Source: Naegleria gruberi | Taxonomy: Eukaryota | Length of the DNA stretch: 64,000 nucleotides | Reading direction: 5' to 3' (one strand) | Assembly (NCBI GenBank): GCA_000004985.1 | Contig: GG738904.1 | Shown here: positions 1 to 64,000 of the stretch, one piece after another | How positions within the stretch are numbered: position 1 is the first letter of the stretch | How the letters are laid out: each line of letters opens with the position of its first letter | The notes under the pieces: model-generated | Database searches by the model: none | Told to the model about the DNA's origin: nothing | The model's input: only the letters and a program-made list of their open reading frames with translations | Position numbers and translations under genes: made by a program

Positions 1-7
1 TGCCACA

Positions 8-448
8 ATGAGAACTTATTTCAAAGCTCACTTGAGTAACATGTACAGTTTGGAATTGGTTTTATTCCTCGAACAGGTGAATATTTACAAATTCCTTGTC
101 AAGTCATTGAAATCTCAATCAACTTGTCAAAATTTACTTTCGTCTGAAGAGCAAATTCTTCAGGACATTAGTTTGCCAGCATCTGAAATGGTAACAACTA
201 TCCCAGAGTATGAAACTAAAGCTAGATATATTGTGGAAACATTTTTGAATGATGAAGCCATGTTTCACATTAACACGAGTCGAAAGTTGACAGATAGAAT
301 GAAAACCCTAATTGAAGAGAAGGGTTTTATTGAGGAATTATTTGATGAGATTGAAATGGATGTGAAAACTTCCATGTTAGTTTATTTATTTGCATCGTTT
401 AGACAAACTACATTGTTTACTGAAATGATGCAACGATTTAAAAAGTAA
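8..448 (+). CDS. hypothetical protein, probably a 5'-partial C-terminal fragment
   Basis: 146-aa ORF at the window edge. The frame is open back to nt 2, so the gene likely starts upstream of the window. No recognisable domain. Confidence 0.3.
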   Translation: MRTYFKAHLSNMYSLELVLFLEQVNIYKFLVKSLKSQSTCQNLLSSEEQILQDISLPASEMVTTIPEYETKARYIVETFLNDEAMFHINTSRKLTDRMKTLIEEKGFIEELFDEIEMDVKTSMLVYLFASFRQTTLFTEMMQRFKK

Positions 449-768
449 AAAACTGAATAGTTTTCTACGACTATTTAATATTATTCAATGTATGAGCAAC
501 CAAAGGATGATTTTATCTGTTGAAATATAGGAAACTAATTATTTGTGACCGAAACTTTGTAATTTGAAATATGAGTCGAAAAGTTAATTTGTAAATTGAA
601 TCAAATTTTGACAAAGTGAATCAGTGAAGGTTTCATTAGGGGAAATCAGATTTCCATCCAAATTTGGAACCTTACATCTAACTTTTTGAGTTTGTTCCAA
701 ATGAAAAACTATTCGAAATGGTTTAAATTAGCACCATGGTGGTTGAACTATGCTATCCAACAAAAAAA

Positions 769-1740
769 ATGAAAACAAATCTAATCTTTTCAATTGCAAT
801 TCTACTCTTACTCGCAATCCTCTCAGTTCAAGCAACTGACAGCTATCAAACTAAACCTCCAGTTGTCGTAGTTGACAAGTATCACAAGCCAAAGCATTGT
901 AAGAGAAAATGCTTAAAGCACAAGTGGATTAAGAAGTGTTTGAAACACAAACTCGTCGGTCAAAAGAAGGTCTGTGATCAATATGCCATTGTCGGTGCTG
1001 GCAAATGTCTCAAACATAAGAAATATTCCAAATGTGACAAGTACAGTAAGGCAACAAAGAAGTGTGTCTTGCATGCATACAAGACTGTTGGATGCGCCAA
1101 GAAGAAGTATTGGAAAGTTTGCGATTCTTATGGAACTAAGAAGATTTGCATCAAGAAGGGTTTCAAGAAGTTCTGTGCCAAGTACAAGATTATCAACAAG
1201 TGCGTCAAGAAGGGATATAAGAAGGTCTGTAAGAAATTCAAGAAGGTTCCAATCAAGAAGTGTGAAAAGAAGAAGGTCTGCGACAAATACACTGTTGATT
1301 CTTACAATAAGAAGGTCGCCAAATGTAGATATGTTAAAAAGTGCAAGATTGTTTCATGGGCAAAGAAATGCGCCAAGTATAAGAAGGTTAAATATTGTAA
1401 GGAGAGAAAATCAGTTAAGAAGTGTTGTCTCATTAAGAAGAAATTCTTCTGTGCCAAGCATAAGACCATCAAATTCTGTAAGCACAAGAAGACTATTTCC
1501 AAATGTGTCAAATATCAAAAGAAGAAGTATTGTGCCAAGACAATTATTATTCCACCAAGATGTATCAAGAAGAAGTATTATAAGAAGTGTTTGAAACGTT
1601 CAAAGGGTAAGAAGATTTGTAAGAAATTCAAATTTGTTGGTGGAAAGAAGAAGTGTTGCAAGTCAATCAAGAAGAAGATTTGTATCAAGAGAAAGACATG
1701 TAAGAAGTCATCAAAACCAATCGTTACACCATCCTTGTAA
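769..1740 (+). CDS. secreted lysine/cysteine-rich repeat protein
   Basis: ATG at 769 gives MKTNLIFSIAILLLLAILSVQA, a clear signal peptide. The mature part is roughly 30% Lys with about 40 Cys spaced every 7-12 residues in reiterated K-x-C and KKC units. The AAG codon dominates. The 736 ATG adds only 11 residues before the signal peptide. Confidence 0.6.
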   Translation: MKTNLIFSIAILLLLAILSVQATDSYQTKPPVVVVDKYHKPKHCKRKCLKHKWIKKCLKHKLVGQKKVCDQYAIVGAGKCLKHKKYSKCDKYSKATKKCVLHAYKTVGCAKKKYWKVCDSYGTKKICIKKGFKKFCAKYKIINKCVKKGYKKVCKKFKKVPIKKCEKKKVCDKYTVDSYNKKVAKCRYVKKCKIVSWAKKCAKYKKVKYCKERKSVKKCCLIKKKFFCAKHKTIKFCKHKKTISKCVKYQKKKYCAKTIIIPPRCIKKKYYKKCLKRSKGKKICKKFKFVGGKKKCCKSIKKKICIKRKTCKKSSKPIVTPSL

Positions 1741-1804
1741 ATTAATAGCATTTACTGAAGAATAAACTAAAATTCTGGTTCTTAATCAAATATAAAAATT
1801 AATT

Positions 1805-1877
1805 CGCCCACCGTGGGGGTCGAACCCACGACCACAAGGTTAAGAGCCTTGCGCTCTACCGACTGAGCTAGACGGGC
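1805..1877 (-). tRNA. tRNA-Lys (anticodon CTT)
   Basis: Reverse complement is GCCCGTCTAGCTCAGTCGGTAGAGCGCAAGGCTCTTAACCTTGTGGTCGTGGGTTCGACCCCCACGGTGGGCG. It has a full cloverleaf with a 7-bp acceptor, D arm, anticodon loop CTCTTAA and T loop TTCGACC. It is nearly identical to metazoan tRNA-Lys-CTT. Confidence 0.85.
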
Positions 1878-2316
1878 TACATGTTCATGATAAACGTATA
1901 CTATTGATAGTCTTTACCTTTCTCAAATGATTTTAATAGTTAATTGACAGTCATTTCCATAAACCAAACTGGTTCTTGAACTGCCCTCATCACATGCACA
2001 ATAATATTCCTCACAATATGATATAATTATTGGACTATCAGAATGTGAAACAACGTTTCCCAAAACAATTGAATGGCAGGAACCTCCAAATCAGTCAATA
2101 TTTCATAAAACATGCCATCCTTTACAATCAGCATTAAATTCCTCATCTCTCCAACAATTTCTTCATAAAATCTTCTCAAATAAACAGAAGTAGCATTTTT
2201 GCGATATTCTGAGAAGAAGGGAAATATAAAATCGAGAATGTTTAATAAATCATCATGGCGATGAACATTTTTTATATAAAAATTTTAAAAAGACTTTTTG
2301 AAATTGATTTGAATAA

Positions 2317-4629
2317 TTAATTATCATCAGTCATTGTATCAAAGTAATCTAAACTCTCTGCATTGTAATAAACATCCTCAATAATTTCAACAACTTGTGG
2401 AGAATAGTCGAGAGTGAGAGCAGCTTCCTTAATAAGTGGAATGTGTTCCTTATTTTCTTCTTTGAGTAATTCATTTCTAATCATTAAATAGTAGCATCGG
2501 AATACTGGATTAAGTAATTTAAAGCAATCTTCTACTAAGGATCCTTCATAGTGATCTGCTAAAGCGGCACACGAAATGACAATTCTGTCATTGTCTGAAT
2601 TTTGAAGGAGAGTCGAATCTGTGCACTTTTCAATCACATCCTTGTTCAGCACATCCACACCCGAGTAGAATTTGTTGGCCAATTTCAATCTAGGAATCAA
2701 GTAATGAAGTGGAGAAGCCAAATGATACACTACTTGTCCGCTATCTTGCATAAAGAGGAATCCACTATATTCCTTAGGATTGAGCTTGAGAGATTCTTCA
2801 ATCATGGCCTGTTTCCACTTCTTGAGAGAAAAACCATCCTGAACATAACTGGTCAATTCCTTCTCTTCTTGAATAATGTTTGGTTTATCTAAAAATCTAA
2901 AAATTGATTCATCAGCTCCATATTGTCCAATCATTGTCAGCTGCTCACCATTCCAAATAAACATTATAGTCGATTTCTTATTAAGCTCATCCAAGGAAAG
3001 ATTTTGTTGCTTCCAAACTCTCCAAAAATCTTCTCTCCAGTTTGCTCCCTTTTTTTTAAGGAGTGGCCAATCAATCCAGTCTTGATTATCCAATTCAGGA
3101 CAGCTCACTTTCCATTCATTATTGTAGTGGAAGAGACTCACTCTCTTTCCGCATGGAACCTTGAAGCAATAGAGGTAGTCATCAAATCTTGGGAGTATTG
3201 ATGAATCTCTCAGATCAACAGTTCTACCACAAGTTTGTGAAACTATTGAGTAGCACTTGTCAAATTTAATGATACAACCATCAAGAGCCATTAAGTGTGG
3301 ATGAAGGTTGTCAACATTTGGAGGGATGGAGCATTGGAACAGGGTGGCATTTTCGATCTCTGAATTGTTACTAGCTTCAAATGGCACTACTCTAATTCCA
3401 AATAAGTGTTTTAAAACGTAAATTCCATTCATGAAGAGATTGGCAACATAGGATTCAATTGAGCTGATTTTGTTTTTCTTGATATGTTTAGATTCATTCC
3501 TGAATGATGCTCTCAATTTAGAAAGATTATCTGTAATGCAAAACTTGTTCAAGAAATTAATGACATCCTTTTGTTTTTCCAAAAGTTTCTTACCAAACGC
3601 AATAACTTCATCACAATCATCAGTGAATTCAACTTTTAACTGATCATACTCAGGCAAAAAATTCTGCTCATATACATCCCAATTATGATTCGGGAAACTC
3701 AAGACATGATCTTGAAAATCGTTCATCTCTTGGTAGTCTGTAATTTCATTATTTTCCATCAATTGTCTGGAAAATAAGAGTTTTCTCTTGCCATGAACAA
3801 TATTCTTTTTAGAGGTTTTTAGTAATGCTTGGGTAGGTCTTCTCGATAAGTAACCAGTGTAAACGTCTTGATAGTTTTCTCTTTCATCAGAATATGAACC
3901 ATTTTGTGCAAGTTCGAAAAATCTCTTTGCTTTTTGGAAACAATAATCCAATTCTTCTGCATTTGCACTGATTAATCTAGGAATATTTAAATGATGAATA
4001 GCCCAATTCTTTCTGAAATAGCTCATCTTTTCATCTTCATAAATGACATAAACCTGATCAATCAAATGACTTGTCACTGCTTGGTTATATACAGGTTGAT
4101 GATAATGCATGTATGAAATGAAATAACTAGTGTTATACACTGAAACATCCAATTTAAACTCAATGTCTTCTCCCAAGCAGGTCTTGATCGAAATTTGAGT
4201 CTCCCACTTGCTTTGCATATCACTTGCCAAAGCTCCCAATAATTCATCTGTAGATTTATATTCATCCACAACCAAAATTATATCAAAATCAGATTCTGCC
4301 AAATATTGAATCACCTCCTTCTTTTCATCATTCCTCCAACAAACACCAATCAATTCATTCCCATGCGAATCAGTCACTCCATATGGCTCGATCGATCCAG
4401 CATCTCTCACCTGTGAATAATAGGCCTGTGATCCGAAAATATACATTCCTCTCACCTGATCATCACCAAACTTTTCAATTCCCATCTCCCGAACAATTTG
4501 CAAGATCGGATCCTTAAAATCTGATAATTTTTGTATGGAATAAATTTTCTCCCCCTCCCCTGAAGCTGAAGAAATCATAGGATCATGATCAACAGCATCA
4601 TCAGACATTGTAATATTGTTGCTATTCAT
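2317..4629 (-). CDS. hypothetical protein (770 aa), no recognisable domain
   Basis: Long uninterrupted ORF. The ATG at 4629 has an A-rich upstream context (aaaaacaaATG). Coding-like composition. Confidence 0.55.
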   Translation of the reverse strand: MNSNNITMSDDAVDHDPMISSASGEGEKIYSIQKLSDFKDPILQIVREMGIEKFGDDQVRGMYIFGSQAYYSQVRDAGSIEPYGVTDSHGNELIGVCWRNDEKKEVIQYLAESDFDIILVVDEYKSTDELLGALASDMQSKWETQISIKTCLGEDIEFKLDVSVYNTSYFISYMHYHQPVYNQAVTSHLIDQVYVIYEDEKMSYFRKNWAIHHLNIPRLISANAEELDYCFQKAKRFFELAQNGSYSDERENYQDVYTGYLSRRPTQALLKTSKKNIVHGKRKLLFSRQLMENNEITDYQEMNDFQDHVLSFPNHNWDVYEQNFLPEYDQLKVEFTDDCDEVIAFGKKLLEKQKDVINFLNKFCITDNLSKLRASFRNESKHIKKNKISSIESYVANLFMNGIYVLKHLFGIRVVPFEASNNSEIENATLFQCSIPPNVDNLHPHLMALDGCIIKFDKCYSIVSQTCGRTVDLRDSSILPRFDDYLYCFKVPCGKRVSLFHYNNEWKVSCPELDNQDWIDWPLLKKKGANWREDFWRVWKQQNLSLDELNKKSTIMFIWNGEQLTMIGQYGADESIFRFLDKPNIIQEEKELTSYVQDGFSLKKWKQAMIEESLKLNPKEYSGFLFMQDSGQVVYHLASPLHYLIPRLKLANKFYSGVDVLNKDVIEKCTDSTLLQNSDNDRIVISCAALADHYEGSLVEDCFKLLNPVFRCYYLMIRNELLKEENKEHIPLIKEAALTLDYSPQVVEIIEDVYYNAESLDYFDTMTDDN

Positions 4630-4840
4630 TTGTTTTTAATATTTTGAATTTTTTTTTGAATTTATTTTTTGTTGAGTTTTTGAAAGTTCCAATTTGAATT
4701 TGATTAAATTTTTGGATGTGAGTGCGAACTTGTATTACAACAAATTGTAAAACACGTTGTTTCTTGAAGAATTCAAATCGTAAATGATTAATAGTTAGTC
4801 AATGGATGGACCTGGGTGACACATTGAAATTCTTCAGGTC

Positions 4841-7118
4841 TTAGTCAACATCTTCCATGTAATGTCCATCATGATTAATAAATTTCCAATTTTCTAGCAA
4901 TTTATCAATTGACATTCTTTTTGAGGGATCTTTGTGCAATAGCCCACAGAGAGTTTCCTGTAACATTGTTGTTTGTCTATCACTTAGCTCAGGATATTTG
5001 TGAACGAGTTCATCAATAACTTCATTAATAAATGAGTGAATCGCTTCATGTGAATCATGAGCAGCAACCCATTCACCAAATCCAATTAGTTTTTCATATT
5101 CTTGATTGGTGTTTTCATGAAAACATTTCATCCTTTTCATAACAAGCTCTTCAGATCCATTGTAATTAAGCAGGAATTTTAGAATTAATAGAAGAATATT
5201 AATTCCAACACTCCAAGAATCCATTCTAAACATAAAATTTGTGTGGATGATTCTATTTCCAAAATTATATTTGCAGTAATAAGATTCTGGTGAATTTACA
5301 AAGTCTGTTCCAGTTGTGGGAAGAGAAATAATAACTTTGTCATTGAAAATCTCCATGTCTGAAACATCAATTGATTCCTCAAAATCACAGAATAATAATG
5401 TAAATATCTCATTAACGAATTTAGATAATAAATTATCTGATTTGGTATCCATGTGAACTATATTAAGAGAATGCAAATCCTTAACACAGAGACATATTAA
5501 TTCAACCTTGTTAAGGAAATCGGTAATGTTAGATATTTTGTTTTTTTCTAAATATTTAGAAAAATCAGCTTCACATCTCTCCATTAAAACAAATTTCATT
5601 TCTGAACCGTCGTCGCTGAACGCATGACCAGCCCTCAAGACTTTCACTAAATATTGTTTCTTATGTGTTAATAATTTCTTATATATTTCTTCGAAATTAT
5701 ATGAGTGATCCATTGGAATTGTTTTCAAATATTCACTTTCACTATTTACACATTCTTTAAGCTCTCTTAGTGATATTATGTCTAATTGCTTTTCTTTGTT
5801 TTCTTCCATCTTTTTGAGAACAGTATAATGACTCAAATGTTGTAATTGATCAATAGATTCAATACGAGATCCAAGAGGTTCAATTAAATATTCCAAAGAC
5901 TGGTCATTAAATATTTCTTTACATTTTTCTATTAGTTTTTCCAAATCCACACCATTGAGCATTACAACATGTTGTACTTCATTGAGGTAATGTACAAAAA
6001 TGTATCGAATAGTTGAAAATTCATCCCACATGGGAGCCACAATTATTGTTTCCTTCTTGATAAGTTTCTTCCAAACTATTGGATCACACTCAAGTTCTCC
6101 AAAATATGGATCCGTTAATGATGGAAAGGAATTCATTTCTTGATAGATTTGTCTTGCTTTTCCTCCTTCACCTATCGACAGGTTTCTTATAATTTTATAT
6201 ACAAATCCTGCCTTACATTTAGGGTCAATACACAAAATGTTTTCAATGCATTGAATTGCATCATTAAATTCTCCTAAATTTAAATGGCAATTTGCCAATA
6301 GTAACCGAATACCAGTTAAAAAATTCAAATCTTTCAAAATTTTGTAAAAGTAGGTTTTTGCACTTTCAAAATTTCCAATTTTGTAATAATCTAAAGCAAT
6401 TTGAAAAATGCTCTCTATATAGTTTGCAGTTATTATCGTACAGTCTGAAAATTCAGTTGTGTTCTTCTTAATAAATTTCTTTGAATCAATAATTGATTCT
6501 ATAATTTTCAGACATTGCATTCTTGTTAGTTCGCGACCTTTAATTTTCATTATTAAATCAATCAGTTCAAAATCAATTCCTCTTTTCTCCAATTCATGCT
6601 CTATATTATCTGAATCTATTTCCTCTCCAAAAACAAAATTATTTTCTAATTTCTTAATTCCTCCAATCTCTTCAAAACTTGATACTTCAAAATCTGTTAA
6701 TCTGATTATTGGAAATTCTATTGGATTAATATTCAATACTATAAAATTATTTACGCTAATATCGTAATGTATAACTTTATGCCACGGCCTTGTTTGTGTT
6801 AAATAATTTTTCAAGAATTTTAGTAATTCATCTTGACCAAAATTCGAAACTGAAACTAATCTTGGGATCAAGTGCTCGATCTCCTCGTTATCAAATTCGA
6901 AAACATAATCCAATGTATTATTCAAAATGATTACTATTTCCGTGTGGCCCAAGTTATTCGCAAGATCTATCAATGCTTCAATTTCATGATTAGCAAGTTC
7001 CGATCGAGCTAAGAACCTCTTTCAATTTTTCTGGATTGTTTTCGTTCACACAATCAATACAATTTTGAAAGACTGAAGAATGGATATTCTCCAAGTTTGA
7101 CAACTGTTTTTCTGTCAT
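4841..7118 (-). CDS. ankyrin/TPR plus degenerate protein-kinase-like (pseudokinase) protein; 5' end unresolved
   Basis: The main ORF is 4841..6973. Its N-terminal region is ankyrin-like (LIDLANNLGHTEIVIIL). The middle is TPR-like (IALDYYKIGNFESAKTYFYKIL..LGEFNDAIQCIENIL). The C-terminal is a kinase fold with altered motifs: HMDTKSDNLL in place of HRD, CDFEES in place of DFG, then SWSVG and HKDPSKR. The ORF opens at a TTG with no ATG for about 130 codons. The upstream ORF 6990..7280 (ATG at 7118) lies in another frame, so there is either a 1-nt frameshift or an unresolved intron between about 6975 and 7020. Confidence 0.5.
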
Positions 7119-7176
7119 CACAATATTACATTCAATATTTTTTTTAATTATTTTAAATAATTTTATTCGAAAGATC

Positions 7177-9357
7177 TTATTGTTTATCATTTTTATGACC
7201 ACCAGTGTACATTCCCACAACATTTGAATTACTTCCATTATTAAACTCTGATTCACTTGAATATTGTAATTGACAATCATCTTCTGGTAAAAATTTCAAA
7301 ATAAATTCACCAATCGATGGTGGAACCAAAACTTGAGCTGGATTGGTGCTCTTCTTATCACTTCCTCTAATCATGGAAGACCACGAGCTCAATAAACCAC
7401 CTCCACTACTACTACTACTGCCACCACTCATCGATGAATTCTGATGTGATGAGGTAATGCTTAATGATGGTTGAGTTGAATTCAAAATTTGAGTAATTGA
7501 ATTGTTCAATGAATTTTCATCCAATACGCTCTTCTTGATCTTGAAATTCATTTGAACATCCTTAATGTTGGTAATGTGATTTTGGAGAGCTGCTTGAATG
7601 TGACTGGTCAAGTATGAAGTCATGCAGTGAATTCTCTCAGTAGATTGAGAAGCCAACCAGATACGAATCAAAGCATAGGTCAATTGATTGTACTTTTGTC
7701 CAACTTCAGAGTCCTTCTTTGCCAAAAAGACATGATTAATAACTCGATTTCCACTTCCAGAAGTAAAGAATGGAGCAAATCCAACTGTAATGTTCTGACC
7801 ATTCGAAGAGGATCCATTCACAATATTCACCTCCTTACTTCTCAATTCTCCAGGGAAGGCATCGACAACATATCTCTGAACCATCTTGTTGAAATCTTCC
7901 AAAGTTTCACACTCTTTAAAATTGTGAACGACTACTACGGTAATCTTTCTTGGTTTTCCAGTGGTTGGATTAATACCAGTATCTCTCCTATTCAATAAAT
8001 CGTACAATTTCTCATGTTCTTCCCATGTCATTTCATTTACAACGTAGAGAATAAAGTGAGACATGTTCAACAGAACTTCCTCAATGGTATCTTCGAGCAT
8101 TCTCTTCTCACGAACGTTTCTCTTAATGGCCTCATTCCATTGTTGCTGTTGAATAATTTCTGGATCGATCCACATTTGTTGTTGAGTGCTTGTGGATGAG
8201 AGTGGAGTAGTTGGCATCTTTTTTGAAGCTGTCAATTGTTGATTTTCATGAACGATAATCTCATCAGAGGTAGGAACCATTCCTTCCTTTTGAATTTCTC
8301 TCAATTGTCTCTTGACATCTGCCACTCTGACAGCTCCTCTCAATCCCATTGTATCAACAAGTAACCAATCTCTTCCTTGATTATTCTTTGGAACTTTGAA
8401 ACAAAGAGCTGGAGTACTCTGAGTCAATCCAACTCTCAAATCAGATCCACTCAACTCATTCAACAAGTGAGTTTTTCCACTATTCTTAAATCCCAAAACA
8501 CTGACAACACAACTTGGTTGTTGTGTGAATTTGTGTTCAATTTCAGCAAAGTAATTGATATAGTGATGATCACGACGATTACGATGCTTCTTTCTAGAAG
8601 AATTTGATGGATTGGCAGTTGAACTGAATGGATCATCAACATTTGAATCACGTGGAGTCAATTCACCATCTGAAGCACTCGACAAATCTGAATGATCAGT
8701 TGCTGTATTATTACTTGGCAATCCTCCACATGCAAAACTAGGAGATGGAGGTCTAGAAGGTGCATTTTGAATGGCACTTGCAGTTGGCAACACTCCAGGA
8801 ATAATTGCCTGAGTATTAATATAGGAATGATTCGAATTTTGTGTCATTTGATTTTGAATACTATGATAAATATGTTCATTCTGTTCTTGATGAGCTAGAG
8901 CAGCTGCTTGATTCATAGATTCTCTTATTCTATCCAAAATTCTCAATTCCAATTCAGTTGACAATTTAATTGACCATCCCTTATGTGTCAAATGATGAGG
9001 AGAAGGATCATCCATGTCAACAATCAAATCATAATCTTCATGATCATCTGTAAATAAATTTCCACCATTCCATTGATATTGATTGTAATATTCCATCATT
9101 GAAGGTGATAATTGATGAAGAAATTGAGACGAAACTTCTAAATGTCCGCTTCCCAAATTGCCGTTATTATTCGAAACAAAATTATTTTGAAAATGATATT
9201 GATCAGATGAAGACATGGAACTTCTGTTGGAGGAATTAGGAGAGCTGTGATGATAGAAAGCGTGATTACTTGCCACTAATCCTGAAGAATTAATTTTGGA
9301 CAGGTCAGTTATGGCATGTGAAGGACTACCAGTTTGTGAATTGATGGTATTTCCCAT
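7177..9357 (-). CDS. P-loop GTPase-like protein with N-myristoylation-type N-terminus and Q/N/S-rich low-complexity regions
   Basis: ATG at 9357 gives MGNTINS, which matches the PROSITE-style N-myristoylation pattern. Walker A motif VLGFKNSGKTHLLNELSG and a DxxG-like LLVDTMGL. The flanks are long and rich in S, N and Q. Confidence 0.55.
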   Translation of the reverse strand: MGNTINSQTGSPSHAITDLSKINSSGLVASNHAFYHHSSPNSSNRSSMSSSDQYHFQNNFVSNNNGNLGSGHLEVSSQFLHQLSPSMMEYYNQYQWNGGNLFTDDHEDYDLIVDMDDPSPHHLTHKGWSIKLSTELELRILDRIRESMNQAAALAHQEQNEHIYHSIQNQMTQNSNHSYINTQAIIPGVLPTASAIQNAPSRPPSPSFACGGLPSNNTATDHSDLSSASDGELTPRDSNVDDPFSSTANPSNSSRKKHRNRRDHHYINYFAEIEHKFTQQPSCVVSVLGFKNSGKTHLLNELSGSDLRVGLTQSTPALCFKVPKNNQGRDWLLVDTMGLRGAVRVADVKRQLREIQKEGMVPTSDEIIVHENQQLTASKKMPTTPLSSTSTQQQMWIDPEIIQQQQWNEAIKRNVREKRMLEDTIEEVLLNMSHFILYVVNEMTWEEHEKLYDLLNRRDTGINPTTGKPRKITVVVVHNFKECETLEDFNKMVQRYVVDAFPGELRSKEVNIVNGSSSNGQNITVGFAPFFTSGSGNRVINHVFLAKKDSEVGQKYNQLTYALIRIWLASQSTERIHCMTSYLTSHIQAALQNHITNIKDVQMNFKIKKSVLDENSLNNSITQILNSTQPSLSITSSHQNSSMSGGSSSSSGGGLLSSWSSMIRGSDKKSTNPAQVLVPPSIGEFILKFLPEDDCQLQYSSESEFNNGSNSNVVGMYTGGHKNDKQ

Positions 9358-9631
9358 TTTTCTATTAACAGTCGGTTAGTTTGGTGGTTAGTGGAAGGAA
9401 AAACTGCTTCCCAGTGTTGAAATTTTTTTTAAATTTATTTTTAATTTTTTAATTAATTGATGACGTTTGACTTGCAAGCAATTTCCATATGTGTGAATTG
9501 GGAAACCTTATCATTTGAAAATTATTGAAATATTCTTAAATTCTTTCAATAATAATTAGCAGTACATTAAAGAGATTGATTCTACTATTTTTCCTTCACA
9601 AATCACTTTCTAATTTTGCTCTTTCGAATAA

Positions 9632-10691
9632 CTAGCAAAAAGTTTCTTCAAATGGCTGGCAATTTCCCTTTCCCAAAATTGCAAAATAAACATTATCAAA
9701 CCTATTCTTGAAAGCTGGTTCGTTCAATACTTGTTCGAAACATGACGAAACTGTCTTGGTATCATTCAAGTAAGCTCCACATCCAAATGCTCCCAACACC
9801 AAATCTCTTTCCTCCATCTTTAATGCACAATAGAGCACCATCCTAATCTTTAGTTTCGTATGTTTGATGAATAGTTCCTCATTTAACACTCCGTGCTTAT
9901 CATAATATTTTGAATGATCTGTCTTTCTGAAATATTTGATTCTCAAATCAATGGCACCAGCAGCAGCCACATTAATGAATATACAGGGATCCACAAGTGA
10001 ATAATCGCCAGTTTCTTTAAAGTTTCTAATAATTGGCAATTGAGGAGTATAGGTTACTCCAAATTCCAAAATATGATGAGGATCTTCATCTGTATTCAAT
10101 GCTCGCTTTTCAAGTTCCTTTCCAACAATTTCATTCAAATCAGGATCAATACTATATCTGTAAATTACTGATTTTCTCTCAATGAATTCTTCCTGAGTTC
10201 CTAAATAAGGAACCCAATACTTTCCACAAATTGTTCTTCTCGATGCTTTCAACATTTCCAATTTTAACCATTCAACAATATTTGATGAACCTACCCAAAT
10301 TCAAAACCATTGGCGTTCTTCCAGTTTTTTCAAACAATTCAAAAGCAACTTGCAAACAATCAGCATCCAAAACTTTAAAACAAGTTTTCTTTTCTTCATC
10401 ACTTGGTAATGATGACGATTGTAATTCTATAAATTGTGCAACTTCTTCCTCAGCTTTGTGTTCATCATCATGTCCAAGCAGCACAGTTCCTTCCTTGATT
10501 GTTCGGATGTGGTCCGATAAATTAATTTCCTTCTTTTTCAAATAGTAAGTCTGCTCTGCGAATATTTCCTTATTTTCAGCAAGGACAGAACCAGGCAATC
10601 TGGTGAATGGCAAGAGATTGATGAGGGAGAATGAACAATCGTTGGTTCCTTCTATATTGAGTGTAGGCATTTTTTTATTGTAAAACCCCAT
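9632..10691 (-). CDS. microbial-type poly(ADP-ribose) glycohydrolase-like macro-domain protein (DUF2263-like), two exons
   Basis: Exon 1 is 10691..10292 and exon 2 is 10242..9632. The intron is 10243..10291 (49 nt, GTAGGT...AAAG) in phase 1. Splicing joins ...TPMVLNL to ASRRTICGKYWVPYLGTQEEF, recreating the PARG macro motif VLNLAS followed by QEE. The C-terminal LVLGAFGCGAYLND matches the diphosphate-binding loop of bacterial-type PARG. Confidence 0.5.
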
Positions 10692-10772
10692 TTCATTCTC
10701 AAATGTTCATTGTTCTGTATTGATGGTTAGTTTCTTATGAAGAAGAAATAATATAAGTAAGATTTTGATTTC

Positions 10773-12263
10773 CTAAAGTTTTAACGAAGTCATGGATGAT
10801 AAACTGATCATTGGAGATCTTGGTGATAGCCTCTTTTGCTTTGCATTCCAATCATTTGAAACTTTCTGAATGGTCTTGTTAGAGAATTTGAGTCTTGAAT
10901 AGGAATCTACCAAGTTGCTCAGCACGTGAAGTTGAATATCGGCAAATAAATCATCTGTTAATGCATTTTGATTATCTGCAAAACTAATATTGTCCATAAT
11001 TACGGTCTTTACAGAATAGAGATCAGAGGGCAAATTCAATTGGAAAGGTGAATCTTCGTACAAGTATTTCTTTACCATTCGGTGTGCAATTTTCTTTCTT
11101 TGCCTTAATGCTGTTTCACGTTTATATTTCTCAATATCAGCATAGCACAGCAAATTTTCAGGGCAAAACGACTTTCTCAAATAATCCAAGAATATTTGAA
11201 ATGTTTCCTTATTGGAAATTATCATTTCAATTTCTGAATCACATTCTCTTTTTTCTTTTGAATCTGCATGGATGGCTCTAATTATAGGAATTAAAATTGT
11301 GAGAACCAACTCGAATGTACTGTAAGCTGCAACTACAAATCCAGAAGGAACGAAATAGTCCACAATCTCTACCACTGAAGCAACACTTAAAAATGTAAAG
11401 ATTACTGCAGTCAAGATTTGAGTGGCAACCAAAAGGAAAACTTCCCTCTTAATATGCCAAGTATCATTGTCAACAGTAAAGCAAAGTCCAATAGCAATAA
11501 ATTCCACAATAAAATAGCAAATACTAATTCCCACAACAAATAGAGTTGAGGGAAACCCTAACCCACATCCTTTTCCAAGTGAAATCAAGAGTGCTCCATC
11601 CATAAAGTAATGTTCATTTTGGAAAAAGCTATCCTCTACTACCATAAGCACAAACCACAGAAAGAGTTGGACTCCAATGGAAAGCCAAAATACTATGAGA
11701 GATGCTGTATTGTTGGTGAGAATGGAGTGTGCCTTGATGATGAATTTCTCTCTTGTCGTATTCTCTTCACGAGCTATAACTTGATTATTTTCAAAAGTTT
11801 CCACAACAGATGTCATGACTGATGAATTGACATTCCTATTACTAGTTGATATACTGTTGTTATTACTATTGTTGGAATTTTGTTTGGCTTGAATAAACAA
11901 GCTCTCTGTGTTCTGTTGTTCTTGTTGCATGCAATAGGAGCTTGATAAAGTGTTTGTCTTTATCAAATTGAATCTGTGCTGAAATACTAATCGCAAACAC
12001 CTCAATATTGAAGGCATTGCAAAACAAGGAGGAATTGAATAGCTAACAATACTAAATATCATACAGGGAAATCTAGATCTACCAACCGTAAAACGGAGAA
12101 GAGTAACAGATACATAGATAAAACTCCCTGTTAGTGTAACTACAATACCACTGATGGTACGTGATTGAAGATGTCCACTTTTCCTCTTCTTTATCACTCC
12201 TATGGCACAAATAACAACAAGAATGATGTACAAAACCAAACATGTTGCTGATAATATTGGCAT
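10773..12263 (-). CDS. 7TM receptor-RGS fusion protein
   Basis: Seven hydrophobic helices at the N-terminus. The C-terminal RGS domain reads ETFQIFLDYLRKSFCPENLLCYADIEKYKR...HRMVKKYLYEDSPFQLNLPSDLY...SYSRLKFS. ATG at 12263. Confidence 0.7.
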   Translation of the reverse strand: MPILSATCLVLYIILVVICAIGVIKKRKSGHLQSRTISGIVVTLTGSFIYVSVTLLRFTVGRSRFPCMIFSIVSYSIPPCFAMPSILRCLRLVFQHRFNLIKTNTLSSSYCMQQEQQNTESLFIQAKQNSNNSNNNSISTSNRNVNSSVMTSVVETFENNQVIAREENTTREKFIIKAHSILTNNTASLIVFWLSIGVQLFLWFVLMVVEDSFFQNEHYFMDGALLISLGKGCGLGFPSTLFVVGISICYFIVEFIAIGLCFTVDNDTWHIKREVFLLVATQILTAVIFTFLSVASVVEIVDYFVPSGFVVAAYSTFELVLTILIPIIRAIHADSKEKRECDSEIEMIISNKETFQIFLDYLRKSFCPENLLCYADIEKYKRETALRQRKKIAHRMVKKYLYEDSPFQLNLPSDLYSVKTVIMDNISFADNQNALTDDLFADIQLHVLSNLVDSYSRLKFSNKTIQKVSNDWNAKQKRLSPRSPMISLSSMTSLKL

Positions 12264-13455
12264 GATGATGGTATCATTACAATTGGCCCATTCATTCTTT
12301 TGAAAGGAAGGTATGGAGGAAATAAATTCGGGACACGTTGAATTACTACTATTAGTATTGTTGTTGTTGATATATTAAAATTATTATTGTTGGTAGAATT
12401 TTGTTGTAATTTAAAATTAATGAGTAACATCCTAATTGTAATGAACAGGCTTAAATTATTATTACTATTATTACTATTATTCTTGTTGATGTTTTACTGA
12501 CTTGTTTGCAAAGTCTCTTTTTTATAATATAGGAAAAATTCAAGCAAATGTTATCATACATCATGGCAACTAATCAGGAGTATCTCCAAACATCATTCAG
12601 AGATGGTACATCATCCCACATTATACCCATAATGATGAAAAGTATTAATATAACAGTTTTTTTCTCATCACCAATTTAATTACATATTTTTTGAAAAAAT
12701 TATTTTTTAAAATATTATCATAATACCTTGCTTCACCAATAATTACTTATGATAAGGAGAAGACTTGATTTCAATATCAAATAAGGCTTCAAAACGCTTA
12801 TTGAATTTACGTGAACAGTTGGTGGAAACCGTTGGTGGACCCAACACATTACGCGCGCAAAATTATTTTCCCTTCACTTCATCATCAACTACAGCGGTAT
12901 TCTATTTAATTCACCACCGAAACAAGCCAACAAACAAATTTCCAATATCAACTATTGAGCAAGTTTACAAAATTTTAATACAATCCCCAATTGTATAATT
13001 CTATATTCTCCAAGACATCAACATTTCCAATACCTTTCAGTCAAATTCTCAGCGATTTCATTCAAGTTATGTGCTTTTTTGGTGACCTTCTCCGCCCTCA
13101 TCAATCCTTAAAAAAGAAAAAAAATTTAAAACACACGCACCATTTTCCACAACAACAACAAAAACTGCACACAACAACAGAGAGCTACAAGAATAATAAT
13201 AATATTAAGAATAGCGACAGGACAATATAAAATTCATATACAAAAAAATGGTCCAAACCTTTGAGAATAATCAACTTGATGATGATGATGAATTAATGAT
13301 CACGATGAAGAATACTTCATCTGCATCGGTATCGAGTAGTGTTGATGCTACTGCTGTTGTGGCCGAATCCGAGAGTAATTTAATGGCAGCAACAAATTCA
13401 TTATCTACAACCGAAAACAGTAAAATAATTCGATGATCATCATGGCAAGAAACAG

Positions 13456-14334
13456 TTGCTGTTACCATCGACATCTACCACATCTACAATACGAGAATAT
13501 TCGCCAATTCATCATGAGCATGCCATGTCCATTGTTAATCAATTGGTCAGAGAAGGAAAGGTTGCAAGTTTTAGTGCATCATCTGTGAAAGATGTCAGTG
13601 ATCATCATTTGGCAGTTAAGTCTCTTGCACAATTATTAACAGAAGAAGAAGAACAACATGATGCAATGAATCAGCCACTTTCACCCAATTTCTTACTCGT
13701 TATCGTATTCAAGACAGTTCGTTTATTGGATTTACTTCACAAACATCACCTCGTGTACAGAAACTTGACATTGGAAAACATTCTAATTGAAAAGTTGCAA
13801 GATGGCAACTTGAATGTCCATTTAAATAATCTCGACAAGTCAATTGAACTCTTAATTGACCAACAAGTCAATTTAACATCCACAATTTCATTCCAAGGTG
13901 ATGAACATGCAGTTAGTTACAATGCTCCACTCCATCAATATTTTGACTTTAACAGAAATGCACAAATTACTCATGGCTATGAACCTCCAGAAATAATCCA
14001 CTCAACAACTTGCGAAAAACCTTTCATTTGCTTGAAAAGTGAAATTTGGAGTTTGGCCATTTGTATCCTACGAGTTCTTTTTAGAAAATCAATAATTATT
14101 CATCCAGAGAATTATGTTGAACAATTGGATGAACTGTTTGGTAGGGAGGTTGATGAAGATTTGGTGGCTACTCAGGACGAAAGTAAGACAATCATGACAT
14201 GTCTTAAGGAAATGACTAGAAATATGTTGTGTCCGAATGTATACGAAAGGTGGAGTTGTGCTGATGTTATTGAGTACATTTGTCTTGCTTCCACTTTTTT
14301 GAAAAGTATTACTCAAGAGTTTTTGAATCAATAA
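13456..14334 (+). CDS. protein-kinase-like pseudokinase (catalytic motifs degenerate); start uncertain
   Basis: Kinase-fold remnants: HLVYRNLTLENILI where HRDLKPENILI is expected (catalytic Asp replaced by Asn), PPEII where APE is expected, and SEIWSLAICIL. The ORF opens at a TTG. The upstream ORF 13248..13436 (ATG, S-rich) is in another frame, so a frameshift or a start at an internal Met is possible. Confidence 0.45.
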   Translation: MLLPSTSTTSTIREYSPIHHEHAMSIVNQLVREGKVASFSASSVKDVSDHHLAVKSLAQLLTEEEEQHDAMNQPLSPNFLLVIVFKTVRLLDLLHKHHLVYRNLTLENILIEKLQDGNLNVHLNNLDKSIELLIDQQVNLTSTISFQGDEHAVSYNAPLHQYFDFNRNAQITHGYEPPEIIHSTTCEKPFICLKSEIWSLAICILRVLFRKSIIIHPENYVEQLDELFGREVDEDLVATQDESKTIMTCLKEMTRNMLCPNVYERWSCADVIEYICLASTFLKSITQEFLNQ

Positions 14335-14492
14335 GTTTCTAATAAAATGTAAATGTTTGGGGTTTAAACATTTTGAGGAGTTTAGAGATATGGAAAATGA
14401 AAAATCTTAATCAACAACTGTTGATGGTTGTCTACTTGTAGATTTTCAGTAAGCAACAGAAAGAAACGAAACTGTAGACGAAACTGAAAAAA

Positions 14493-17056
14493 ATGGAACA
14501 AGACTTTGAATACAATAGCTCATCAGAGGCGATTAGCATTTTGAATGAAGATGATCAAGAGGGAGAATGTTCTCCACTCACGGATCATATTACAGAACAC
14601 TTGTTGGCTCTTTCGTCTGCGGATATAAGTGATGATGAAGAACATGAGGAAGAAATGAGCCGAAACATGGACGAAAGTTGTTATTCATTGTATTCCAATT
14701 CACCAAACAAGAGAATTGAAGACATTTTGAATACAGGAATTAAATCTCCATACAACAATCGACCAAGAAGTGAATTTTCATCAGAAAATATATCAGAATA
14801 CAATGATGATGAATTGGACGAAACTATGCTCACGCCACAAGTCAGAAGAAGTCAACCTCCTCAACCGATTAGTTATGAAGCTGATGATACTTCATCAATT
14901 GAATCATTGAGTAGTTTGAGTAGTTATAATAGCGAAGATTATTCATGTAGTAGAAGTAAGTTTCACTTTCTTTCGTATAGTTTTCAAATATTTTAATAGT
15001 GCTGAATAATCCAATTCTTAATCACCCTTATCATTCTCAATATCCTCAAGTGAGTGCTCCTTCCCTTTCCCTTCAATTAGGAATCAATCAATTTGTCACT
15101 AATCAATTACAAAAGAAAAACATAGTTCAATATCTTCAAGATTCAGAACAAGAAAAGGAAACAATCAAATCCAATGTTGAAAATCTCAAGAAGGAGTTGG
15201 AAAGAAAGGATGCAGATGTCAAGGGAGCAAGAGGAGAAAACGATCACCTCAAAAAGGAAATTCAAAAATTAAATGACAAGATTAAACATTTGACAGAAGA
15301 GCTCACAAACGAAAAGAAAAATGTACTGGAGAATAAGAATAGCTTTTCAATCGATTTGGAAAAGAAGGAATCTGAAATTGAATTCCTCAATTCAAATGTT
15401 GAAAAATTAAGAATTGAAAATGAAAAATTAAATCAAGAACAAGGAATTGAAAAGATGAAACATGATGAAGAATTGTCAAAGATGGAATTCATGTTGGCTG
15501 AATTGAAATCTGAATTGGTTGGTTTGAAGGAGTATTGTTTGGAGACTCAAGCTCAGCTGACTGATGAATTGAAGAGAGTTGTTGAATATAGTAATGATCT
15601 TTCGAATAATATCAAGATTCAGAAGGAAGAATTGGTTGTAATGAAGAGTATTAATAGTGAAATTATAGAAAATTTAAAGGAGAAAAATGATTGCTTGAAA
15701 ACTTATGGAGAATTGGTCAATTCAAAGACTCAATCGCTTGATTTGAGAGAATCGTATATCGAGGAAGAAAGGCAACGACACAGAGAAGAACTGACAATCC
15801 TTATGGAAAGATCACGAGCTATTGAGCAAAACAATGAAGCACTCAAAGAGTTGAATCAAAAATTGGCCATTCAAATCAAATCTCAAGACGGTGCCATGAA
15901 AAATTTGCTGTCACTAATCAAGAAACTTGAAACTGAAAGCGAAGATTTAAAGCAAACTCACAAACAGAACATTAAGGAATTGACTGATTCGTTCAAACTC
16001 ATGTTAAAAGAATCAGTTCTGAAAATGTCATCTGAAAACAATTCATCTCCAGAATTGGCAAAATCAGAACAAGTGAATTTCGAATTGAAACTTGTCATTA
16101 AGAAACAAGAGGAAGAATTAGCCAAAACGAGAAAATTACTCCAACTCTCCAAGAAGGAAATCGAAGATCAACATCACAGATTCGAGCTCTATAAATTCGA
16201 ATTGGACGAATCTTCCAAAAAGAGAGCATCAGAATTGAATCAATTAAGATCTTCAAATTCTCAATTATTGGAAAATTATTTAGATACTGAACGAGAAAGA
16301 AGTGTCATTCAAATTGAATTCAATGAATTGAAATTGGAAAATTCGAGAAAGGATCATTTAATCAAACATTTGGAACAATCTCTATCCGAAACGAAAGCTG
16401 GAATGGAATCAATATTTAAGGAGAATAATTCATTGAAAAATCAAGTTGCCTCCATTAAGCAACAATATGCAGAGGATCATTTTGTTGTGCCGCCAATTAC
16501 TCCAAGAACTCCTATTCGAAAGGAATCGAATACCACTCCAACTAAATCTCGAGTTATTACACCAGCCCAGACATCTGTCAAACGTCCTACCAGTGCTTCC
16601 AAGTCAACCAATTCGTATAACAATTACAACTCAACCTTAGTCAATACTCAAACTAATTCATCCTATAGTTCACAACATCAAAGTTTGAGAAATTCTGGCA
16701 GTTTCGGCTCAGCTGTCATTAAACCAATTTCTCCAAAACACATGACGAATCATTCAGCTTCGAATACAAGAATGAAAGATTATCCAGTAGACGAAACTGA
16801 GATTACAGTCACTACCATCATTCCAAAGAATTCACAATCGTCAACTCGTCCAGGAAGTGCTGGAAGATCAGGTATTCCAACAATGATTTCGTCTTCCAAT
16901 CAGAAACGACCTCCTTCTCGACCAAACAATTCGAATAATTCTAATAGAAAGTCAACTCCAACAAGTACAAGAACTCAACTTTCGTCTACGATTGGATCGA
17001 CTAGACCACAAACAGTTTTGAAGAATTTGACACCTGCCAGAGGACTTTTTATGTAA
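14493..17056 (+). CDS. coiled-coil protein with acidic N-terminus and S/T/N-rich C-terminal tail; two exons
   Basis: Exon 1 is 14493..14955. The intron is 14956..14999 (44 nt, GTAAGT...AATAG) in phase 1. Exon 2 is 15000..17056. The splice makes an ATG codon across the junction and continues LNNPILNHP.... There is a long heptad-rich region (KKELERKDADVKGARGENDHLKKEIQKLNDKIKHLTEELTNEKK...). Confidence 0.6.
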
Positions 17057-17199
17057 ATAAATTTTTTCACAATAGTTTACAATAGTTTAATTTATTGGAA
17101 ATCAATCAATAAATAGAAATCCAAAAAAGTAGGAAAATTGTAACCAAGAAAACTGTTCTGCACATCACTGTCAGCAATCAAAAAAAAATATATTTCCAA

Positions 17200-18513
17200 A
17201 TGATTCATCACGATATTATTTCCGTGATTGCCAGCTTTCTACCACTTCAACAAATGATGAAATTAGAAAGAGTTTGCAAGGAGTGGAAACTAGGTCTCTA
17301 TCTTCATTGCTCCTCTGTGAAATCTTTCCAATTGACCAAACATTTACTCTATTTAATACAAGTACCTATTCCGAGACCTCTCATTTCGGATAAACAGGCA
17401 AGGAATGCACTTCGAGAATATTGTTATTCGAATGAAAAGACATTGTTTAATAATCAAGCATTTATTGCACCGAAAGATCAGAATCATCGGTTGACTATTC
17501 GAAAGATGGTTTCCAAGTGGTTTGGTGAGATGTTCGTGCATGTAGAGAAATTGCACTTTTCTGATGTTAGATTTTCAGGAGATTTGGTTGATGATTTCTT
17601 TTCAAGTCGAGTGTTTTGTGAAAAAATTAGACAATTGACATTTGTTGGATGTCACTTGATGAAATCATGTGCCAAAGAGTTTACAAACAAGATGAAGAAT
17701 GTGGAATGTATTATTTATTATAAGAATAAGTTGGAGGATGTGGATTTGAAGCATTTGACAGAATTTGTGAAAAGTTCTTCATTGAAATATTTGTATTATC
17801 CACAAGCTGATTTGGTCAACTTGTCTAAATTGACAGAGAAGGATAAACTCTCACCATTTTATTATGAATTGGATGATGAGTTCAAAGGAGAGGATGGAGA
17901 GGATGCCAAACATCAGGTTACCATTTTCGATATTGAAAAAACCAAACAATTTCACAAAACAAAAGGAAATTTTCATGAAACTTTGAAAATGTTTGGAATT
18001 ATTTCAAATGAATTTGAAGAATTTTATTACAAAACTTTGGAATTACCTGCCAATGAATGTATTTCACAATTTAATAGATTAATTGACAATGGAATGCACT
18101 TTTTTGATGTTAATTTTAAAAACGACTTTGTGATGGAATTGTTTTATAATCATTGGAGGCACTTTAATGTCATTGATTTTTTCCAAAATTATTTCAATCT
18201 CAAGCGGCACAAGACAGAAGTGTTACAGAAATTGTTAGCAAACTCAAAGTCAACTGAAGAACAATTTGAGATTGTTCAACAATTTTGGCCTCGATGCTCA
18301 ACCACCATAGAAAAGATTTCCCTATTGCAAATCTCCAGGATGAACAACGTGTTGGAACAATTAATTGAGGAGAAAATTGTAGAAATTGATTGGAAGGAAT
18401 TTGAAAATGAAATTGATTTCTGTGGTGTGTTGAAAATTGTTAAACAATGTTTAAGGAAGCGAAAGACAATGGAAAACAAGCTTTCCCCAGCCAATAAGAA
18501 AGCCAAACAGTAA
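17200..18513 (+). CDS. F-box domain protein
   Basis: The N-terminal DIISVIASFLPLQQMMKLERVCKEWK fits the F-box consensus (LP...L..VCK.W). ATG at 17200. 437 aa. Confidence 0.55.
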   Translation: MIHHDIISVIASFLPLQQMMKLERVCKEWKLGLYLHCSSVKSFQLTKHLLYLIQVPIPRPLISDKQARNALREYCYSNEKTLFNNQAFIAPKDQNHRLTIRKMVSKWFGEMFVHVEKLHFSDVRFSGDLVDDFFSSRVFCEKIRQLTFVGCHLMKSCAKEFTNKMKNVECIIYYKNKLEDVDLKHLTEFVKSSSLKYLYYPQADLVNLSKLTEKDKLSPFYYELDDEFKGEDGEDAKHQVTIFDIEKTKQFHKTKGNFHETLKMFGIISNEFEEFYYKTLELPANECISQFNRLIDNGMHFFDVNFKNDFVMELFYNHWRHFNVIDFFQNYFNLKRHKTEVLQKLLANSKSTEEQFEIVQQFWPRCSTTIEKISLLQISRMNNVLEQLIEEKIVEIDWKEFENEIDFCGVLKIVKQCLRKRKTMENKLSPANKKAKQ

Positions 18514-18584
18514 ACAAATAAATTTCGAAAGTCCATCTAAGGCATTATTATTAAGCCAGTGATTAATATGGGTAATTTGTGTAA

Positions 18585-18656
18585 GGGACCATGGTCTAGT
18601 GGTATGATTCTCGCTTTGGGTGCGAGAGGCCGTGGGTTCGATTCCCACTGGTCCCC
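18585..18656 (+). tRNA. tRNA-Pro (anticodon TGG)
   Basis: GGGACCATGGTCTAGTGGTATGATTCTCGCTTTGGGTGCGAGAGGCCGTGGGTTCGATTCCCACTGGTCCCC. Cloverleaf with anticodon loop TTTGGGT. Close to eukaryotic tRNA-Pro. Confidence 0.85.
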
Positions 18657-18734
18657 TTTCCTTTTACTCCCTTCATATTTTACAATAAGGCAGTTTATTT
18701 TACATGCTTTTATTGTTAGATTAACAGGTTTTGA

Positions 18735-20153
18735 TTACACTTCAAATGTTGAATAATTTAAACAAGCATCCAATATAAATTCCTTATCCAATAAAAAGTG
18801 GTCCCTTATGTATAATAGGCATGTATAATTGTTTTGTATACATTCCCTGACAAAAGATCGATTCAAATCCATTGAATTTCCAACTCTTAATAAAACCATT
18901 GCGTCCTTCTTAATTGCCTCCAACATGAGTTCTCTATCCTTATAAATTTCAGGATAATTAATATTGGATGGGACGAATCCAAGTCGAATAGCTTCCTTAG
19001 CATCGTTTTTATCCTTCGATAACGACAATTTATCATTCCAATATTGTAACATATTTCTTTCAATAGACCATTCCTCCTCAGTGGATTGATCATCAACTTG
19101 AGATTGGAATTCATCCTGAAGCCTCTTAGAGGCATGGACGATAGCATGTCTATTCTTTGAAATTGCCAATTGTACTATTTCTGTATCATCTCTAAATCTA
19201 TCTGCATATCTCAGAGATAGAGGGTTCTTTCCAATAGCTTCTTCCACTATTTCTTTATCATATTTCAATGGTTCTTCAACATATCTCAATAAATCTCCAT
19301 CCTTCCTTAAAGCACACAAAACAATTTCTCTATCGTATCCTCTAATCATCTTACTAGCAAACCGAAACTCTGCCGAATTCTTCTTAACACTCTCCAATAC
19401 TATTGTTCTATTTTTACGAATTGAAATATCCACATACTCCAAAATCACTGGCTTTCTACTCCTCTCAATATACTTTATCACAAACTCTTCACTTCTTAAA
19501 AACTTGAAAAGTCCATCCAATTTCAATGGTTTTCTTAACATGGCTACCATTGCCATTTCTTCATCAATGATTAGCTCATTTGCAAATTCAATTGCATACT
19601 CATTCCTATACACAGCTTTCATCATGAATTGTTTGTTCCCTAATAGTGATTTATCAGTATAATTGAGAATATACTTGTTCTTCTCAACCAAGTTCAATAA
19701 AACATCTTCATACAAGCTAAACTCAGGCCAAGTTGTGAAAATGTGTTCAGTAACTCCCCGAGAAGGTTGGTTTTTGGAATTTCTCAAAACAGCCAATATT
19801 ATTTCAACCTCAGCTTTCAAATGTTCTCCTATAAACCAATAGGCATCTGCATGACTTTTGACAGCAATCAAAGCAAGTTCTCTATCATTCTGAATATCAT
19901 CCCTCAAATGTTCCATAAATAATCCACAATATTCCAACAATATCTTTATAAACTCTCTCTTTTCCATTAATTGATTCGGTATTTCAATCGTTGTTGAACG
20001 TCTATATTTTCTACAATAAATATACGAAACAATTTTGAAATATTTCAATTCTCGCTGAATGAAAAAGTAATTTCGGAATAAATTTTTCAACCATTCACTC
20101 TTAAAATTGACATCAAGAATAATAGAAACTCTATCACCAGCACGATCACACAT
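18735..20153 (-). CDS. DUF4116-repeat protein
   Basis: At least five tandem repeats of about 36 aa of the D(R/K)E(L/I)xLxA(V/I)..n..a(l)xya. type, for example DRELALIAVKSHADAYWFIGEHLKAEVEIILAVL, DREIVLCALRKDGDLLRYVEEPLKYDKEIVEEAI and DRELMLEAIKKDAMVLLRV. ATG at 20153. Confidence 0.6.
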   Translation of the reverse strand: MCDRAGDRVSIILDVNFKSEWLKNLFRNYFFIQRELKYFKIVSYIYCRKYRRSTTIEIPNQLMEKREFIKILLEYCGLFMEHLRDDIQNDRELALIAVKSHADAYWFIGEHLKAEVEIILAVLRNSKNQPSRGVTEHIFTTWPEFSLYEDVLLNLVEKNKYILNYTDKSLLGNKQFMMKAVYRNEYAIEFANELIIDEEMAMVAMLRKPLKLDGLFKFLRSEEFVIKYIERSRKPVILEYVDISIRKNRTIVLESVKKNSAEFRFASKMIRGYDREIVLCALRKDGDLLRYVEEPLKYDKEIVEEAIGKNPLSLRYADRFRDDTEIVQLAISKNRHAIVHASKRLQDEFQSQVDDQSTEEEWSIERNMLQYWNDKLSLSKDKNDAKEAIRLGFVPSNINYPEIYKDRELMLEAIKKDAMVLLRVGNSMDLNRSFVRECIQNNYTCLLYIRDHFLLDKEFILDACLNYSTFEV

Positions 20154-20436
20154 TTTTTCATCAATTAATTTTTTAATTAATCACCTCGTTGTGGTTAGAA
20201 AATATGATCTTGATGATTTTAAGGCTGCAATGTTTTTTTTGGATCCGAGTTCAACACACAGCCAATAATTGAAATAAATTGTAAATTCCGATACTCTATA
20301 TTCTTATTGACCAATAAATATAAACATGTTCGATATTGTTCGGTGCTCGATTCGTCCTTCCTCCCTCAACAGAAGCAAAACCTCCTTATTCATTTTTATT
20401 ACATTCAATTGCTACATTGTTTTTGTTTATATGAAA

Positions 20437-21660
20437 TTATTTCTTCTTCTTGGCAAAGAAGTTACCAGAAGAAACCTTCTTTTCATCCACTGAAGTCAAA
20501 TTAGAAAGCTTATCCGAAACTTGGCATGAAGCAATTCCTTCGTCATAGAGTGAAAACCATGGATAATTATTCTCCTTATATGTTTTCTTAGAGATTGGAG
20601 TAGGTGGACACTCCTCTCCAGTAATTTTCTTCCACATTTCACTATTCACAATGTGGACGAAACATTTGCCAGCTGCAGTCAAATCCCAGAACGATAATCC
20701 AAAAGGATCCTTATAAATCTTTTGCTCAATTCTTCCACCAACACCCAATCCCATCTCCATTCCATCACTTTCGTCTTCGGTTACAGGTCCTCCTCCTCTC
20801 AATCTCAATACCAAATGAAGTACACCTCCATTTGTAATGTTGTAATCTTTCAATGTTCTTCCATCTTCCAATTGTTTACCAGCGAAAATCAATCGTTGTT
20901 GATCTGGAGGAGTTCCATCTGCCATCTGAACTGCATACTTGACATCTTCAATTTGATCATTTGAATCTGTATAAACAACAATAGTTTTACCTGTTAAGGT
21001 TTTGACCAAAACTTTCATGGATCCACCACCAACAGTTCTAACTTGTCTTTCAAGTGGTAAATGTGAAAGTGCATCTTTTCTTGCTTGATAAATCCTAAAT
21101 TGAATTCCACCATAATCAGCATTTCCAGTCAACTGTTCCTCAACTGTTTTTCCACTTCCAAGTGGCATGGCAACAAATTGCTTGACAGTTGTTTCATCAC
21201 AAGCAATTCCATCAATCCATAATTGATTAGGGAGAACCATATAGTTTTGTTTCTTATTCTTTCCAAAATCTGATTCATCCCATTCATCTCCAGTGAGTGC
21301 ATTGATCATTCCAACTCCCATTTGAACAGCAAGTGGGAAATCATTGTTGGTTACATCTGATTGACAGAATGGCATGTTGTGGAAACTATTCGAATAGGAA
21401 AATTGAATCCACATGGCTTCACTCTGATATAATGGAATGAATACTCCACCATGTTCTAACCAATGGGCAGGAACTGTTTTTGAATAATCTTCTACTCTCT
21501 TTATTGGAAATCTACCTAAAGAGCATGGAAGAGGATAAGTTTTTCCATCATTGGGAATTCTCAAGGTTCTATGGAAGGAAATTTCTAACGAAGAATCAAA
21601 TAGACGGAGAGAATGTTCTTCATTGACAGTTATTGGAATGTTATGTTCTTGTACGAGCAT
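20437..21660 (-). CDS. protein with an internal ubiquitin domain
   Basis: Residues around 225-300 read [77 protein letters not shown]. That is a canonical ubiquitin fold with the diglycine tail, embedded between roughly 220-aa N-terminal and 105-aa C-terminal regions with no recognisable family. ATG at 21660 in an A-rich context. Confidence 0.6.
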
Positions 21661-21745
21661 TTTTTTTGTTTACAAAATCACAAAACTCAAAGTTAACCCT
21701 TTAGTATTATGAAAATGAAAAATTGGCAAGGGTTCCCCCTGTTTT

Positions 21746-21767
21746 CTAGTCGCTTGTTTGCGACTAG
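21746..21767. promoter_or_regulatory. perfect 8-bp inverted repeat / hairpin in a divergent promoter region
   Basis: CTAGTCGC-ttgttt-GCGACTAG. It is GC-rich relative to its surroundings. It lies between the divergently transcribed genes at 20437..21660 (-) and 22167..23294 (+). Confidence 0.3.
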
Positions 21768-22166
21768 CTAGGACTAATAAAAGTTTATTTTTACGACGAT
21801 TATTGCAGGGCGATAGGTTTTTGGTTGGTGGATAGTGGCAAAAATTGTTTGAACCAAAAAAAGGATTGATTTGTTGTAAATGTACAACAAATCGAAAATA
21901 AAAAGATATATTTCATTCGCCCAATACTGTACTAATTCTCTCCTCTTGAATAGTACCAAAAGGGTACTAATCTTCCACCCAGAGTATTCTTTCGATTACC
22001 CATCAATAGTGGTGAGGCCAAGATTCAATACTTAATTGAGTGAAATAGTAACATGTTCATTGTAAATTTTACGACTGTAGCAATGTTCATTGTAAATTCC
22101 TAAAATTCTATTTTTAATCTTTAAAAAAAATTCTAGAAAAGACGTTTCTGCACCAAATCAACCAAA

Positions 22167-23294
22167 ATGTTCGCAACTCATAACCACAACAATAATCAAT
22201 TCGTGCGTACTTCTCAGTATGAAGAAGAGGAAAATAACGATGTAGATTATCAAGGAGTTACCCATGTGCGTAGAATGATACCCATCATATTCAACAATCA
22301 AGAAGTTGGATATGAAGCCTTCGTATCAGAGGCAGGTGCTTCTTTCGATCAAGGAAATTCTTCTTCCTCATCAGCCACTACACCGTTCGCCTATGATGAT
22401 GAATATGATGATATCTCTCCAGAAGAGCAACAAAGGTGTCCAACCATGCTCATATACTTGAAGGGTTCTAATGGTGTCAAACGTAAAATTCTACAGGATA
22501 TTACTTGGGAATTATATCATTTTGATGGACTCATGATGCGTATCGGAAAACTCTTCCCACAAGAAGAACAAGTGAAAATTTCATGTGTAATTGGTAAATC
22601 ACGAAAAGTTGCCATTCAAAACGACGATGATTGGCAGCATGCTCTCCAACAATTGCTTTTAAATGATGAAACTATGATCAAGATATTCATCAAGAGTCAA
22701 AATCAACACCAACAGTCAAAAAAGAAGAATAAGAATCTCCTTCAAAAGATTGTTGACAAACAAGAAAAACAACAAGCAAGGAAACACTTTAAACAAGACG
22801 CTCTCATTGATACTTCTTCCATCAGGAATGTTTACATTGATGCTGGTAGTATTCTTCTCCACGTCCGTGATTTGAAGAGTCTTGCTTTTAACAGTGACAA
22901 GGATATTGCAGAGAAGACACTCCTCCGACTTGCAAAATCTCTCCATCAAACCGAATCATTCAACCACGTACACGTTTTCTTCAACTCCACCATGAATGTC
23001 CAACCAGAAGAGAATGAAGCAGGTACATTTGTTGTATCTATTGCTGAACCATTCTCCACTTCTGGTGACTTGATGAAGGAATTTTTAAACAGACAGATTA
23101 TAGCTGGCGCTTTGGAATCTTGTCTGGTTGTTTCTTGCGACCGTGTATTGTTAAAGGATTTGAATGATTATGGTGATGTGAAGGTTTGCAATGCTCGTTC
23201 TTGGTTTCGAATTTGTCAACATTCTGATGAGTTGATGATGACTAATAATCATAACAATTCCAAGGATTGGTTGAGAAATATATTAGTGAAATAG
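22167..23294 (+). CDS. hypothetical protein with a possible PB1/ubiquitin-like fold region
   Basis: 375-aa ORF with ATG at 22167. The segment MLIYLKGSNGVKRKILQDITWELYHFDGLMMRIGKLF...ISCVIGKSRKVAIQNDDDWQHAL resembles a PB1-type beta-grasp. The assignment is weak. Confidence 0.45.
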   Translation: MFATHNHNNNQFVRTSQYEEEENNDVDYQGVTHVRRMIPIIFNNQEVGYEAFVSEAGASFDQGNSSSSSATTPFAYDDEYDDISPEEQQRCPTMLIYLKGSNGVKRKILQDITWELYHFDGLMMRIGKLFPQEEQVKISCVIGKSRKVAIQNDDDWQHALQQLLLNDETMIKIFIKSQNQHQQSKKKNKNLLQKIVDKQEKQQARKHFKQDALIDTSSIRNVYIDAGSILLHVRDLKSLAFNSDKDIAEKTLLRLAKSLHQTESFNHVHVFFNSTMNVQPEENEAGTFVVSIAEPFSTSGDLMKEFLNRQIIAGALESCLVVSCDRVLLKDLNDYGDVKVCNARSWFRICQHSDELMMTNNHNNSKDWLRNILVK

Positions 23295-25625
23295 TTACTA
23301 GCCAATAATACCATTATTATCTCTACATTGTAAATATCCACCACTTCCAAATAAAACAAGTTTTCACATATCTCACACAATTTTAATTTACTAGAGCATC
23401 TCTACTAAACTTCATACTCAACCGAGAACTGTGAACATGAAGATAAGAAGATGAACTGCAACTTTTGTATGTCAAGACTGACACTAAAATATGTTCCATA
23501 TTTGTATGTCCACAACAATAACCAACCTGGATTTTGGAATGGTTAATATGGGCATAAAACGTGGATGCAAGAGATTCCACTCAATGTGTCTCAATTCTTC
23601 TCTTTCTGTCCAATCTTTCTATTTATTGAAACTTGTCATCACTTTCAGATTGGAGAATCATGCATTAACTGATCACTTGAATATACTACTTTTGAAATTA
23701 AAGAGAGAGGCAACTACAGCTCCGTTCCAATTCATTTTTCTTGGAGTTCAACTACAGTTTTTCAACAAACTGCTTGACCGTTTACAATCATTTACAAAAT
23801 ATTAATTATGAAAGTTGTTGGCAATTTACAGTTCAGAACAACTTCACCTCTCAAACCCTTAACTGCCAAACATCATTCAAACCTTAGATCATTTACAATT
23901 CGGTCATGGACTCTTTTGGCTAATTATCTATTATCTCCAAACTATGAAACCTATCCTCAACCATGCCTTACACTAATCACCAACTTTCGTTCCTACAAAA
24001 TTGACTAAGGTTGAGTGACTTGTTGATGGAAATCTCCCGCCAAATAAATTAAAAACTCAGAGACGTTACGTTTGAAAATTTTAAAAAAAAAGGCTAGAAA
24101 TCTTCCCTGCTGGTTTGATAAGAAGCCTCAAATGAAGAAGCCTTTTCATCATCAGAGTAATAATTTAATTTATAGTATGATAGTAGTATTTATTCCTAAT
24201 AGTAGTAATCAATGAAATGATCATTCTACTGTGATGCGATCAATATTCAATATATTATTAATATAATTCAAATAATTATTTAAATAAGCCTAAAGTGAAA
24301 AAAGCATCATGAATCATCAAAAACTGTAGATCATCATATGATCAATTACAATTTATCGTAAACAGAACTGATGGCCAACAATTTATTCAAAATGGCAGAA
24401 TTATCAGCATGAATCATTAATTATTCAAATTAATATTATTTTCGATCAATTTACTTTTTCTGATATCATGTTTCTTTTCATACTGTGCTTGCTGATTATT
24501 AAACCATAACAACAATTAACATACCAGAGGAGAACAATTCCCCCTCAATACCGCAATGACAATAGTACAAATTAATTCAACACAATACTGTTAATGGTAG
24601 AAAATTATACACTGTGGCCACACACGAACATAACCAGAATTGTACCTCTATTAATTATACTATCTAGTAATTATTGAACATATTATAATACTTAATGGTA
24701 TTTAACTGGGACAATAGCAATGAAATTCGAATATTTTCAAAATGTTTCATTTATTGAGACCTTTTATTGGTGATATGAATGTTGTGAATTTATTTTACAC
24801 CAGATTAGTTTTGAAAAACCTGAAAAGATGTTCATAGCACCTTATTTTATTTATGCACCAAAATTTCCATGTTTGTATTTTTGATCAATTACGTCTACAC
24901 CACATTTAAATACCGGAAATAACCATTTTAAAAAATTGTCATCTTTCCAGTCGTATTTGCATCCTTATGATGATGTTTCAACATGCAATCTTAGAGAGAT
25001 AATCATCTCTGTTCGTATTACTTCATTACTTCTGATATCATGTCATAATGATTGTATTTTTAAGTTATAGAGATACACTTCACTATTGTTACAATAGTGG
25101 AATTGAGGCGGGAATGACAGTTGGCAGTTAGTTAGTTGGCATTCAATATCTTTTATCTTGTACAACCAACTCAACGTTTGTTTCACAACAAATCATAGAA
25201 TATTCACTTTCAATGGCATTACCATTTTTCAAACTCAAATCTCCTATCATTAATAACTTCAAAACACCTCAACTATACCATACAACAAAACTTGGAGGAA
25301 TAGAATAAGATAATTACAGTGAAAATTCTTGTATTTGCTCTCAAATTACCCGATATAGAATTCTATTTACTCAGTTCGATTATAGAGTCCGTATCTTGTA
25401 CTATAAGAGAGATAATTTAGATTGGTTTAAAACATTTATGGCGTGAAGTTTGTACAATTCGATAATTCCAATAGATTCAACTTAAATTCATGGACCAACA
25501 ACAAATTGGTGGAGCAAAATGAATTTGGATTGGACGTCTGATGCCTCCCAAAAGTATAAATTCAAGCCAAACAGCAACATATTCCACCCAAAAACAAATC
25601 AAAAAAAAAACAACACACAAGTGAA

Positions 25626-26183
25626 ATGAACACTACTGCATCAAATAACTCTGCTCCAGTTTTTGGCAAGACCTCAACAACTAATAATCAATTACTTGAT
25701 ATTGATAATTTTTCCTTTACTGACATAATGTCTGCTGCTAGTCAATTTACTGATAACGCTTTTACTTTCTCTGAATCATCAACATATACTGTTGCTTGTT
25801 CAACTCCAAAGAAGAGAAAGATGAGTGCTAGATATGAAGACGAAATGGTCAATCAAGATGGTGATAACGAAGAACAACAATTAACTGTAACAACATCTTG
25901 TAAGAAAGTCAAAATGGAAACCTATACTGCTGCTACTTCTCCAACAAAGAAAAAGTTGCCAATCTTTAAACTCTCTGAAAATAAGACAAAAGATGCCAAT
26001 GTTGATCCAATGAACGCTGACTGTTCATCAATGAGTGCCTTGAAGGGAAATATGTTAGATTGCTTTAATTCAATTAATAGTATTGCTAGTGAATTGAATG
26101 ATGACTTTTTCAAATCATCAGTTTCTTCCTTTACTTCAGCTGATTTACAAGATTGTCTCAGTCTCTTGAATCAAAACTTTTAA
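25626..26183 (+). CDS. small S/T-rich protein with KKRK motif (paralog 1)
   Basis: 185-aa ORF standing alone in a gene-poor region. It shares TFSESSTYTVACSTPKKRKMSARYEDE and a C-terminal DCFN motif with the ORF at 29695..30093. Confidence 0.35.
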   Translation: MNTTASNNSAPVFGKTSTTNNQLLDIDNFSFTDIMSAASQFTDNAFTFSESSTYTVACSTPKKRKMSARYEDEMVNQDGDNEEQQLTVTTSCKKVKMETYTAATSPTKKKLPIFKLSENKTKDANVDPMNADCSSMSALKGNMLDCFNSINSIASELNDDFFKSSVSSFTSADLQDCLSLLNQNF

Positions 26184-29100
26184 TTCTCTCAACAATCAAA
26201 ACTTTTAATTCTCCTAACTGTACAGATTTAACTTGTAAATTAACTGTAATCTAACTCCCTCTAAGGTTGAATCAACTCTCATGGCTCAACAACTCTAAGA
26301 AATACTTTATGTATTCTAATAAATCAGAAAATCTTTGAAAAAACTTGAATTGTTTATTCTCTCCAATATTTAGTGAGATTTCTCTTCTCTGTAATGTATT
26401 CGAATCAAATGATGAATGCCCAAAGATTTGATCGTTTGTATTGTCGTCATCTTTACGAGAGGTATCACCATCACTGCTGAGAGCAACATCTACTTTAAGA
26501 TAGTTTACAAACCAAACTTGGCGCCAAAATTACAAAAATCTCTCGAGTCATCATTGTAATGGAATCCAAACTTGATGAAATCATAGACTATTATATTAAT
26601 TGATCAACCAGTAAGCAATACCAAATGCTGCTTTACAATTTCCTTTCAAATATTAACTTGCAAACAACATGAAAATCATCGGCGGTACTTAGTTGATTGC
26701 TGACATTAACTTCACTAACAATAAAGTTCAACAAATGCCTCATAACAAGTAGGAAATCACTCAAAGTAAGTGAACGGTTTTTTGTCATTGTACATTACTC
26801 ATAATGAAGTTCTTGATTCAAGTCCCATATTTTGGCAGGTATAGTGCTAAAGCGTAAGTAAAACTGTCAGATTTCATATTAAATTTGATAAAACATTAGT
26901 AAGATGTATAGCGTGTTCCAAAGAGAAGAGATTCTCTGTTCTTAAGTTCTTGTTGTTGATTATTATTGAAATTACCAACTTTAAAGTTTCCTAAAATGGT
27001 TAATTTGTGAACAAAATTAAAGGTATGTGAATAGATGATTCTTTACTGTAGATTGTTTTCATTTGTGGATGATTCTTACTGTAGATGACAATTTAGTTTG
27101 GAGTTTAGTTTCGTTTGTTGATTCGCTCCAATATTTGAGGCTAATGTCGTCATTGTCACCGCTTAATTATTGAAGATTGACATCATTTTAAATCATGGAA
27201 TTATTCCTCAGCTATTAATTATTCTTTAATCTGCTTGTTGCTCAATAAAAAAACCTGTCGATTAAGAACAAGTTTCGAATATCAGATTGAGTTGCTCATT
27301 TGGAGTTTGAACATGATAAATTAAATCAAACAATTGGAAAACTTGCAATTCTGTAAGATGACAAGCTGTAGACGATTATTGTATGAATGTATAATAATTA
27401 GTTTGTAAAATCTATTCGAATGTATATTCATCTTCAGAGGAAGCACTAACACATGGCAATTAACTTTTCTTTTTGGCTAATCCGAGCGTTTCGAATAAGT
27501 GGAATATTGATCACAAAGTAGTAAATTTTCAACTATTTGTGAAATGATTCTCATTCGTGGGATGAGCGACATGTCGTTGATCAAAATTATCAGAAACTGG
27601 ACTAAACACGATGTTGTTGATAATTCTCATCCGAAATAAATGAGAGAATATATTGTAATTCAATGAAATGGTCAATCAGATTCTTATTTTCACTTGAATA
27701 ACCGTAGATGTTACTGTAGTTTCGTTTCGAATGTAAACTAATCTGCAAGTGAAGCCCAATATTCAGATTCTCTTCAGTATCATATCACAATTCAGCCAGA
27801 TACTGATCCTCATCATCCATTTACCATAATTCCAATAGATGTCAAACTGTAGTGACCTTTCTTACAAAGAGTGGACGAAAGCTTTAGTATTTGATATTCA
27901 AGATGATAAATCATGCAACTCAATAAGCAGTAGTTTCTGCAATTGACTGGAGAATATTCATTAGATACTTTAATTTGCAAGCGTTCCAAATTCTGCAATC
28001 ATATCATAAATCTTCAAAAATATCTGAAACTGAACTAAAGTGGATCAAGGAAATCAAAAAAACATGATTCGTTAGATTTTTCAGTGAATATACAGTGTGA
28101 TTGTAAAACTGAGGAATACATTAGAATTGTTCTACATGCATAAAAATTGTAAATTTACTGTAGTTCGAAAGTGAACTAATGTGAAACGATTCTTCAGATC
28201 AATAAAAGGATAATATCACCCATGAGCAGATAGCTATCTCTCTTCCATCTATTTCACATGTTCAACGATTAAAATTCACTTCAAACTCTTTTTCACATGG
28301 TTTGTAAACTTTCGAATAAGTTTTTATACAATAAATCGACAACTTTCAAAGAATCTTCAAAACTTACTATTCTTGTTGAGCTGTCATCAATGAAAATAGT
28401 TATACGCCAAACATTGATAATTAGAAAGTTACCATCTTTTGCAGAGGATGAAGTTCCCTGTCAAATAATTGGCAAGTCACCTGCCAGTAAATAAAACTCT
28501 AATTTAAAGTGTAAAATTTACTTGTTTTTCAATTATGTTTCAACTCTGTCGATATTTAAACATTGTATCAGTTTCGGATTATACTTTCGAATAGCTGTTC
28601 TCAGGCTGTCATTCGAATAGGATTAATTTTCTTGATTTGGTAGTCCTATATCCGTATCAAAGATTCTTGTAGCCAATAATTTATGTTGTAAGTTGGAATC
28701 TTGATTAATTACCATTCTATATTTTCGCTATTCGAATTATGTTTCGTATACGAATTATTGGACTTGTGAAATTAAAGATATATTCAAATGTTGCTCCTGC
28801 TCTATTGTTATCCAGTTGTGGTTGATCATGTTTCCTAACATGTTCCTCAACTCGTCATCTCACCTATTATCCATTCTTGGAATTTCAAAAACCTCAATTA
28901 TTCGAAACTCATTGTAATCGAATGCAAATTAATAAAAGAAGAACTGCATTTCATCATTGATATCAATTCCATTCTTTTTGAAATTCACTGTAGATTAATC
29001 TCTATTCGAAACTACAGTTAGTGAACTAGTGTGTGAGTGGGGAGAAATCAATAAGAACGCAACAGATACGAAACTTGAAGGAACTATCCAAACACAATCA

Positions 29101-29694
29101 CTTTCAATCAACGGTGAAAAGTAACTAATTAGAAATTCGTAAATACGAAATAAAACTAATGTCTCTGTCACTTGTTATTTTATTTCTAACGTATTTTGAA
29201 TTGACAGATAGCTAGCCGGCATTGTGCAAAATCCATTCATTCATGAAAATAATCATTTATTTAGCTCTGTAATCATTTAACAGCTTTTTCAATAAATTGA
29301 TAAAACATTTGGCAGTTGACAGCTCTTTTAAACAGCCAACCTCAAATTTTTGACTTATCTATCACGAATAAACTTGATTTCATCTTGAAAATACTCGAAT
29401 TATTTTCTTTGACTTGTTTTATACTGAAATAAACCATAAATACAGAAATTTTGAATCTCCCAGAATTGATTCTATTATTTCTAAAACGGAATCTAATTAC
29501 ACTTTGAGTGATTATCATCTTCATACAGCTGAAAACTTTTTCATGGTCCACAGAATTAACATTTTCAATCCTTCTTCCTTTTTCTGTCATTGACAAGTGA
29601 CAAGATCATGGACAGTATAAATATCAACGAATTTTGTGCATCAAATGATTCAACAACACAAACAAAAAAAAACAACAAGAACAACAAAGCAAAA

Positions 29695-30093
29695 ATGAGC
29701 TCAACTGCTATCCAAACTCCAACTTTCTCCATGACAATGATCTATGACGTTGCTGCTTCAAATGATAAGAAGAGAAAAACTTCTCCAGTCAGCGAAGAAG
29801 AACATCAAATTGCCAACTGTCAACCAAGAAAATCAATCAAAGCTTCATCATCAACATCTCCTTCAAGAAAGAACAAAACAATTCCTAGAGTTGAAAGTCC
29901 AAAACAACAACCTGCTCTCCGTACTAGTGGTTGTACTTTGAATGCTGTCAATAATCAAGAATTATTGACATCTGTCTACTCAATTGAACAAAATATCAAA
30001 GATTGTTTGAATGAATTGAAGGGAATGGAAGAATTTGGTTTCTCTTCTGAATTGAGCATGGAATTTGAACAAGCTTTCTCCATGTTACATTAA
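29695..30093 (+). CDS. small S/T-rich protein with KKRK motif (paralog 2)
   Basis: The internal ATG at 29695 (aaaaATGagc) aligns with paralog 1: PTFSMTMIYDVAASNDKKRKTSPVSEEE ... DCLNELKG. The longer ORF from 29590 is also possible. Confidence 0.35.
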   Translation: MSSTAIQTPTFSMTMIYDVAASNDKKRKTSPVSEEEHQIANCQPRKSIKASSSTSPSRKNKTIPRVESPKQQPALRTSGCTLNAVNNQELLTSVYSIEQNIKDCLNELKGMEEFGFSSELSMEFEQAFSMLH

Positions 30094-31264
30094 GTCAACT
30101 GTCAATTTGACATCTAGGAATTTTGAATCGATAATTGTGATTCAAAATTTGTAAATTTATTCGAATGTAAAATAAGAACAACAACAACAACTCTAGGCAA
30201 ACATCGTACTCACACAAGTAGTACCAAGCGAGAAGAAACATACACTTCCTTCTCAATATTCCAATTTTGTAAAATTTTTGATCATTATAAATTATTATTT
30301 CTTTAAAAGTTTATTCAATTTCTTAAAAAGTGTTCGAAATAAAGTTTCTAAAAGTATTCGAATCAAAACTAAATATTAAGTGAACATTCATCCGCAACAA
30401 ATAGGATCAGCATTTAATTCTCCAAATAAGGGTGTAATGAAATTCAGTGATCACAAACAAGGTGATGAAAATGATAAATATTGTTAATAGCAATTTTCCA
30501 CTAATTTCAAGGCATACAATTGACAATAAAGGAGTGATTTCGCCTGCAACAGATGGATTTGGTTGTGTGACGGTTCATTGCGTGAGGAGTGTTTGCTAAT
30601 ACAATTGATTTTACAATTTCGAATGGAAGAGTGGATGATAGGGACTTGAAGTTTGTAGTGGATCCTTAATACAACACGAATTGAAAAGCATCATGTACAG
30701 AGCTACCTTTTGGTTGTAATTCACGTGTTGGTTTTCCAGAGTTTCGTCTCCTCCAATGGCACAAGTGCTTCATTCTCTAACAGTTCTGAAAGTCTTGCCA
30801 TGATACGAACGTACTTTCACTATTTCTGATAACATGATATTCTCCAATATATTTGAATCTTAACTACGATAGTTAGGGAAATAAATAATTTACAAATCAT
30901 TTTGGTGGAAAAGAGCTTTTTAATTATCTCAGTAATATCATTACCTGTCCACCCATATGAGTTGTCAACAAGTTTCAGAAACTTAACCTCATCACTGGTC
31001 ATGTAGAGCATATTCTTCTCTGAATTCATAAAATTGACAATATTATTAAATGTTATTGTAAACATAAACAATGGAACACAAATGAAGAAAGTAATCTCTT
31101 CCTTTGTTTCATTGTTTTTATATTTTATAATAATATTAGTAACCTTGTTACTTTGTTACTTGCTTAATTAAGATACCGCTCGTTCAAAATCAGTGCCATT
31201 TACATAAATGAGTTGCGACCTAGATGCTCAAATACGAAACATCAAAAAAAATTAAACAACTATA

Positions 31265-32276
31265 ATGCATTCCTCCTCTTTGAAGAGATTACCTTCACAG
31301 CAACTTGTGTTGATGTTTGGCATGTTTGCAGTGATGGCTCACTTAGTATTTGGTCAAAACATATTCACCCAAAACTTTAAACAGGCCATCAATGCTGCAA
31401 CCAATGAGTACAGTCATTCTCAGGAATGGAATTCTTACAAGGCAAGTCTTGGTTACACCTTTCCTGTTCCTACTTGTACCACAAGTGCTAATGACGCTGT
31501 TTATCCACAAGTATTCAATTGGACATTGAATGAGCTAGTTCTTTGCTATGAAATGGAAGCAGAAGATCCATGGCCAATGATGCATGAAAAGGCAGGGACA
31601 ATTACTTGTCAAGGCATTGAAAAATCATTACAATATCTTCAATTTGACAGCTAATTTCTTAATTCTCAATACCTCACAATCAGGATATTTCCCAACATTG
31701 AAAAATGCTGTTCAGAGTTCAATCTGTCATGTTGCTATTGCGTCCACAAACTATGAAGAAAGTAGAGCTAGTGAAGTTGACTTCCAATGTAAGTATTATT
31801 AAGAGATATAGTTCTCTAACACATGTGTAGGTCCATATGGAACAAGTTATACAGGAATATTGAGATCAGAACGTGATAATAACACCATACTAACCACACC
31901 TTCCGATCTTAACAAGGAAGGAATAATTGTTGCAGCTCCTTATTTGACAACTTCCTATGAGTATGCAAAATCCAATTTTCCAAAAGCAACCATCCTATCA
32001 AACTTTGGCTATAAAACTGCCTATAAAATGGTTTTTACTAAGGAGGTCCATGCTGTGGTTGGTGATTACATTGAAATGAGTGAATGGTTGGAAGCAAATA
32101 AGGGAAATTGCTCTCGTTGTTATATGAAAATTACAGATTCTTCTCAGAATTTCGGATCTTTCACAGCCAAATTTTCGGTATCATCAGCGAGAAGTAGCCT
32201 TCTGTATGGAGAGCCAATTATTGTTCTTCTTGATGATGATTATTGGTTTAATGGCAATCTATTAGAATTCTTATAA
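31265..32276 (+). CDS. secreted protein, possibly a type-3 solute-binding-protein-like (periplasmic binding protein) fold; three exons
   Basis: The signal peptide is MHSSSLKRLPSQQLVLMFGMFAVMAHLVFG. The exons are 31265..31607, 31651..31788 and 31831..32276. The introns are 31608..31650 (43 nt, weak GTCAAG donor, phase 1) and 31789..31830 (42 nt, GTAAGT...GTAG, phase 1). They join three ORFs that lie in different frames. The C-terminal GIIVAAPYLTTSYEYAKSNFPKATILSNFGYKTAYKMVFTKEVHAVVGDYIEMSEWLEANKGN resembles SBP_bac_3 lobe 2, so the fold call is tentative. Confidence 0.4.
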
Positions 32277-32644
32277 AAAAGGCTCCACAAGGTTGAAACC
32301 TTGTTGATCAAACAATTTATATTACTATTATTTTATTACTATTCATTGTTGTTGTTAATTCTCTTGGTGATTAAGCCATCACGAATTGATGATATTTTTT
32401 TTATTTAAATTTTAAATTCAAAAAATTGGCGCCAAGTTTCATCAACGGTTTTAACAACATATTATTTTATGTGAAGGAAATGTCGTGATGATGGATTTTA
32501 TTGTGTAGTATTTGATGTTAATAAGCAATTCCGAGAGTCGGATGAATTTATAATACCTTACCGATTTTTTAAATAATTATTACAATTTATTAATTATTAA
32601 TTGCTTTTCCAAGAATTATTATTTACAAATCATTATTATATACA

Positions 32645-34396
32645 TTATTTGGTCGGAATTTTAAGTGAATCCAGATTCAAATCACTTCTCAAATTCTTCA
32701 CCTTATTACTCTCAAACTTGACCTTATTCTTCTTAACATGTTGCTTTTGAGTTTGTTTCTGAAATTCCACAGTTTGCTTGAATCGATGATGAGTATCCAA
32801 CATCAAGACACATATTTCACTTTCCACATTATCAAACAGAGTATCAGTCAAATGTTCATTCTCACCACTTGCAAAGTAATCCAATTGTTCCTTAACTCTA
32901 TCTGCAGCACTCTTATTAATATTCACTGATTTGTCTCCATTGATATCGAGGAAATCAGTGTAAATTTCAAAGGCAATTTCGTACTTTTTCTTTTCAATTT
33001 CATGGAGATCCTTCTCAGTGTAGCCCTTCTTCTTCTTCTTTTTGTGTTGATGGTCCAAGTTGGAGGAGTTGGCAGTTGCAGAGCTACCTGAATCGGAGAG
33101 AGAATCAGAATGAGAATTTGGACTCATGTCATCATAGAGGAATACTTGAATTTCAAAGGACTTTTCACACAGGATTTTGTAATCTGTAATTTTGTCCAAT
33201 AGTAAGTAATTATCCAAACTCAATTCTTGTTTACAATGGTCCCTGAATAGCTTTCTCAATTTGTTATCCCTCATAGTATCCATCAAGAGGAAGGCGTTGG
33301 CTGCCTTGAGCTTTTTCGTATTACTTGCATCCTTTCGAATAGAGACAATGATTGAGGCAATCACTGATGGCAACACAATGCAAATGGAAACACACACCAC
33401 AATGAGTGAAATTGTAGTGATGGTTACATTAACGCTTCGAGAACTATCTTCCAATTCATTCAGATAGTCAACTGTTGGCTGGAATTCTTCACTGTATCCT
33501 GCAATGTCATATTTGTAAGCGTCAGATTCTAATAACGTCATGGCATATGAATAGTTTCCAATATTTGCCAATTCTAACATTTGAGTTTCAAGAGCAATGG
33601 CCTTGGAAGTTCTCAAATCAGCAACTGAAACATTATGAGTATAGGTATATCGCAAATTAGTTGGCAAATAGGCCAACATTTTCGTAATTTCAGTATTGAA
33701 CTTGGTCTTACTCGTTTCGTATTTTGCAGTATAATTGGCTGTCAGTTGCAAATTGTTATTGGTATAGACAGATGATCTGCAAGCTGCCACCATTCTTTCT
33801 CTATACAATGTAATGTTCAAATCCATACTACCAATTGCTGTTTGTAATTCCGAGTTGACCACATAGTAAGCCACAATCAGGATAAGAAGAGCCATAAAGG
33901 CAAGGAAATTTACAATAAGGGAACTCAAATTCAAAAATTTGACAGGAGTCAATTCAATCGTGGAACCGAAACAAGTTCTAATTTTGAGCATGGTTGTGGA
34001 GGAATGACTTTTAGTGGTAGTCTTTGAACCAATACCAGAGGCAGATCTAGGTTGTTTCTTCTCACCATTATATGGATTACCAGTTGCCACATCATGTTCC
34101 TCAGCAAAATTGGCATTTCTATTCGATTTGTCCATCAGAGCCATCGATCTCATCTCAATGGACACAGAACTGGACTGATGCAAATGATTATTATCATGAG
34201 ATTGCAAAGAACTCGTCGAAGTATTCAAATCAGTTGGCAAATGATGAGAACCATTGGCATAAAGTGAATAATCACAATTATTTGGATCAATTTTGTGAAG
34301 TTCTTCAATGACATTTTGGATGGTTGACTTTTCATGGAGTGAATTCGAAGGAGTGGAAAGAGAAGGATGTTCTGTGATATTCTCTTGTTGCTGCAT
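32645..34396 (-). CDS. two-TM sensor-type RGS-domain protein
   Basis: The first ATG is at 34396 (MQQQENITEHP...). TM1 is LIVNFLAFMALLILIVAYYVV, followed by an extracytoplasmic domain of about 190 aa, then TM2 ISLIVVCVSICIVLPSVIASIIV. The C-terminal RGS domain reads LRKLFRDHCKQELSLDNYLLLDKITDYK...EIAFEIYTDFLDINGDKSVNINKSAADRVKEQL...ICVLMLDTHHRFKQT and carries a low-complexity insert. Confidence 0.6.
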   Translation of the reverse strand: MQQQENITEHPSLSTPSNSLHEKSTIQNVIEELHKIDPNNCDYSLYANGSHHLPTDLNTSTSSLQSHDNNHLHQSSSVSIEMRSMALMDKSNRNANFAEEHDVATGNPYNGEKKQPRSASGIGSKTTTKSHSSTTMLKIRTCFGSTIELTPVKFLNLSSLIVNFLAFMALLILIVAYYVVNSELQTAIGSMDLNITLYRERMVAACRSSVYTNNNLQLTANYTAKYETSKTKFNTEITKMLAYLPTNLRYTYTHNVSVADLRTSKAIALETQMLELANIGNYSYAMTLLESDAYKYDIAGYSEEFQPTVDYLNELEDSSRSVNVTITTISLIVVCVSICIVLPSVIASIIVSIRKDASNTKKLKAANAFLLMDTMRDNKLRKLFRDHCKQELSLDNYLLLDKITDYKILCEKSFEIQVFLYDDMSPNSHSDSLSDSGSSATANSSNLDHQHKKKKKKGYTEKDLHEIEKKKYEIAFEIYTDFLDINGDKSVNINKSAADRVKEQLDYFASGENEHLTDTLFDNVESEICVLMLDTHHRFKQTVEFQKQTQKQHVKKNKVKFESNKVKNLRSDLNLDSLKIPTK

Positions 34397-35352
34397 TTTG
34401 GGAGGTGATTGAGTTGGATTGTTTTTTTGAGTTTGGATATTCAATAGTATGGAGGGTTATTAATATCACAATAGTTTTGAATAGCTTGTGTGTGATAAGA
34501 AGATGAAGATTAAATGTGCGCGCTGTTGGGTTAATGTAATAGAGCATGTAAGAGATTGAGAAAAGGAGTCCTTCATCTTATTTACAATTAGTTTCGTACT
34601 TCTAACAACTCCATTGGAAACTGGTTGGAAAATTCCCAAATTCAAACATTCAAGCATTGCAGCTTTGTTAAATATCAAACATAAAAGTCATTTGTAAAGT
34701 ACGTCCACTCTTTCGCGCACTAAATTTTTGACTCATGTGAAAAATCGATGGTCAATTGTTACGTTCTTGCATGAAGCGGTATTTTAAAATTAAGATCCTC
34801 ATGTGGTAAAGTAAATGAGAATTTGTTGATTTGGAGACATTTTAGGAAGATGACAGTTCTCCCATAACGAAGAAGCGTACTGATTGAAATTGTTCTTTGG
34901 TTTCGAATAATGTTAATATTACTGTAGTTTAATGTTAGAACTGTAGTTTCTGTTCACTGTGAAATATTTCCGCCACCAACACTTACTGCAACAAAATTAC
35001 GTAGAAATCACACTCGGGATGAAAAGAGATTAATCTCCACTGGTATTTTAAAGTAATATTTAATTATTCGAATGGTTTCTTATTCTATAACTAAGGTCAA
35101 ATTACTTGCCGATTTTAGAACGTCGACATTCGGCGAAAGAGAGATTGAGCCGAATAACAAAACTTTCCATAAATTTTCACTGCATGACCAATTTATTTGA
35201 TATTGGAAACTGATATTGACGCAGACGAAACAATTCTTCACTCGCATTACATTGTTTTGTGTGGATATACTTGTCTAATTTTCTTCTCTGGATGTAATTT
35301 TCATCTACAGTGAACCCAGTCGAAACTGTAGATTGATGGTTTGTTGATTCGT

Positions 35353-35721
35353 CTAGTTTCGAATCAATTGTTGGAAAGGACTCTTATCAGTGTTTTCTTT
35401 CATGGTTGACCTAGGTGATGATGAGAATTTGTATCGTCTAATTGGTTGTTGTTGGGCTGGAGGAGACGAATCATTTTGTGGAAATTGGACGAAACTTGCT
35501 TTGGCAGGAAAGGGATTTTGAATTGGTTGGAGAAAAACCTTGCTAGGCGACGGTGGCAAAAGATGTTTTGGAGAGGGAGATTGAGTTTCGAATAGTTTCT
35601 TGGGAGGTAATTGAAACGAAACTCTTGAAATTGAATTCACCCCAGTAGATTCTTCTTGATCGTTATTCATAATTTCAGGAATCTCTACCAGAGACTCATA
35701 ATACGATGCAGCAGAACCCAT
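35353..35721 (-). CDS. small proline-rich protein with N-myristoylation-type start (MGSAASY)
   Basis: 122-aa ORF. M-G-x-x-x-S N-terminus. P/S/Q-rich. No domain. Confidence 0.25.
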   Translation of the reverse strand: MGSAASYYESLVEIPEIMNNDQEESTGVNSISRVSFQLPPKKLFETQSPSPKHLLPPSPSKVFLQPIQNPFPAKASFVQFPQNDSSPPAQQQPIRRYKFSSSPRSTMKENTDKSPFQQLIRN

Positions 35722-36153
35722 TCTTAATATTCGAAACTAATCTATATTTAGTTGACTTCAGTTTGGTGTGGACTCGCAAACACCTCAATTCTTGTCGTTT
35801 TATTTTTTTTTGATTTGTGGTTTAACAGCAAAACTTTAAATTCCAATTAAGGCTATTTTGAATATGTTCACTTTTGGCGGGAGATGTGAATCCAAGCTTA
35901 ACATATCTTATTAAAATAACAACTCTGGATAGAGATGATGGTGAGAGATAACTTTGGTTTATATGAAATATTATTCCCACTCAACAATATTATTCCCCAT
36001 TGGATTTATTAAAGTTTTGTAAATCGAAACTTCTTATTAAGAAAAATTGAAATGTTAACATGATTAAAAAATTTCAATTTTAGAATGAAATTCAATCTCT
36101 CTCGTATCCATGAAAAATTCAACAATTTCGAAAAGATTGAGCGAATCGTTTTA

Positions 36154-37476
36154 TTACATGAAATTCGAATACCTTTCAAATTCCCAATCAGTCACACAAT
36201 GATGCACATATTTATCCCATTCTGCTCTCTTAGCCATCTTGAACATGTTGAAATTATGCTCCAGGAAAACTTCCTTCATGAGTGGATCCTTTTCAAATTC
36301 CTTAATGGCTTCCAATAAATTTTCAGGTAATAGTTCGAGACCTTCCTTCTTCAATTCCTCATCCGAATAGTCAAAGACATTGTCTGTTCTGGCAGGTGGT
36401 GCTTCCAATTGATCTTCCATGCCTTGAACACCAGCAGCAATTAAGACACTAAATAAAAGATAGGGATTGGAGAGGAGATCTGGTGAACGAATCTCAACTG
36501 CAGCATCATTGGCACTGGTAAAGAGTGGAACTCTCAATAGGGCAGTTCTATTCTTGTATCCCCAACAGGCAATGGTTGGAGCTTCAAATCCATTCACCAA
36601 TCTCTTATAGGAATTGATGGTTGGATTGGCAATGGCTGTAATTCCCTTCACATGTTTCAAAATGCCGGCAACGTAGGATTTTCCTTGAGCTCCCAATTCA
36701 TCTTGAGCTCCTTCAAAGTTACCAAAGGCGTTGATTTCCTTTCCAGTTTCGTCTTGCTTGAACATTCTCATGTGAATATGTTGTCCACTTCCAGCTTGAT
36801 CTCTGAATGGTTTTGGCATGAAATTAATTTCCAATCCATGTCTGTCAGCAATCACATGAGACAATGACTTGAACATGACCAAATTATCAGCTTGTTTCAA
36901 CAAATCAACATGATTCATTTCAATTTCGTATTGACCTATTCCACATTCGTGATGCAAAACTTGAACTGGAATATTCAATCGTCTACATTCCAAAGAAAGG
37001 TCCATAATGAAAGCTTGTCCCTTAGCAAATGGATACATGGTTGAATATTTACATTGATCGAGTGGTTTTCTAGTTTCCTTATCTAACAAGTAGAATTCAG
37101 GTTCAATCTTGAATGTCATTCTTCTATTCTTTGCTGTCAAATACTTTTCAACAGTTCTTTCCAAGATATATCTACAATCAGAATCAAAATGAGCTCCAGA
37201 ATCTTTACCAACAACGTGGCACAAGACAACAATTCTTCTCATTGGCTTTTTTAACATTGGACAATTGACAGATTCAGGATTTGGATTGGAAATCATTGAA
37301 ATTGGAGGTAATTCAAAGATTGCTTTTGGATCTGGTCTCAAACGAAGATCACTCTGATTAACCAATGCAAATCCAACTGAAGATCCATCAATGGAAGCTC
37401 CTTTCTTCATGCAATCATCTTGTAATAATTCTTCAATGGTGATTGGTGGTGGATTTGAGAGAGTTGGAGTGGTCAT
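36154..37476 (-). CDS. glutamine synthetase, GSI (prokaryote-type) family
   Basis: 440 aa. The catalytic-domain signature is HMRMFK...NPTINSYKRLVNGFEAPTIACWGYKNRTALLRVP. The N-terminal beta-grasp region is present. ATG at 37476. Confidence 0.8.
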   Translation of the reverse strand: MTTPTLSNPPPITIEELLQDDCMKKGASIDGSSVGFALVNQSDLRLRPDPKAIFELPPISMISNPNPESVNCPMLKKPMRRIVVLCHVVGKDSGAHFDSDCRYILERTVEKYLTAKNRRMTFKIEPEFYLLDKETRKPLDQCKYSTMYPFAKGQAFIMDLSLECRRLNIPVQVLHHECGIGQYEIEMNHVDLLKQADNLVMFKSLSHVIADRHGLEINFMPKPFRDQAGSGQHIHMRMFKQDETGKEINAFGNFEGAQDELGAQGKSYVAGILKHVKGITAIANPTINSYKRLVNGFEAPTIACWGYKNRTALLRVPLFTSANDAAVEIRSPDLLSNPYLLFSVLIAAGVQGMEDQLEAPPARTDNVFDYSDEELKKEGLELLPENLLEAIKEFEKDPLMKEVFLEHNFNMFKMAKRAEWDKYVHHCVTDWEFERYSNFM

Positions 37477-38121
37477 ACAGTGTAATTTACCATGATTATC
37501 GACGAAACTGATGTCAATTCATTGGAAAATTGATTCAATTTCATTAAAACAACGTCATTAAAGATACCGATTGTAAAGCATTGAATTCAAGTGAAGGTGT
37601 GAAGGACTCTTACGCATTTTCGATAAAGTAAATTGGTTCGTTAGGGAGGTAGGTGGAGGCCATTTCGTTGATTTTTTTCTATTTGAAAATGTAAAAATTT
37701 TCATTAATTACTACTATTTATGGATCCCAAATTGAGAATTTCCTATTTTGTCTCTGACAATGACGGAACCATTTCTGGTATTGTAACTGCAGAGATGATA
37801 ATTGATTGTTTCTTTGCAAATAAATAAATTGAATGTTGCAATACATAAAAAATATAATTGGTAAAAATAATATTGAAAATAATATTAAATTATTTAATTT
37901 TGCGATTGTTTACTTTTTTGGCATATTGAAAAATATTATATTCAGGAGAAATTACAAAATTGAAAGTGCAAAATATCATTCTCATAATCTCAAGTTATGA
38001 AATTATCAAATTAATTAAATGACTTCATCTGAGCAATTTCACGTGTTTGGTAATTATCCAAAAATGGAAAGATAATAAATTTGAACGAAAGGAGAGGAAA
38101 ATTGATAGCAAGAAGAAAAAA

Positions 38122-38670
38122 ATGAATAGTCTGCTATCAAAGTCTTTCAAATTGATGCAAAGATGTTCTTCCAAACAACAAGTGCGGAGATTATTTTCAA
38201 TGTCACTTGTCCACAGAAATGACACACCAGTAATTATTGAAGATGAAGAAAAATCATATGCATTACCAGTCATGTTTCGAAACGTTCTTGAGGATGACAT
38301 TTCAAAATCTTCTAATCAATCTGTGGATATGAATTTAACTAACGAAATTATGGATCACAATTTCACAATGTTTGATATGATTGGCGACAAGGAATTACTA
38401 TGCAAACAAGCAATTGTTTGGTTGAATTTCCACTCTGATAAGACAGTTAAGGATTTGGAAGTATATTTAAGGGATTGTCTCAAATTAAACCATTGTAAAC
38501 TTAAATTTGATGCAAAATCTAAAAAATTAACAATTTCAGAAAAGGAAGGAAATTCATCAAAATCAATCTTTTTCAAGGATACTACAATTGAATCATCCCA
38601 TGAAAAGATGGATGGCATGAGTGTTCTTTCAAGGTGTAAAGCATATCCAATGTTCTCATTCATGGATTGA
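38122..38670 (+). CDS. hypothetical protein
   Basis: ORF 38047..38670. The first ATG is at 38122 in an aaaaaaaATG context. No domain recognised. Confidence 0.35.
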   Translation: MNSLLSKSFKLMQRCSSKQQVRRLFSMSLVHRNDTPVIIEDEEKSYALPVMFRNVLEDDISKSSNQSVDMNLTNEIMDHNFTMFDMIGDKELLCKQAIVWLNFHSDKTVKDLEVYLRDCLKLNHCKLKFDAKSKKLTISEKEGNSSKSIFFKDTTIESSHEKMDGMSVLSRCKAYPMFSFMD

Positions 38671-39214
38671 GAATTTCAATTTTCCTAACATTCCTGTAAA
38701 TAAACTTTGTAATCATATTCGACATCAATCTAGCTTTAAAAATTAATTCTATTTAATTTCAATTTTGTTTTTTGTCGTCCTGGGTGGGTATCTATCAGAT
38801 CATCCCTCATCAATACCATCTCCAATTATGAATCAATCACAAGTTTTTACTAATATTGTCGTGAGTAATCTAACACATCTTTTGTACTATCGAACGATCT
38901 TTGCATTCGGGTGTAATAAATTAAAATTCTTCATCGTGTTGTCTTTTTTATGAATTTGATGCGGGTTTAAAATCCAAAGCCATCATCATTTTGTTAATTA
39001 TTAATTTTTTTTAAAATTAAAATTAAAAAAACAAGAATGTTCTCTTCATATTCTTAACAACCATAGTCGGAGGCCATTATTAATTTCTCATAATTGATAT
39101 TAGAGCATTATCATCATCAATTTAACTAGCCATATTGTTTCAGTATTATTTGTAATTTTTGGCAATAATTTAATGTATTAGTGCCCATACATCATCCATA
39201 AATTACAAATGATT

Positions 39215-40210
39215 GTTTTCGGAATGTACAAAGAAAAACCGGATTAAACCTTAGATTGACTAGTTTGAGTATAGGTAGTAGTATTAGTATTAGTTGTTGT
39301 TGTGTCTTGTTCGGATTGATTTCTATTGAAAAAATCAAAGGAAGGATGATATAAACACATGACCAAAATTGAAAATATTAAAATTCCCAAACAATTCAAA
39401 AAATCATAAAACAATGATGAATAATTCCAGACAAAACTAACAGCACCCAATCCAACTGCAATAATTTGAAAAAATGTTGAAAATATCAAAACTGAAAGCA
39501 AAATGATAATTTTCAAAATGGGTTGTTTCCATGAATAGGATTGAGATTGATCTTTGAATTGTTTTCTTGTCTTGTTGAGGAGTATAATCACTCTTGAAAA
39601 CACAATCTATTCATTATTTCAAAATAATTTTAGTTTTCATAATTTGCATTTAGAATTATGAGAATGTTAAATGAAAACTTACTGAAATTGCAATTGTTTG
39701 AACAATTAATTGAATTGCAAAGAATGCGAAACAAGCAATCACGAATATGAACAATATATCATCAGCATATGGTATCCCAACAGTTTCTGTTGTCAATGTA
39801 CTATTCCTGTTTATCATAACATCTTGATAGAGTTGATCTGTTTCATTCACATTATTCACTTTCAAATAATTGTGAAATCGTTCAACAATGGAAATATTAC
39901 AAAAAGTATAAGCAGTTCTTGCACACAATGCCAATGTTTGAACAATCAACAATGTATTCACGAGAATGAGAACAATTCTCTGAGCCTTCCTCAATGTCTT
40001 CCAAGTTTGATTCCTCACAATGAAAATAATCATGACAAGAATGAGTGAAATGAACAACAAGATGAAGAGAAAGGAAATCGATTGATCTATAGCACTCAAC
40101 AGAGTATCATCAAAATCATCAATAGTAAACACTGGAGAGGAGACATTGTTGGTAGAAGATGACGTTTCGTTTACCTGGTAGTTTACTAGAAGAGCTAGTT
40201 CGGCAAGTTT
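39215..40210. repeat. inverted segmental duplication, arm A
   Basis: High nucleotide identity to 44125..45350 in the opposite orientation. Homology ends about 30 nt past the stop codon on one side and near the start of the coding region on the other. Confidence 0.7.
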
Positions 40211-40225
40211 TCCAACAGAATGCAT
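39244..40225 (-). CDS. multi-pass membrane protein, duplicate copy A (5 predicted TM); two exons
   Basis: Exon 1 is 40225..39683 (ATG MHSVGKL). The intron is 39607..39682 (76 nt, GTAAGT...AATAG, phase 0). Exon 2 is 39606..39244. It is near-identical to the copy at 44110..45334, except for an in-frame deletion of about 243 nt that removes two TM helices. Confidence 0.5.
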
Positions 40226-40956
40226 CTTTGTTTGTTTTTTTCTTTTGTGATTAGTGAAGTATGACAACGTTACAGGAATGAAAACGAATAACAATTTGAG
40301 AGATATGGATTACTAATTGGAAGAATAGTTGCAACTAACAAATATAGAAAATATTTCCTTGAAATATTTGCAAACCCCGAAGCACTCCAGAAATATTCAC
40401 AAATTCAAAAGTTAATTGTTTCTTTCAATCGATAATTATGAAGTTGCAGGTAGAAACAAGCTCTCTGCAACTGGTACTTTTCGGCAAGGAGTTATCTCGA
40501 AAAAAATGGAAGAAACCACCAGTTAAATAGTTCAATAAGGATGTACCAGAGAAGTAAGATTCAGTGATGCAATTCTATGACTACTACACTATCTAGATTT
40601 TCCCAAAAAACAATGTCTGCAAATGAGCCTGCTAGAGTTGACAGACTAGAAATATTTGCTGTAAACTCATCGAATCTTCAGTTTGAAAACATAGAGAGGG
40701 TAAACAAGCTAATTATTACAAAAAGAAATCTCAAAACTTCTATTTTCCAATTATTTACTCATTTCCTTTTGGTAAAGGATATTTGGCAATGGATTATGAA
40801 AATAATCTTGATAATTTAGTTTCATTCTTTCCATTTATGGATCAAGTTCGAAGGTTTCGTATGTCCAACCTGTTGGACTTTAGCAATGAGAAATAGAGCG
40901 CCAACGTATTGTGTTCAACACAGAGATACCACAGAACTTGGATTTATTCAAAAAAA

Positions 40957-43475
40957 ATGCAAAGACTAAACTTTATTAGAATCCTTTGCTGCTACTTGCT
41001 TACAACAATAATCTTCATGTCAACATGTGTTGTTGAATGTAGAAACATGCATGTCATTGACAAACAAAGTCAATTGCGAGATATATCACAACCTTTCACT
41101 GTGGTTTCTATTCGAAAGTATTACACAAGTTTCGTCAATCATTTGGCACCAATTATGACCTCTGGAGTGGAATTTCTTTCAGATAGTCGACCTCTCCAAG
41201 AATATTTCAATGTTTACTGCGTTTATACTTCAGTTTTCAGCAGTGGAAATTTGGCGCCAAATGACAATTCCATATTAAGTAATCTCAACTCTTCTATTTG
41301 TTCAAGTATAAATCATTTAGACGATTCCAACATGCCAATCGATGCTGCCCATAACAGTTATCTTGTTCTGAACCAAGAACCTTCCATCATCTTCTCCCCA
41401 AATAGTTTACTTCCACTTTGGTCAATTATCTTGAAAAATGCAATGGTTGACCAGACGATGAGGTATAAAGTTTGGAATTATTCGATTTCTGAAACGTTTA
41501 CAATGTATGCACTGTATGATAAAGCAACAAGTATGGAATATGTGTTGGATAGCGATCTAGTTTCGAATAGGGAAGGAATTGTAAAAGAATTGGAAGAGGA
41601 AATATGGAACGATTGTAAATTATTCGAAAGAGTGTACGAAATTCAAATGAGAGAAGGTTTAGGATTGGGATTTTCGTCAATCTCCATTTCTGAAAATAGG
41701 ATTTGCAATGAAACATTACAAAATTCAACATTTATGGAAGAATATCATCAAGCAATTTTGAGAATTGATTTATACTTGAATTTAATGTTGAATTATTCGA
41801 ATCTTGTGAATACTACTGGAAGTTTAACTCAAATGCTTCCAAGTTCCACTTTCTATTTTATGGATAATCTTATTGCTACCTTTAATCCAACCTTTCTAGT
41901 GGAAGCTATTCGAAATGTTTTACAAAATGGAGGATTTAACACATATTTGTCCTATTCGAAACCTTCCTCGAACTATGATATGGAATACTTCTCCATGCTT
42001 CAAAAATCAGATCTGAAACCAGTTTCTCAACTCATGATTCATCCAAATTGTTTCTGCTATTACAACTTGTATGCCTCTCAATATTATTTCAGAGATTCTT
42101 ACCTTCTCAAACTAATCTTCAATGATATAATCTATTTTGGAATATTTTTTATTGGAGTTTTCATCTTCCTCTTTAATTGTGTGAGTTACTGCTTGGATTG
42201 TAAACTTTTTGTAAAGAAGAGAATTCTCCTTCCCTTATTAGGACCTCCAACGTTGATTGTAATCTCAGCATGTTACACTGTATTTTTGAGATCGAAATTT
42301 TCAGTGGCCACTTATTGGATTCTTGTGATTATTGCTGTTTTTCCTGCTCCAATTCTAATTGGTACTTATTTAGTTTCCTTATTTAGATTTTCCTATTGAA
42401 AAATATGGATTTGTGGCAGAAAAAGATTTTCAAATCACCCAAAATTCAGAAACACTTGGCTTCCACATGTACTTCAATGGTATTTTCCATAATTACAACC
42501 TTAATTGTCCTTGTCATTTGTTTGGCACCGATTGTCACTACTTCTGTGGCTATTTTGTTTAGTTCCGCAAATATTCCACAAGAATTGTTTATTCTATTGA
42601 TGGGATTTGAAGTTCTCTTCATGCTATTGTTTGCATTGATATTTTTCATAGTTGACTTGATCAATACTGGAGCTGCAATGATTAAGAGGAAAGGTTTAGG
42701 ATATTATTTCTTCTATGATGATCCTTTCTATTACAGAATTGACTTGTTTATCATGATCTTAATGATGGGATCTGTCATTCCAATCATTGTTGGTTCAGTT
42801 GAGGATGGAACTCCCTATTTCATTGTTCGAAAGGTCTTTACAGTAGTTTTCTTTGTCATGTTCTATGCAATCATTGGTGGAACTGTGACAATTGCTCACT
42901 GGATCAACAAGTTCAGAAGACTGAAATCCAAATACAGAAATGCACAAGTTACCACATTGGAATCATTCTTGGAAGATCAGCAATTTAGAGAAATGTTTCG
43001 AACCTATTCCAAAAATGAATTTTCATTGGAAAATATTATCATGTATGAAGAATTGGAAAAGCTAAAAAAGAACAATAAGGTAACCCCTCAGGAATTGAAA
43101 TCTCTTCAAGAGAAATTCCTCCTTTCATCCTCTGTTCATGAAGTTAATTATCCATCGGCAGTTAAGAAGAACTTTCAAGAATTATTGGATTCGTATAAGG
43201 ATGAGGACGTTTCTTCCAATGACAGTGATTCAACCACACAAACAAAATCATCCAATTCCCTTAAACAATCAACAGGACTTCCAAAGAAGGGAACTGTTAT
43301 GTTGGAAAAGATGTTAGAATTGGTCATGCCAGAATTATTGAAAAACATGTTTGACACATTTTCTCGCTTAAAGACAACACCTGAATTTGGGCATTGGTTT
43401 GAGATGAAGCAAATACAGACAACAGAATTGGGAGAGGAACAACACCAAGAACAACCAAAAGATGAGAAAGTTTAA
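40957..43475 (+). CDS. large-ectodomain 7TM receptor-RGS fusion protein (apparent frameshift at about 42390-42400)
   Basis: ATG at 40957 gives the signal peptide MQRLNFIRILCCYLLTTIIFMSTCVVEC. The ectodomain is about 390 aa. There are 3 TM helices at the end of ORF 40909..42399 and 4 TM helices at the start of ORF 42396..43475, which makes 7TM. The C-terminal RGS domain reads LESFLEDQQFREMFRTYSKNEFSLENIIMYEELEKLKK...NYPSAVKKNFQELL. The two ORFs overlap by only 4 nt next to an AAAAA run. No intron of plausible size fits, so this is a 1-nt indel, either an assembly error or a pseudogene. Confidence 0.5.
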
Positions 43476-43699
43476 AAACAGCTTAATCCAATAAAAATAA
43501 CATCTCAAAGTATGGGCAGAAATCCTGTATTGTTGGATTTGTTCTCTATTCCAAGTCTACCTTGAATTTTAACCTTTTTCCTTCCTGAATGATGGATTGT
43601 TCACCAAAATGTCTTAAAATTGAACCATATTCAATTCATCACACTCAATATTTCGAGGTAAACACGTTAATGAGGAAATAAGATTCAAACTATTGTGCT

Positions 43700-43770
43700 C
43701 GTCTCGTGGTGTAATGGTAGCATAGTGGACTTTGAATCCATTGACGGAGGTTCGATTCCTCCCGAGACGG
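43700..43770 (+). tRNA. tRNA-Gln (anticodon TTG)
   Basis: CGTCTCGTGGTGTAATGGTAGCATAGTGGACTTTGAATCCATTGACGGAGGTTCGATTCCTCCCGAGACGG. The acceptor CGTCTCG/CGAGACG pairs perfectly. The anticodon loop is CTTTGAA. It matches eukaryotic tRNA-Gln-TTG. Confidence 0.85.
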
Positions 43771-44109
43771 TAAACGTGGCGAGCGTAAAAAATTTTGGTT
43801 TTTACAATGTGTAATAGCTCCAGATAAATTAAACAATAACACCAACCAGCTGACGCAGATTAATAACGCATATGGAAAGAGAATAAACCATTGGTTGGCT
43901 ATTATTGTAATGTTTGTTGTTCGGTTCAATGGTTATCTTCTGGAAACCAGTTCCATATTTGGCAAGTTGCAATATTCACACTTATCGAAAAAGTATGAAT
44001 ATCTCTAAAAAAACAGCCGGCTAGCAGCCTTGCAAGGTCATCTAATTGGTTTCCTTTCATTCCAACATTATCACAACAAAAACAAATAACACTGCATTCG
44101 TTAGAAACA

Positions 44110-45334
44110 GTGAAGAAACTTGCCCACCTTTCAAATTTCAAAACTTTTACTGCCACTACTGACGACTCTTCAAATAACAATGTCTCCTCTCCAGTGTTTA
44201 CTATTGATGATTTTGATGATACTCTGTTGAGTGCCATAGATCAGTCGATTTCCTTTCTCTTCATCTTGTTGTTCATTTCACTCATTCTTGTCATGATTAT
44301 TTTCATTGTGAGGAATCAAACTTGGAAGACACTGAGGAAGGCTCAAAGAATTGTTCTCATTCTCGTGAATACATTGTTGATTGTTCAAACATTGGCATTG
44401 TGTGCAAGAACTGCTTATACTTTTTGTAATATTTCCATTGTTGAACGATTTCACAATTATTTGAAAGTGAATAATGTGAATGAAACAGATCAACTCTATC
44501 AAGATGTTATGATCAATAGGAATAGTACATTGACAACAGAAACTGTTGGGATACCATATGCTGATTTAGTGGGAATGTTTTTCTCGAATGGAATTGAAAC
44601 CTTTTTAATACTGTTAGCTCTCTTGGTGATTAATGAAATTGTGCACTACATTTCTCATCTATTCTTCAATCTGATCAAATATTCACAAGGAATATTGAAA
44701 TCAAAGAGAACCAAAATTATCAGAAAGATATTCGATATTTCCTTTTTCATTAGTTCTGGAGTTTTCTTTGTCTTGCTTATTGCAATTTTAGTAATGCTCA
44801 TAATAGTCAAACTGAAAGTAATTGAAGATATATTGTTCATATTCGTGATTGCTTGTTTCGCATTCTTTGCAATTCAATTAATTGTTCAAACAATTGCAAT
44901 TTCAGTAAGTTTTCATTTAACATTCTCATAATTCTAAATGCTAATACTCATTACTCATTTTGAAATTCAAATAGATTGTATTTTCAAGAGTGATTATACT
45001 CCTCAACAAGACAAGAAAACAATTCAAAGATCAATCTCAATCCTATTCATGGAAACAACCCATTCTGAAAATTATCATTTTGCTTTCAGTTTTGATATTT
45101 TCAACATTTTTTCAAATTATTGCAGTTGGATTGGGTGCTGTTAGTTTTGTTTGGAATTATTCATCATTATTTTATGATTTTTTGAATTGTTTGGGAATTT
45201 TAATATTTTCAATTTTGGTCATGTGTTTATATCATCCTTCCTTTGATTTTTTCAATAGAAATCAATCCGAACAAGACACAACAAATACTAATACCGATAC
45301 TAACAATACTCAAACTAGTCAATCTAAGGTTTAA
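44110..45334 (+). CDS. multi-pass membrane protein, duplicate copy B (7 predicted TM); two exons, start codon unresolved
   Basis: Exon 1 runs to 44904. The intron is 44905..44974 (70 nt, GTAAGT...AAATAG, phase 0). Exon 2 is 44975..45334. The reading frame stays open upstream to 43999 without any ATG, and the position homologous to copy A's ATG is CTG. So the start has either been lost or lies in an unseen upstream exon. Confidence 0.45.
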
Positions 45335-45350
45335 TCCGGTTTTTCTTTGT
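44125..45350. repeat. inverted segmental duplication, arm B
   Basis: Partner of 39215..40210. It carries an extra 243-nt coding segment that arm A lacks. Confidence 0.7.
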
Positions 45351-45577
45351 ACAATCTTCCTTATGGTAGAATATGTTCCAAAAATTACTATTAATACTAT
45401 TATTTAAATCATGATGAGATGATGTGGTGAAATTCTTGGAGTTAACAGATGTGAAACTACTCCAACAATCAACAGGGTCGGGTTGCCAATATTTTGGTGT
45501 AATTTTTTCATATGAACAATCCAAAATAGGAATTTATTATTATTTAAAATAATTTAAAAATTGCAATTTAAAAAAAA

Positions 45578-47614
45578 ATGCAACTAGAACTAACAGAAGA
45601 AGTTCGGACGCTCATTTCTGAAATCTTGGAAGATGCTTATTTGGAAGGTGATACATACCAATTGATTGGAGAAATCTATGAAACCTATTTACAATTTAGT
45701 GAAGAGATGAATAATAATGAAACGGAAACACTGGACAGATTTATAACCACAGAAAAAGGAACGGATGATCTGACCAGTTTATTCAAATTACTTTATACAT
45801 ATGATTCGGAATTGGATGAATCGTTCGGATTTCAACATGGTGAAATTCCTCTCATGTTGATGAAACCCTTCATGATGATGGAAAATACTTCTCCGAATAA
45901 TTGTAATTTAATATTTCGGCCATTCCCTAAATTTAAAAAAGAAATTCCATCATGGATATTTAAATATTCCTTTTATACATTTGAAACGGTGGAGGAATTA
46001 CCTTTGAATGATTTTCTGGAAACTTTCTTTGTGTTTTTAAGTCATTTTGAAAGACGATTTTGGGGAGATGAAACTTTGTGTCCTAAATGGGGAGAAGCTG
46101 AACAAATCCTGTTCGATAAATGCATGACTATCTTTGGTAGAATTCAATTGAACACTCGTCCAAAAAAGCATGTAGAGAAATTTGAATTGCTCAAATTAAT
46201 CTTTGAACACCTTGAAAATACAGAAACTCAAAAGAGTCATGTCATTACGTATTTTAGTGATTCTTTAACCAAGCTTTTTGCATTGGAATTTGAAAAATTA
46301 AAGTACATGGAAAGAAATGAAGAAAGAGCCAAAAGACTTGAGAAAACATTGAGTCTAATGGAGGGATTGAATTCAAGAGAGAGAACATTTCTTGGAGAAT
46401 TATTTAGTATCGTTGGAGATTCATTGGAAGATTTGGAAATTAGACATTCTGCTTTACGCTTAACTCAAAATTGTAGTTTTAGTGTTGATTTTCTGTCTAT
46501 GTGTGCCAAGTGTTGCGATTCTAAATTTCCAAAATCAATTATCCAAACAGCATTTCAAATATGTGTAATAATGAAGGGCTTCATTGACCCTGATAGAATG
46601 AGCATGCAAGATAGCAACGAGTTGAGTCGCTTATTGGTAAATGCTGCTATTAATTTTAATGTGGAAAATGTTGCAAACGCCCTCACTCTTTTTACCTTCA
46701 TTATATTACGTCAAGATTTTCTTTTTCCACAGGGTGAGGATGAATTAGTACACATAATTTATTTACTTAGAGCAGGTAAATACATTTCTGAAATTAGAAA
46801 TCCTCAATTTGGCTGTTTGGCTCATGTTATACGATTCATTTATAGTAACTGTACTAGTGGGACTATTTCTATAGTTTTACCCAGATATTTTGAAGAAATC
46901 AAGAAAAACACTAATGCACCAACAGCTGATTTAGTAGAACAATTAGCTGAAGCATACCTAACAATGAAAAAATTAATAAGCCTACCATTATGTAGCCCTA
47001 AGAACAGAGAAACTTTGAACACTCTTTCTAATGATATTATTTTGTACGTTTATGAGTATTTCAAAAATAGACCATATGTTTCTGACAATTTGACGCGAGT
47101 AATTATTTCAAACAGATTGTATCATGATCTTCCAAAACTAGAATCTTCCAAATCAAATCTGGAAGTTTTGTTTACAGCATGTGCAAATCCTACATCCTTT
47201 AGGTATTTGGATTTTATGAATTTATTAGCCGAAATGTTGATAGTTGGACTGCCAGTGCTTGTGGACCAATTAAAAAGACCAACAACAGTTATTTTGAGCG
47301 ATCCCGAATTTAGTTTGATTCAAGTTGGTCTCGTCAATCTTGTTGCTAGAGAATTTGCTCATACTTTATTCTACCGACACGTGGAACAATACGGCAGCGA
47401 TATTGAATTTTCTAATGACACATTATGTGGAGAGTACTCTCACGATCTAGCTCTATATGGATTTTTATTGTTTATGGATGATTTATTGGAAAAGGGGTGT
47501 AGTGTAATAACTCTTGTTACTATAGATATTGATGAAAATCTAAAATATAATTCCTTAATTAATTCAATTTACAAACGAGTCCTCCACAAGATTAGTGCCC
47601 ATAAATTGGGTTAG
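45578..47614 (+). CDS. hypothetical protein (678 aa)
   Basis: Long ORF with ATG at 45578 in an aaaaaaaaATG context. No recognisable domain. Confidence 0.55.
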   Translation: MQLELTEEVRTLISEILEDAYLEGDTYQLIGEIYETYLQFSEEMNNNETETLDRFITTEKGTDDLTSLFKLLYTYDSELDESFGFQHGEIPLMLMKPFMMMENTSPNNCNLIFRPFPKFKKEIPSWIFKYSFYTFETVEELPLNDFLETFFVFLSHFERRFWGDETLCPKWGEAEQILFDKCMTIFGRIQLNTRPKKHVEKFELLKLIFEHLENTETQKSHVITYFSDSLTKLFALEFEKLKYMERNEERAKRLEKTLSLMEGLNSRERTFLGELFSIVGDSLEDLEIRHSALRLTQNCSFSVDFLSMCAKCCDSKFPKSIIQTAFQICVIMKGFIDPDRMSMQDSNELSRLLVNAAINFNVENVANALTLFTFIILRQDFLFPQGEDELVHIIYLLRAGKYISEIRNPQFGCLAHVIRFIYSNCTSGTISIVLPRYFEEIKKNTNAPTADLVEQLAEAYLTMKKLISLPLCSPKNRETLNTLSNDIILYVYEYFKNRPYVSDNLTRVIISNRLYHDLPKLESSKSNLEVLFTACANPTSFRYLDFMNLLAEMLIVGLPVLVDQLKRPTTVILSDPEFSLIQVGLVNLVAREFAHTLFYRHVEQYGSDIEFSNDTLCGEYSHDLALYGFLLFMDDLLEKGCSVITLVTIDIDENLKYNSLINSIYKRVLHKISAHKLG

Positions 47615-47694
47615 ATATTTTGATAAACGTACTTTACAAATAATAATAACAAAGTATTGCAAAGTAATTGCTCCAAGTTCAACATTTTATTGAA

Positions 47695-48055
47695 TTAAAA
47701 ATTATAGATTGGCTTAAGCTTGAAAGGCTTTTTGACAGCTGGAGCAGAACCAACACTCTTGGTGGAAACAGTGCTCTTCTTGACAACAACTGGAGCCTTC
47801 TTTGGCTTACCGGCTTTCTTTGGCTTAACAGTCTTGGTAGTCTTGGTTGGTTTGGTAGTTCTAACAGCTTTAGTGGAAGCTCTTCTAGCAACTGGAGCCT
47901 TTCTAAGGTTCTTCTTAGCAGCCTGAATATTATTAAGGATTAATAGATTATTAATAAGCATATTTAAAATTGAAAATACTCACAGCAGCCATACCGAAAG
48001 TGGCAAAGCACAAGACAGCGATCAAGAGACAGGCAATGATAATCTTTGCGTTCAT
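47695..48055 (-). CDS. small secreted lysine-rich protein (KPKK repeats); two exons
   Basis: Exon 1 is 48055..47984 and encodes MNAKIIIACLLIAVLCFATFGMAA, a signal peptide of exactly 24 codons. The intron is 47923..47983 (61 nt, GTGAGT...TTCAG, phase 0). Exon 2 is 47922..47695 and encodes AKKNLRKAPVARRASTKAVRTTKPTKTTKTVKPKKAGKPKKAPVVVKK...KPIYNF. Confidence 0.5.
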
Positions 48056-49011
48056 TTTGTTTTGTTTTTTTTGTGAATAATGTTTTCAAAGAGATGGAGA
48101 GGATGCTCTGTATTTATACAGCTTATCTAAGTCGAAGAATATCACCCACTGAATCTTCAATTGATGGTGTAAACATGCCTTACTGCTTTCAATTACGCGC
48201 ATAGTTCATGATGATTGGATGGTGAAACTGTGATCACAGCAGTAAAAAGATGTTACGATCAATGGATGAACTTGTTATCCCTCTCCCTCAATATTCCAAT
48301 CAGTAATTCCACGCAGCAAAGGAGAGATATCGACCCCATAGTCACACTGTAATAGCTCCGATTATCAAGGAATTAGAAACATTTCGGGTTTTTTGTGTGG
48401 GGAATAAACGGGAGTGCCCAAATCAACAAAATGTATAGAAAGTTCTTCTTGTGTGTCCCTTTCTCTTATTGAACGGGATGAGCTTCATATTTTATAAGTA
48501 GTAAGGAGCCTTGAAACTCTAATGATTTTGAAGTTATTTAATTCTTACTTTGGTGGAAGATTATGAAATGGCTTGATACTGCATCTAATGGGATTAGATG
48601 AGGTAGAGAATAATATTTGTACTTTGAATTGTTGATCATTGAATTCGGCTGATCATACAATGGCTTTCTTTCTGCTATTGATAGAAGCTATGGTGTATGT
48701 TCCACTCCAGATTGGAGCTTTCCTTCGTTCTTATTGCTGGCTTTGAGTAAAACTCTAAAAAGTAGAACTAATTTCACAACTTGGACCCTTCTTGATTTTC
48801 CCGTAATCAAAAGACGATTTTCTCACGTTTTGAACAAGTCGTCATTGGAAATGGATTTGAATTAAGATACAATATGAAAACATTTTGTGCTTGAAAAGAA
48901 ACAAGACTAAAATGATACTAGTATAAATATGTTGATCTTCCTTTTTCATAAAAATTCCAAAATCAAGAAGTAATCTTACTAAAAACTTTGCATAAAATTA
49001 AACATAAAAAA

Positions 49012-49632
49012 ATGGGTTTCGAATTTAGAAGATTTAAACAAATCAATGCTCAAGAATATCAACTTGCAGTTTCCGAAAACAAAGATCAAATGGAGACAAA
49101 GGATGATAGTTATTTCATCATTGTGGATAAAGAAGGAAAGATTGTTATTCCAGACACCATTGGAATCAAATTGGCAGACATGACAGATTTGGAAATTAAG
49201 GTTCAAAAAAAAAAGAAAGCAGGCATTGAAAAGTGGAAGAAAATTCATATTGCAGAAAAAGTCGATGCTTCAGATCAGGAAAGTTTATTGAAAACCATTG
49301 AGAATCAATTGAAAATCAATGATATATTAGATATTTCGTTAAGTTCAGACACTCATAAAGCAATTATTGCTCTCACTCATAAAATTAGGAAACAGACACA
49401 ACTACAAGCTCAAAAGTATGAACTTGGTTTCTTTTCATTGAAATTTGAGAATATGAATGAAGCTTATTATAAAACTGTCAATATTGAAGGAGAAAAAGAG
49501 ATTGACAACATTGATAAGCAACTTATTGAAAAGGATCTACCACTCTCATCTCAGGATATTCAGGTGTTAACATGTGGCTATCCAGAATTGCTTACAAAGA
49601 AGTATTTAGAAATGGCACAACAATCTAAATAG
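49012..49632 (+). CDS. hypothetical protein
   Basis: ORF 48988..49632. The first ATG is at 49012 (aaaaaaATGggt). Charged and K-rich. No domain. Confidence 0.4.
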   Translation: MGFEFRRFKQINAQEYQLAVSENKDQMETKDDSYFIIVDKEGKIVIPDTIGIKLADMTDLEIKVQKKKKAGIEKWKKIHIAEKVDASDQESLLKTIENQLKINDILDISLSSDTHKAIIALTHKIRKQTQLQAQKYELGFFSLKFENMNEAYYKTVNIEGEKEIDNIDKQLIEKDLPLSSQDIQVLTCGYPELLTKKYLEMAQQSK

Positions 49633-50057
49633 AAATAAAATAGTTTTTCATTGCTCCCAACCCAAGGGAATGCACTCTGAAAATCTCTGCAATTGTAAAG
49701 TTTACCCTCTAAATTTGATCATTCAACCATAATCAAGTCATTATGACTAGATTAACGAATTGAAGTTCGCAGTCAGGTATATTGAATATTAAATCACCTT
49801 CTGTCCGATTTGTTGAATCATTTTCCAACCAGAACCCTAAATTATTCATATCCTCTTCCTGTAATTGAATATAAAACTTTGCATTCGTTCCAAAAATTTG
49901 AAGATTGTGTGAGGACCTAATTTTGAATATTTGCTTATTGTTCTCCTTGCACTGTTCCAATGTAAAGGTAATGTCCTGATCGTTAAAATTGAGCTCCTTC
50001 TTATTTTTTTCTTCTGAAAGAGTGGTATGAAGAATTCTATTACCTTTCCAAAAAAGA

Positions 50058-51755
50058 TTAATAAATAAATGTTAATATAAACTTACTAAAAACGGTTGAG
50101 TTTGGAAACTTTTTAAATTTTTTGATAAATGCCTTCAAAATCTTTTGCTTTGCAAGTGAAGTAATTTCGGATTGGTTCAATAACAATTCAAGGCTATTCT
50201 CTGAAAGATCAGTAATTGTGAGCGATGGCCCCACAGCAAAACAACTTGCAATAGCAATGTGAATCTGTTCAATACGGTCTAATTTGAAAAGAATGCAGAA
50301 TCTCAATAAAATTGATGCTTCTTTCACAATTTTTAAAATGCATTCGTCATCACCTAAATATCGTGCCAGTTCAATTAATTTAAATTTCATATCAAAATCC
50401 GTTATTGATACCGTATCGCTTGTTAGATAATTTACATAGGTGTCAAACACTTGAATGTGATTTGTTGGTTCTTGAAAAATATCATTTTCAATAGGTCTCA
50501 AATCAAGAATAATTTGATTTTCATCTTTTTCATTGAAATCCTTCCAATTTGAGCTCAACATGGTTGATAAATATTTTGATTTTTTCAAATACATTTTTGA
50601 AAGTCTAAAATCTCGTTCTTCAAATCTAATAATCACTAGTTCCATATCATTTTCATCTATAATTTGTAAATCCTCATTGTGTAAATCCTCAATTACAAAC
50701 TGATCATTAGGATTTTCAATAAATTTAAAATTATTAGTATTCACACTCTTTAAACGCCAGAATAGTGCCTTTTTCAGATCTTTTTCAACTCCATATCCGT
50801 TAGAATATGCATTTGCAACATTATTTTGAGATTGTTTTACATCCTTTTCAGCACCTTTCATGTACCACTCGAAAGCCTTTTCTAAATTTTTCTCAACTCC
50901 CCTTCCATTACGATATAAAAAGCCAATATTAGTATATGAATCTGTATTGCCATTTTCAGAAGCTGTTAGATACCATGTCATAGCTTTTGCATAATCTTTC
51001 TCAATTCCTTCTCCATTCTCGTAGGACCATCCAACATTGAATTGTGCATCTGCATGACCATTTTTGGCAGCTCTCAAATACCATTCTACTGCTTTGGATA
51101 GATCTTTTTCTACTCCTTCTGCATAATCATACGCACATGCAACATTGAATTGTGCTTTTGCATAACCATTTTTAGCGGATTTCAAATACCACTCAAATGA
51201 TTTAGGTTTATCTTGTTCAACTCCAACTCCCTTATCGTATGATGCTCCAATGTTGAACTGTGCAATTTCATTACCATTTTCTGCAGCTTTTAAATACCAT
51301 TCCATGGATTTCGAAAGATCCTTAGCAACCCCTTCACCTGAACGATAGAGAACTCCAATATTATTTTGTGATTTTGCAAGATTCCTATCGGCAGCTTTCA
51401 GATACCATTCCATTGCTTTCTTATAATCTTGTTCTACTCCTAAACCATGATGATAGAAATAACCAACTTTATGTATTGATTCTAAACATCCTTGCTCTGC
51501 ACCTTTAGAAAACCATTCAAAGGCCTTCTCACTATCTTTTTCAACTCCACTTCCATCCATATATTTGCACCCTAGAGTGTAATACGATTCGGTGCTTTGA
51601 TTTACGGCTTGTTTTTTACTACTTGGTTCGTTTTTAATAATTTGTTGTTGCGGATCATTACTTTCCGAAGATGAAGGAGTGTCTGTGTTATTAATAATCA
51701 TTTGATCATTCTCATTAATTTCATCATGTTCTGGTGCCTCTCTACATCTTTTCAT
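50058..51755 (-). CDS. Sel1-repeat protein with C-terminal BTB/POZ-like domain
   Basis: About eight Sel1 repeats of the form G.GVEQDY.KAMEWYLKAA..G...AQ.N.G. The C-terminal region DFRLSKMYLKKSKYLSTMLSSNWKDF...VFDTYVNYLTSDTVSITDFDMKFKLIELARYLGDDEC is BTB-like. The true ATG is at 51755 (MKRCREAPEHDE) after an A-rich leader. Confidence 0.65.
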   Translation of the reverse strand: MKRCREAPEHDEINENDQMIINNTDTPSSSESNDPQQQIIKNEPSSKKQAVNQSTESYYTLGCKYMDGSGVEKDSEKAFEWFSKGAEQGCLESIHKVGYFYHHGLGVEQDYKKAMEWYLKAADRNLAKSQNNIGVLYRSGEGVAKDLSKSMEWYLKAAENGNEIAQFNIGASYDKGVGVEQDKPKSFEWYLKSAKNGYAKAQFNVACAYDYAEGVEKDLSKAVEWYLRAAKNGHADAQFNVGWSYENGEGIEKDYAKAMTWYLTASENGNTDSYTNIGFLYRNGRGVEKNLEKAFEWYMKGAEKDVKQSQNNVANAYSNGYGVEKDLKKALFWRLKSVNTNNFKFIENPNDQFVIEDLHNEDLQIIDENDMELVIIRFEERDFRLSKMYLKKSKYLSTMLSSNWKDFNEKDENQIILDLRPIENDIFQEPTNHIQVFDTYVNYLTSDTVSITDFDMKFKLIELARYLGDDECILKIVKEASILLRFCILFKLDRIEQIHIAIASCFAVGPSLTITDLSENSLELLLNQSEITSLAKQKILKAFIKKFKKFPNSTVFSKFILTFIY

Positions 51756-52159
51756 TTTTTTTTGTTTTTTTTGTTTTTTCAAAACTTTACAATGAGTTCA
51801 GAGTTAGCATGTTGTAGAATTCACTTCGTTTTATTGTCAATATTTTGTTTATCAAATTGGGAACAACGAAAGGTTTTGAAAGTTACACAATTAATGTAGA
51901 ATAATCGAAATTGTGAATATAGAAGTTTCCATATTTTTCATTTTACCAAGTGAGTGTTGCATCTTATTGGGACTCATATTTGTCATGATTTATCCACACC
52001 ACGACCATGAGCTTAAATTTTCAATGTTTATGTAAAGTTTCAAATCGATTTTATCTGAAAGTCAATATAACACTATATTGATGACTAATAGTGTCTATTA
52101 CTGCCTTTTGATAGATTATTATCTATAAGTACATTTTGTGATACGCATATTAATGTGTA

Positions 52160-52232
52160 GGGGTCTTGGCGCAGTCGGTAGCGCGTAGGTCTCATAATCC
52201 TAAGGTCGTGAGTTCGATCCTCACAGACCCCA
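52160..52232 (+). tRNA. tRNA-Met (elongator, anticodon CAT)
   Basis: GGGGTCTTGGCGCAGTCGGTAGCGCGTAGGTCTCATAATCCTAAGGTCGTGAGTTCGATCCTCACAGACCCCA. The anticodon loop is CTCATAA. It matches eukaryotic elongator tRNA-Met, including the T-T mismatch at 31-39. It is not the initiator type. Confidence 0.85.
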
Positions 52233-52454
52233 ACTTTTTGTTGCTAAAACTTGATGGTGAAAGTCTCAGCTATTTTGGAAGGGATATTTTTATTAAACAT
52301 TTTTAAAATTAAATTAATTAAAAATTACGACATGCTAATCCCAACTCGACAGTCCCATGCCATCTTCTCTTCTCAGTACCAATTAAACTATTAATAATAC
52401 ATTACTAGATTATAAAAATATTATCATCAACACCTTATAACATTTCCTTTTACA

Positions 52455-53675
52455 ATGATCACCTTGTATTTAGATGCGGACTTTCAATCATCAAGTCTAA
52501 AGAGCAAACTTTCTCTCCAATACACTGGTAACAACAAGAAACAATTATTAGGACCAGTCAAGAGCGAAATTCATAAATCTGCCACCAGAGGAAAGATGAT
52601 AACAACATCATCAACACCCTATTTTGCTTTTTCTAATCACTTCCATTCTCCGTATGATATTGTCATTGCTCCAAGGTTGAATTGTATAGTTGTCTCTGAT
52701 TTTGGCAATGAACGTCTCATGTTCTTCTACTTGATGTCCAAGAATTATAGAAAAAGTGTTCCCGTTGCTTTTATGCCAACTGGTTTGTGTGTGGAGGAGA
52801 GAGGCTGTACATCATCTCGTTTATGGAATGTCTCTTCAACAACAACAACAAATACTAGTACTAGCCCTAGAGCTCTAGATAGTAATGATGAGCAATCATC
52901 CGATGATGATGATGATGATGATAATGAATTTAATGATGAAGAAAAGAACAGAGAGGATGCTCTTATATTGGCTGGAGGATATTGTCACTTGATGAAGGTG
53001 AATTTAAAGGTATTGTGGAAGACCAATAATATCAAGTTGGGAGCTCTTGATAGGGATTATACGTGGTGTGTAGGAATTTTGGATGAAAGTGGGAGGACAG
53101 AATTTAAGGAACCATCATCAATTTCCATTTCGTTCGGAAAGACATTTAGGGATAATGTGGTGTTTGTGGCTGATAATTACAATCATGCTATCAAGATTGT
53201 TTCAACTGTGGATGGAAGTATCTTACAATCAATTACTCGATATGTGAGTTATTCATTGGGTAAAGAAATTCATGTGAAGAATCCGAACATTGTCAATGTG
53301 GAATGTTTCACAAAGTTTGGAGAGGTAATTATAGCAAGTCCAGACAAGAATAACATTCATATTATTAGAGAAATTAGTCCAAATGAATGGATTCTTGTCA
53401 AGGAGATTGGAAATAATTCACTCTATTCCCCTTTTGGAATTTGTATAGATCAAGTTAGTCCCTTCAATTACAAATTGATCGTTTCAGATTCATATCATTC
53501 ATCTCTGAAAATACTAGATCGATTTACTGGTCAGGAAGAACAAACATTTGGCAGTAAGGGAAAATCTCTTGGTCAATTCCATCACCCATACGGATTGTGC
53601 TATAATAGAAGACAACAGGAAATATTACTCGTTGATAGAAATAATTCTCGTATTCAGGTTATCAATTATTCTTAA
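52455..53675 (+). CDS. NHL-repeat beta-propeller protein with acidic insert
   Basis: NHL-type repeats: FHSPYDIVIAPRLNCIVVSDFGNERLMFF, YSPFGICIDQVSPFNYKLIVSDSYHSSLKILD and HPYGLCYNRRQQEILLVDRNNSRIQVI. There is a poly-Asp insert. ATG at 52455. Confidence 0.6.
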   Translation: MITLYLDADFQSSSLKSKLSLQYTGNNKKQLLGPVKSEIHKSATRGKMITTSSTPYFAFSNHFHSPYDIVIAPRLNCIVVSDFGNERLMFFYLMSKNYRKSVPVAFMPTGLCVEERGCTSSRLWNVSSTTTTNTSTSPRALDSNDEQSSDDDDDDDNEFNDEEKNREDALILAGGYCHLMKVNLKVLWKTNNIKLGALDRDYTWCVGILDESGRTEFKEPSSISISFGKTFRDNVVFVADNYNHAIKIVSTVDGSILQSITRYVSYSLGKEIHVKNPNIVNVECFTKFGEVIIASPDKNNIHIIREISPNEWILVKEIGNNSLYSPFGICIDQVSPFNYKLIVSDSYHSSLKILDRFTGQEEQTFGSKGKSLGQFHHPYGLCYNRRQQEILLVDRNNSRIQVINYS

Positions 53676-53801
53676 TATCAAATGTATTGGTTCCCTTATT
53701 ACCCTGTTAAAAAAGCAAAAACAATCAAGCAATTAATGGAAAGCAAACTTTTAAGAAGAAAAAAATTTCCAACAAAAACGTGAAATTCCAACAATAAAAA
53801 A

Positions 53802-56480
53802 ATGGCACCAAACAAAAACAGCAGCAACAATACACAAAATTCGAAGGCTTGGCATTCGGTGAGGAGAGCCTCCCAATCAACACAACAACCCAGTTTAGCC
53901 ATAGAGGATAGTGTGGATTTGGGAGCAGTTTGCGAAACTCCAGTTACAGCCAAAACACCCATTCGGGAAGCTTTCGAAAATATTGGAAATTATAGTAAAT
54001 CATCAACATCACAAAAGAAGGCTTCTTCATCGTCATCACAGAATGCTCGGAAGCAACAACAAGAAGAGGAATCACGAAAAGATGACGGTGATGGAGAGAT
54101 GGAATTTAATTTCTCTGATTTGGAAGAGGATGAAGATAAATCAGAGAAGAAACAAGAAGAACAATTCGAACGATCGCCAGTGTTCTACTCATCGGAGAGT
54201 GATGCACCTCCAACAAAAAACACCAAATCAAAGAAAACCTATCAACCAACACAGGAGCAAGCATCTGAAAAGGAAGAAGATGAAGAAAAACAAGCAAAAC
54301 AATCATCTAAATCAATAGTCAGTGGTAGTAGTAAACAACGTGCTTCTGACTATTCTCAATATTTCACACCAGATGAGGATGAAAATGAAAAGGAAAAGGA
54401 AGGCTATTCTTTGAGGAAAACTCCAACAAGAGTCTATCAGGAAAAGAAGAAGAGGAAAAAGATGATAAAAAAGAAGGAAATTTTGATCAGTTCCGATGAA
54501 GAGGAAGATGGTCAAACTTTGAGGAATGATAAAATGTATGATAGTGACGAGATACCTGATGAAGATATTGAAGCAATGGAAGAACAAGAAAGAGCTAGGA
54601 AGAGGAAACAACCACAAACTGAGGAAGAAAGAAGAGAACGAGAAAAACAAGAGGAGGAGAGAAAGAAGGCCGAACTGAAATTGAGGAAAAAGAAATTGAC
54701 AGAACTTTCAAATTCAATGAGAAAGAAAAATCAACACAAATCCATTTATATTGAGGAGGAGGATGAGATTTCAAAGGATTTATTTTCGAGTGGAAAGAGA
54801 AAGTCAACATTTGATGATGATGAGCTATTCTCTCAGCCATCATCTAAGGAAGAAAAAGAAGTCTTCTCCTCTCCAAAGAAGAGACTAAAGAAGAAGTCTG
54901 GTAGTCCAGTCGGTTCAACAATCACATTCGACAAGGAGGATAGTGATGATGCCAATAGTGAAGAGTTGGAAAATTTAGCAAAGGAAATTAGAGAAAATAA
55001 TCTACTTTTGTCTGCTAAAAAGAAGAAGAAACCACTCAGTCTAAAAACTCAAAAAAGAAAGTCACACAGTAGCTCAGAAGAGGAAGCTCCACGAAGAAAA
55101 TCAACAAGTACTAGAAAAGGTAGAGATCAAGACAGTGAAGATGAAGATGATGGTATGGTTACCATGAGTCAATTTATTGTAAGTGATGAGGAAGAGGATG
55201 AAGCACCTGAATACAACGTCTATAGAATGGTCGACATGATGGAAAATGATATGGATTCACAAGAGTTCCACTCCATTCTCACAAGTAATACCAGACTCTC
55301 CTCAGATTTCAAATCTTCCTTTGCAATCTATATTCATTTTATCACTTCACACTTGCTGGATGAGGATTTTATTCAATCTCTCAAATTTAAAGATAGAACT
55401 CACTTTGCTAATGCCTCAAAAATGGTGGAAGGTAAATTGGAAACGGTCAAGGACAGCTTAATTTATAGCTCAGCTTGGAAATCGAGACACAAGAACCTTC
55501 TCCAATTCTATCCAATCATTAAGGCTAGAGAAATTTCTCTCAAGGATACTGAAATTGACAATAGCGACAAGTGTTGTCAAGCTTGTGGCAGAAAGAACCA
55601 TCAAGCTGAATATACACTCATATTCAAACCACCAAGAGCTACCACTAAATATGAATTTTCATCCGGAGCTCACATCAACTGGATAGATTCACCAGAGGAA
55701 GATTCGGAGGAGGATAATGATTTTATTCAACTCTCACAAAGAAGAGCAGTAACAGGTAAAAAATGTAAATATACTAAGGAGAAGTCATTCGTTGGATCGA
55801 CCTGTTACAAACGATCCTTATTGTACCATAGTTTCCAACATTACAAATTCCATTTAATTCAACATATTATCAACAAGATTGACAAGATTGCCACCAATTT
55901 TGAAGGAGAAGAAGAAATTACAAGCGACTATATTTTGGACAAGATTGTTTCTAAAAAGAGTTGGATTGAATCACTCTACAAAAAGTATCTCAAATTAATT
56001 GAGGAAGCAGAGGCTAGTTATACCAAATCGAAGGATGCTGGAGTTATTGATGTGGTTGATGAATTATTCGATGTCTATGATTCAGAGGAGGAAGTAATCA
56101 ATTCAGATCCAGAAGAAAAGGACAATGACTTTATTGTTACCAACACACGTGGAGGACTTCGATTGAAACGAACCAAACCAAAATCAGATGATGAGCAAGA
56201 TCAAGACGATGCTGAGCTCATTGACACCACAGAAGAACAAATACCTCCTCAAAAGGAAAAGCCAAAACAACCAAGAGAATTGAAATTATCATTTGCAGTT
56301 TCTCCCATTCCTGTTGAAGACGATGAAGAAGATAAAGAGCTTGACTTTTTGGATAAGGAAGAAGACATTCCAAAACCGCTCTCACCAAAAGAAAATTCAA
56401 AAAAGACGGAAGAGAAAATCCCAGATTTGAGTGGATATCTTGACTCGTCAGATGACGACATTCTCAATTATAATTTTTAA
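53802..56480 (+). CDS. highly charged (E/K/S/D-rich) protein with Cys-containing C-terminal domain
   Basis: 892 aa with ATG at 53802. The N-terminal 450 aa are low-complexity, acidic and basic. The C-terminal folded region contains CCQACGRKNH and FQHYKFHLIQH. No confident family assignment. Confidence 0.55.
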   Translation: MAPNKNSSNNTQNSKAWHSVRRASQSTQQPSLAIEDSVDLGAVCETPVTAKTPIREAFENIGNYSKSSTSQKKASSSSSQNARKQQQEEESRKDDGDGEMEFNFSDLEEDEDKSEKKQEEQFERSPVFYSSESDAPPTKNTKSKKTYQPTQEQASEKEEDEEKQAKQSSKSIVSGSSKQRASDYSQYFTPDEDENEKEKEGYSLRKTPTRVYQEKKKRKKMIKKKEILISSDEEEDGQTLRNDKMYDSDEIPDEDIEAMEEQERARKRKQPQTEEERREREKQEEERKKAELKLRKKKLTELSNSMRKKNQHKSIYIEEEDEISKDLFSSGKRKSTFDDDELFSQPSSKEEKEVFSSPKKRLKKKSGSPVGSTITFDKEDSDDANSEELENLAKEIRENNLLLSAKKKKKPLSLKTQKRKSHSSSEEEAPRRKSTSTRKGRDQDSEDEDDGMVTMSQFIVSDEEEDEAPEYNVYRMVDMMENDMDSQEFHSILTSNTRLSSDFKSSFAIYIHFITSHLLDEDFIQSLKFKDRTHFANASKMVEGKLETVKDSLIYSSAWKSRHKNLLQFYPIIKAREISLKDTEIDNSDKCCQACGRKNHQAEYTLIFKPPRATTKYEFSSGAHINWIDSPEEDSEEDNDFIQLSQRRAVTGKKCKYTKEKSFVGSTCYKRSLLYHSFQHYKFHLIQHIINKIDKIATNFEGEEEITSDYILDKIVSKKSWIESLYKKYLKLIEEAEASYTKSKDAGVIDVVDELFDVYDSEEEVINSDPEEKDNDFIVTNTRGGLRLKRTKPKSDDEQDQDDAELIDTTEEQIPPQKEKPKQPRELKLSFAVSPIPVEDDEEDKELDFLDKEEDIPKPLSPKENSKKTEEKIPDLSGYLDSSDDDILNYNF

Positions 56481-56530
56481 AAATACAATTTAATATTAAC
56501 ATGTTTACAATGTATTGATTTGATCATCTC

Positions 56531-57298
56531 TTAATCCTTCTTCACACCAGGACTAATCCATTGCAAAACACTTGGTTGATTGTAAACCCACTTTCTGAAA
56601 TCTTCTTTTGAAATCTTTCCCTTATGTTCTCCTTCAGAATCCCTCTCAGCTTGTTCAAAACATTTATCCACAATTGAATCAATTTCACTTTGTTCAATGA
56701 CTTTGTGTGATGTAGTTTCGTATTCTGGCAAATTTAAACTCTTTCTCACATCCGATAAGAGAGCAAGACTCTTATTGAAAAGACATGATAAAAGATGAGA
56801 CATTTCATGTCTTTCAATAAATCCATTTCCATCTTCATCATAAACAGAAAAGATGACTATTTCCAATATATTATTTCTAATAACATTTCTGTGTGAAACT
56901 TACAATTAAGAATATTTTGAAAATAATTCTGCCAATTCTAACTTTCCGACTATTTCGAATAAATTAACAAGACGAAACTAAGTTTCCACTTACAATGTGT
57001 CTTATCTTGAAGTTCTACGATGGATTTTTCAACATTTCCTCGTTCCTTCTTTTCCAACAACATTCTAGGACTAATTTTGATGGCTGCCAAACGATCAATC
57101 ACATCAAGAGAATCGTATCTTTTAATTTGCAATCGATTAGCACTATTCGAAATTAGACGAAACCATAAAATTAATAAAATTAACATACAGTGACTTGTTG
57201 ACGGCTTTCAAAGGTGTTTTATGAAGAGTTTGCACTGGCTCTTCGTCATCTCCTGTTGTTTCAATTACTGGATTAGCTTCAATATCTTTCAATGACAT
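56531..57298 (-). CDS. EF-hand calcium-binding protein; three exons
   Basis: Exon 1 is 57298..57189 (MSLKDIEANPVIETTGDDEEPVQTLHKTPLKAVNKS). Intron 1 is 57143..57188 (46 nt, GTATGT...ATAG). Exon 2 is 57142..56994. Intron 2 is 56857..56993 (137 nt, GTAAGT...ATAG). Exon 3 is 56856..56531 and carries the canonical EF loop DEDGNGFIERHE. All splice phases are consistent. Confidence 0.55.
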
Positions 57299-57592
57299 TT
57301 TTTTAAAGGTTGGACCTTGATTAATGACAGGTAAAAAATATTGAATTTCACATCAAATCTTTGACATTTTAAAAAGGAAGCTTTTCATCAAGTATGATCC
57401 TCAAAAAACCCTTCATATTAATACACCATTAACATTGTAAACTATTTAACTCTTTACAAAATTAAATATCAATATAATAACTATACACTTTACAATATTA
57501 AATACTTTGCAATGCAAATCCCATTCTGCACTCATTCCTGCATTTTCTTGAACGTGAACTTTGAAATTGCACTTTTGAAACTTTAAAAAAAA

Positions 57593-59159
57593 ATGCTCGA
57601 AAATCAAAACCCACACGAAAATACAAATAATAATTCATCATCTACATTAAAGATGATAGGATCAGGATCAGTTCAATCAATTGAGAAGAGTGTATTCATT
57701 GATATGGATACATTGTGTTATCCAAAATTGCAACACCTCTCACAAGTGGAGGAAAATATCAAGGGAGGATTATTCTATTGAAGATGGTAAGGAACAGCCA
57801 TTTGTCTTGTTGGAAAAATTGGATGGAAGTCTCTGTTCACCAATTATTGAGAGAGTTGTTTCAGAAAGTGATGCTTCTAGTTTGAATAGCTCATTGAAAA
57901 AGAATAATTTTGCTTCAGTTTCTGCAGAGAAAATTGAAAAGAGAGCATATGATACTTTCAGATTGAGAATGAGAACTAAATTGTCGCATACCAATGCTAT
58001 TGTAATGGGTATGGAAGAGTTGATTTATGATTTGGGAGACGAAGGAACAAGGAGAAATGCCAAAGGAGAGGATATCAAGTTAATATTGAATGATCATTTG
58101 AAGAATGTTCCAACTTTCGAATACAAGACAAGTGAAATGACAAAAGAAGAGGAGGAATATTTGGTTTTCAAAATTGATGAACAAGCTTTGGAAATTGATG
58201 CCAATTTCACTCAACTCTCTGAAAAAGTGCAAAACTTTATCAGATTTTGCATTCATTGGATAAATAAGGGTTTCACACCACTCTTTGAATTCTTCAGTAA
58301 GGAACACAAGATTGTCATTGATTATGGAGACAAACCATTCCTATCATTGTTGGCTCTTAGACATACAGTGGATGGTTACTTCCTCCCATATTCACAAGTC
58401 AAGAAGAGTGCTCAACAATATGGCATTGACTGTGTCAAGGAATGCTCAAATGAACAAGTCATAGAAGCAGCCAAGACAGGAGATATGGATGAAATTTTGA
58501 AAGCCATTCGAAATGAAAGAGGCGTCGAAGGATATGTCCTTGTGTTAAATAATGGTTGGATGTTCAAAGTCAAATCCATGTGGTACAATAACATTCACAA
58601 AACCAATGGATTTATCAGTAAGGGAGAATTGAAAGAATCTAGAATATGGCAATATTGTTTCGATTCAAAAATTGATGATGTTATAGGATTTGTTAGAAGA
58701 GACGAGGATAGAATTCGTCTACAAGAATTCAATGACACTGTCATCAATGCTCTGAATAATTATGTCTCAAAAGTTCAACAATTCAAAGAGATAATTCAAC
58801 TTGAATTACAGAAAGAATTCCCAAATACACCAATCGAAGAAATTCCAATGAAAGATTACTCAAGAGTTGCCAAACAAGTAATTAAGGATGAACCAAATTA
58901 TGTTTTCACAGCACTCGTTGTAAATAAGAAGGATCAAACCAGTTTATCATCACTCATTAAGGAATATTGTAGTAGAAATGTTGTCAATCAATTGGGATCT
59001 ATCAAAAACATGCTAGGTTGTCAAGACATTGAATTTATTTCCAGAAGTGAAATTAATAGAAGAGCAAAATTGCAGAGACAGAAAGAAGGAGCTACACAAG
59101 AAGAAGAAGTCAACCAAGAAGAGGACGAAGATTCTGAAGATGCTGCTGAAGATTTATAA
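57593..59159 (+). CDS. ATP-dependent RNA ligase-like (Rnl family) nucleotidyltransferase with apparent 1-nt frameshift
   Basis: Motif I is EKLDGSL (KxDG). Motif IV-like is EGYVLVL and motif V is WMFKVKS, at canonical spacing. The N-terminal 60 aa (ATG at 57593) are in a different frame from the main ORF 57681..59159. The frames can be joined by removing one G from the GGG run at about 57766-57768. No intron fits. Confidence 0.55.
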
Positions 59160-59610
59160 ATCTTAAGATATTCAGAGAGATAATAAGAGACCTAATGCCT
59201 TTCAATACCAATTTTTCTCTAACTCAAAACCAATAATCTAGATCACCATTCTTGGTTTCCCGCCGATTTCTTTCATTTAAAAAATAAAAAAATTCACCAA
59301 TAATTGCTAATTGAGATGAGGATTGATGGTTGTTGATAACTTCAAGTATCAATCTCGGAATAGTCGAATACTATGGCAATAATGAATCTCTCCATCTCTA
59401 AACATTATAATTACATGAACAAATTAAAAGTTTAACGACATCAAGGGAAACAATATTGCCAAATACACAGAGATGATGTTCTGTGATTTGTTGTTTCCAG
59501 AAAATTGTTTAATTGGGAATTAATTTCTATACTGACTAGTGTTGATGATTATTACAGTTTATTGTTCTTCGATACTTTACATCAATCGGAGATTAATTAA
59601 TAGAAAAAAG

Positions 59611-62600
59611 ATGCAAGATAGTTTCGCCTCTTTTAAACACCAATCAGGCCAAAACATGATGAACAGTAGTACAATGGATAGTCAATCTATTGTTGGTCAA
59701 TCCACTCAATTCTCTTTCGAATTGGAATCAGGAACAGACCAACAACCTGATTTGATATCTTCCTTCAATGAAAAGATAACTGGACATCTTACAGACCTTC
59801 AATCAAATTCGAGTTATAATGGTTGGAAATCTATGATATTGTATGGAGCCATCAATTTATATTATTGGTACCTGTTGATAGTGTTACCTTTGGTTCCAAC
59901 ATTTTCTCAGGAAATTTTGAATCCGAATACAACAACCTCTCCATTTGGATATTATGGATCTTGGATATTTAGAGGTATGGCCTTCCCTCTGACTTTGGGA
60001 TTAGACTTACTACCATACGATGGATTTGTGGGTGTTGGAATAGTTGTGCTTTTGGTTACCTTTTTCCTCACATGTTTACATTTACAAAATCTTACACCTA
60101 AACGAAATGCTAAACTTCAAGAGATACTATCAAAGATATTGGGAATTGCTACACACACCTTCCTGTTTATTGGCCCAGCCATGATGTATGCTCTGACAAA
60201 CTTTACCGATTGTCGATCCACAACTGAGGATGGAGTTTTGTCTTTCATGTTGAGTAGAGATAGTTCAGCTGAATGTGTGGCTGGTACAAATATCATCTTT
60301 ATGGTCTTGGCATGTATTGCTCTAATATTTCTAGAGATGGTTATGTTTTTCTCTGGTTTCGTATATCCAATCTTTTCGAGCACTGGTACTATTGCCTTCC
60401 TTCCACAAGATAACACTCCTGTAGCTTTGGTGTTTGCCTCTGTGGGACTAAGAATAATGACTTCTTTCTCAATTCCATCCAATTATTTGTATGGTAGAGC
60501 TGTCTGTCATATTGTCATTGGTATTATTCCTTTAATTGTTATGTTTTATCAAGTTCCTTTTGTACGAATGATTGAGAATGCAATTTATACGGGAATTTTA
60601 GGTGCCTCTATTGGATCTGCTGTAGGAGTATTGGTTAGCACGTTTGTGAGCTCGGGAACTGATATTGGCATGTCTTTGGGTATGCTAGGTATGACAGTTG
60701 GTTGTTCTCTCCTTTTTGGATTGCTTTGCTCTTTAATCATGTTCTTTTACTTGGTTGTGACTGTCAAGAGAGTGAGAAATTTCCTTAAATCCATTGATGA
60801 AGATATTCAAATTATCACTCCTCTCATTGAGAACACTCTAGGGTTAAGAAATATGGAAATATTCTTCAGATTATCCCTCAGAAAACGATTTAGTCCTGAT
60901 TTTAATGAAGATGATGAGAACCTGGAAGATTTTCCTCGCTGCCTTATCTACGCAAAGAGAGAAGCAATGAATAAGAGCTTTATAAATACAGGAATGCTAT
61001 TTCTCTGCGCGACTGCAATCAGCAAGGTGAGGGACATTCAATCTCTTTCTCTCACACTCTTCAAAAAGGCATTGAAATCTTCAAAGAATCCTTTCACGAA
61101 CTACTTAATTACCACTCACATGAAAATTATAGAATTAGGTGTCACTGATGCTATTTCCCTCAAATCATCTCTTTCAGTCTTGGAGAAAAAGAGAGTCGAG
61201 CTCAAGGCCATTCACAAAATGTTTTTCAAAGAATTTACTAATGAAATACCAAACAAGGACAAGATTGAAAACTTTGTAACAATGGCCAATGATATTGTCC
61301 AATATTGTGATCAAACCTTTTCTGTTTTACTTTCAAGAGGTAGGGATAAAACAATACTCAGATATTATGCCAACTATATTGAAACTGTCAAGATGGATAA
61401 AGATGCTGCCTCTGCTCTTATTGACGAAGCTAATTTATTGGAAGAAGAAGATGTAAGAGGAGTTATAAGAAAGGGAAGACACAAGACGAATAGAGTTCTT
61501 CCTACCGATAAAAAAATGACTTTTATTGAGGAAATGTCCCAAACCGGAGAAGAAGATTTTCTTGGACTTGATACTAGACAAGCAACAGAAAAAAAGCAGG
61601 CCATTTATAGAAATGCTCTTGCTGTACCATACAAATCTAATTGGAGATACTTAATGTTGGTTATATTGTCTGTATTGGCTGTGGGTACGCTTTCGGCAAC
61701 TTTAGGATTGGGTCTGTTCAATAGTATTAGAGCAACAGAGACAAATCTAGTTATTCAAAGTTGTTTGCCAATGCTTGTGCCTGAGGGATTATTGAGATAT
61801 GTCAGAATGAGACAAATCATGCTCGAACTATTTACAAATCAAAGAATTTCATTACCAGCTGTTGGCAGTGTTAATAGAGCCAATGTTGACAACTATCTTT
61901 CCTATTTTGAAAATAAGATTGCCACAAAGAGAGATAACCTTTTATCATTGGCTGAAAACTCTAGGTCTCACAGGTTCACAGATAGCATGTACAAGGATTA
62001 TACACAAAGAAAGGAAGTTTATATTCCTGTTCCTTCTAAAAACGGATCTCTAACCTACTTGGAAAACTATATGAAAAATGTGTCAATGAGTGAAATTACG
62101 CTCGAGTTTGCAAAGCATGCCAATTATTTTAGTGAATTTTCGGTTGAAGCTTTCAATACCACAAGTTCTAGCTTTACTTTTATGTTTGTCTTCTTTAACA
62201 GAGTTCAAGCAGCACAAGGTTTCAGATCATTTTGTCAATCATTCCAACAAAGTGAAACAACTTACATTGATGAGAATGATAAGGCCTTATGGACCTACAT
62301 TCTAGTTTCAGGTTCTATTTCTTGTATTTATATTTTATTGTATAGCATTATATCAAGATTGGAAATGGAAAGATTGTCAAGAATCATTAAGCTATATAAG
62401 AAGATTCCAAAAGATACAATTGGTGTAATCTATCACAATTTAGATAAGACCTGTCCAGATCATAACTCTAAATCTGGCAGAACCTTCTTGTCTAAACCAA
62501 AGAATTTAGCAATCATGTTACCAGTAGTTTTGTTGATTTTATATAGTGCTACTGCAGCTCTAATTTACTTTGAAAGTTCAATGAATATTGCAAATTCAAA

Positions 62601-64000
62601 AGATGCCATTACCTCTGTTGATAACTTGGCTGTACTTACAAGATTTACAGTCAAGTTGAGCACTAAGTTGGGAGAAATGTTTGCTTTCTTTAGTGTACCT
62701 CATGGAAGACCTGTTAACGCTGCTGTTACTTTTGATCAGGTTGAGCTGTACAGAAATGAAGTTAGAGATTTTGCCACCATTGTTCAAGATTCATACGATT
62801 CATTCATTGAAACCTATACTAGAGGCAGTAGTGGTGGAGTGGTTGGTAAATATCCAGCTATTGATGAACTAGTTGGTGGACCTGCAAATTGTACTGGTGA
62901 TAGAAACTGTTCATTACAAGCAATGTTATCGAGCTACGTCTCACAAGTTACTACCATGGCTGAGGAATATTTCAATCCACTCTTTTCTGCCCAAGTAGAA
63001 CCAACATTTTACAAATATTTGTCACTCTATAATATGAATGAGGAAATTTATGATAGAGTAATGAAGATTCTAGATTTACTCGAAAAGCACACCTCAGAGT
63101 CCTCTAAAGTTATCTCAATTGTAACATTTGCTGTATTTTTCCTCTTTCTATTTTTGGTTTCCTTCTTGCTGTACAGATCTGCTCAAGTGTACGATGATGA
63201 AATTACCACAATTCGTTCCCTGTTGAGCTACTTACCACTTGATTATTTGGAATCTAATGAACAAATTAAGAATTTTATATTCTTCAATGGTTTCAAATCA
63301 GAAAAGGTTGCTAAAAAAGAAGAAGATGAAAATTCAATGAACAACTTACTTGATTCTATGGTAGATGGTGCATTCTTATCCAATGAGAGAGGTGAAGTTG
63401 TGCTTTTCAATAAGGCTGCTCAAAAGGTATGTCAAATATTTTNNNNNNNNNNNNNNNNNNNNNNNNNNNNNNNNNNNNNNNNNNNNNNNNNNATTACCAG
63501 ATACAAGGGTGCAAAGTACATGGTCTGTTTCATTAAAGATATCACTCCTGAAAAGAAACAAAAAGCTCTATTAGCAGAAGAAAAGAAGAACTCTGAAGCA
63601 TTATTGAGAAATATTCTACCTGAGGCAGTTGCCAGTAAATTGAAATCAGGAGATACCTTCATTGCTGAAAGATTTACTGATGTGACTTGTTTCTTCTCTG
63701 ATATGTAAGTAGTTTCATAGTATTTCCATTTTTACTAAGCAATTAAAATAGGGTCGGATTTACAAGTTTATCTTCCAATATGAATCCTTCTGATTTAGTG
63801 TTAATGTTGAATGAAATTGTAAATGGTTTTGATGACTTGACTGACAAGTACACTTTAGAAAAGATTAAAACTATTGGAGATGCTTATTTCTGTGTGGGTG
63901 GACTGTAAGTATTTAACTGTAAATGATAACCATCTAACTATTTCAATAACCAGTCATAACAACTCTCAATCAGATCACCCTGAACGTGTTCTCAGATTTT
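59611..64000 (+). CDS. multi-pass membrane PAS-domain class III nucleotidyl (adenylyl/guanylyl) cyclase, 3'-partial
   Basis: There is an N-terminal cluster of about 10 TM helices, then a large middle region, then further TM helices, then a PAS-like segment (MVDGAFLSNERGEVVLFNKAAQKVCQIF...ITRYKGAKYMVCFIKDIT). The cyclase domain is split by short introns: 63705..63751 (47 nt, GTAAGT) and 63905..63953 (49 nt, GTAAGT). Splicing gives FFSDMVGFTSLSSNMNPSDLVLMLNEIVNGFDDLTDKYTLEKIKTIGDAYFCVGGL. The probable ATG is at 59611 (aaaaaagATG), with an alternative at 59545. A 50-nt N gap lies in the coding region. Confidence 0.7.
63443..63492. other. assembly gap (50 N)
   Basis: Run of N characters inside the PAS-coding part of the cyclase gene. 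The flanking reading frame is preserved. Confidence 0.95.

Follow-up and report, generated by a model that had tools for sequence, protein, structure and literature searches.

A lysine- and cysteine-rich secreted protein of Naegleria gruberi with mirror-symmetric cysteine spacing, encoded next to a tRNA-Lys(CTT) gene

The locus

The window analysed here, a stretch of 64,000 nucleotides of Naegleria gruberi contig GG738904.1, carries close to its start an open reading frame at 769..1740 on the plus strand (ATG at 769, stop codon at 1738-1740) that encodes 323 amino acids and converges with a tRNA gene. The features are as follows.

769..1740, plus strand: complete, intron-less coding sequence, 323 codons plus stop (ORF and translation; collinear homologues in N. 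gruberi, N. fowleri, N. lovaniensis and Willaertia)
769..834, plus strand: predicted signal peptide, residues 1-22, MKTNLIFSIAILLLLAILSVQA (hydrophobic core, V-x-A motif, conservation in homologues, helix in the structural model)
835..897, plus strand: Pro-rich, Cys-free N-terminal segment, residues 23-43, with two D-x-Y motifs (TDSY, VDKY) and low pLDDT
898..1281, plus strand: left (N-terminal) arm, residues 44-171, with 15 Cys mostly 9 residues apart (Cys gaps, mirror pairing table, long beta strands in the AF2 model)
1282..1323, plus strand: Cys-free central linker and proposed hairpin tip, residues 172-185, DKYTVDSYNKKVAK, with two D-x-Y motifs (mirror centre at i+j of about 355, dip in pLDDT)
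1324..1701, plus strand: right (C-terminal) arm, residues 186-311, with 17 Cys (Cys positions, pairing table)
1702..1737, plus strand: short Cys-free C-terminal tail, residues 312-323, KKSSKPIVTPSL (sequence)
1761..1766, plus strand: AATAAA, likely polyadenylation signal, 21 nt past the stop codon (read from the sequence)
1794..1798, minus strand: TTTTT, likely RNA polymerase III terminator, 7-11 nt beyond the tRNA 3' end (read from the sequence)
1805..1877, minus strand: tRNA-Lys(CTT), convergent with the protein gene (ARAGORN; Rfam RF00005, 66.4 bits, E = 3e-12)

TTTTT is read as a terminator by analogy with Pol III termination in general. Translation is unlikely to start at an in-frame ATG at 736, as the homologues begin at MK followed by a hydrophobic stretch, and a further ORF in an alternative frame (974..1594) is a by-product of the AAG repeats. 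The clear signal peptide described in the initial annotation is borne out by several features. Cleavage is predicted between MKTNLIFSIAILLLLAILSVQA and TD, with V at -3 and A at -1 fitting such a site; residues 5-20 have a Kyte-Doolittle mean of +3.1, compared with -0.8 for the mature part; and the segment is helical in the AF2 model and kept in the homologues. At the DNA level no tandem repeat was found in the gene by TRF except for a trace of two 18-bp copies, which rules out a recent tandem duplication, and tblastn detected no paralogues of the gene within the window.

Composition and family

Lys accounts for 107 of the 323 residues (33.1%, or 35.2% of the mature protein) and Cys for 32 (9.9%, or 10.6%), so that an earlier estimate of about 30% Lys was somewhat low and that of about 12% Cys slightly high. 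The mature protein has 301 amino acids with a net charge of about +103, all 32 Cys and 6% Tyr. Eight Cys stand in a KKC context, 15 in KxC and 6 in xKC, with three in none of these. The initial annotation had described the protein as built of reiterated KKC/KxC units. Its repeat character is real, but what is conserved is a scaffold of Cys at precise, mirror-symmetric spacings, and this scaffold and its Cys columns persist in relatives with just ~13% Lys.

An exhaustive search of 1.84 billion representatives with a family HMM yielded 18 relatives, none of them from outside the Heterolobosea. All named members are "hypothetical" proteins of Naegleria gruberi, N. fowleri, N. lovaniensis and Willaertia magna:

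Family members: NAEGRDRAFT_67458, NAEGRDRAFT_64980, NAEGRDRAFT_66117 and NAEGRDRAFT_76199; FDP41_004030; C9374_009239; ABK040_005866

Similarity extends over the full length in a collinear alignment (phmmer/hmmsearch E = 1e-16 to 1e-132), and the C-terminal half is ~93% identical to NAEGRDRAFT_76199. In homologues at 36-76% identity the Cys columns are conserved and every indel is in frame. The Lys content of the paralogues ranges widely, from 21 to 35%. Common to the family is a signal peptide followed by a Cys scaffold with a period of ~9 residues, mirrored around a Cys-free central loop.

By the sequence searches, this is an uncharacterised family confined to Naegleria, Willaertia and environmental or close relatives. 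A second, word-indexed profile search added no members, and metagenome contigs scanned with the family profile contained no relatives. Against Pfam-A, including the chitin-binding CBM14, EGF-like, granulin, metallothionein and defensin families, the window protein matched 0 families at E <= 1, and eight relatives gave sub-threshold noise only. No PDB chain with sequence or fold similarity was found.

Cysteine spacing and predicted fold

The Cys residues follow a period of nine: 14 of the 31 successive Cys gaps are exactly 9 residues long, and the Cys-Cys autocorrelation has its maxima at lags 9, 18 and 27. The spacing is also mirrored, its centre being the Cys-free central linker. Of 16 possible Cys pairs in the window protein, 15 satisfy i+j = 353-357 (p = 0.001 in a shuffle of gap order, a null that does not model a layout of regular core and irregular ends), and the distances between rungs in the left and right arms correlate with r = 0.88. 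With most gaps being 9, several registers are locally possible.

The mirrored spacing recurs, irregular gaps included, in six full-length homologues, which are non-independent samples; across members the left/right correlation of inter-rung distances is r = 0.84-0.99. In the homologues P0022 and P0005 the symmetry is significant at p < 0.001 under the same null, and a missing rung leaves mirrored gaps of 17 and 18 residues. The longest inter-rung stretches are mirrored in P0021 (28/30 residues) and P0008 (32/30), as are gaps of 13/13, 12/12 and 11/11 in P0011. Arm lengths co-vary among subfamilies (127/125, 119/115, 136/138, 155/158 and 153/158 residues), and the central loop is expanded to 37-41 residues in subfamilies other than that of the window protein.

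Of the seven full-length members tallied, five, among them the window protein, have an even number of Cys in their mature part; the P0021/P0008 subfamily, with two members, has 37 in each. In the closest copy, L004, which has 30 Cys, two have been lost together relative to the window protein. The right arm combines 15 ladder positions with two CC doublets (219/220 and 296/297), and two Cys per chain lie off the ladder.

An AF2 model built from 15 sequences reached a pLDDT of 75, with blocks of 84-91 and a low pTM (0.26); an earlier model with 4 sequences only (pLDDT 45) was unusable. The prediction consists of very long paired strands forming two-stranded beta ribbons. It contains extra turns at ~131 and ~224, a pair that again obeys the mirror relation (sum 355), and is therefore not one single hairpin.

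The mirror-image Cys spacing thus implies that the two halves would pair antiparallel and in register, as a putative disulfide ladder with up to 15 facing Cys pairs. This suggests a long, disulfide-laddered hairpin rod, its disulfide geometry being read from the register alone. For a two-stranded ribbon with ~130 residues per arm we know of no solved precedent.

D-x-Y motif and terminal peptides

All seven Asp residues of the mature protein stand in the motif D-x-Y, where 0.44 would be expected, and none of 200,000 shuffles reached seven. Four of the motifs have the form C-D-x-Y; all four lie in the left arm, the last beginning at C171 and extending into the linker. The motif is kept in the homologues. 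L004 has lost both the D and the Y of one motif and has gained a new motif elsewhere. The C-terminal tails of homologues carry tandem [VI]D[ST]YKP peptides, and the N. fowleri orthologue, which contains 12.5% Tyr, has four tandem IDSYKP-type peptides. Ending on such tandem peptides gives the homologues the flavour of structural proteins.

Lysine codons and the neighbouring tRNA gene

Almost all Lys codons had initially been described as AAG. The count of 82 AAG to 25 AAA (77% AAG) shows this to be overstated, the excess being concentrated in KK/KKK runs. The AAG share is nevertheless far above the 46% found in the 19 other long ORFs of the window (Fisher p = 2e-9), and GC3 is 0.49 in the gene versus 0.31 in these ORFs. 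Within runs, AAG outnumbers AAA by 59 to 6 (91%), compared with 23 to 19 (55%) for isolated Lys (Fisher p = 3.5e-5), and isolated Lys codons do not differ from the background (p = 0.11). AAA-AAA occurs in none of the 36 KK pairs, and the longest A-run has 5 nt. The background ORFs follow the same trend, with 60% AAG in runs versus 42%, as do the L001 and L004 copies of the gene.

Because the AAG excess is concentrated in KK/KKK runs, the bias points to avoidance of poly(A) tracts and not to a link with the tRNA gene. Avoidance of A-runs within Lys runs would add to a general codon optimisation; expression level alone was rejected as the cause, since isolated Lys codons show no significant bias. 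Poly(A) tracks are known to stall ribosomes and to reduce protein output (PMC5263891, PMC7295572). The gene would thus be a clean natural case of poly(A)-tract avoidance shaping synonymous codons in an AT-rich eukaryote.

As initially annotated, a tRNA-Lys(CTT) gene does lie downstream on the opposite strand, separated from the stop codon by 64 nt (ARAGORN, Rfam), so that the most Lys-rich and AAG-rich gene of the window is next to its one tRNA-Lys(CTT) gene. This raises the question if the two are functionally coupled, be it that the AAG decoder is supplied locally, that chromatin is shared or that the genes are co-regulated. We consider such a coupling highly improbable. tRNAs work in trans, so that a single gene copy close by cannot be dedicated to one mRNA; only Lys runs show the AAG excess, isolated Lys being at background; and no tRNA gene was found on the four contigs with homologues, L001 (3.9 kb), L002 (13.8 kb), L003 (6.4 kb) and L004, the last of which offers just 79 bp of downstream sequence. 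Closeness is moreover the rule in this compact genome, as all four tRNA genes of the window lie in short spacers, 64-380 bp from an ORF. The adjacency that first drew attention to the locus, and that had from the outset been taken as most likely a coincidence, is almost certainly just that; it plays no specific part and is of no importance.

Proposed role and alternatives

Among the functions considered, that of a polycationic extracellular structural or cyst-wall protein appears the most likely, with an antimicrobial polycation as its main rival; this ranking is drawn from composition and analogy only. The overall reading that we prefer, with a confidence that stays short of even, is that of a secreted disulfide-ladder rod which serves as a structural or cementing protein in the cyst wall or another extracellular matrix, with an AAG excess that stems from A-run avoidance and no part for the tRNA. 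Residues 44-171 and 186-311 would run antiparallel, linked by up to 15 disulfide rungs along a two-stranded beta ribbon of roughly 40 nm (estimate) when fully extended. The Cys-free segments with their D-x-Y motifs would flank and cap this rod, and its Lys coat would bind polyanionic glycans or surfaces. Insolubilisation could proceed via disulfides of the two off-ladder Cys per chain and possibly through Tyr/Lys chemistry at the D-x-Y sites.

Taken further, the protein may represent a previously undescribed architecture: one giant cystine-ladder beta-hairpin with ~130 residues per arm, ~15 rungs 9 residues apart and a charge of ~+100. The product would be a polycationic nanorod, braced covalently and tens of nm long, that Naegleria and its relatives secrete for a cyst wall or matrix, with the D-x-Y motifs and the two off-ladder Cys as cross-links between rods. 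We regard this extended proposal as possible but doubtful.

The initial annotation had left three options open, AMP-like, cyst-wall-like and nucleic-acid-binding; the last is disfavoured by the presence of a signal peptide and by a Cys content that is even in number and of disulfide type, so that the first two remain. An antimicrobial or prey-handling polycation, secreted or sent to food vacuoles, would bind, aggregate or permeabilise bacteria via its charge of +103, either whole, as one giant beta-hairpin braced by disulfides, or after cleavage into smaller cationic hairpins. We consider this unlikely, if less so than the readings discussed below. The signal peptide, the extreme cationicity and a disulfide-braced beta-hairpin that recalls protegrin, tachyplesin and theta-defensin speak for it; Naegleria is a bacterivore, codon usage suggests high expression, and a Lys content of 21-35% among paralogues is what might be seen in a fast-evolving effector. 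However, such peptides are about ten times smaller than the mature protein of 301 aa, and a polyprotein of independent peptides is opposed by the whole-length collinearity and the Cys register kept between species, as well as by units that carry no dibasic or other regular processing sites. The mature part (mean hydropathy -0.8) has no amphipathic hydrophobic face either, and antimicrobial peptides are not known for terminal tandem D-x-Y-K-P peptides. Another reading is that of an adhesive or plug material in place of bulk wall, i.e. a Lys/Tyr glue for attachment of the amoeba or a component of the mucoid cyst-pore plug, similar to the Lys/Tyr(DOPA)-rich adhesive proteins of mussels and to flatworm eggshell proteins. 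A secreted protein with 35% Lys, 6% Tyr and 11% Cys would suit this role, x-Tyr after every Asp suggests a recognised Tyr site, and the Tyr-rich N. fowleri orthologue (12.5%) with its four IDSYKP-type repeats points the same way. Yet the support is limited to composition and the proposal largely overlaps with the structural matrix favoured above; as a separate explanation it seems rather improbable.

An intracellular role is very unlikely. With 35% Lys the protein has a charge like protamine or histone H1, as in a binder of DNA, RNA or polyphosphate, and its combination of Lys and Cys superficially resembles a metal-binding metallothionein. Against this, the N-terminal signal peptide is conserved, and Cys parity and mirror pairing indicate disulfides, which form in the secretory pathway; the Cys stand isolated at a 9-residue spacing with no C-x-C or C-x-x-C and just two CC doublets. 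Low sequence complexity, a reference N. gruberi gene model that is chimeric at the locus and an in-frame TGA in the L004 copy could be taken as signs of a spurious low-complexity ORF or a pseudogene that makes no product. This is the least credible of the explanations, as the 323 codons are intact, homologues at 36-76% identity keep their Cys columns and tolerate in-frame indels only, the codon usage of the frame is non-random and context-dependent, and a signal peptide and an AATAAA past the stop codon are present. With collinear homologues across several species, the ORF is a real gene for a secreted Lys/Cys-rich repeat protein, as had been proposed.

Comparison with known systems

Theta-defensins, protegrins, tachyplesins and arenicin are likewise cationic and secreted, and consist of two antiparallel strands with parallel disulfide rungs. 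These cystine-ladder peptides have 17-21 residues and 2-3 rungs, whereas the Naegleria protein would have ~270 ladder residues and up to 15 rungs, one per 9 residues. Their mature form of less than ~30 residues is released from a precursor, in contrast to 301 aa conserved collinearly as one unit and devoid of processing sites; there is no sequence relationship. Also among the closest known systems are pore-forming toxins with very long beta-hairpin stems (anthrax protective antigen, lysenin, aerolysin). Plant extensins, mussel foot proteins, trematode eggshell precursors and coccidian oocyst-wall Tyr-rich proteins are secreted and basic as well, and share short tandem Tyr-Lys-Pro peptides (IDSYKP x4 in N. 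fowleri) with Tyr in a fixed context. They have no periodic Cys ladder, and isodityrosine, DOPA or dityrosine have been demonstrated in them, whereas D-x-Y is a statistically striking motif only.

Naegleria persists and disseminates through its resistant cyst stage, and in the lethal N. fowleri, a species of this genus, the family is represented by FDP41_004030. The literature searched yielded no list of the proteins that make up the Naegleria cyst wall or its secreted matrix, and no mention of family members in Naegleria publications on cyst wall, encystation or secreted Cys-rich proteins, or by locus tag. As a secreted protein that is lineage-specific and probably abundant, the present protein would be a candidate for a wall component or for a diagnostic target. 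Only seven tryptic peptides of at least 7 aa arise from the mature protein, and standard proteomics would therefore probably miss it. If true, a mirror-symmetric ladder of ~15 disulfides on one hairpin would be an unusual, designable rod-like scaffold.

From other cyst-forming amoebae, Acanthamoeba Leo has two 8-Cys domains, in some cases with Thr/Lys/His-rich spacers, Jonah(1) contains a Thr/Lys/Cys-rich domain, and Entamoeba Jacob has 6-Cys domains (PMC6541295). In common with the Naegleria protein they have a signal peptide, lineage-restricted Cys-rich modules, basic Lys-rich segments of low complexity and no enzymatic domain. They consist of compact lectin domains joined by spacers, as opposed to one continuous periodic scaffold, and glycan binding and cyst-specific expression have been shown for them, whereas the Naegleria protein is known here from sequence alone. 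In the Pfam and family HMM searches, which compare it with Leo and Jacob indirectly, the Naegleria protein showed no match to such proteins.

Metallothioneins are also rich in Cys and Lys, but are cytosolic and carry C-x-C, C-C and C-x-x-C clusters, whereas the protein described here has a signal peptide and single Cys at intervals of 9 residues.

Gene and encoded protein

The gene lies in AT-rich eukaryotic DNA (33% GC) and is arranged with its neighbouring elements as follows:
769-1740 (+), coding sequence of 323 residues (ATG at 769, stop codon at 1738-1740)
1761-1766, AATAAA between the stop codon and the tRNA gene
1794-1798 (-), T5 run belonging to the tRNA gene
1805-1877 (-), tRNA-Lys(CTT) gene, 64 nt past the stop codon

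The initial annotation, a secreted Lys/Cys-rich ORF with a tRNA-Lys(CTT) gene downstream on the opposite strand, is correct apart from two figures, the Cys percentage and the AAG percentage. The tRNA gene was identified by ARAGORN and Rfam. The signal peptide, MKTNLIFSIAILLLLAILSVQA, after which the mature chain begins with TD, is of the textbook type, mean hydropathy being +3.1 over residues 5-20 versus -0.8 elsewhere. Lys accounts for 33.1% (107 residues) and Cys for 9.9% (32 residues) of the full-length protein, so that the high content of both stands, with Cys counted at 10% instead of ~12%; in the mature part the values are 35.2% and 10.6%, with a net charge of ~+103 and a computed pI of ~10.1. 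A second, Arg/Ser-rich ORF of 206 aa that overlaps the gene out of frame (974-1594, +) was rejected as a gene: it arises because the AAG-rich coding sequence, when read in a different frame, turns AAG AAG into AGA AGA.

A lineage-restricted family

The top matches to the protein were from Naegleria gruberi, and an exact-sequence look-up returned no identical copy on record, on which account the window was assigned to a gruberi-like Naegleria distinct from the reference protein set. When 1.84 billion cluster representatives were searched exhaustively with an HMM, only 18 relatives emerged. Besides NAEGRDRAFT_76199, which is ~93% identical over the C-terminal half, these include three further N. 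gruberi paralogues (NAEGRDRAFT_67458, _64980 and _66117) and named members in N. fowleri (FDP41_004030), N. lovaniensis (C9374_009239) and Willaertia magna (ABK040_005866), the remainder being from environmental assemblies. Every named member is annotated as "hypothetical". Neither the window protein nor eight relatives matched Pfam, and a PDB sequence search with the window protein gave no match. No link to a characterised Cys-rich family was found. The gene is a member of an uncharacterised, lineage-restricted family and of no described one; in broad terms its product is of a known kind, the cationic, disulfide-rich repeat proteins that protists secrete.

Some relatives differ in gene structure. 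In N. gruberi NEG-M, NAEGRDRAFT_76199 has a SAM/PB1-domain N-terminus fused to the C-terminal half of this gene (window positions 1276-1737). This N-terminus is absent throughout the 64-kb window, and the model was probably drawn wrongly across a gap in the assembly, on a scaffold of 39.8 kb. The orthologue-like copy closest to the window gene (71% amino acid identity) occupies 290-1264 of a Logan SRR32051688 contig (L004, 1-1343). A TGA interrupts its frame at codon 115, equivalent to Gly108 (GGA) in the window gene, and may reflect a sequencing error, a pseudogene or a polymorphism; the gene caller reported this copy as two ORFs. Near the 5' end of an N. gruberi-like paralogue that shares a 90% cluster with NAEGRDRAFT_64980 (contig L001, stretch 1-75), a GTATGT...TTCAG intron was translated through by the metagenome gene caller; unlike this paralogue, the window gene has no intron. 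Two environmental members (P0013, at 3836-5977 of contig L003, and P0020) have an N-terminal extension of ~380 aa, made of a separate Cys-rich repeat (~38-40 aa) in which 'CPxG(K/Q)K' recurs and the Cys gaps are 18, 5, 5 and 8-12; the extension had no Pfam match.

Mirror-symmetric cysteine spacing

The Cys residues of the window protein follow a period of nine: 14 of the 31 successive gaps measure exactly 9 residues, and the autocorrelation of Cys with Cys has maxima at lags 9, 18 and 27. A rough nonamer consensus is [A/hydrophobic]-K-[K/Y/H]-K-[aromatic]-[hydrophobic]-K-[K/hydrophobic]-C. No tandem repeat was found in the gene at the DNA level, which indicates that the periodicity is old and kept at the protein level. 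A low-complexity reading of the repeat falls short, since the Cys columns are conserved as a scaffold across a 15-sequence alignment, even in environmental members with only ~13% Lys; a spurious ORF is unlikely as well. What the family conserves is the Cys framework; the extreme Lys content is an elaboration, strongest in the window gene.

Outward from a Cys-free centre (residues 172-185), the inter-Cys distances match on both sides: 6, 11, 9, 9, 9, 9, 9, 10, 10, 9, 11, 12, 9, 4 towards the N-terminus and 6, 9, 9, 9, 9, 9, 9, 9, 10, 9, 10, 13, 8, 6 towards the C-terminus. This gives 15 Cys pairs with i+j = 353-357 (171-186, 165-192, ..., 57-297, 48-305, 44-311), a number reached in only 0.1% of trials when the gap order was shuffled. 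The symmetry, not previously noted, is also present in six other full-length members.

Mirror symmetry in six homologous full-length proteins (members; shuffle p; mirrored features)
P0022, P0005; <0.001; mirrored gaps 17 and 18, one rung (facing Cys pair) absent from both arms
P0021, P0008; <0.001 to 0.025; longest inter-rung stretches mirrored, 28/30 (P0021) and 32/30 (P0008)
P0011; 0.012-0.024; mirrored gaps 13/13, 12/12 and 11/11
P0003; 0.025-0.08; no mirrored irregular gaps beyond those of the window protein

Inter-rung distances on the left and right arms correlate with r = 0.84-0.99, and arm lengths co-vary across subfamilies (127/125, 119/115, 136/138, 155/158 and 153/158 residues). After a gene duplication the spacing would be expected to repeat in the same direction; the observed pattern is mirrored. 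The simplest cause is a structural constraint: the two halves would run antiparallel and in register, with facing Cys residues forming a disulfide ladder. Five of the seven full-length members tallied have an even number of Cys in the mature part, only the P0021/P0008 subfamily, with 37, departing from this, and the closest copy has lost two Cys together; both are consistent with full disulfide bonding.

AlphaFold2 reached a pLDDT of 45 with four input sequences and of 75 with 15, with blocks at 84-91 and a low pTM (0.26). In the latter model very long strands pair, 96-130 with 134-171 and 186-224 with 228-261, with Cys in register (127-136, 118-145 and 109-154; 219-228, 210-237, 201-246 and 192-255). 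The prediction agrees on long two-stranded, Cys-registered ribbons. It adds turns at ~131 and ~224, at mirror-related positions (sum 355), which would fit either a giant hairpin with one additional fold or a three-way arrangement. Pairing along the whole length is favoured by those homologues whose inner gaps are irregular. The implied architecture has no solved counterpart and is an unusual structural hypothesis.

Aspartate confined to D-x-Y

All seven Asp residues of the mature protein lie in D-x-Y (TDSY, VDKY, CDQY, CDKY, CDSY, CDKY, VDSY), another property not noted before; 0.44 occurrences are expected (binomial probability 4e-9), and seven were reached in none of 200000 shuffles. The closest copy likewise has 7/7, with both D and Y lost from one motif and a new VDTY elsewhere; other relatives retain the motif as well, for 5/6, 6/11, 12/17, 10/13 and 11/19 of their Asp. 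The motif occurs either immediately after a ladder Cys in the N-terminal arm, or within the central loop and the Pro-rich ends that lack Cys. C-terminal ends of homologues carry tandem peptides, e.g. IDTYKPAIDSYKPTIDSYKPKIDSYKP. A fixed Tyr context beside abundant Lys in a secreted protein recalls cross-linked structural proteins.

Possible function

In the literature and supplements searched we found no mention of any family member. Only seven tryptic peptides of at least 7 aa arise from the mature protein, which would therefore probably be missed by standard proteomics. From its anatomy, the protein seems most likely to serve outside the cell as structural or cementing material, in the cyst wall or some other secreted matrix, given the signal peptide, the putative disulfide-laddered elongated scaffold with a uniformly basic surface, the ends that lack Cys and bear tandem Tyr-Lys-Pro peptides, the two Cys per chain outside the ladder, and the restriction of the family to cyst-forming vahlkampfiid amoebae. 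Acanthamoeba cyst-wall lectins likewise have Thr/Lys/Cys-rich and Thr/Lys/His-rich basic segments (PMC6541295). The main rival is an antimicrobial or prey-binding polycation; a glue or plug overlaps with the structural or cementing role, and binding of nucleic acids or metal is unlikely.

Lysine codons and the adjacent tRNA gene

Almost all Lys codons had been described as AAG; the preference holds, to a lesser extent (82:25, 77%).

Lys codon usage (gene set; Lys class; AAG:AAA; % AAG)
Window gene; all; 82:25; 77
Window gene; KK/KKK runs; 59:6; 91
Window gene; isolated; 23:19; 55
19 other long ORFs (background); all; 408:474; 46
Background ORFs; runs; 127:83; 60
Background ORFs; isolated; 281:391; 42
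L001 paralogue; runs / isolated; 32:5 / 21:15; 86 / 58
L004 copy; runs / isolated; 44:17 / 18:18; 72 / 50

The AAG share differs between the window gene and the background (p = 2e-9) and, within the gene, between runs and isolated Lys (p = 3.5e-5), but isolated Lys codons do not differ from the background (p = 0.11). Of the 36 KK pairs not one is encoded by AAA-AAA, and the coding sequence has no A-run longer than 5 nt, versus a longest run of ~10 nt expected on average from random choice at background codon frequency. This run-specific usage has not previously been noted. GC3 is 0.49 versus 0.31 in the background. Coding poly(A) tracks are described as causing ribosome stalling, frameshifting and lower output (PMC5263891, PMC7295572), and avoidance of such tracks, together with a general C3/G3 optimisation, accounts for the bias.

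The tRNA-Lys(CTT) gene is not needed to explain the bias, because a tRNA works in trans, each of the four tRNA genes in the window has an ORF at a distance of 64-380 bp, and in a limited sample of four contigs with homologues, among them the one on which 79 bp follow the closest copy, no tRNA gene was found. The proximity can thus be regarded as the coincidence it was taken for. The tRNA gene density is fairly high (four in 64 kb), and the other three (18585-18656, Pro-TGG; 43699-43771, Gln-TTG; 52160-52232, Met-CAT) sit in short intergenic spacers, 72-380 bp from flanking ORFs.

Directly past the tRNA-Lys gene, a 770-aa ORF (2317-4629, -) has no Pfam match at E <= 1. Four ORFs have RGS (regulator of G-protein signalling) domains (8-448, +; 10773-12263, -; 32645-34444, -; 42396-43475, +), a local concentration of one signalling family within 64 kb, and the ORF at 57681-59159 (+) contains a T4-type RNA ligase domain (PF09511, E = 8e-18).

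What the first reader, a model, noticed from the sequence alone, without database searches (positions are those of the whole stretch)
9632..10691. Bacterial-type PARG (DUF2263 macro domain) gene whose catalytic motif is restored only after removing a 49-nt intron
The two ORFs are in different frames. A GTAGGT...AAAG intron at 10243-10291 joins them in phase 1. The junction codon becomes Ala and produces VLNLAS-RRTICGKYWVPYLGTQEEF, which is the macro/PARG VLNxAS block followed by the catalytic QEE. The C-terminal GAFGCGAY matches the diphosphate-binding loop. The usual GGG of the GGG-X6-8-QEE signature is absent (CGKYWVPYLG), so activity may be altered. A DUF2263-type PARG in a eukaryote carrying a spliceosomal intron argues for a resident, possibly anciently transferred, gene rather than contamination.
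Basis: partly seen in the sequence, partly recalled or inferred. Interest (0 to 1): 0.6.

Follow-up and report, generated by a model that had tools for sequence, protein, structure and literature searches.

The report
Annotated Naegleria bacterial-type PARG gene
This is a real two-exon gene of the amoeba Naegleria gruberi for a bacterial-type poly(ADP-ribose) glycohydrolase-like enzyme, but the gene, its 49-base intron and the family's presence in this organism are already public, so the finding is correct but ordinary.

Summary
On the minus strand, two ORFs in different frames (10691..10272 and 10261..9632) are joined by a 49-nt GTAGGT...GAAAG intron. The spliced product reads VLNL-A-SRRTICGKYWVPYLGTQEEF. 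It passes the curated thresholds of PF10021 (46.7 vs 23.5 bits) and TIGR02452 (74.2 vs 50).

The window is Naegleria gruberi. The same splice, started at the second Met (10670), gives exactly XP_002671617.1 / EFC38873.1 / D2VWB9, 'predicted protein NAEGRDRAFT_73327'. So the gene model has been public since the 2010 annotation. Perina et al. 2014 already reported up to seven bacterial-type PARGs in N. gruberi, several with imperfect GGG-X6-8-QEE signatures.

N. lovaniensis and N. fowleri orthologues (54-55% identity) carry an intron at the same codon and phase. They keep the same neighbouring gene and evolve under purifying selection (dN/dS 0.10). The gene is therefore resident, not contamination.

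An AlphaFold model of the N. lovaniensis orthologue matches T. curvata and D. radiodurans PARG. The CGK loop is a clade feature, and Cys at the first Gly position is common in relatives. The clade also lacks the loop that forms the 'ribose cap' in TcPARG.

Verdict: correct, already known, low interest.

The parts
10295..10670 (-). Exon 1 of NAEGRDRAFT_73327, from the annotated start Met (ATG 10670-10668) to the donor site. An in-frame upstream ATG at 10691 would add 7 residues (MGFYNKK). Encodes the N-terminal helical extension and the first strands of the macrodomain, ending ...PMVLNL plus the first base of the Ala codon.
   Evidence: The exact match of the Met8-start spliced product to XP_002671617.1 is. 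Orthologue N-termini align to Met8. ORF1 alone hits PF10021 positions 3-82 at 27.6 bits.
10246..10294 (-). Spliceosomal-type intron, 49 nt, phase 1: GTAGGTTCATCAAATATTGTTGAATGGTTAAAATTGGAAATGTTGAAAG. It contains an in-frame TGA, so an unspliced message would end at ...NLGRFIKYC*.
   Evidence: Sequence. Best of 133 candidate introns. Same codon and phase as intron 1 of the N. lovaniensis (115 nt) and N. fowleri (137 nt) orthologues. Used in the public gene model. No transcript evidence was available.
9632..10245 (-). Exon 2, including the stop codon TAG at 9634-9632. Encodes the catalytic loop, the rest of the macrodomain and the C-terminus.
   Evidence: ORF2 alone hits TIGR02452 positions 133-257 at 57.8 bits.
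10187..10228 (-). Catalytic loop CGKYWVPYLGTQEE (residues 139-152 of the 336-aa numbering). It is the counterpart of the PARG signature GGG-X6-8-QEE. The Glu-Glu pair and the middle Gly are retained. The first Gly is Cys, the third is Lys, and there is a one-residue insertion (Trp143).
   Evidence: The roles of the two Glu residues come from PMC4030884.
9770..9793 (-). Diphosphate-binding loop GAFGCGAY (residues 284-291), the counterpart of the macrodomain-wide GVFG motif. The aromatic residue is Tyr here; among the 95 relatives it is Phe in 83 and Tyr in 12.
   Evidence: The role of the aromatic residue comes from PMC4030884.

Best explanation
The locus is the already annotated Naegleria gruberi gene NAEGRDRAFT_73327 (XP_002671617.1, UniProt D2VWB9). 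It is a two-exon nuclear gene on the minus strand, and its 49-nt GT-AG intron must be removed to give a 329-aa protein (336 aa if the upstream ATG is used). The protein belongs to the microbial (bacterial-type) PARG family (PF10021 / TIGR02452): a macrodomain with a small N-terminal helical extension.

Inferred mechanism, by homology with T. curvata and D. radiodurans PARG: the macrodomain cleft binds an ADP-ribose unit. The GAFGCGAY loop holds the diphosphate, and its aromatic residue strains the ribose. Of the two consecutive glutamates of the QEE motif (E151, E152), the second protonates the leaving 2'-OH and the first activates the attacking water. The O-glycosidic ribose-ribose bond of poly(ADP-ribose) is cleaved and ADP-ribose is released.

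Shown here: gene structure, family membership, fold (on the orthologue), retention of every residue invariant in the relatives aligned here, conservation and purifying selection within Naegleria.

Inferred, not shown: splicing in vivo, catalytic activity, and the substrate. The Naegleria clade has a remodelled catalytic loop (CG[KR]-x8-QEE) and lacks the C-terminal loop that forms the ribose cap in TcPARG. Its substrate range, or its exo versus endo mode, may therefore differ from the characterised bacterial enzymes.
For: Identity of the locus:
- The flanking ORFs are exact N. gruberi proteins EFC38872 and EFC38874.
- The Met8-start spliced product is an exact match to EFC38873.1 / XP_002671617.1 / D2VWB9.

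Family membership:
- PF10021 scores 46.7 bits against a threshold of 23.5.
- TIGR02452 scores 74.2 bits against a cutoff of 50, covering 2-257 of 266 profile positions.
- A profile of 95 relatives hits T. curvata PARG at 2e-40 and D. radiodurans PARG at 4e-40.

Fold: the AlphaFold2 model of the N. lovaniensis orthologue has pLDDT 84.6 and pTM 0.86. Its top Foldseek PDB hits are 3SIG/3SIH (E 2e-16, TMt 0.76-0.79) and 5ZDB.

Residues: all 19 columns invariant across the 95 aligned sequences are kept, including N131, A133, G140, Q150, E151, E152, R156, R206, K265 and G284-A290.

Intron: it is the best of 133 candidates. Its position and phase are shared with N. lovaniensis and N. fowleri.

Selection: dN/dS is 0.10 between N. 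lovaniensis and N. fowleri, and dN is 0.385 against a saturated dS for N. gruberi versus N. lovaniensis.

Neighbourhood: the adjacent GTPase-like gene is conserved.

Literature: the mechanism and the roles of the two Glu residues and the aromatic residue are in PMC4030884 and PMC6445106. N. gruberi has PARPs and up to seven bactPARGs (PMC4245714).
Against: - No transcript or protein evidence for splicing or expression was available. The exact protein is recorded only from the genome, on 1 contig.
- The strict GGG of the signature is not met: the loop is CGK with an extra Trp, and PYLGT replaces xGAGA.
- The catalytic loop is the least confident part of the core of the model, with pLDDT 64-69 for residues 131-150.
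- The loop aligned to the TcPARG ribose cap (Asp261...Arg268) is deleted.
- The nearest bacterial relatives are NMNAT or HD fusions. This may point to NAD/ADP-ribose metabolite chemistry rather than PAR.
- No member with a CGx loop has been characterised biochemically, to my knowledge.
Confidence: 0.6

Rival explanations
1. Same gene and same fold, but a different substrate. Under this reading the Naegleria-clade enzyme is an ADP-ribosyl hydrolase acting on something other than the ends of PAR chains. Candidates are mono-ADP-ribosylated proteins or nucleic acids, O-acetyl-ADP-ribose or another NAD-derived metabolite, or internal (endo) cleavage of PAR.
For: - The catalytic loop is remodelled relative to the characterised enzymes (CG[KR]YW.PYLG[ST]QEE).
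- A loop of about 10 residues, present in about 90% of relatives and aligned to the TcPARG ribose cap, is missing.
- In D. radiodurans PARG, loss of the cap arginine is associated with endo activity (PMC6445106).
- The closest bacterial relatives are fused to NMN adenylyltransferase (PF01467) or HD (PF01966) domains.
- N. gruberi has several other bactPARG paralogues, three of them with a perfect signature, which leaves room for subfunctionalisation (PMC4245714).
Against: QEE, the diphosphate loop and every other invariant residue of the family are kept. No data exist on any alternative substrate. The ribose-cap assignment rests on a sequence alignment only.
Confidence: 0.27
2. A catalytically dead ADP-ribose or PAR reader. 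The macrodomain binds the ligand, but the altered loop no longer supports hydrolysis.
For: Two of the three signature glycines are replaced and one residue is inserted. A conserved signature Gly is reported as important in vivo in Arabidopsis PARG (PMC4030884). Perina et al. also doubt the functionality of the N. gruberi copies with imperfect signatures.
Against: Both catalytic Glu residues, the invariant middle Gly and the aromatic residue of the diphosphate loop are conserved across four eukaryotic sequences that are only 39-55% identical overall. Cys at the first Gly position occurs in 42 of 95 relatives, so it is a normal family state. dN/dS is 0.10.
Confidence: 0.09
3. A frameshifted pseudogene, or a bacterial contaminant: the '49-nt intron' is a coincidental GT...AG around a frameshift.
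For: No transcript evidence was obtainable. Many GT...AG pairs can join the two frames: 133 candidates.
Against: - Both ORFs are intact.
- The intron sits at the same codon and phase as annotated introns in two other Naegleria genomes.
- The splice gives the best family score.
- All invariant residues are kept.
- The locus is embedded between eukaryotic genes of the N. gruberi scaffold, with GC content like its surroundings (0.34-0.35).
- A second N. gruberi-like strain carries the same exon 1 with only 3 amino-acid changes (P0125).
Confidence: 0.03

Closest known systems
XP_002671617.1 / EFC38873.1 / UniProt D2VWB9, 'predicted protein NAEGRDRAFT_73327' of Naegleria gruberi (2010 genome annotation)
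   Same: Identical sequence and identical splice. The 329-aa product from ATG 10670, with intron 10294..10246 removed, is an exact match.
   Different: The public name, as given in this collection, is only 'predicted protein'.
Naegleria lovaniensis C9374_003491 (P0001) and N. fowleri FDP41_001486 (P0002), named by UniProt 'Microbial-type PARG catalytic domain-containing protein'
   Same: They are 54-55% identical over 97-98% of the length. They share the CGKYW.PYLG[ST]QEE loop, the C-terminal loop deletion, the position and phase of intron 1 and the neighbouring GTPase-like gene.
   Different: They carry two additional introns that N. gruberi lacks. Their intron 1 is 115 and 137 nt rather than 49 nt. 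The gene lies on the other side of the neighbour and is inverted relative to it.
Thermomonospora curvata PARG (PDB 3SIG) and Deinococcus radiodurans PARG (PDB 5ZDA-5ZDG), the characterised bacterial-type PARGs
   Same: Same family models (PF10021 / TIGR02452) and same fold (TM 0.76-0.79 for the orthologue model). The NxAS strand, the QEE glutamates and the GxxGCGxF/Y diphosphate loop are shared.
   Different: - Only 22-25% identity.
- GGG is replaced by CGK, with a one-residue insertion in the loop.
- The ribose-cap loop (TcPARG Asp261...Arg268) is absent by alignment.
- The N-terminal region is longer.
- The gene is eukaryotic and contains an intron.
The bactPARG paralogues of N. gruberi and other eukaryotes described by Perina et al. 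2014 (PMC4245714)
   Same: That paper reports bactPARGs in all eukaryotic supergroups except Plantae, with up to seven in N. gruberi. Only three of those have a perfect GGG-X6-8-QEE. The present gene fits that description.
   Different: I could not verify whether this particular accession is among the seven, because no accession list was held. The variants the paper quotes are GGA/H-X7-QEE, not CGK-X8-QEE. No other N. gruberi paralogue appeared among the 120 hits listed (151 passed E <= 0.001), so the paralogues are probably more distant than many bacterial sequences.
Canonical eukaryotic PARG (human, Tetrahymena; PF05028)
   Same: A distantly related macrodomain catalytic core with the QEE glutamates. 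Mouse PARG appears only as a weak structural hit (E 2e-5, TMq 0.35).
   Different: There is no Pfam hit to the canonical PARG family. The protein has no large N-terminal accessory domain and no tyrosine clasp (literature).

Membership tests
Microbial / bacterial-type PARG (PF10021 PARG_cat_microb, formerly DUF2263; TIGR02452) | Scores above the curated thresholds of the family HMMs over most of the model length | tested here: met
   PF10021 scores 46.7 bits against a gathering threshold of 23.5, over profile positions 3-145 of 146. TIGR02452 scores 74.2 bits against a cutoff of 50, over positions 2-257 of 266. The public 329-aa protein gives the same result (74.3 bits).
Microbial / bacterial-type PARG | Macrodomain fold with a small N-terminal helical extension, superposable on T. 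curvata PARG | tested here: met
The model has pLDDT 84.6 and pTM 0.86. Foldseek top hits are 3SIG/3SIH at E 2e-16, TMt 0.76-0.79, followed by 5ZDB.
Microbial / bacterial-type PARG | Two consecutive catalytic glutamates in a QEE motif at the end of the catalytic loop | tested here: met
   Q150, E151 and E152 are present and invariant in all 95 aligned sequences.
Microbial / bacterial-type PARG | Strict GGG at the start of the signature GGG-X6-8-QEE | tested here: not met
   The loop is CGK-X8-QEE. Only the middle Gly (G140) is kept, and it is the only one of the three that is invariant in the family sample. The first position is Cys in 42 of 95 relatives. The third is G in 76, F in 10, Y in 4, K in 3 and R in 1. 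The spacing of 8 lies within the 6-8 range.
Microbial / bacterial-type PARG | Diphosphate-binding loop (GVFG-type) with a conserved aromatic residue | tested here: met
   The loop is G284-A-F-G-C-G-A-Y291. G284, A285, G287, C288, G289 and A290 are invariant. Position 291 is F in 83 and Y in 12 of the 95 relatives.
Microbial / bacterial-type PARG | C-terminal 'ribose cap' (TcPARG Asp261 / Arg268) that restricts the enzyme to exo-glycohydrolase action. This is a feature of TcPARG and is not universal: D. radiodurans PARG has Thr at the Arg position. | tested here: not met
   By sequence alignment only. The Asp261 position is Lys326. The following 11-column stretch, occupied in about 84-90 of 95 relatives at most of its columns, is deleted in all three Naegleria proteins and in P0004. 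This was not examined in 3D.
Microbial / bacterial-type PARG | Hydrolysis of poly(ADP-ribose) to ADP-ribose | not testable with these tools
   This needs a biochemical assay.
Canonical eukaryotic PARG (PF05028) | Match to the canonical PARG catalytic domain with its accessory domain and tyrosine clasp | tested here: not met
   PF10021 is the only Pfam family found at E <= 1. Mouse PARG is only a weak structural match (E 2e-5, TMq 0.35).
Spliceosomal (U2-type GT-AG) intron | GT...AG boundaries whose removal restores a single reading frame colinear with homologues | tested here: met
   The intron GTAGGT...GAAAG at 10294..10246 is in phase 1. It gives the best family score of 133 candidates. Introns as short as 51 nt are annotated in the N. 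lovaniensis orthologue.
Spliceosomal (U2-type GT-AG) intron | Positional conservation in orthologues | tested here: met
   The intron sits in the same Ala codon, in phase 1, in N. lovaniensis and N. fowleri.
Spliceosomal (U2-type GT-AG) intron | Spliced junction observed in RNA | not testable with these tools
   No transcript data were available. The exact protein is recorded only from the genome record.

The most novel reading that the evidence does not exclude
The Naegleria-type proteins, together with an orthologue on an unidentified 50%-GC eukaryotic metagenome contig, may form a distinct eukaryotic subfamily of microbial-type PARGs. The subfamily is defined by a CG[KR]-x8-QEE catalytic loop and by loss of the ribose-cap loop. 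Its members might have a different activity from the characterised bacterial enzymes: for example endo-cleavage of PAR, or hydrolysis of a non-PAR ADP-ribosyl substrate. That would be a specialised paralogue alongside the 'perfect-signature' bactPARGs in the same genome.
Probability: 0.25. Interest if true: 0.35.

Novelty: already known. Interest (0 to 1): 0.12.

Why it matters
It matters little beyond confirming the annotation. The gene model is already public. The presence of several bacterial-type PARGs with imperfect signatures in N. gruberi was published in 2014.

Three modest points add value. First, the intron position is shared by three Naegleria species, which dates the gene to before their divergence and excludes contamination. 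Second, the 'missing GGG' is a conserved clade feature, and Cys at the first position is common in the family. Third, the clade has lost the loop that forms the ribose cap in TcPARG, which gives a concrete, testable hypothesis about substrate mode.

If these enzymes were shown to differ functionally, that would help explain why Naegleria keeps so many bactPARG paralogues.

Tried and rejected
I used the N. lovaniensis orthologue as a proxy.
- The afdb50 fold library was not available.
- The Slade et al. 2011 Nature paper was not held under the id I tried. I cited the mechanism from PMC4030884 and PMC6445106 instead.
- The Perina et al. supplement held no accession list. A full-text search for D2VWB9, XP_002671617, NAEGRDRAFT_73327 and EFC38873 found nothing. 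I therefore could not confirm that this copy is among the published seven.
- The first homology search did not list the N. gruberi protein itself, and the 336-aa model was not in the collection. This briefly suggested an unannotated gene. That idea was rejected when the Met8-start model matched EFC38873.1 exactly. Its 90% cluster is represented by a 132-aa fragment from another strain.
- The look-up of encoding contigs had no record for the N. gruberi neighbour.
- A heuristic survey of other short introns in the window, meant to derive local splice-site preferences, gave too many ambiguous candidates to be useful. A literature search for Naegleria intron statistics was also unhelpful.
- No second copy of the gene lies in the window (tblastn).
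- A viral origin was considered. The family occurs on giant-virus and large IMG/VR contigs, but none is closer than about 33% identity, so no donor can be named.
- Seven alternative gene models were looked up and are not in the collection.

Full report
**1. What is in the sequence**

The feature lies on the minus strand. ORF listing shows a 139-aa ORF at 10691..10272 and a 209-aa ORF at 10261..9632, in different frames.

The reverse complement contains the string GTAGGTTCATCAAATATTGTTGAATGGTTAAAATTGGAAATGTTGAAAG. It is 49 nt long and occupies 10294..10246. Taken literally, that interval begins GGTTCA, ends AGCAT, and gives NLGTRR at the junction.

Removing 10246-10294 joins the two ORFs in phase 1. 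The junction codon is G|CA = Ala. Left unspliced, exon 1 runs into a TGA inside the intron (...NLGRFIKYC*).

The QEE motif and the entire CGK...QEE loop lie in exon 2. Splicing therefore restores the frame and the VLNL|AS strand, not the catalytic motif itself.

**2. Is the splice more than chance?**

I enumerated every GT/GC...AG pair of 20-399 nt that yields a stop-free in-frame product. There are 133. I scored each against an HMM built from the relatives without the window sequences. The 10294..10246 intron scores best, at 212.2 bits; the next best scores 199.7.

The two ORFs match consecutive parts of the same family models:
- ORF1 alone matches PF10021 profile positions 3-82 (27.6 bits).
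- ORF2 alone matches TIGR02452 positions 133-257 (57.8 bits).
- The spliced protein matches PF10021 positions 3-145 (46.7 bits, gathering threshold 23.5) and TIGR02452 positions 2-257 (74.2 bits, cutoff 50).

**3. Whose gene is it?**

The two flanking ORFs are exact matches to Naegleria gruberi proteins on a 297-kb scaffold:
- EFC38872.1 (NAEGRDRAFT_73326)
- EFC38874.1 (NAEGRDRAFT_73328)

The 336-aa model was not in the protein collection. The same splice started at the second Met (ATG 10670; MPTLNIEG...) is an exact match to EFC38873.1 / XP_002671617.1 / UniProt D2VWB9, 'predicted protein NAEGRDRAFT_73327'. So the gene, with this very intron, is already in the public N. gruberi annotation.

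It was missing from the first homology list. Its 90% cluster is represented by a 132-aa fragment (P0125) from another N. gruberi-like strain, in which exon 1 is read through into the intron; why that fragment was not listed either is unexplained.

The orthologues' N-termini align to Met8, so 10670 is the better-supported start.

**4. Relatives and gene history**

The best homologues are N. lovaniensis (P0001, 55% identity, 337 aa) and N. fowleri (P0002, 54%, 331 aa). UniProt names both 'Microbial-type PARG catalytic domain-containing protein'.

I reconstructed their exon structures from the genomic loci. Each has three GT-AG introns: 115, 51 and 59 nt in N. lovaniensis, and 137, 73 and 70 nt in N. 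fowleri. Their first intron lies in the same Ala codon, in phase 1, as the N. gruberi intron. The other two introns are absent from N. gruberi. One is in phase 1, in the Gly of LG[ST]QEE. The other is in phase 2, in the Asn of LND.

The adjacent GTPase-like gene (window 7177-9357; PF01926) is also the neighbour in both other species, although the PARG gene lies on its other side and is inverted.

dN/dS is 0.10 between N. lovaniensis and N. fowleri. For N. gruberi versus N. lovaniensis, dN is 0.385 against a saturated dS.

A further orthologue (P0004, about 40% identical, loop CGRWDSPYLGTQEE) sits on a 241-kb, 50%-GC metagenome contig. Its neighbours are HECT, SPRY/EF-hand and split ABCA genes, so the contig is eukaryotic. 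Its intron is at a different place.

Beyond these, the relatives are bacterial or metagenomic at about 25-33% identity. The top ones are fusions with NMN adenylyltransferase (PF01467), one of them named as a Clostridia bacterium. Giant viruses (Pandoravirus, Harvfovirus, Bodo saltans virus and others) and many IMG/VR contigs also carry the family, none closer than about 33%.

The gene is therefore resident in Naegleria and predates the split of the three species. A bacterial origin is plausible, but I ran no named phylogeny, so no donor can be given.

**5. Structure and active site**

The model has pLDDT 84.6 and pTM 0.86. The catalytic loop is the weakest core region, with pLDDT 64-69.

Foldseek against the PDB puts T. 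curvata PARG first (3SIG/3SIH, E 2e-16, TMt 0.76-0.79). D. radiodurans PARG follows (5ZDB, E 3e-15), ahead of generic macrodomains. A profile of the 95-sequence alignment hits the same two enzymes at 2e-40 and 4e-40.

In that alignment, 19 columns are invariant across all 95 sequences, the N. gruberi protein included: L130, N131, A133, G140, Q150, E151, E152, R156, R206, K265, L281-A285 and G287-A290.

The 'missing GGG' is less exceptional than it looks:
- The first Gly position is Cys in 42 of 95 relatives.
- The middle Gly is invariant, and it is retained here.
- The third position is G in 76, F in 10, Y in 4, K in 3 and R in 1.

What is specific to the Naegleria clade is Lys/Arg at the third position, a one-residue insertion (Trp143), and PYLG[TS] in place of xGAGA.

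The aromatic residue of the diphosphate loop is Tyr here; it is Tyr in 12 of 95 relatives and Phe in 83.

A second clade feature emerged. An 11-column stretch after the last strand, occupied in about 84-90 of the 95 relatives at most of its columns, is deleted in the three Naegleria proteins and in P0004. The profile alignment to 3SIG aligns FAVWD (Asp261 in the literature numbering) with FAILGK. By that alignment the deleted stretch corresponds to the TcPARG ribose cap that carries Arg268. This is an alignment inference and was not checked in 3D.

**6. How it most likely works**

According to the literature, the second Glu of the signature protonates the leaving 2'-OH and the first activates the water. 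The aromatic residue of the GVFG loop strains the terminal ADP-ribose (PMC4030884). The ribose cap makes TcPARG an obligate exo-enzyme. DrPARG, which has Thr in place of the cap Arg, also shows endo activity (PMC6445106).

The N. gruberi protein keeps the whole catalytic apparatus. The best-supported reading is therefore an active ADP-ribose glycohydrolase of the bacterial PARG type.

Because the loop is remodelled and the cap is missing, a different binding mode or substrate is a serious rival (about 0.27). A non-catalytic reader is less likely (about 0.09). A pseudogene or contaminant is nearly excluded (about 0.03).

Splicing in vivo and activity are both inferred, not shown.

**7. Comparison with what is known, and novelty**

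Perina et al. 2014 state three things (PMC4245714):
- BactPARGs occur in all eukaryotic supergroups except Plantae.
- N. gruberi has up to seven of them.

The exact protein is public, and it passes the Pfam gathering threshold. The finding is therefore correct but already known. I could not verify whether this accession is one of the published seven.

The only mildly new points are the intron-position conservation across three species, the intron differences between species, and the recognition of a CG[KR]/cap-less eukaryotic subclade.

**8. Verdict**

- Observation: confirmed, with a 3-nt coordinate slip.
- Interpretation: supported.
- Novelty: already known.
- Interest: low (0.12).

Noticed in passing
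window 9632-10245 (-), compared with L001 6558-6608 and 7036-7094, and L002 6571-6643 and 7071-7140: N. gruberi lacks two introns that the N. lovaniensis and N. fowleri orthologues have: one in phase 1 in the Gly of LG[ST]QEE, one in phase 2 in the Asn of LND. The metagenome fragment P0003 (57% identical) begins exactly at the first of these sites. That suggests the intron is older and was lost in N. gruberi.
   Followed up: partly
window 7177-9357 (-) and 10773-12263 (-); L001 7296-9710; L002 7339-9652 and 13224-13276: The neighbours are a GTPase-like gene (PF01926 MMR_HSR1, NAEGRDRAFT_73326) and an RGS-domain membrane protein (PF00615, NAEGRDRAFT_73328). The GTPase-like gene is also adjacent to the PARG orthologue in the other two Naegleria species, but there the PARG gene lies on the opposite side and is convergent. 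This indicates a local rearrangement.
   Followed up: partly
L003 7453-8696 (+), JGI metagenome 3300073880 contig Ga0633746_000100 (241 kb, 50% GC); also L004: An unidentified eukaryote (its neighbours are HECT, SPRY/EF-hand/ZZ and split ABCA genes) carries an orthologue of the Naegleria-type protein. It has the same CG[KR]...PYLGTQEE loop and the same C-terminal loop deletion, but its intron is at a different position.
   Followed up: partly
window 9650-9670 (-), residues 325-330 of the 336-aa protein: The Naegleria clade lacks a loop of about 10 residues that about 90% of relatives have. By alignment to 3SIG it corresponds to the TcPARG ribose cap (Asp261...Arg268). The Asp261 position is Lys in N. 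gruberi.
   Followed up: partly
proteins P0005, P0007, P0008, P0013, P0019, P0105 (PF10021+PF01467) and P0026 (PF10021+PF01966): The closest bacterial relatives are about 520-aa fusions of NMN/NaMN adenylyltransferase (or an HD domain) with the PARG-like domain, one of them named as a Clostridia bacterium. P0005, the one read, has a CGG rather than GGG loop. This points to a link with NAD/ADP-ribose metabolism that I did not explore.
   Followed up: no
BFVD hits; IMG/VR loci L005-L083: Microbial-type PARG domains are encoded by many giant viruses of protists (Pandoravirus neocaledonia, Harvfovirus, Tupanvirus, Orpheovirus, Marseillevirus, Bodo saltans virus, Catovirus) and by contigs of jumbo-phage size. 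All are at most about 33% identical to the Naegleria protein. Several 'viral' IMG/VR records of 1.9-2.5 Mb look like whole bacterial genomes.
   Followed up: no
P0125 and P0123 (ENA contig of 2,588 bp): A short ENA contig from a second N. gruberi-like strain covers this locus. Its prokaryote-style ORF call reads exon 1 through into the intron (...VLNLGRFIKYC) and differs from the window at 3 of 132 residues. This fragment, not the full protein, represents the 90% cluster, and neither was listed in the first homology search.
   Followed up: partly
window 10692-10720 (-): Two short upstream ATGs precede the coding ATGs: ATGAACATTTGA, and an out-of-frame ATGAAATGG... that ends in TAG. The annotated start at 10670 sits in an A-rich context (AAAAAAATG).
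   Followed up: no

Follow-up and report, generated by a model that had tools for sequence, protein, structure and literature searches.

Three membrane-tethered RGS genes of different architecture in one region of the Naegleria gruberi genome belong to very large, already known families

RGS domains fused to transmembrane (TM) segments are already known from most eukaryotic lineages, and 229 RGS proteins have been reported for Naegleria gruberi (PMC3971589). In Arabidopsis, AtRGS1 is presumed to act as a membrane-tethered GAP that keeps the self-activating Gα subunit GPA1 off until a signal arrives (PMC9283941, PMC3971589). 7TM-RGS receptor-GAPs have already been described in Naegleria as well (Bosch, Jeck and Siderovski 2022, PMC9283941): the N. 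fowleri set comprises 28 7TM-RGS proteins plus 79 RGS proteins of other kinds. The RGS domains of three tested members, 7TM-RGS2-4, act as GAPs on Nf Gα2/3/5/7 and bind them in a transition-state-selective manner, with selectivity for Gα-GDP-AlF4 (PMC9283941). How the signal alters GAP activity is a question that is still open for both AtRGS1 and the Naegleria proteins (PMC9283941).

Here we analysed a stretch of 64,000 nucleotides (the window), identified by exact protein matches as N. gruberi NEG-M, in which a sequence-only reading had noticed three membrane-anchored RGS genes. This observation is confirmed: genes 1, 2 and 3, numbered by position, all match Pfam RGS (PF00615) above the gathering cut-off of 23.9 bits that we used to define membership, with no sub-threshold score among them (Table 1). 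Hydropathy combined with positive-inside analysis yields the three distinct architectures that had been proposed, namely 7TM-RGS in gene 1, TM-ectodomain-TM-RGS in gene 2 and signal peptide-ectodomain-7TM-RGS in gene 3, and in each case the RGS domain does follow right after the last TM helix, starting about 20-25 residues downstream. Genes 1 and 3 contain seven hydrophobic segments each, and their K+R-rich odd loops and C-terminus place the N-terminus outside and the RGS domain in the cytoplasm.

Table 1. Positions of the features discussed in the text (window coordinates).
Feature	Position	Strand	Evidence and remarks
Fourth RGS domain	8-448	+	Pfam RGS 27.8 bits; C-terminal end; the rest of the gene lies before the window start
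Gene 1, 7TM-RGS, EFC38874 / D2VWC0, 496 aa	10773..12263	-	Pfam RGS 43.4 bits; seven hydrophobic segments
Gene 1 RGS domain	10902-11228	-	Pfam RGS, aa 346-454
Gene 1 TM segments (7)	~11280-12248	-	hydrophobic segments with positive-inside loops
In-frame stretch upstream of gene 1, '..STCPEFISSIPSFQKNEWANCNDTII'	12264..12374	-	resembles conserved Cys-containing N-terminal ecto-segment of paralogs
Gene 2, 2TM-ectodomain-RGS, P0015, 583 aa	32645..34396 (ORF 32645-34444)	-	Pfam RGS 31.0 bits; hydropathy
Gene 2 RGS domain	32762-33277	-	aa 390-561 of the ORF; low-complexity insert inside
Gene 2 TM2	33347-33403	-	aa 332-350 of the 583-aa protein
Gene 2 helical-bundle ectodomain	33404-33871	-	156-aa loop between the TM helices
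Gene 2 TM1	33872-33928	-	aa 157-175 of the 583-aa protein
Inverted repeat, left arm: orphan multi-TM gene copy, 5 TM	39222..40159	-	ATG ~40225, stop ~39244; translation
Gene 3 part a: signal peptide, ectodomain, TM1-3	40957..42396	+	hydropathy; 54-68% identity to P0043 over ectodomain and TM1-3
Gene 3 ectodomain, 363 aa	41038-42126	+	no Pfam family
Gene 3 part b: TM4-7 (to ~42875), RGS (~42957-43430)	42396..43475	+	Pfam RGS 30.3 bits, aa 188-266
tRNA-Gln(UUG)	43699..43771	+	ARAGORN; Rfam tRNA 68.8 bits
Inverted repeat, right arm: 7TM orphan gene copy	44167..45356	+	repeat search, translation
Multi-TM / TPR_TmcB / PAS-like / class III cyclase gene	59539..64000, past window end	+	Pfam

About 15 unrelated genes are interspersed in this region, among them glutamine synthetase, a ubiquitin-domain protein, DUF4116 and kinases. 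The duplicated 7TM/5TM genes that had been listed alongside the RGS genes are real and form the arms of an inverted repeat, which are 98% complementary; the repeat search returned inverted-repeat pairs I1-I4 with 87-98% complementarity. An in-frame 258-nt deletion takes two TM helices out of the left copy. The right copy, for which no Pfam family was found, contains a 70-nt GT..AG intron (44905-44974) and has no in-frame ATG upstream of TM1 in its exon. Both gene 3 and the tRNA-Gln(UUG) lie inside the segment bracketed by this repeat. The PAS-cyclase gene that had likewise been counted among the neighbours is real as well, with Guanylate_cyc at 60.7 bits on the spliced fragment and TPR_TmcB at 28.1-28.3 bits; it lies outside 10773-43475, however, and its PAS match, interrupted by an assembly N gap (63443-63492), reaches only 18 bits, below the cut-off.

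Gene 1 has the length of the annotated protein P0194, with seven TM segments within aa 6-328 followed by the RGS domain. Directly upstream, the paralog-like stretch is in frame and lacks an ATG; the start given in the annotation is probably internal, with a 5' exon probably missing and the model N-terminally truncated. In tblastn, the paralogs P0046, P0047, P0056 and P0073 align upstream of 12263, up to 12335. An exhaustive search retrieved 444 matches at E ≤ 1e-3, 51 of them at E ≤ 1e-30, including proteins of N. gruberi, N. lovaniensis, N. fowleri and Willaertia; many span TM1 to RGS, and N. fowleri P0056 and others are full-length relatives. The nearest paralogs (EFC46151, EFC40015 and EFC37410) are all located on other scaffolds.

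Gene 3 consists of two ORFs in different frames that meet at 42396, and its 7TM topology is obtained only after frameshift repair, which requires one T to be restored at 42396-42397: positions 42394-42398 read TATTG where TAT TTG is expected. Its nearest paralog, P0043, is encoded on another N. gruberi scaffold and reads uninterrupted across the junction ('FRFSYLKNMDLWQK'), which is conserved exactly. Because P0043 reads straight through, the break is, judged against this paralog, a 1-nt frameshift and not an intron, with the assembly short of one T. The repaired protein of 839 aa is colinear with P0043 (836 aa), the two sharing 68% identity over TM1-3, 63% over TM4-7 and 54% over the RGS domain and tail. 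By the same comparison, the annotated model P0042 (586 aa), which begins only at an internal Met and loses TM1-5 by splicing, is wrong. One might argue that the 1-nt deletion is real and that gene 3 is a pseudogene in a decaying rearrangement product bracketed by the 98% inverted repeat: The frameshift is present in the reference assembly, both flanking repeat copies look defective (two TM helices missing on the left, no in-frame ATG before TM1 on the right), and an intact paralog, P0043, exists elsewhere. We consider this possible but rather doubtful, since no further stop occurs across 839 codons and the identity to P0043 is alike on both sides of the shift, which fits a sequencing or assembly error in the T run, or else a very recent or allelic mutation. 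We also considered an adhesion-GPCR-like receptor with a GPS motif or GAIN domain just ahead of TM1 and rejected it: Pfam gave no GPS match at E ≤ 0.1 in either gene 3 or P0043, and the GPS-like 'CFC' in 'CFCYYNL' of gene 3 corresponds to 'CFSYYNH' in P0043, so that the motif is not conserved. The AF2 model for gene 3 part a was unusable (pLDDT 35.8).

By sequence and predicted topology, genes 1 and 3 fit the 7TM-RGS receptor-GAP class known from AtRGS1, Naegleria and Trichomonas, as representatives of two different subfamilies. Like the 7TM-RGS proteins of N. fowleri, a member of the same genus, they combine 7 TM segments with a C-terminal RGS domain, and some members of that class have large extracellular N-termini like that of gene 3. 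The relationship is distant, however: gene 1 shares only 25-33% identity with the named relatives compared, P0046, P0047, P0048 and P0056, and the only named relative of gene 3 is P0043. Moreover, some N. fowleri members contain GPS/GAIN, whereas Pfam detects no EGF, lectin or GPS domain in the gene 3 ectodomain. AtRGS1 shares the order of 7TM, short linker and RGS, a likeness of topology; it differs from gene 1, which has a 102-aa low-complexity intracellular loop 2, and from gene 3 with its large ectodomain, and it is a single-copy protein in plants, whereas Naegleria has dozens of 7TM-RGS proteins.

The residues expected of a functional GAP type, Ser/Glu/Asn in alpha3-alpha4 and the loop Asn, are present. 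The Asn of the alpha5-alpha6 loop (RGS4 Asn128 position, N75 column) is invariant in all four RGS domains of the window, and genes 1-3 retain the 'S-x-E-N' motif, their '..PEN', '..LDN' and '..LEN' aligning with 'EEN' of RGS2/RGS10; in gene 1, 'PEN' and 'LNLP' align with 'EEN' and 'INID' of human RGS2. The fourth domain has 'LEL' at the 'EEN' position, without that Asn. GAP activity itself is established only for the N. fowleri relatives of the 7TM class, and by analogy the N. gruberi proteins are probably GAPs as well. The TM part of each protein would hold the RGS box at the inner membrane face, and the tethered domain would speed up GTP hydrolysis by Gα subunits that are lipid-anchored and partly self-activating. 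Following the logic of AtRGS1, where GAP action changes with ligand, for example through endocytosis, a ligand on the 7TM core or the ectodomain would change GAP access and thereby release or restrain Gα signalling; we infer this ligand regulation by analogy.

Gene 2 belongs to a family with at least six members in N. gruberi, three in N. fowleri, seven in N. lovaniensis and five in Willaertia magna, its nearest paralogs P0016, P0027, P0029, P0030 and P0033 all being located on other scaffolds. The 2TM-RGS topology, which had been called uncommon, is indeed so across eukaryotes but not in Naegleria/Willaertia, where it characterises a conserved multigene family. The additional description as sensor-like is backed by the predicted fold (pLDDT 81.5; 450-residue model covering gene 2 from about aa 134): a helical bundle of about 150 aa lies between the two TMs and is structurally similar to solved ligand-binding domains, and model residues 173-243 form a single continuous helix that links the ectodomain, by way of TM2, with the RGS domain. 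The bacterial four-helix-bundle sensors compared were Vc1313-LBD (8bsa), MCP2201 LBD (9kup), HK9S (3va9), PcaY (6s18) and NarQ (5iji). In the model, the gene 2 ectodomain looks like these sensors and might work like them, but it is not a member of their families by sequence profile: 4HB_MCP, TarH or related Pfam models gave no match at E ≤ 1 in 26 family members, and the family profile found nothing among PDB sequences at E ≤ 0.01. The fold is simple, and the resemblance may be convergent. The output differs, too, being a HAMP/kinase-control module or a kinase in the bacterial chemoreceptors and histidine kinases, and an RGS domain in a eukaryotic host in gene 2. Among the family members, no structured part diverges more than the ectodomain (31% mean identity, against 62-65% for the RGS domain), as one would expect if a variable sensor were joined to a conserved output.

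By fold, the RGS domain of gene 2 is matched best by SNX13, which raises the question of whether the 2TM family comprises organelle-anchored scaffolds like SNX13/SNX14/SNX25, with a luminal, structural helical loop, and not surface receptor-GAPs. SNX13/14/25 are likewise TM-anchored and RGS-containing, and the SNX13 family is not primarily a Gα GAP. The RGS domain of the family is divergent (31 bits in Pfam; family profile without a PDB match at the threshold given above), the five N-glycosylation sequons in the inter-TM loop of gene 2 suit a luminal and an extracellular position equally well, and GAP function has been lost in some RGS domains (PMC3971589). We nevertheless judge this interpretation distinctly unlikely: PXA, PX and PXC domains are absent from gene 2 and from all 26 family members, gene 2 has a 156-aa inter-TM loop with the RGS domain directly after TM2, and the Gα-contact Ser/Asn motif (S260, N263) and the catalytic-loop Asn (N359) are invariant across the family. 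Moreover, divergence is much faster in the ectodomain than in the RGS domain, a trait of receptor families. It is no more than an anecdotal point that the N. fowleri relative has a Gα gene about 10 kb away. In more specific terms, the family might be considered as a previously undescribed eukaryotic class of chemoreceptor-like receptor-GAPs with a putative dimeric four-helix-bundle ectodomain and ligand-driven gating of the RGS domain by TM2, a proposal that we put forward tentatively and with low confidence. A small ligand on the helical-bundle ectodomain would cause a piston or rotation movement of the second TM, and this movement, passed directly to the RGS domain along the continuous helix, would gate the switching-off of Gα.

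Finally, we asked whether the proximity of the three genes carries meaning, as the sequence-only reading had seen in them a local concentration of signalling receptors and a possible local tandem origin. Neither view is supported. The four RGS domains of the window share only 18-23% mutual identity (18% between the fourth and gene 1), gene 3 comes only 156th when the collected proteins are ranked as matches to gene 1, and each of genes 1-3 has much closer paralogs on other scaffolds; for these reasons the genes are not recent local duplicates. With 229 RGS proteins on a genome that reportedly spans 41 Mb, the assumed density is about one per 179 kb, and random placement of 229 genes on 41 Mb yields about 3.4 triplets within 32.7 kb per genome (P of at least one = 0.96) and 0.45 quadruplets within 43.5 kb (P = 0.33); the grouping is therefore not beyond chance. 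For membrane-anchored RGS genes alone, P is 0.015-0.25 if 40-100 such genes are assumed, a number that is not a measured N. gruberi count, and the comparison is post hoc and suggestive at best.

That nominally unusual value would suit a true signalling island, in which an old local duplication diversified in place or co-regulated receptor-GAPs, orphan 7TM genes and the cyclase were kept together by selection. Four RGS domains in 43.5 kb also amount to about 16 times the genome average (lambda 0.243), genes 1 and 3 show weak but real similarity over TM5-7 and RGS (21% identity, E 7e-5) that would allow an ancient local duplication, and RGS genes have duplicated locally elsewhere, as in the N. 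lovaniensis tandem pair P0025 and P0018 and in N. gruberi 2TM paralog pairs on shared scaffolds. Such an island is very unlikely, given the expected number of chance triplets, the low identity and closer relatives elsewhere, the interspersed unrelated genes, and the lack of synteny with the window at the N. fowleri and N. lovaniensis loci examined; moreover, since the genus has about 80 or more cyclases (PMC9283941), finding one in 64 kb is nothing unusual. The proximity is best explained without a functional gene cluster and has no special meaning: with good confidence, we regard the three genes as unrelated by recent descent within a very large RGS repertoire, brought together by chance and as a loose residue of old family expansion.

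The locus mainly bears out published work, in which the membrane-tethered RGS proteins of Naegleria form a very large set and are probable receptor-GAPs for self-activating Gα subunits; genes 1-3 come from families already known to be very large in N. gruberi. Two reference gene models need correction, gene 3 being frameshifted and mis-spliced and gene 1 probably N-terminally truncated. A further gain is that the 2TM-RGS proteins are now recognisable as a family conserved in Naegleria and Willaertia, with a confident model of bundle, helix and RGS domain. Being simpler than a 7TM protein, they make it more tractable to study how an extracellular signal alters GAP activity. If the chemoreceptor-like proposal were true, this family would couple a transmembrane sensor of bacterial style to heterotrimeric G proteins, having either evolved convergently or acquired a sensor module from bacteria in the distant past.

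All three membrane-anchored RGS genes of the window carry an RGS domain: Each of them, as well as a fourth domain at the window start, scored above the gathering cut-off of Pfam PF00615 (23.9 bits; see table). A Kyte-Doolittle scan combined with counting of loop charges likewise recovered the three topologies that the sequence-only reading had described, namely 7TM-RGS (gene 1), TM-ectodomain-TM-RGS (gene 2, hereafter 2TM-RGS), and signal peptide-ectodomain-7TM-RGS (gene 3). The Gα-contacting residues of solved RGS complexes are preserved, with the asparagine of the alpha5-alpha6 loop invariant across the RGS domains of the window and an 'S-x-E-N' motif that can be aligned to human RGS2 and RGS10.

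Coordinates of the RGS genes and of further features in the window
Feature	Position	Strand	Details
Fourth RGS domain	8-448	+	27.8 bits; C-terminal end of a gene truncated by the window start; 'LEL' in place of the Gα-contact 'xEN/xDN' of the other three domains
PARG gene	9632-10691	-	microbial-type
Gene 1 RGS, ORF	10773-12263	-	43.4 bits, aa 346-454
Stretch upstream of gene 1	12264-12374	-	in-frame, without ATG
ORF-poor stretch	23300-31200		8 kb
Short ORF A	25626-26183		no family match
Short ORF B	29590-30093		no family match
Signal-peptide protein	31265-32276	+	solute-binding protein family 3 (bacterial), 19.2 bits, sub-threshold (cut-off 26.4)
Gene 2 RGS, ORF	32645-34444	-	31.0 bits
Glutamine synthetase	36154-37476	-	440 aa; Pfam Gln-synt_C, 309.9 bits
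Inverted repeat, left arm	39222-40159
Rejected intron in gene 3	42373-42419		47 nt, GT..AG
Gene 3 junction	42394-42398		TATTG
Gene 3 RGS, ORF	42396-43475	+	30.3 bits
Inverted repeat, right arm	44167-45356
Intron in right arm copy	44905-44974		70 nt
Cyclase gene	59539 to beyond 64000		class III cyclase domain, 60.7 bits (visible fragment)
Assembly gap	63443-63492		50-base N run

Gene 2 encodes 583 residues with TM helices at aa 157-175 and 332-350, which flank a 156-aa loop bearing five N-x-S/T sequons and are followed by the RGS domain. This layout recurs in every member of its family, which comprises five more paralogs on three other N. gruberi scaffolds (42-58% identical), at least three proteins in N. 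fowleri, seven in N. lovaniensis, and five in Willaertia magna; the 2TM-RGS topology, although uncommon across eukaryotes, thus marks a conserved multigene family here. In the AlphaFold2 model of gene 2, computed from a 26-sequence family alignment (mean pLDDT 81.5; ectodomain 82-96), the TM1 helix continues outward into an all-helical bundle, whose last helix (173-243 of the model) passes unbroken across TM2 and a linker of 20 residues as far as the RGS domain. The sensor-like reading of this gene is supported by the predicted helical bundle and its continuous helix toward the RGS domain. Of the structured regions, it is the ectodomain that varies most among family members (mean identity 31% versus 62-65% for the RGS domain), which is the pattern of a variable putative sensor on a conserved output. 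We claim for the predicted ectodomain a likeness of design to bacterial sensors and not homology, because no sequence profile linked it to bacterial sensor families and helical bundles evolve readily.

Most likely, a ligand would shift the helix, the displacement would travel via TM2, and the RGS domain would take up a new position with respect to membrane-bound Gα. The chief alternative regards gene 2 as an organelle-anchored scaffold without GAP activity that resembles the SNX-RGS proteins; however, the PXA and PX domains are absent and the Gα-contact residues are invariant, both of which argue against it.

Gene 1 possesses seven hydrophobic segments (aa 6-328) with K/R-rich, cytoplasmic loops, the second intracellular loop being a low-complexity stretch of 102 aa. 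Its annotation corresponds exactly to the ORF (EFC38874, 496 aa). Paralogs align beyond the annotated methionine into the upstream stretch, which encodes the conserved N-terminal Cys motif of the family: Probably, a 5' exon is missing from the annotation and the annotated start is internal. The family is large. While a first word-index search returned protein P0001 as the sole match, and the annotated protein sits in a sequence cluster represented by a 137-aa fragment, the later exhaustive HMMER search yielded 444 relatives at E <= 1e-3, of which 51 also reached E <= 1e-30; many of these relatives are full-length 7TM-RGS proteins. They include EFC46151, EFC40015, and EFC37410 from other N. gruberi scaffolds as well as N. 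lovaniensis, N. fowleri, and Willaertia proteins.

For gene 3, the architecture proposed for a single gene was confirmed, with a signal-peptide-like segment, a 363-aa ectodomain (six sequons, seven cysteines), seven TM segments, and the RGS domain in succession. It is not a single ORF, as the two parts lie in different frames and share one base. Its one close paralog, P0043, which is encoded on another scaffold (836 aa, 55% identity), has 'FRFSYLKNMDLWQK' uninterrupted over the junction, where a TAT TTG is required in place of the assembled TATTG, corresponding to a one-base deletion. Since identity to P0043 is alike on either side of the shift (68% in TM1-3, 63% in TM4-7) and the repaired gene runs through 839 codons without other stops, an old pseudogene is less likely than an error in sequencing or a mutation that is either very recent or allelic. 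An intron joining the two ORFs was rejected because it would remove 'VSLFRFSYLKNMDLWQ', a segment that P0043 retains in conserved, colinear form. A metagenome scan found no intact version of the frameshift site. The public gene model P0042 (586 aa), which dodges the shift with an internal methionine as its start, with TM1-5 spliced out, and with the signal peptide skipped, is almost certainly wrong. We also considered a GPS/GAIN reading of 'HPNCFCYYNL' preceding TM1 and discarded it, as Pfam gave no match and the second cysteine is not conserved. An AlphaFold2 model of the ectodomain from a three-sequence alignment reached a pLDDT of 35.8 and was set aside.

Proteins of the 7TM-RGS type constitute an established class whose model is plant AtRGS1, and genes 1 and 3 match this class in architecture and family membership. 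N. fowleri possesses 28 of them, some with elaborate ectodomains (Bosch et al., PMC9283941). The RGS domains of three of these members speed the hydrolysis of GTP by Nf Gα2, 3, 5, and 7; RGS-Gα binding is transition-state selective and is lost upon a switch-I Gly-to-Ser mutation, and two of the four subunits, Gα5 and Gα7, self-activate (PMC9283941). By inference, genes 1 and 3 would encode membrane-tethered GAPs, whose access to Gα may be modulated by signals at the 7TM core or, in gene 3, at the large ectodomain.

The proximity of the three genes had been interpreted as a local concentration of signalling receptors, and this interpretation did not withstand comparison. The four RGS domains of the window share only 18-23% identity, and in a within-window BLAST only genes 1 and 3 matched each other (21% over TM5-7 plus RGS, E 7e-5); among the proteins gathered in this analysis, gene 3 is the 156th-ranked match to gene 1. 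Judged by such identities, the RGS genes of the window are not a local family, their closer paralogs being located elsewhere. The N. gruberi genome is reportedly 41 Mb in size. With 229 RGS proteins (De Mendoza et al., PMC3971589), this amounts to one RGS gene per 179 kb. The Poisson probability of three genes in a single pre-chosen 32.7-kb window is about 9e-4; genome-wide random placement yields 3.4 triplets within 32.7 kb per genome (P for at least one = 0.96) and 0.45 quadruplets within 43.5 kb (P = 0.33). Upon post hoc restriction to membrane-anchored RGS genes, at an assumed number of 40-100, P becomes 0.015-0.25. Moreover, unrelated genes lie between the RGS genes, including kinases, a DUF4116 gene, a ubiquitin-domain protein, and the glutamine synthetase, and at two loci that carry relatives of gene 2, in N. 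fowleri and N. lovaniensis, no neighbourhood shared with the window was found; the proteins compared there need not be orthologs and may be paralogs. Given the chance triplets, the unrelated genes in between, and the lack of a shared neighbourhood, we do not regard the 'cluster' as a functional unit. Elsewhere, the 2TM-RGS family does expand by local duplication, as its members P0025 and P0018 form a head-to-tail tandem pair in N. lovaniensis (PYSW02000030.1, 7524-11722). As an anecdotal observation, the gene 2 relative P0017 and a G-alpha gene are about 10 kb apart in N. fowleri (VFQX01000006.1, 10001-11884 and 21646-21884).

The duplicated 7TM/5TM genes noted beside the RGS genes sit one on each arm of an inverted repeat; the arms are 98% complementary and enclose a 4-kb segment with gene 3 and a tRNA-Gln. 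The right arm copy has seven TM segments and an intron, and its TM1 is preceded by no in-frame ATG; the left arm copy has an ATG and an in-frame 258-nt deletion that costs two TM helices. These orphan multi-TM genes matched no Pfam family. Such an arrangement might permit the middle segment to invert, or it may stem from faulty assembly. The supposed PAS-cyclase gene alongside them retains its cyclase domain, together with many TM segments and a TPR_TmcB match; its PAS match is sub-threshold, and the gene lies outside the stretch spanned by the RGS genes. The PAS match is partial because the assembly gap falls inside the PAS-like region.

By exact sequence look-up, nine of ten long ORFs are N. 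gruberi NEG-M proteins (EFC38809-EFC38879 / UniProt D2VWB6-D2VWD9, scaffold of 297,120 bp); the window is therefore nuclear DNA of this free-living heterolobosean amoeba. It is gene-dense, with a GC content of about 33% throughout and few, short introns, and Rfam and tandem-repeat scans found nothing beyond four scattered tRNA genes and Sel1 repeats. One stretch is unusually ORF-poor and contains only two short ORFs, which share a weak 27% identity. The gene for the signal-peptide protein is convergent with gene 2, whose stop is some 370 bp away, and switches frame near 31650, reflecting another frameshift or an intron. The glutamine synthetase and PARG genes are possible old bacterial acquisitions. 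As an identical glutamine synthetase occurs in the ENA 'metagenome' contig ERZ929261, N. gruberi DNA is probably present in that sample.

The existing N. gruberi annotation lists each of the three genes as a 'predicted protein', and the abundance of RGS proteins in this species, RGS-TM fusions in most eukaryotic lineages, and the Naegleria 7TM-RGS class have been published (PMC3971589, PMC9283941). In the searchable literature, which left out Anantharaman et al. 2011 (Gene 475:63), the paper likeliest to cover Naegleria TM-RGS architectures, we found no account that singles out the 2TM-RGS proteins as a conserved family of their own in Naegleria and Willaertia, marked by a helical-bundle ectodomain like that of chemoreceptors. 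Taken as a whole, the sequence-only reading stands in its architectures and its sensor-like interpretation and falls in the cluster and the rarity of that cluster. Corrections of the gene models of genes 1 and 3 are by-products, and the 2TM-RGS family is a tractable candidate for how extracellular signals control a receptor-GAP.

What the first reader, a model, noticed from the sequence alone, without database searches (positions are those of the whole stretch)
20437..21660. Ubiquitin domain with intact LRLRGGG tail embedded in the middle of a 407-aa protein
A near-canonical ubiquitin reads [13 protein letters not shown]...[11 protein letters not shown]. Residues corresponding to Ub K48, K63, G76 and the diglycine are present. 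About 220 aa of N-terminal and 105 aa of C-terminal sequence of unknown family flank it. An internal Ub with a cleavable GG could be processed by DUBs into two products, or the protein may be a Ub-fold insertion. Neither architecture is the standard Ub-ribosomal or polyubiquitin fusion.
Basis: seen in the sequence. Interest (0 to 1): 0.55.

Follow-up and report, generated by a model that had tools for sequence, protein, structure and literature searches.

The report
Ubiquitin inserted inside a Naegleria protein
A Naegleria gruberi gene really does carry a complete, cleavable-looking ubiquitin in a flexible linker of a soluble protein of bacterial type, but this "ubiquitin-IMP fusion" architecture was described in many eukaryotes in 2019 and its function is still unknown.

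Summary
ORF 20437..21660 (-) encodes 407 aa with a Pfam ubiquitin domain at aa 215-290 (E 7.6e-23) ending LRLRGG-G. It is 67% identical to ubiquitin. One detail is wrong: K63 is Asn. The window is Naegleria gruberi, and the protein is XP_002671620.1, annotated 'predicted protein'.

The flanks are not two unknown families. They are the two lobes of one widespread ~340-aa bacterial and eukaryotic protein. It has no Pfam model and no transmembrane segment, and no PDB relative was found. Ubiquitin sits in the variable inter-lobe linker.

The same N-lobe-Ub(LRLRGG)-C-lobe layout occurs in Clastostelium, Entosiphon, a transcript labelled 'Hpha', a fungus and metagenomic sequences, often with a C-terminal RING. 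It matches the 'ubiquitin-IMP fusions' of Sibbald et al. 2019 (87 species; ubiquitin internal in most fungi).

The I44 patch, residues 40-52 and the tail are fully conserved, while the opposite face has drifted. AlphaFold places the Gly-Gly bond in a flexible segment.

Best inference (about 0.55): deubiquitinases cut after G290. This would give a 32.6-kDa N-lobe-Ub with a free tail and a 13.1-kDa C-lobe. The main rival is an uncleaved built-in ubiquitin signal or degron.

Verdict: already known architecture, function untested, modest interest.

The parts
20437..21660 (-). Whole gene: 407-aa intronless ORF plus stop codon. It equals Naegleria gruberi XP_002671620.1 / EFC38876.1 / NAEGRDRAFT_73333 / UniProt D2VWC5, 'predicted protein'.
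   Evidence: ORF list. 100% identical representative P0121, with its accessions and names.
21019..21660 (-). N-lobe of the 'IMP'-type family (aa 1-214). It carries the motifs [46 protein letters not shown] and GGIQ.
   Evidence: 4089 homologues at E<=1e-3, mostly ~340-aa bacterial or metagenomic proteins with no Pfam domain. Alignments A1 and A2. pLDDT above 90 over most of aa 25-200.
21337..21399 (-). Lineage-specific surface loop (aa 88-108), absent from most homologues, disordered in the models and hypervariable between two Naegleria isolates.
   Evidence: Insertion relative to the family in A1. pLDDT below 50 for aa 92-105. 9 nonsynonymous and 0 synonymous differences against L003.
20791..21018 (-). 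Inserted ubiquitin domain (aa 215-290), 67% identical to ubiquitin, ending LRLRGG.
   Evidence: PF00240 at E 7.6e-23. Residue-by-residue comparison. Confident beta-grasp fold with pLDDT 81-95 once ubiquitin-bearing homologues are in the alignment.
20788..20796 (-). Predicted scissile site: codons for G289-G290 (ubiquitin G75-G76) and G291 (P1').
   Evidence: Sequence RLRGG|GPVTEDE. It lies in the flexible segment aa 288-298, pLDDT below 50. Cleavage itself is inferred, not shown.
20440..20790 (-). Acidic linker (aa 291-301) plus the C-lobe of the family (aa 302-407). It carries the motifs MGLGVGGxxxQKIY, FVHIVNS and YPWFSLYDE, and lacks the family's usual last ~30 aa (..PLQD..VRDGxW).
   Evidence: Alignment A1. 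pLDDT above 90 for aa 301-390. No remnant of the missing tail downstream in any frame.

Best explanation
The gene encodes a ubiquitin-IMP fusion of the internal type. A single, diverged ubiquitin is inserted into the flexible linker between the two lobes of a soluble beta-sandwich protein that eukaryotes share with bacteria.

The most likely mechanism is that the ubiquitin works as a host-processed cleavage module. Cytosolic deubiquitinases recognise its conserved I44 face and LRLRGG tail and cut after G290. This would convert the 45.7-kDa precursor into two chains:
- a 32.6-kDa N-lobe-ubiquitin chain with a free Gly-Gly C-terminus;
- a 13.1-kDa C-lobe starting GPVTEDE.

Nothing on the N-terminal side of the ubiquitin is cleavable, so no free ubiquitin would be released. 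That would explain why this copy has been free to drift to 67% identity.

The two lobes probably stay associated as in the single-chain bacterial homologues. The freed tail could then be activated and conjugated, or used for regulated turnover. RING-bearing relatives suggest a self-contained ubiquitylation module.

Shown: the architecture, homology, conservation pattern, predicted flexibility and recurrence in other lineages. Inferred: cleavage, continued association of the lobes and conjugation.
For: 1. A genuine ubiquitin domain with an intact tail, followed by Gly and not Pro.
2. Mosaic conservation. Tail 6/6, I44 patch 4/4, residues 40-52 13/13 and R42/R72/R74 are kept. The beta2 loop (3/11) and helix (5/12) have drifted. 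The independent homologue P0122 shows the same pattern.
3. LRLRGG followed by a small residue (G or A), 5-11 residues before the C-lobe motif MG[LI]xxGG, is kept in P0122, P0195, P0134, P0240 and the fungal P0371. In P0134 and P0240 the rest of the internal ubiquitin is degenerate.
4. AlphaFold models ubiquitin as a confident bead between two low-confidence strings, aa 205-211 and 288-298. The Gly-Gly bond is therefore exposed.
5. The N- and C-lobes are modelled as one confident unit (pTM 0.74-0.75), and they form a single chain in about 340-aa homologues.
6. No signal peptide is apparent from the sequence (my reading, not a prediction tool). No transmembrane segment: maximum KD19 is 1.12. The protein should therefore be cytosolic and reachable by deubiquitinases.
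7. Purifying selection. Outside one loop there are 14 synonymous against 5 nonsynonymous differences from a second isolate, and none of the nonsynonymous ones is in ubiquitin.
8. Established knowledge: linear Ub-X fusions are cleaved by endogenous deubiquitinases unless X is Pro or G76 is mutated (PMC9703124). An internal ubiquitin acts as a processing signal, cut by cellular hydrolases, in cytopathogenic pestiviruses (PMC8310069).
Against: - No experimental or proteomic evidence of cleavage was available.
- The ubiquitin is only 67% identical, with F4L and I36T changes, so some deubiquitinases may not accept it.
- The Clastostelium homologue P0164 ends LRLRGC. If that is not a transcriptome error, it should not be cleavable, so cleavage cannot be universal in the family.
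- In P0134 and P0240 the ubiquitin body before the tail is degenerate, which would weaken deubiquitinase recognition.
- Continued association of the lobes and conjugation of the N-fragment are pure inference.
- The biochemical function of the IMP body is unknown.
Confidence: 0.55

Rival explanations
1. The ubiquitin is not cleaved. It acts in cis as a permanent, hard-wired ubiquitin signal. That signal could be a ubiquitin-fusion-degradation (UFD) type degron keeping the protein short-lived, or a docking surface for ubiquitin receptors, p97 or E3 ligases, as in integral UBL-domain proteins.
For: - A ubiquitin placed between two domains of a model substrate triggers ubiquitylation and degradation through the UFD pathway (PMC9703124).
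- The I44 patch and K48 are conserved.
- The Clastostelium homologue has LRLRGC, which should not be cleavable.
- Relatives carry RING and UBA-like modules typical of ubiquitin-system scaffolds.
- Bacterial homologues sit behind an XRE-type regulator in toxin-antitoxin or defence-like neighbourhoods. This hints that the body may need tight control, which a built-in degron could supply in eukaryotes.
Against: - Integral UBL domains normally lose the Gly-Gly tail. Here LRLRGG plus a small P1' residue is kept across Fungi, Amoebozoa and Discoba.
- The site lies in a flexible, exposed segment. From established knowledge, such linear fusions are cut unless G76 or P1' is altered.
- K29, important for UFD chain initiation in yeast (my knowledge), is Ala here.
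Confidence: 0.28
2. The insert is a functionally neutral relic: a piece of a polyubiquitin gene that landed in a tolerant linker and is slowly decaying, with no role of its own.
For: - The ubiquitin has drifted to 67% identity and lost K29, K33 and K63.
- The host protein is itself a relaxed family member. It lacks the conserved C-terminal tail and has changes at nearly invariant positions such as P147L and Y171K.
- N. fowleri and N. lovaniensis have only the ubiquitin-less form among detected homologues.
- The linker is the most variable part of the family and tolerates insertions.
Against: - Drift is not uniform. The interaction face and tail are 100% kept while the other face changes, and an independent homologue shows the same pattern.
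- The same junction is conserved in distant eukaryotes.
- There are no nonsynonymous changes in ubiquitin between two isolates, and the gene as a whole is under purifying selection.
Confidence: 0.1
3. The architecture is an artefact: a chimeric ORF from misassembly, or a read-through of separate genes.
For: None found. Considered only because ubiquitin genes are abundant and easily misjoined, and because a GGATCC site sits exactly at the junction before the ubiquitin ATG.
Against: - One continuous ORF in genomic DNA.
- An independent metagenome contig has the same 408-aa architecture with 28 scattered substitutions.
- Transcriptome-derived homologues show the same order of parts.
- The codon and GC composition of the insert matches its surroundings (my reading of the sequence; window GC profile).
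Confidence: 0.02

Closest known systems
Ubiquitin-IMP fusion proteins (Sibbald, Hopkins, Filloramo & Archibald 2019, BMC Genomics 20:38; PMC6332867)
   Same: - Ubiquitin is fused in frame to a protein similar to bacterial proteins annotated 'integral membrane protein'.
- The paper reports patchy occurrence in 87 eukaryote species. Ubiquitin is N-terminal, C-terminal, poly, split, or a monomer inside the IMP (most fungi).
- Here I see the internal type in Naegleria, P0122, Clastostelium and the fungus Cenococcum, and the split type in Entosiphon and 'Hpha'.
- The N. gruberi ubiquitin-less paralogue is named 'bacterial integral membrane protein-like protein'.
   Different: - The paper gives distribution and phylogeny only.
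- I found no discussion of processing, of the tail or of function.
- It keeps the 'membrane protein' label, which the sequences do not support.
- I could not verify that this particular Naegleria protein is in their data set; the held supplement has no sequences.
Ubiquitin-ribosomal protein fusions (Ub-eL40, Ub-eS31) and polyubiquitin precursors
   Same: An in-frame ubiquitin with an LRLRGG tail followed directly by another polypeptide. The expected processing chemistry (deubiquitinase cleavage after G76) is the same.
   Different: - Those have ubiquitin at the N-terminus, and it is nearly invariant because it feeds the free ubiquitin pool.
- Here ubiquitin is internal, 67% identical and single-copy, and it cannot be released free because its N-terminus stays attached to the N-lobe.
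Cellular ubiquitin insertions in cytopathogenic pestivirus polyproteins (BVDV Osloss, CP1, CP Rit)
   Same: A captured host ubiquitin sits inside a larger polypeptide and serves as a processing signal. Cellular ubiquitin C-terminal hydrolases cut after Gly-Gly to release the downstream protein (PMC8310069).
   Different: - That case is viral and recent, arising from RNA recombination, with near-identical host ubiquitin.
- Here the gene is cellular and ancient, and is conserved across eukaryotic supergroups.
Integral UBL-domain proteins with RING or RBR modules (parkin, UHRF1) and engineered internal ubiquitin UFD substrates
   Same: A ubiquitin fold inside a larger protein. Some relatives of the window protein also carry a RING finger. 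An internal non-cleavable ubiquitin drives UFD degradation.
   Different: - From my knowledge, those UBLs lack a functional LRLRGG tail and are not processed.
- The window protein keeps the tail and has no RING.

Membership tests
Ubiquitin family (Pfam PF00240) | Significant match to the family HMM over the full beta-grasp domain | tested here: met
   E 7.6e-23, 80.5 bits against a cutoff of 25.4, profile positions 1-72 of 72. Confident beta-beta-alpha-beta-beta...beta fold in model 2.
Canonical ubiquitin (the conjugated modifier itself) | Near-invariant sequence (from my knowledge, above about 95% identity across eukaryotes) with all seven lysines | tested here: not met
   51/76 = 67% identity. 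K29A, K33A and K63N.
Canonical ubiquitin (the conjugated modifier itself) | C-terminal LRLRGG with L8/I44/H68/V70 and R42/R72/R74 | tested here: met
   All are present.
Ubiquitin-IMP fusion, internal type (PMC6332867) | The fusion partner is homologous to the bacterial 'integral membrane protein'-annotated family | tested here: met
   - The N-lobe has 4089 homologues, and both lobes align to ~340-aa bacterial proteins.
- The N. gruberi paralogue P0147 carries that name.
- Identity with the paper's IMP set is inferred from the name, the matching internal and split arrangements and the fungal junction P0371. It is not based on their sequences.
Ubiquitin-IMP fusion, internal type (PMC6332867) | A ubiquitin monomer located within the IMP protein, in frame | tested here: met
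   Ubiquitin aa 215-290 lies between the N-lobe and the C-lobe, in the family's variable linker.
Integral membrane protein (the name attached to the flanking family) | At least one hydrophobic transmembrane segment | tested here: not met
   The maximum Kyte-Doolittle 19-residue mean is 0.53-1.16 in eight members, below the usual ~1.6 threshold. The models are all-beta with short helices.
Ubiquitin-ribosomal fusion / polyubiquitin precursor | Ubiquitin at the N-terminus followed by eL40 or eS31, or head-to-tail ubiquitin repeats | tested here: not met
   214 aa precede the ubiquitin. There is a single ubiquitin copy in the ORF and the window. The flanks have no ribosomal-protein match.
Processed ubiquitin-fusion precursor (functional class) | Cleavage after G76 by deubiquitinases in vivo | not testable with these tools
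   Only sequence and model features can be assessed: GG followed by Gly, and a flexible segment at aa 288-298.
Integral (type-2) UBL-domain proteins | A ubiquitin-like fold without a functional di-glycine processing or conjugation tail (from my knowledge) | tested here: not met
   The tail is intact here and in 5 of 6 homologues with a readable tail.

The most novel reading that the evidence does not exclude
After deubiquitinase cleavage, the N-lobe-ubiquitin chain would be a cargo-carrying ubiquitin. Its free LRLRGG tail would be charged by E1 and E2 enzymes, so that a 214-aa domain of bacterial ancestry becomes covalently attached to target proteins. In relatives, the C-lobe-RING chain would serve as the dedicated ligase.

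The whole module would descend from a bacterial two-gene cassette, an XRE-type regulator plus an IMP-like effector. That cassette looks like a toxin-antitoxin or defence element, so eukaryotes would have replaced the bacterial regulator with ubiquitin-based control.
Probability: 0.1. Interest if true: 0.7.

Novelty: already known. Interest (0 to 1): 0.33.

Why it matters
As an architecture, it does not matter much. The protein has been in public databases since the N. gruberi genome was released, and internal ubiquitin-IMP fusions were catalogued in 2019.

What remains open is function, and it is cheaply testable. A prokaryote-derived, soluble beta-sandwich has no Pfam model or detectable PDB relative. 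It has been coupled to ubiquitin again and again: N-terminal, split, internal, and with a RING. The cleavage and conjugation tail has been kept over very long evolutionary distances.

This work adds several points:
- The 'membrane protein' label is wrong.
- The two flanks are lobes of one fold, with ubiquitin in the linker.
- Conservation of the ubiquitin is mosaic and points to use by ubiquitin-system enzymes.
- Bacterial homologues usually sit directly behind an XRE-type HTH gene.

Together these give a concrete hypothesis for a family of thousands of uncharacterised proteins.

Tried and rejected
1. Pfam, NCBIfam, PADLOC and PHROGs scans of the flanks and of bacterial homologues gave no family. 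The only hits were a sub-threshold Rad23 match through the ubiquitin and one chance-level PADLOC hit.
3. The exact-sequence look-up of the window protein and its two neighbours returned nothing. Identification came instead from the exhaustive representative search and the cluster look-up.
4. The C-lobe alone and a C-lobe profile as word-indexed queries returned only short fragments. The search seems biased towards short proteins, so I could not enumerate named fungal full-length members.
5. A neighbour-joining tree of 151 N-lobes was star-like. Ubiquitin-bearing members did not form a clade, so single versus multiple origin of the insert is unresolved, as in the published tree.
6. I searched for the family's missing C-terminal tail downstream of the stop codon, as a possible intron or frameshift. 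No remnant was found in any frame.
7. I rejected the idea that GGATCC before the ubiquitin ATG marks a cloning artefact. The second isolate has the same gene, and the site occurs 11 times in the window.
8. Natural splitting of bacterial homologues into N- and C-lobe genes would support two-chain assembly. L009 looks split exactly in the linker, but L008 is multiply frameshifted. Both come from ERZ250395xx/ERZ250394xx metagenome assemblies that may carry indel errors, so this is not used as evidence.
9. A literature search for the protein's accessions found no paper.

Full report
**1. Observation**

The minus strand of the window carries one uninterrupted ORF, 20437..21660, of 407 aa. Pfam places a full-length ubiquitin domain at aa 217-288 (PF00240, E 7.6e-23, 80.5 bits against a cutoff of 25.4). 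PDB ubiquitins match at about 1e-28 per unit.

The ubiquitin runs from M215 to G290 (window 20791..21018). It reads [76 protein letters not shown] and is followed by GPVTEDE.

Identity to canonical ubiquitin is 51/76, or 67%. K6, K11, K27, K48, L8, I44, H68, V70, R42, R72, R74, G75 and G76 are kept. The flanks are 214 and 117 aa. The window holds no other copy of ubiquitin or of the flanking protein.

**2. Source and reality of the gene**

The window is AT-rich (about 33% GC). It encodes typically eukaryotic proteins: RGS domains, a protein kinase, DUF4211 and a DUF4116-repeat neighbour.

The exhaustive representative search returned a 100% identical 407-aa protein, P0121. The cluster look-up names it Naegleria gruberi XP_002671620.1 / EFC38876.1 / NAEGRDRAFT_73333 / UniProt D2VWC5, 'predicted protein'.

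A second, independent copy lies on an ENA metagenome contig (P0271 / L003; 97.9% nucleotide identity) with the same architecture. The two copies differ by 14 synonymous and 14 nonsynonymous changes:
- Nine of the nonsynonymous changes, and no synonymous ones, fall in one surface loop (aa 88-108).
- Outside that loop the counts are 14 synonymous and 5 nonsynonymous.
- The ubiquitin segment has 1 synonymous and 0 nonsynonymous changes.

The gene is therefore real and under purifying selection.

**3. What the flanks are**

The flanks have no Pfam or NCBIfam model. The N-terminal 214 aa find 4089 proteins at E<=1e-3. These are mostly ~340-aa bacterial or metagenomic 'hypothetical proteins' at 42-54% identity. 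They also include N. fowleri (P0014, 370 aa) and N. lovaniensis (P0029, 367 aa).

Alignment shows that these ~340-aa proteins contain both flanks: the N-lobe, a short variable linker and the C-lobe. The window protein differs by having the 76-aa ubiquitin exactly in that linker (alignments A1, A2). So this is a domain insertion into one protein, not a ubiquitin between two unrelated unknown regions.

The window protein is a somewhat relaxed family member:
- It lacks the family's last ~30 residues (..PLQD..VRDGxW), with no remnant downstream.
- It has an extra loop at aa 88-108.
- It departs from nearly invariant positions, for example P147L and Y171K.

N. gruberi also has a ubiquitin-less paralogue elsewhere in the genome. 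This is P0147, XP_002678627.1, 'bacterial integral membrane protein-like protein', which groups with the N. fowleri and N. lovaniensis proteins.

**4. Structure**

AlphaFold2 with 115 family sequences gives pLDDT above 90 for both lobes and pTM 0.75, although the ubiquitin was then poorly modelled. This indicates that the two lobes form one rigid unit.

Adding ubiquitin-bearing homologues to the alignment gives mean pLDDT 84.4 and pTM 0.74. The ubiquitin becomes confident (pLDDT 81-95) with the canonical strand-strand-helix-strand...strand order. The only low-confidence segments are aa 1-6, 92-105, 205-211 and 288-298. The ubiquitin is thus a bead on two flexible strings, and the Gly-Gly|Gly bond sits in one of those strings.

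**5. The insert recurs**

The exhaustive search used aa 1-250, chosen so that polyubiquitins would not swamp the list. It gave 3078 representatives at E<=1e-3. Scanning the best 150 with ubiquitin picked out further family members with ubiquitin after the N-lobe:

| Protein | Source | Length | Features |
|---|---|---|---|
| P0122 | Logan contig | 420 aa | N-lobe-Ub-C-lobe, ...LRLRGGAPDP |
| P0164 | Clastostelium recurvatum transcriptome | 670 aa | ...LRLRGCGDPP |
| P0195 | metagenome | 786 aa | ...LRLRGGGDPREE, C-terminal RING |
| P0134 | Entosiphon sulcatum transcriptome | 684 aa | N-terminal ubiquitin 1-56, a UBA-like stretch, then N-lobe, a degenerate ubiquitin ending [22 protein letters not shown]-lobe, RING |
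| P0240 | 'Hpha' transcriptome | 752 aa | same split layout, LRLRGGANF, RING |
| P0202 | metagenome | 390 aa | truncated |

A fungal fragment from Cenococcum geophilum (P0371) reads ...[15 protein letters not shown]...EMGIAAGG, that is, a ubiquitin tail followed by the C-lobe. An Amanita rubescens fragment (P0388) is C-lobe plus RING.

In every case the tail ends 5-11 residues before the C-lobe motif MG[LI]xxGG. The residue after Gly-Gly is Gly or Ala, never Pro.

**6. Literature**

Sibbald et al. 2019 (PMC6332867) describe 'ubiquitin-IMP fusions', where IMP means similarity to bacterial 'integral membrane proteins'. They report:
- 87 eukaryotic species in a patchy distribution, including 63 of 88 fungi;
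- ubiquitin that is N-terminal, C-terminal, poly, split around the IMP, or a monomer inside the IMP, the last being the rule in fungi;
- a tree that includes Euglenozoa, other Excavata and Amoebozoa, in which fusions and stand-alone forms, and eukaryotes and bacteria, are interspersed.

Four things tie the window protein to that class: the Naegleria paralogue's name, the internal and split layouts I observe, the fungal junction and the unresolved phylogeny. I could not confirm this from their sequences, because the held supplement has none. I found no discussion of processing or function in the paper, and no paper mentions this protein's accessions.

**7. Mechanism**

Conservation within the ubiquitin is mosaic:

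| Region | Residues identical to ubiquitin |
|---|---|
| Tail 71-76 | 6/6 |
| I44 patch | 4/4 |
| Residues 40-52 | 13/13 |
| R42, R72, R74 | all kept |
| Beta2 loop 12-22 | 3/11 |
| Helix 23-34 | 5/12 |

P0122 shows the same pattern independently. This is the face and tail used by E1 enzymes, deubiquitinases and most ubiquitin receptors (my knowledge).

Linear Ub-X fusions are cut by endogenous deubiquitinases unless X is Pro or G76 is mutated (PMC9703124). Internal ubiquitin works as a processing signal, cut by cellular hydrolases, in cytopathogenic pestiviruses (PMC8310069). The protein has no transmembrane segment and no apparent signal peptide (my reading), and the site is exposed.

I therefore favour cleavage after G290 (confidence about 0.55). 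This would yield N-lobe-ubiquitin (32.6 kDa, free Gly-Gly) and the C-lobe (13.1 kDa). The N-terminal junction (..TVGGGS|M) follows a non-ubiquitin domain, so free ubiquitin would not be released. That fits the drift to 67% identity.

That the lobes stay together, and that the freed tail is conjugated, are inferences. The RING fingers in relatives make a link to ubiquitylation plausible.

The main rival (about 0.28) is an uncleaved cis signal or UFD-type degron. An internal non-cleavable ubiquitin between two domains is a UFD substrate, and the Clastostelium protein ends in Gly-Cys. A neutral relic (about 0.1) is disfavoured by the mosaic conservation and the recurrence. An artefact (about 0.02) is excluded by L003.

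**8. Bacterial context (side finding)**

In five of six bacterial loci examined, the homologue is directly preceded on the same strand by a 117-124-aa XRE-type HTH gene (PF01381/PF13560), with a gap of 10-60 nt. The surrounding genes vary and include PemK, Uma2, WYL, SNF2 and AAA_14/DUF4143. The Labilithrix locus lacks the HTH gene. A seventh locus, L009, has the HTH gene followed by what looks like a split version of the homologue.

This looks like a two-gene toxin-antitoxin or defence-type cassette. PADLOC and PHROGs do not know it.

**9. Verdict**

The feature is real and correctly located. The architecture is a published class, the protein is in public databases, and nothing here overturns current understanding. 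Novelty: already known. Interest: modest (0.33), resting on the untested function of a large uncharacterised family that is repeatedly wired to ubiquitin.

Noticed in passing
L004 4613-6038; L005 337-1704; L006 4634-6023; L007 2566-3960; L009 2084-3530; P0114 locus (no DNA): Bacterial homologues of the flanking family are almost always directly preceded, on the same strand with a 10-60 nt gap, by a 117-134-aa XRE-type HTH gene (PF01381/PF13560). The neighbourhoods vary and hold PemK, Uma2, WYL, SNF2 and PDDEXK genes. This looks like an undescribed two-gene toxin-antitoxin or defence-like cassette. PADLOC and PHROGs have no model for it.
   Followed up: partly
window 21337-21399 (-), aa 88-108: A lineage-specific disordered loop carries 9 nonsynonymous and 0 synonymous differences between the window and a second Naegleria isolate (L003). 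The rest of the gene shows 14 synonymous and 5 nonsynonymous differences. The loop is a local hypervariable or positively selected patch.
   Followed up: partly
window 21019-21024 (-), also 20705 and 20241: A GGATCC (BamHI) site encodes the Gly-Ser immediately before the ubiquitin start (..GGGS|M), and two more lie within 800 bases. It looks like a cloning junction, but the second isolate has the same gene, and the site occurs 11 times in the window.
   Followed up: yes
window aa 200-214 (about 21019-21063, -); P0164 aa 442-463; P0122 aa 225-230: The residues just before the inserted ubiquitin end in small Gly-rich motifs (GGGS, GAGS, SGGP). In Clastostelium the preceding stretch ITLSEYGIVNGSVLHCAASGG aligns to ubiquitin 54-76. 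The original insert may have been more than one repeat of a polyubiquitin gene, with the first repeat now degenerate.
   Followed up: partly
P0134 (Entosiphon) and P0240 ('Hpha'): These are 'split' forms. Ubiquitin residues 1-57 lie at the N-terminus (plus a UBA-like stretch in P0134). Hundreds of residues later come the N-lobe, a degenerate ubiquitin body that keeps only IQKESTLHxVLRLRGG, the C-lobe and a C3HC4 RING finger.
   Followed up: partly
L009 2501-3530; L008 1931-2896: In L009 the bacterial homologue is divided exactly in the inter-lobe linker into two ORFs that overlap by 8 nt (..SDA* / MPDMGLAPGG..). This could be a natural two-chain version or an indel error. L008 is multiply frameshifted.
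   Followed up: partly
window 18735-20153 (-): The downstream neighbour is a 472-aa protein made of seven DUF4116 repeats (E 8e-62). The upstream neighbour (22167-23294, +, 375 aa) has no Pfam match. No functional link to the ubiquitin gene is evident.
   Followed up: no
window 10773-12263 (-) and 32645-34444 (-): Two separate RGS-domain proteins lie in one 64-kb window, along with a TPR-kinase (4841-6973, -) and a DUF4211 protein (53802-56480, +). I believe this fits the expanded signalling gene families of Naegleria, but I did not check that.
   Followed up: no
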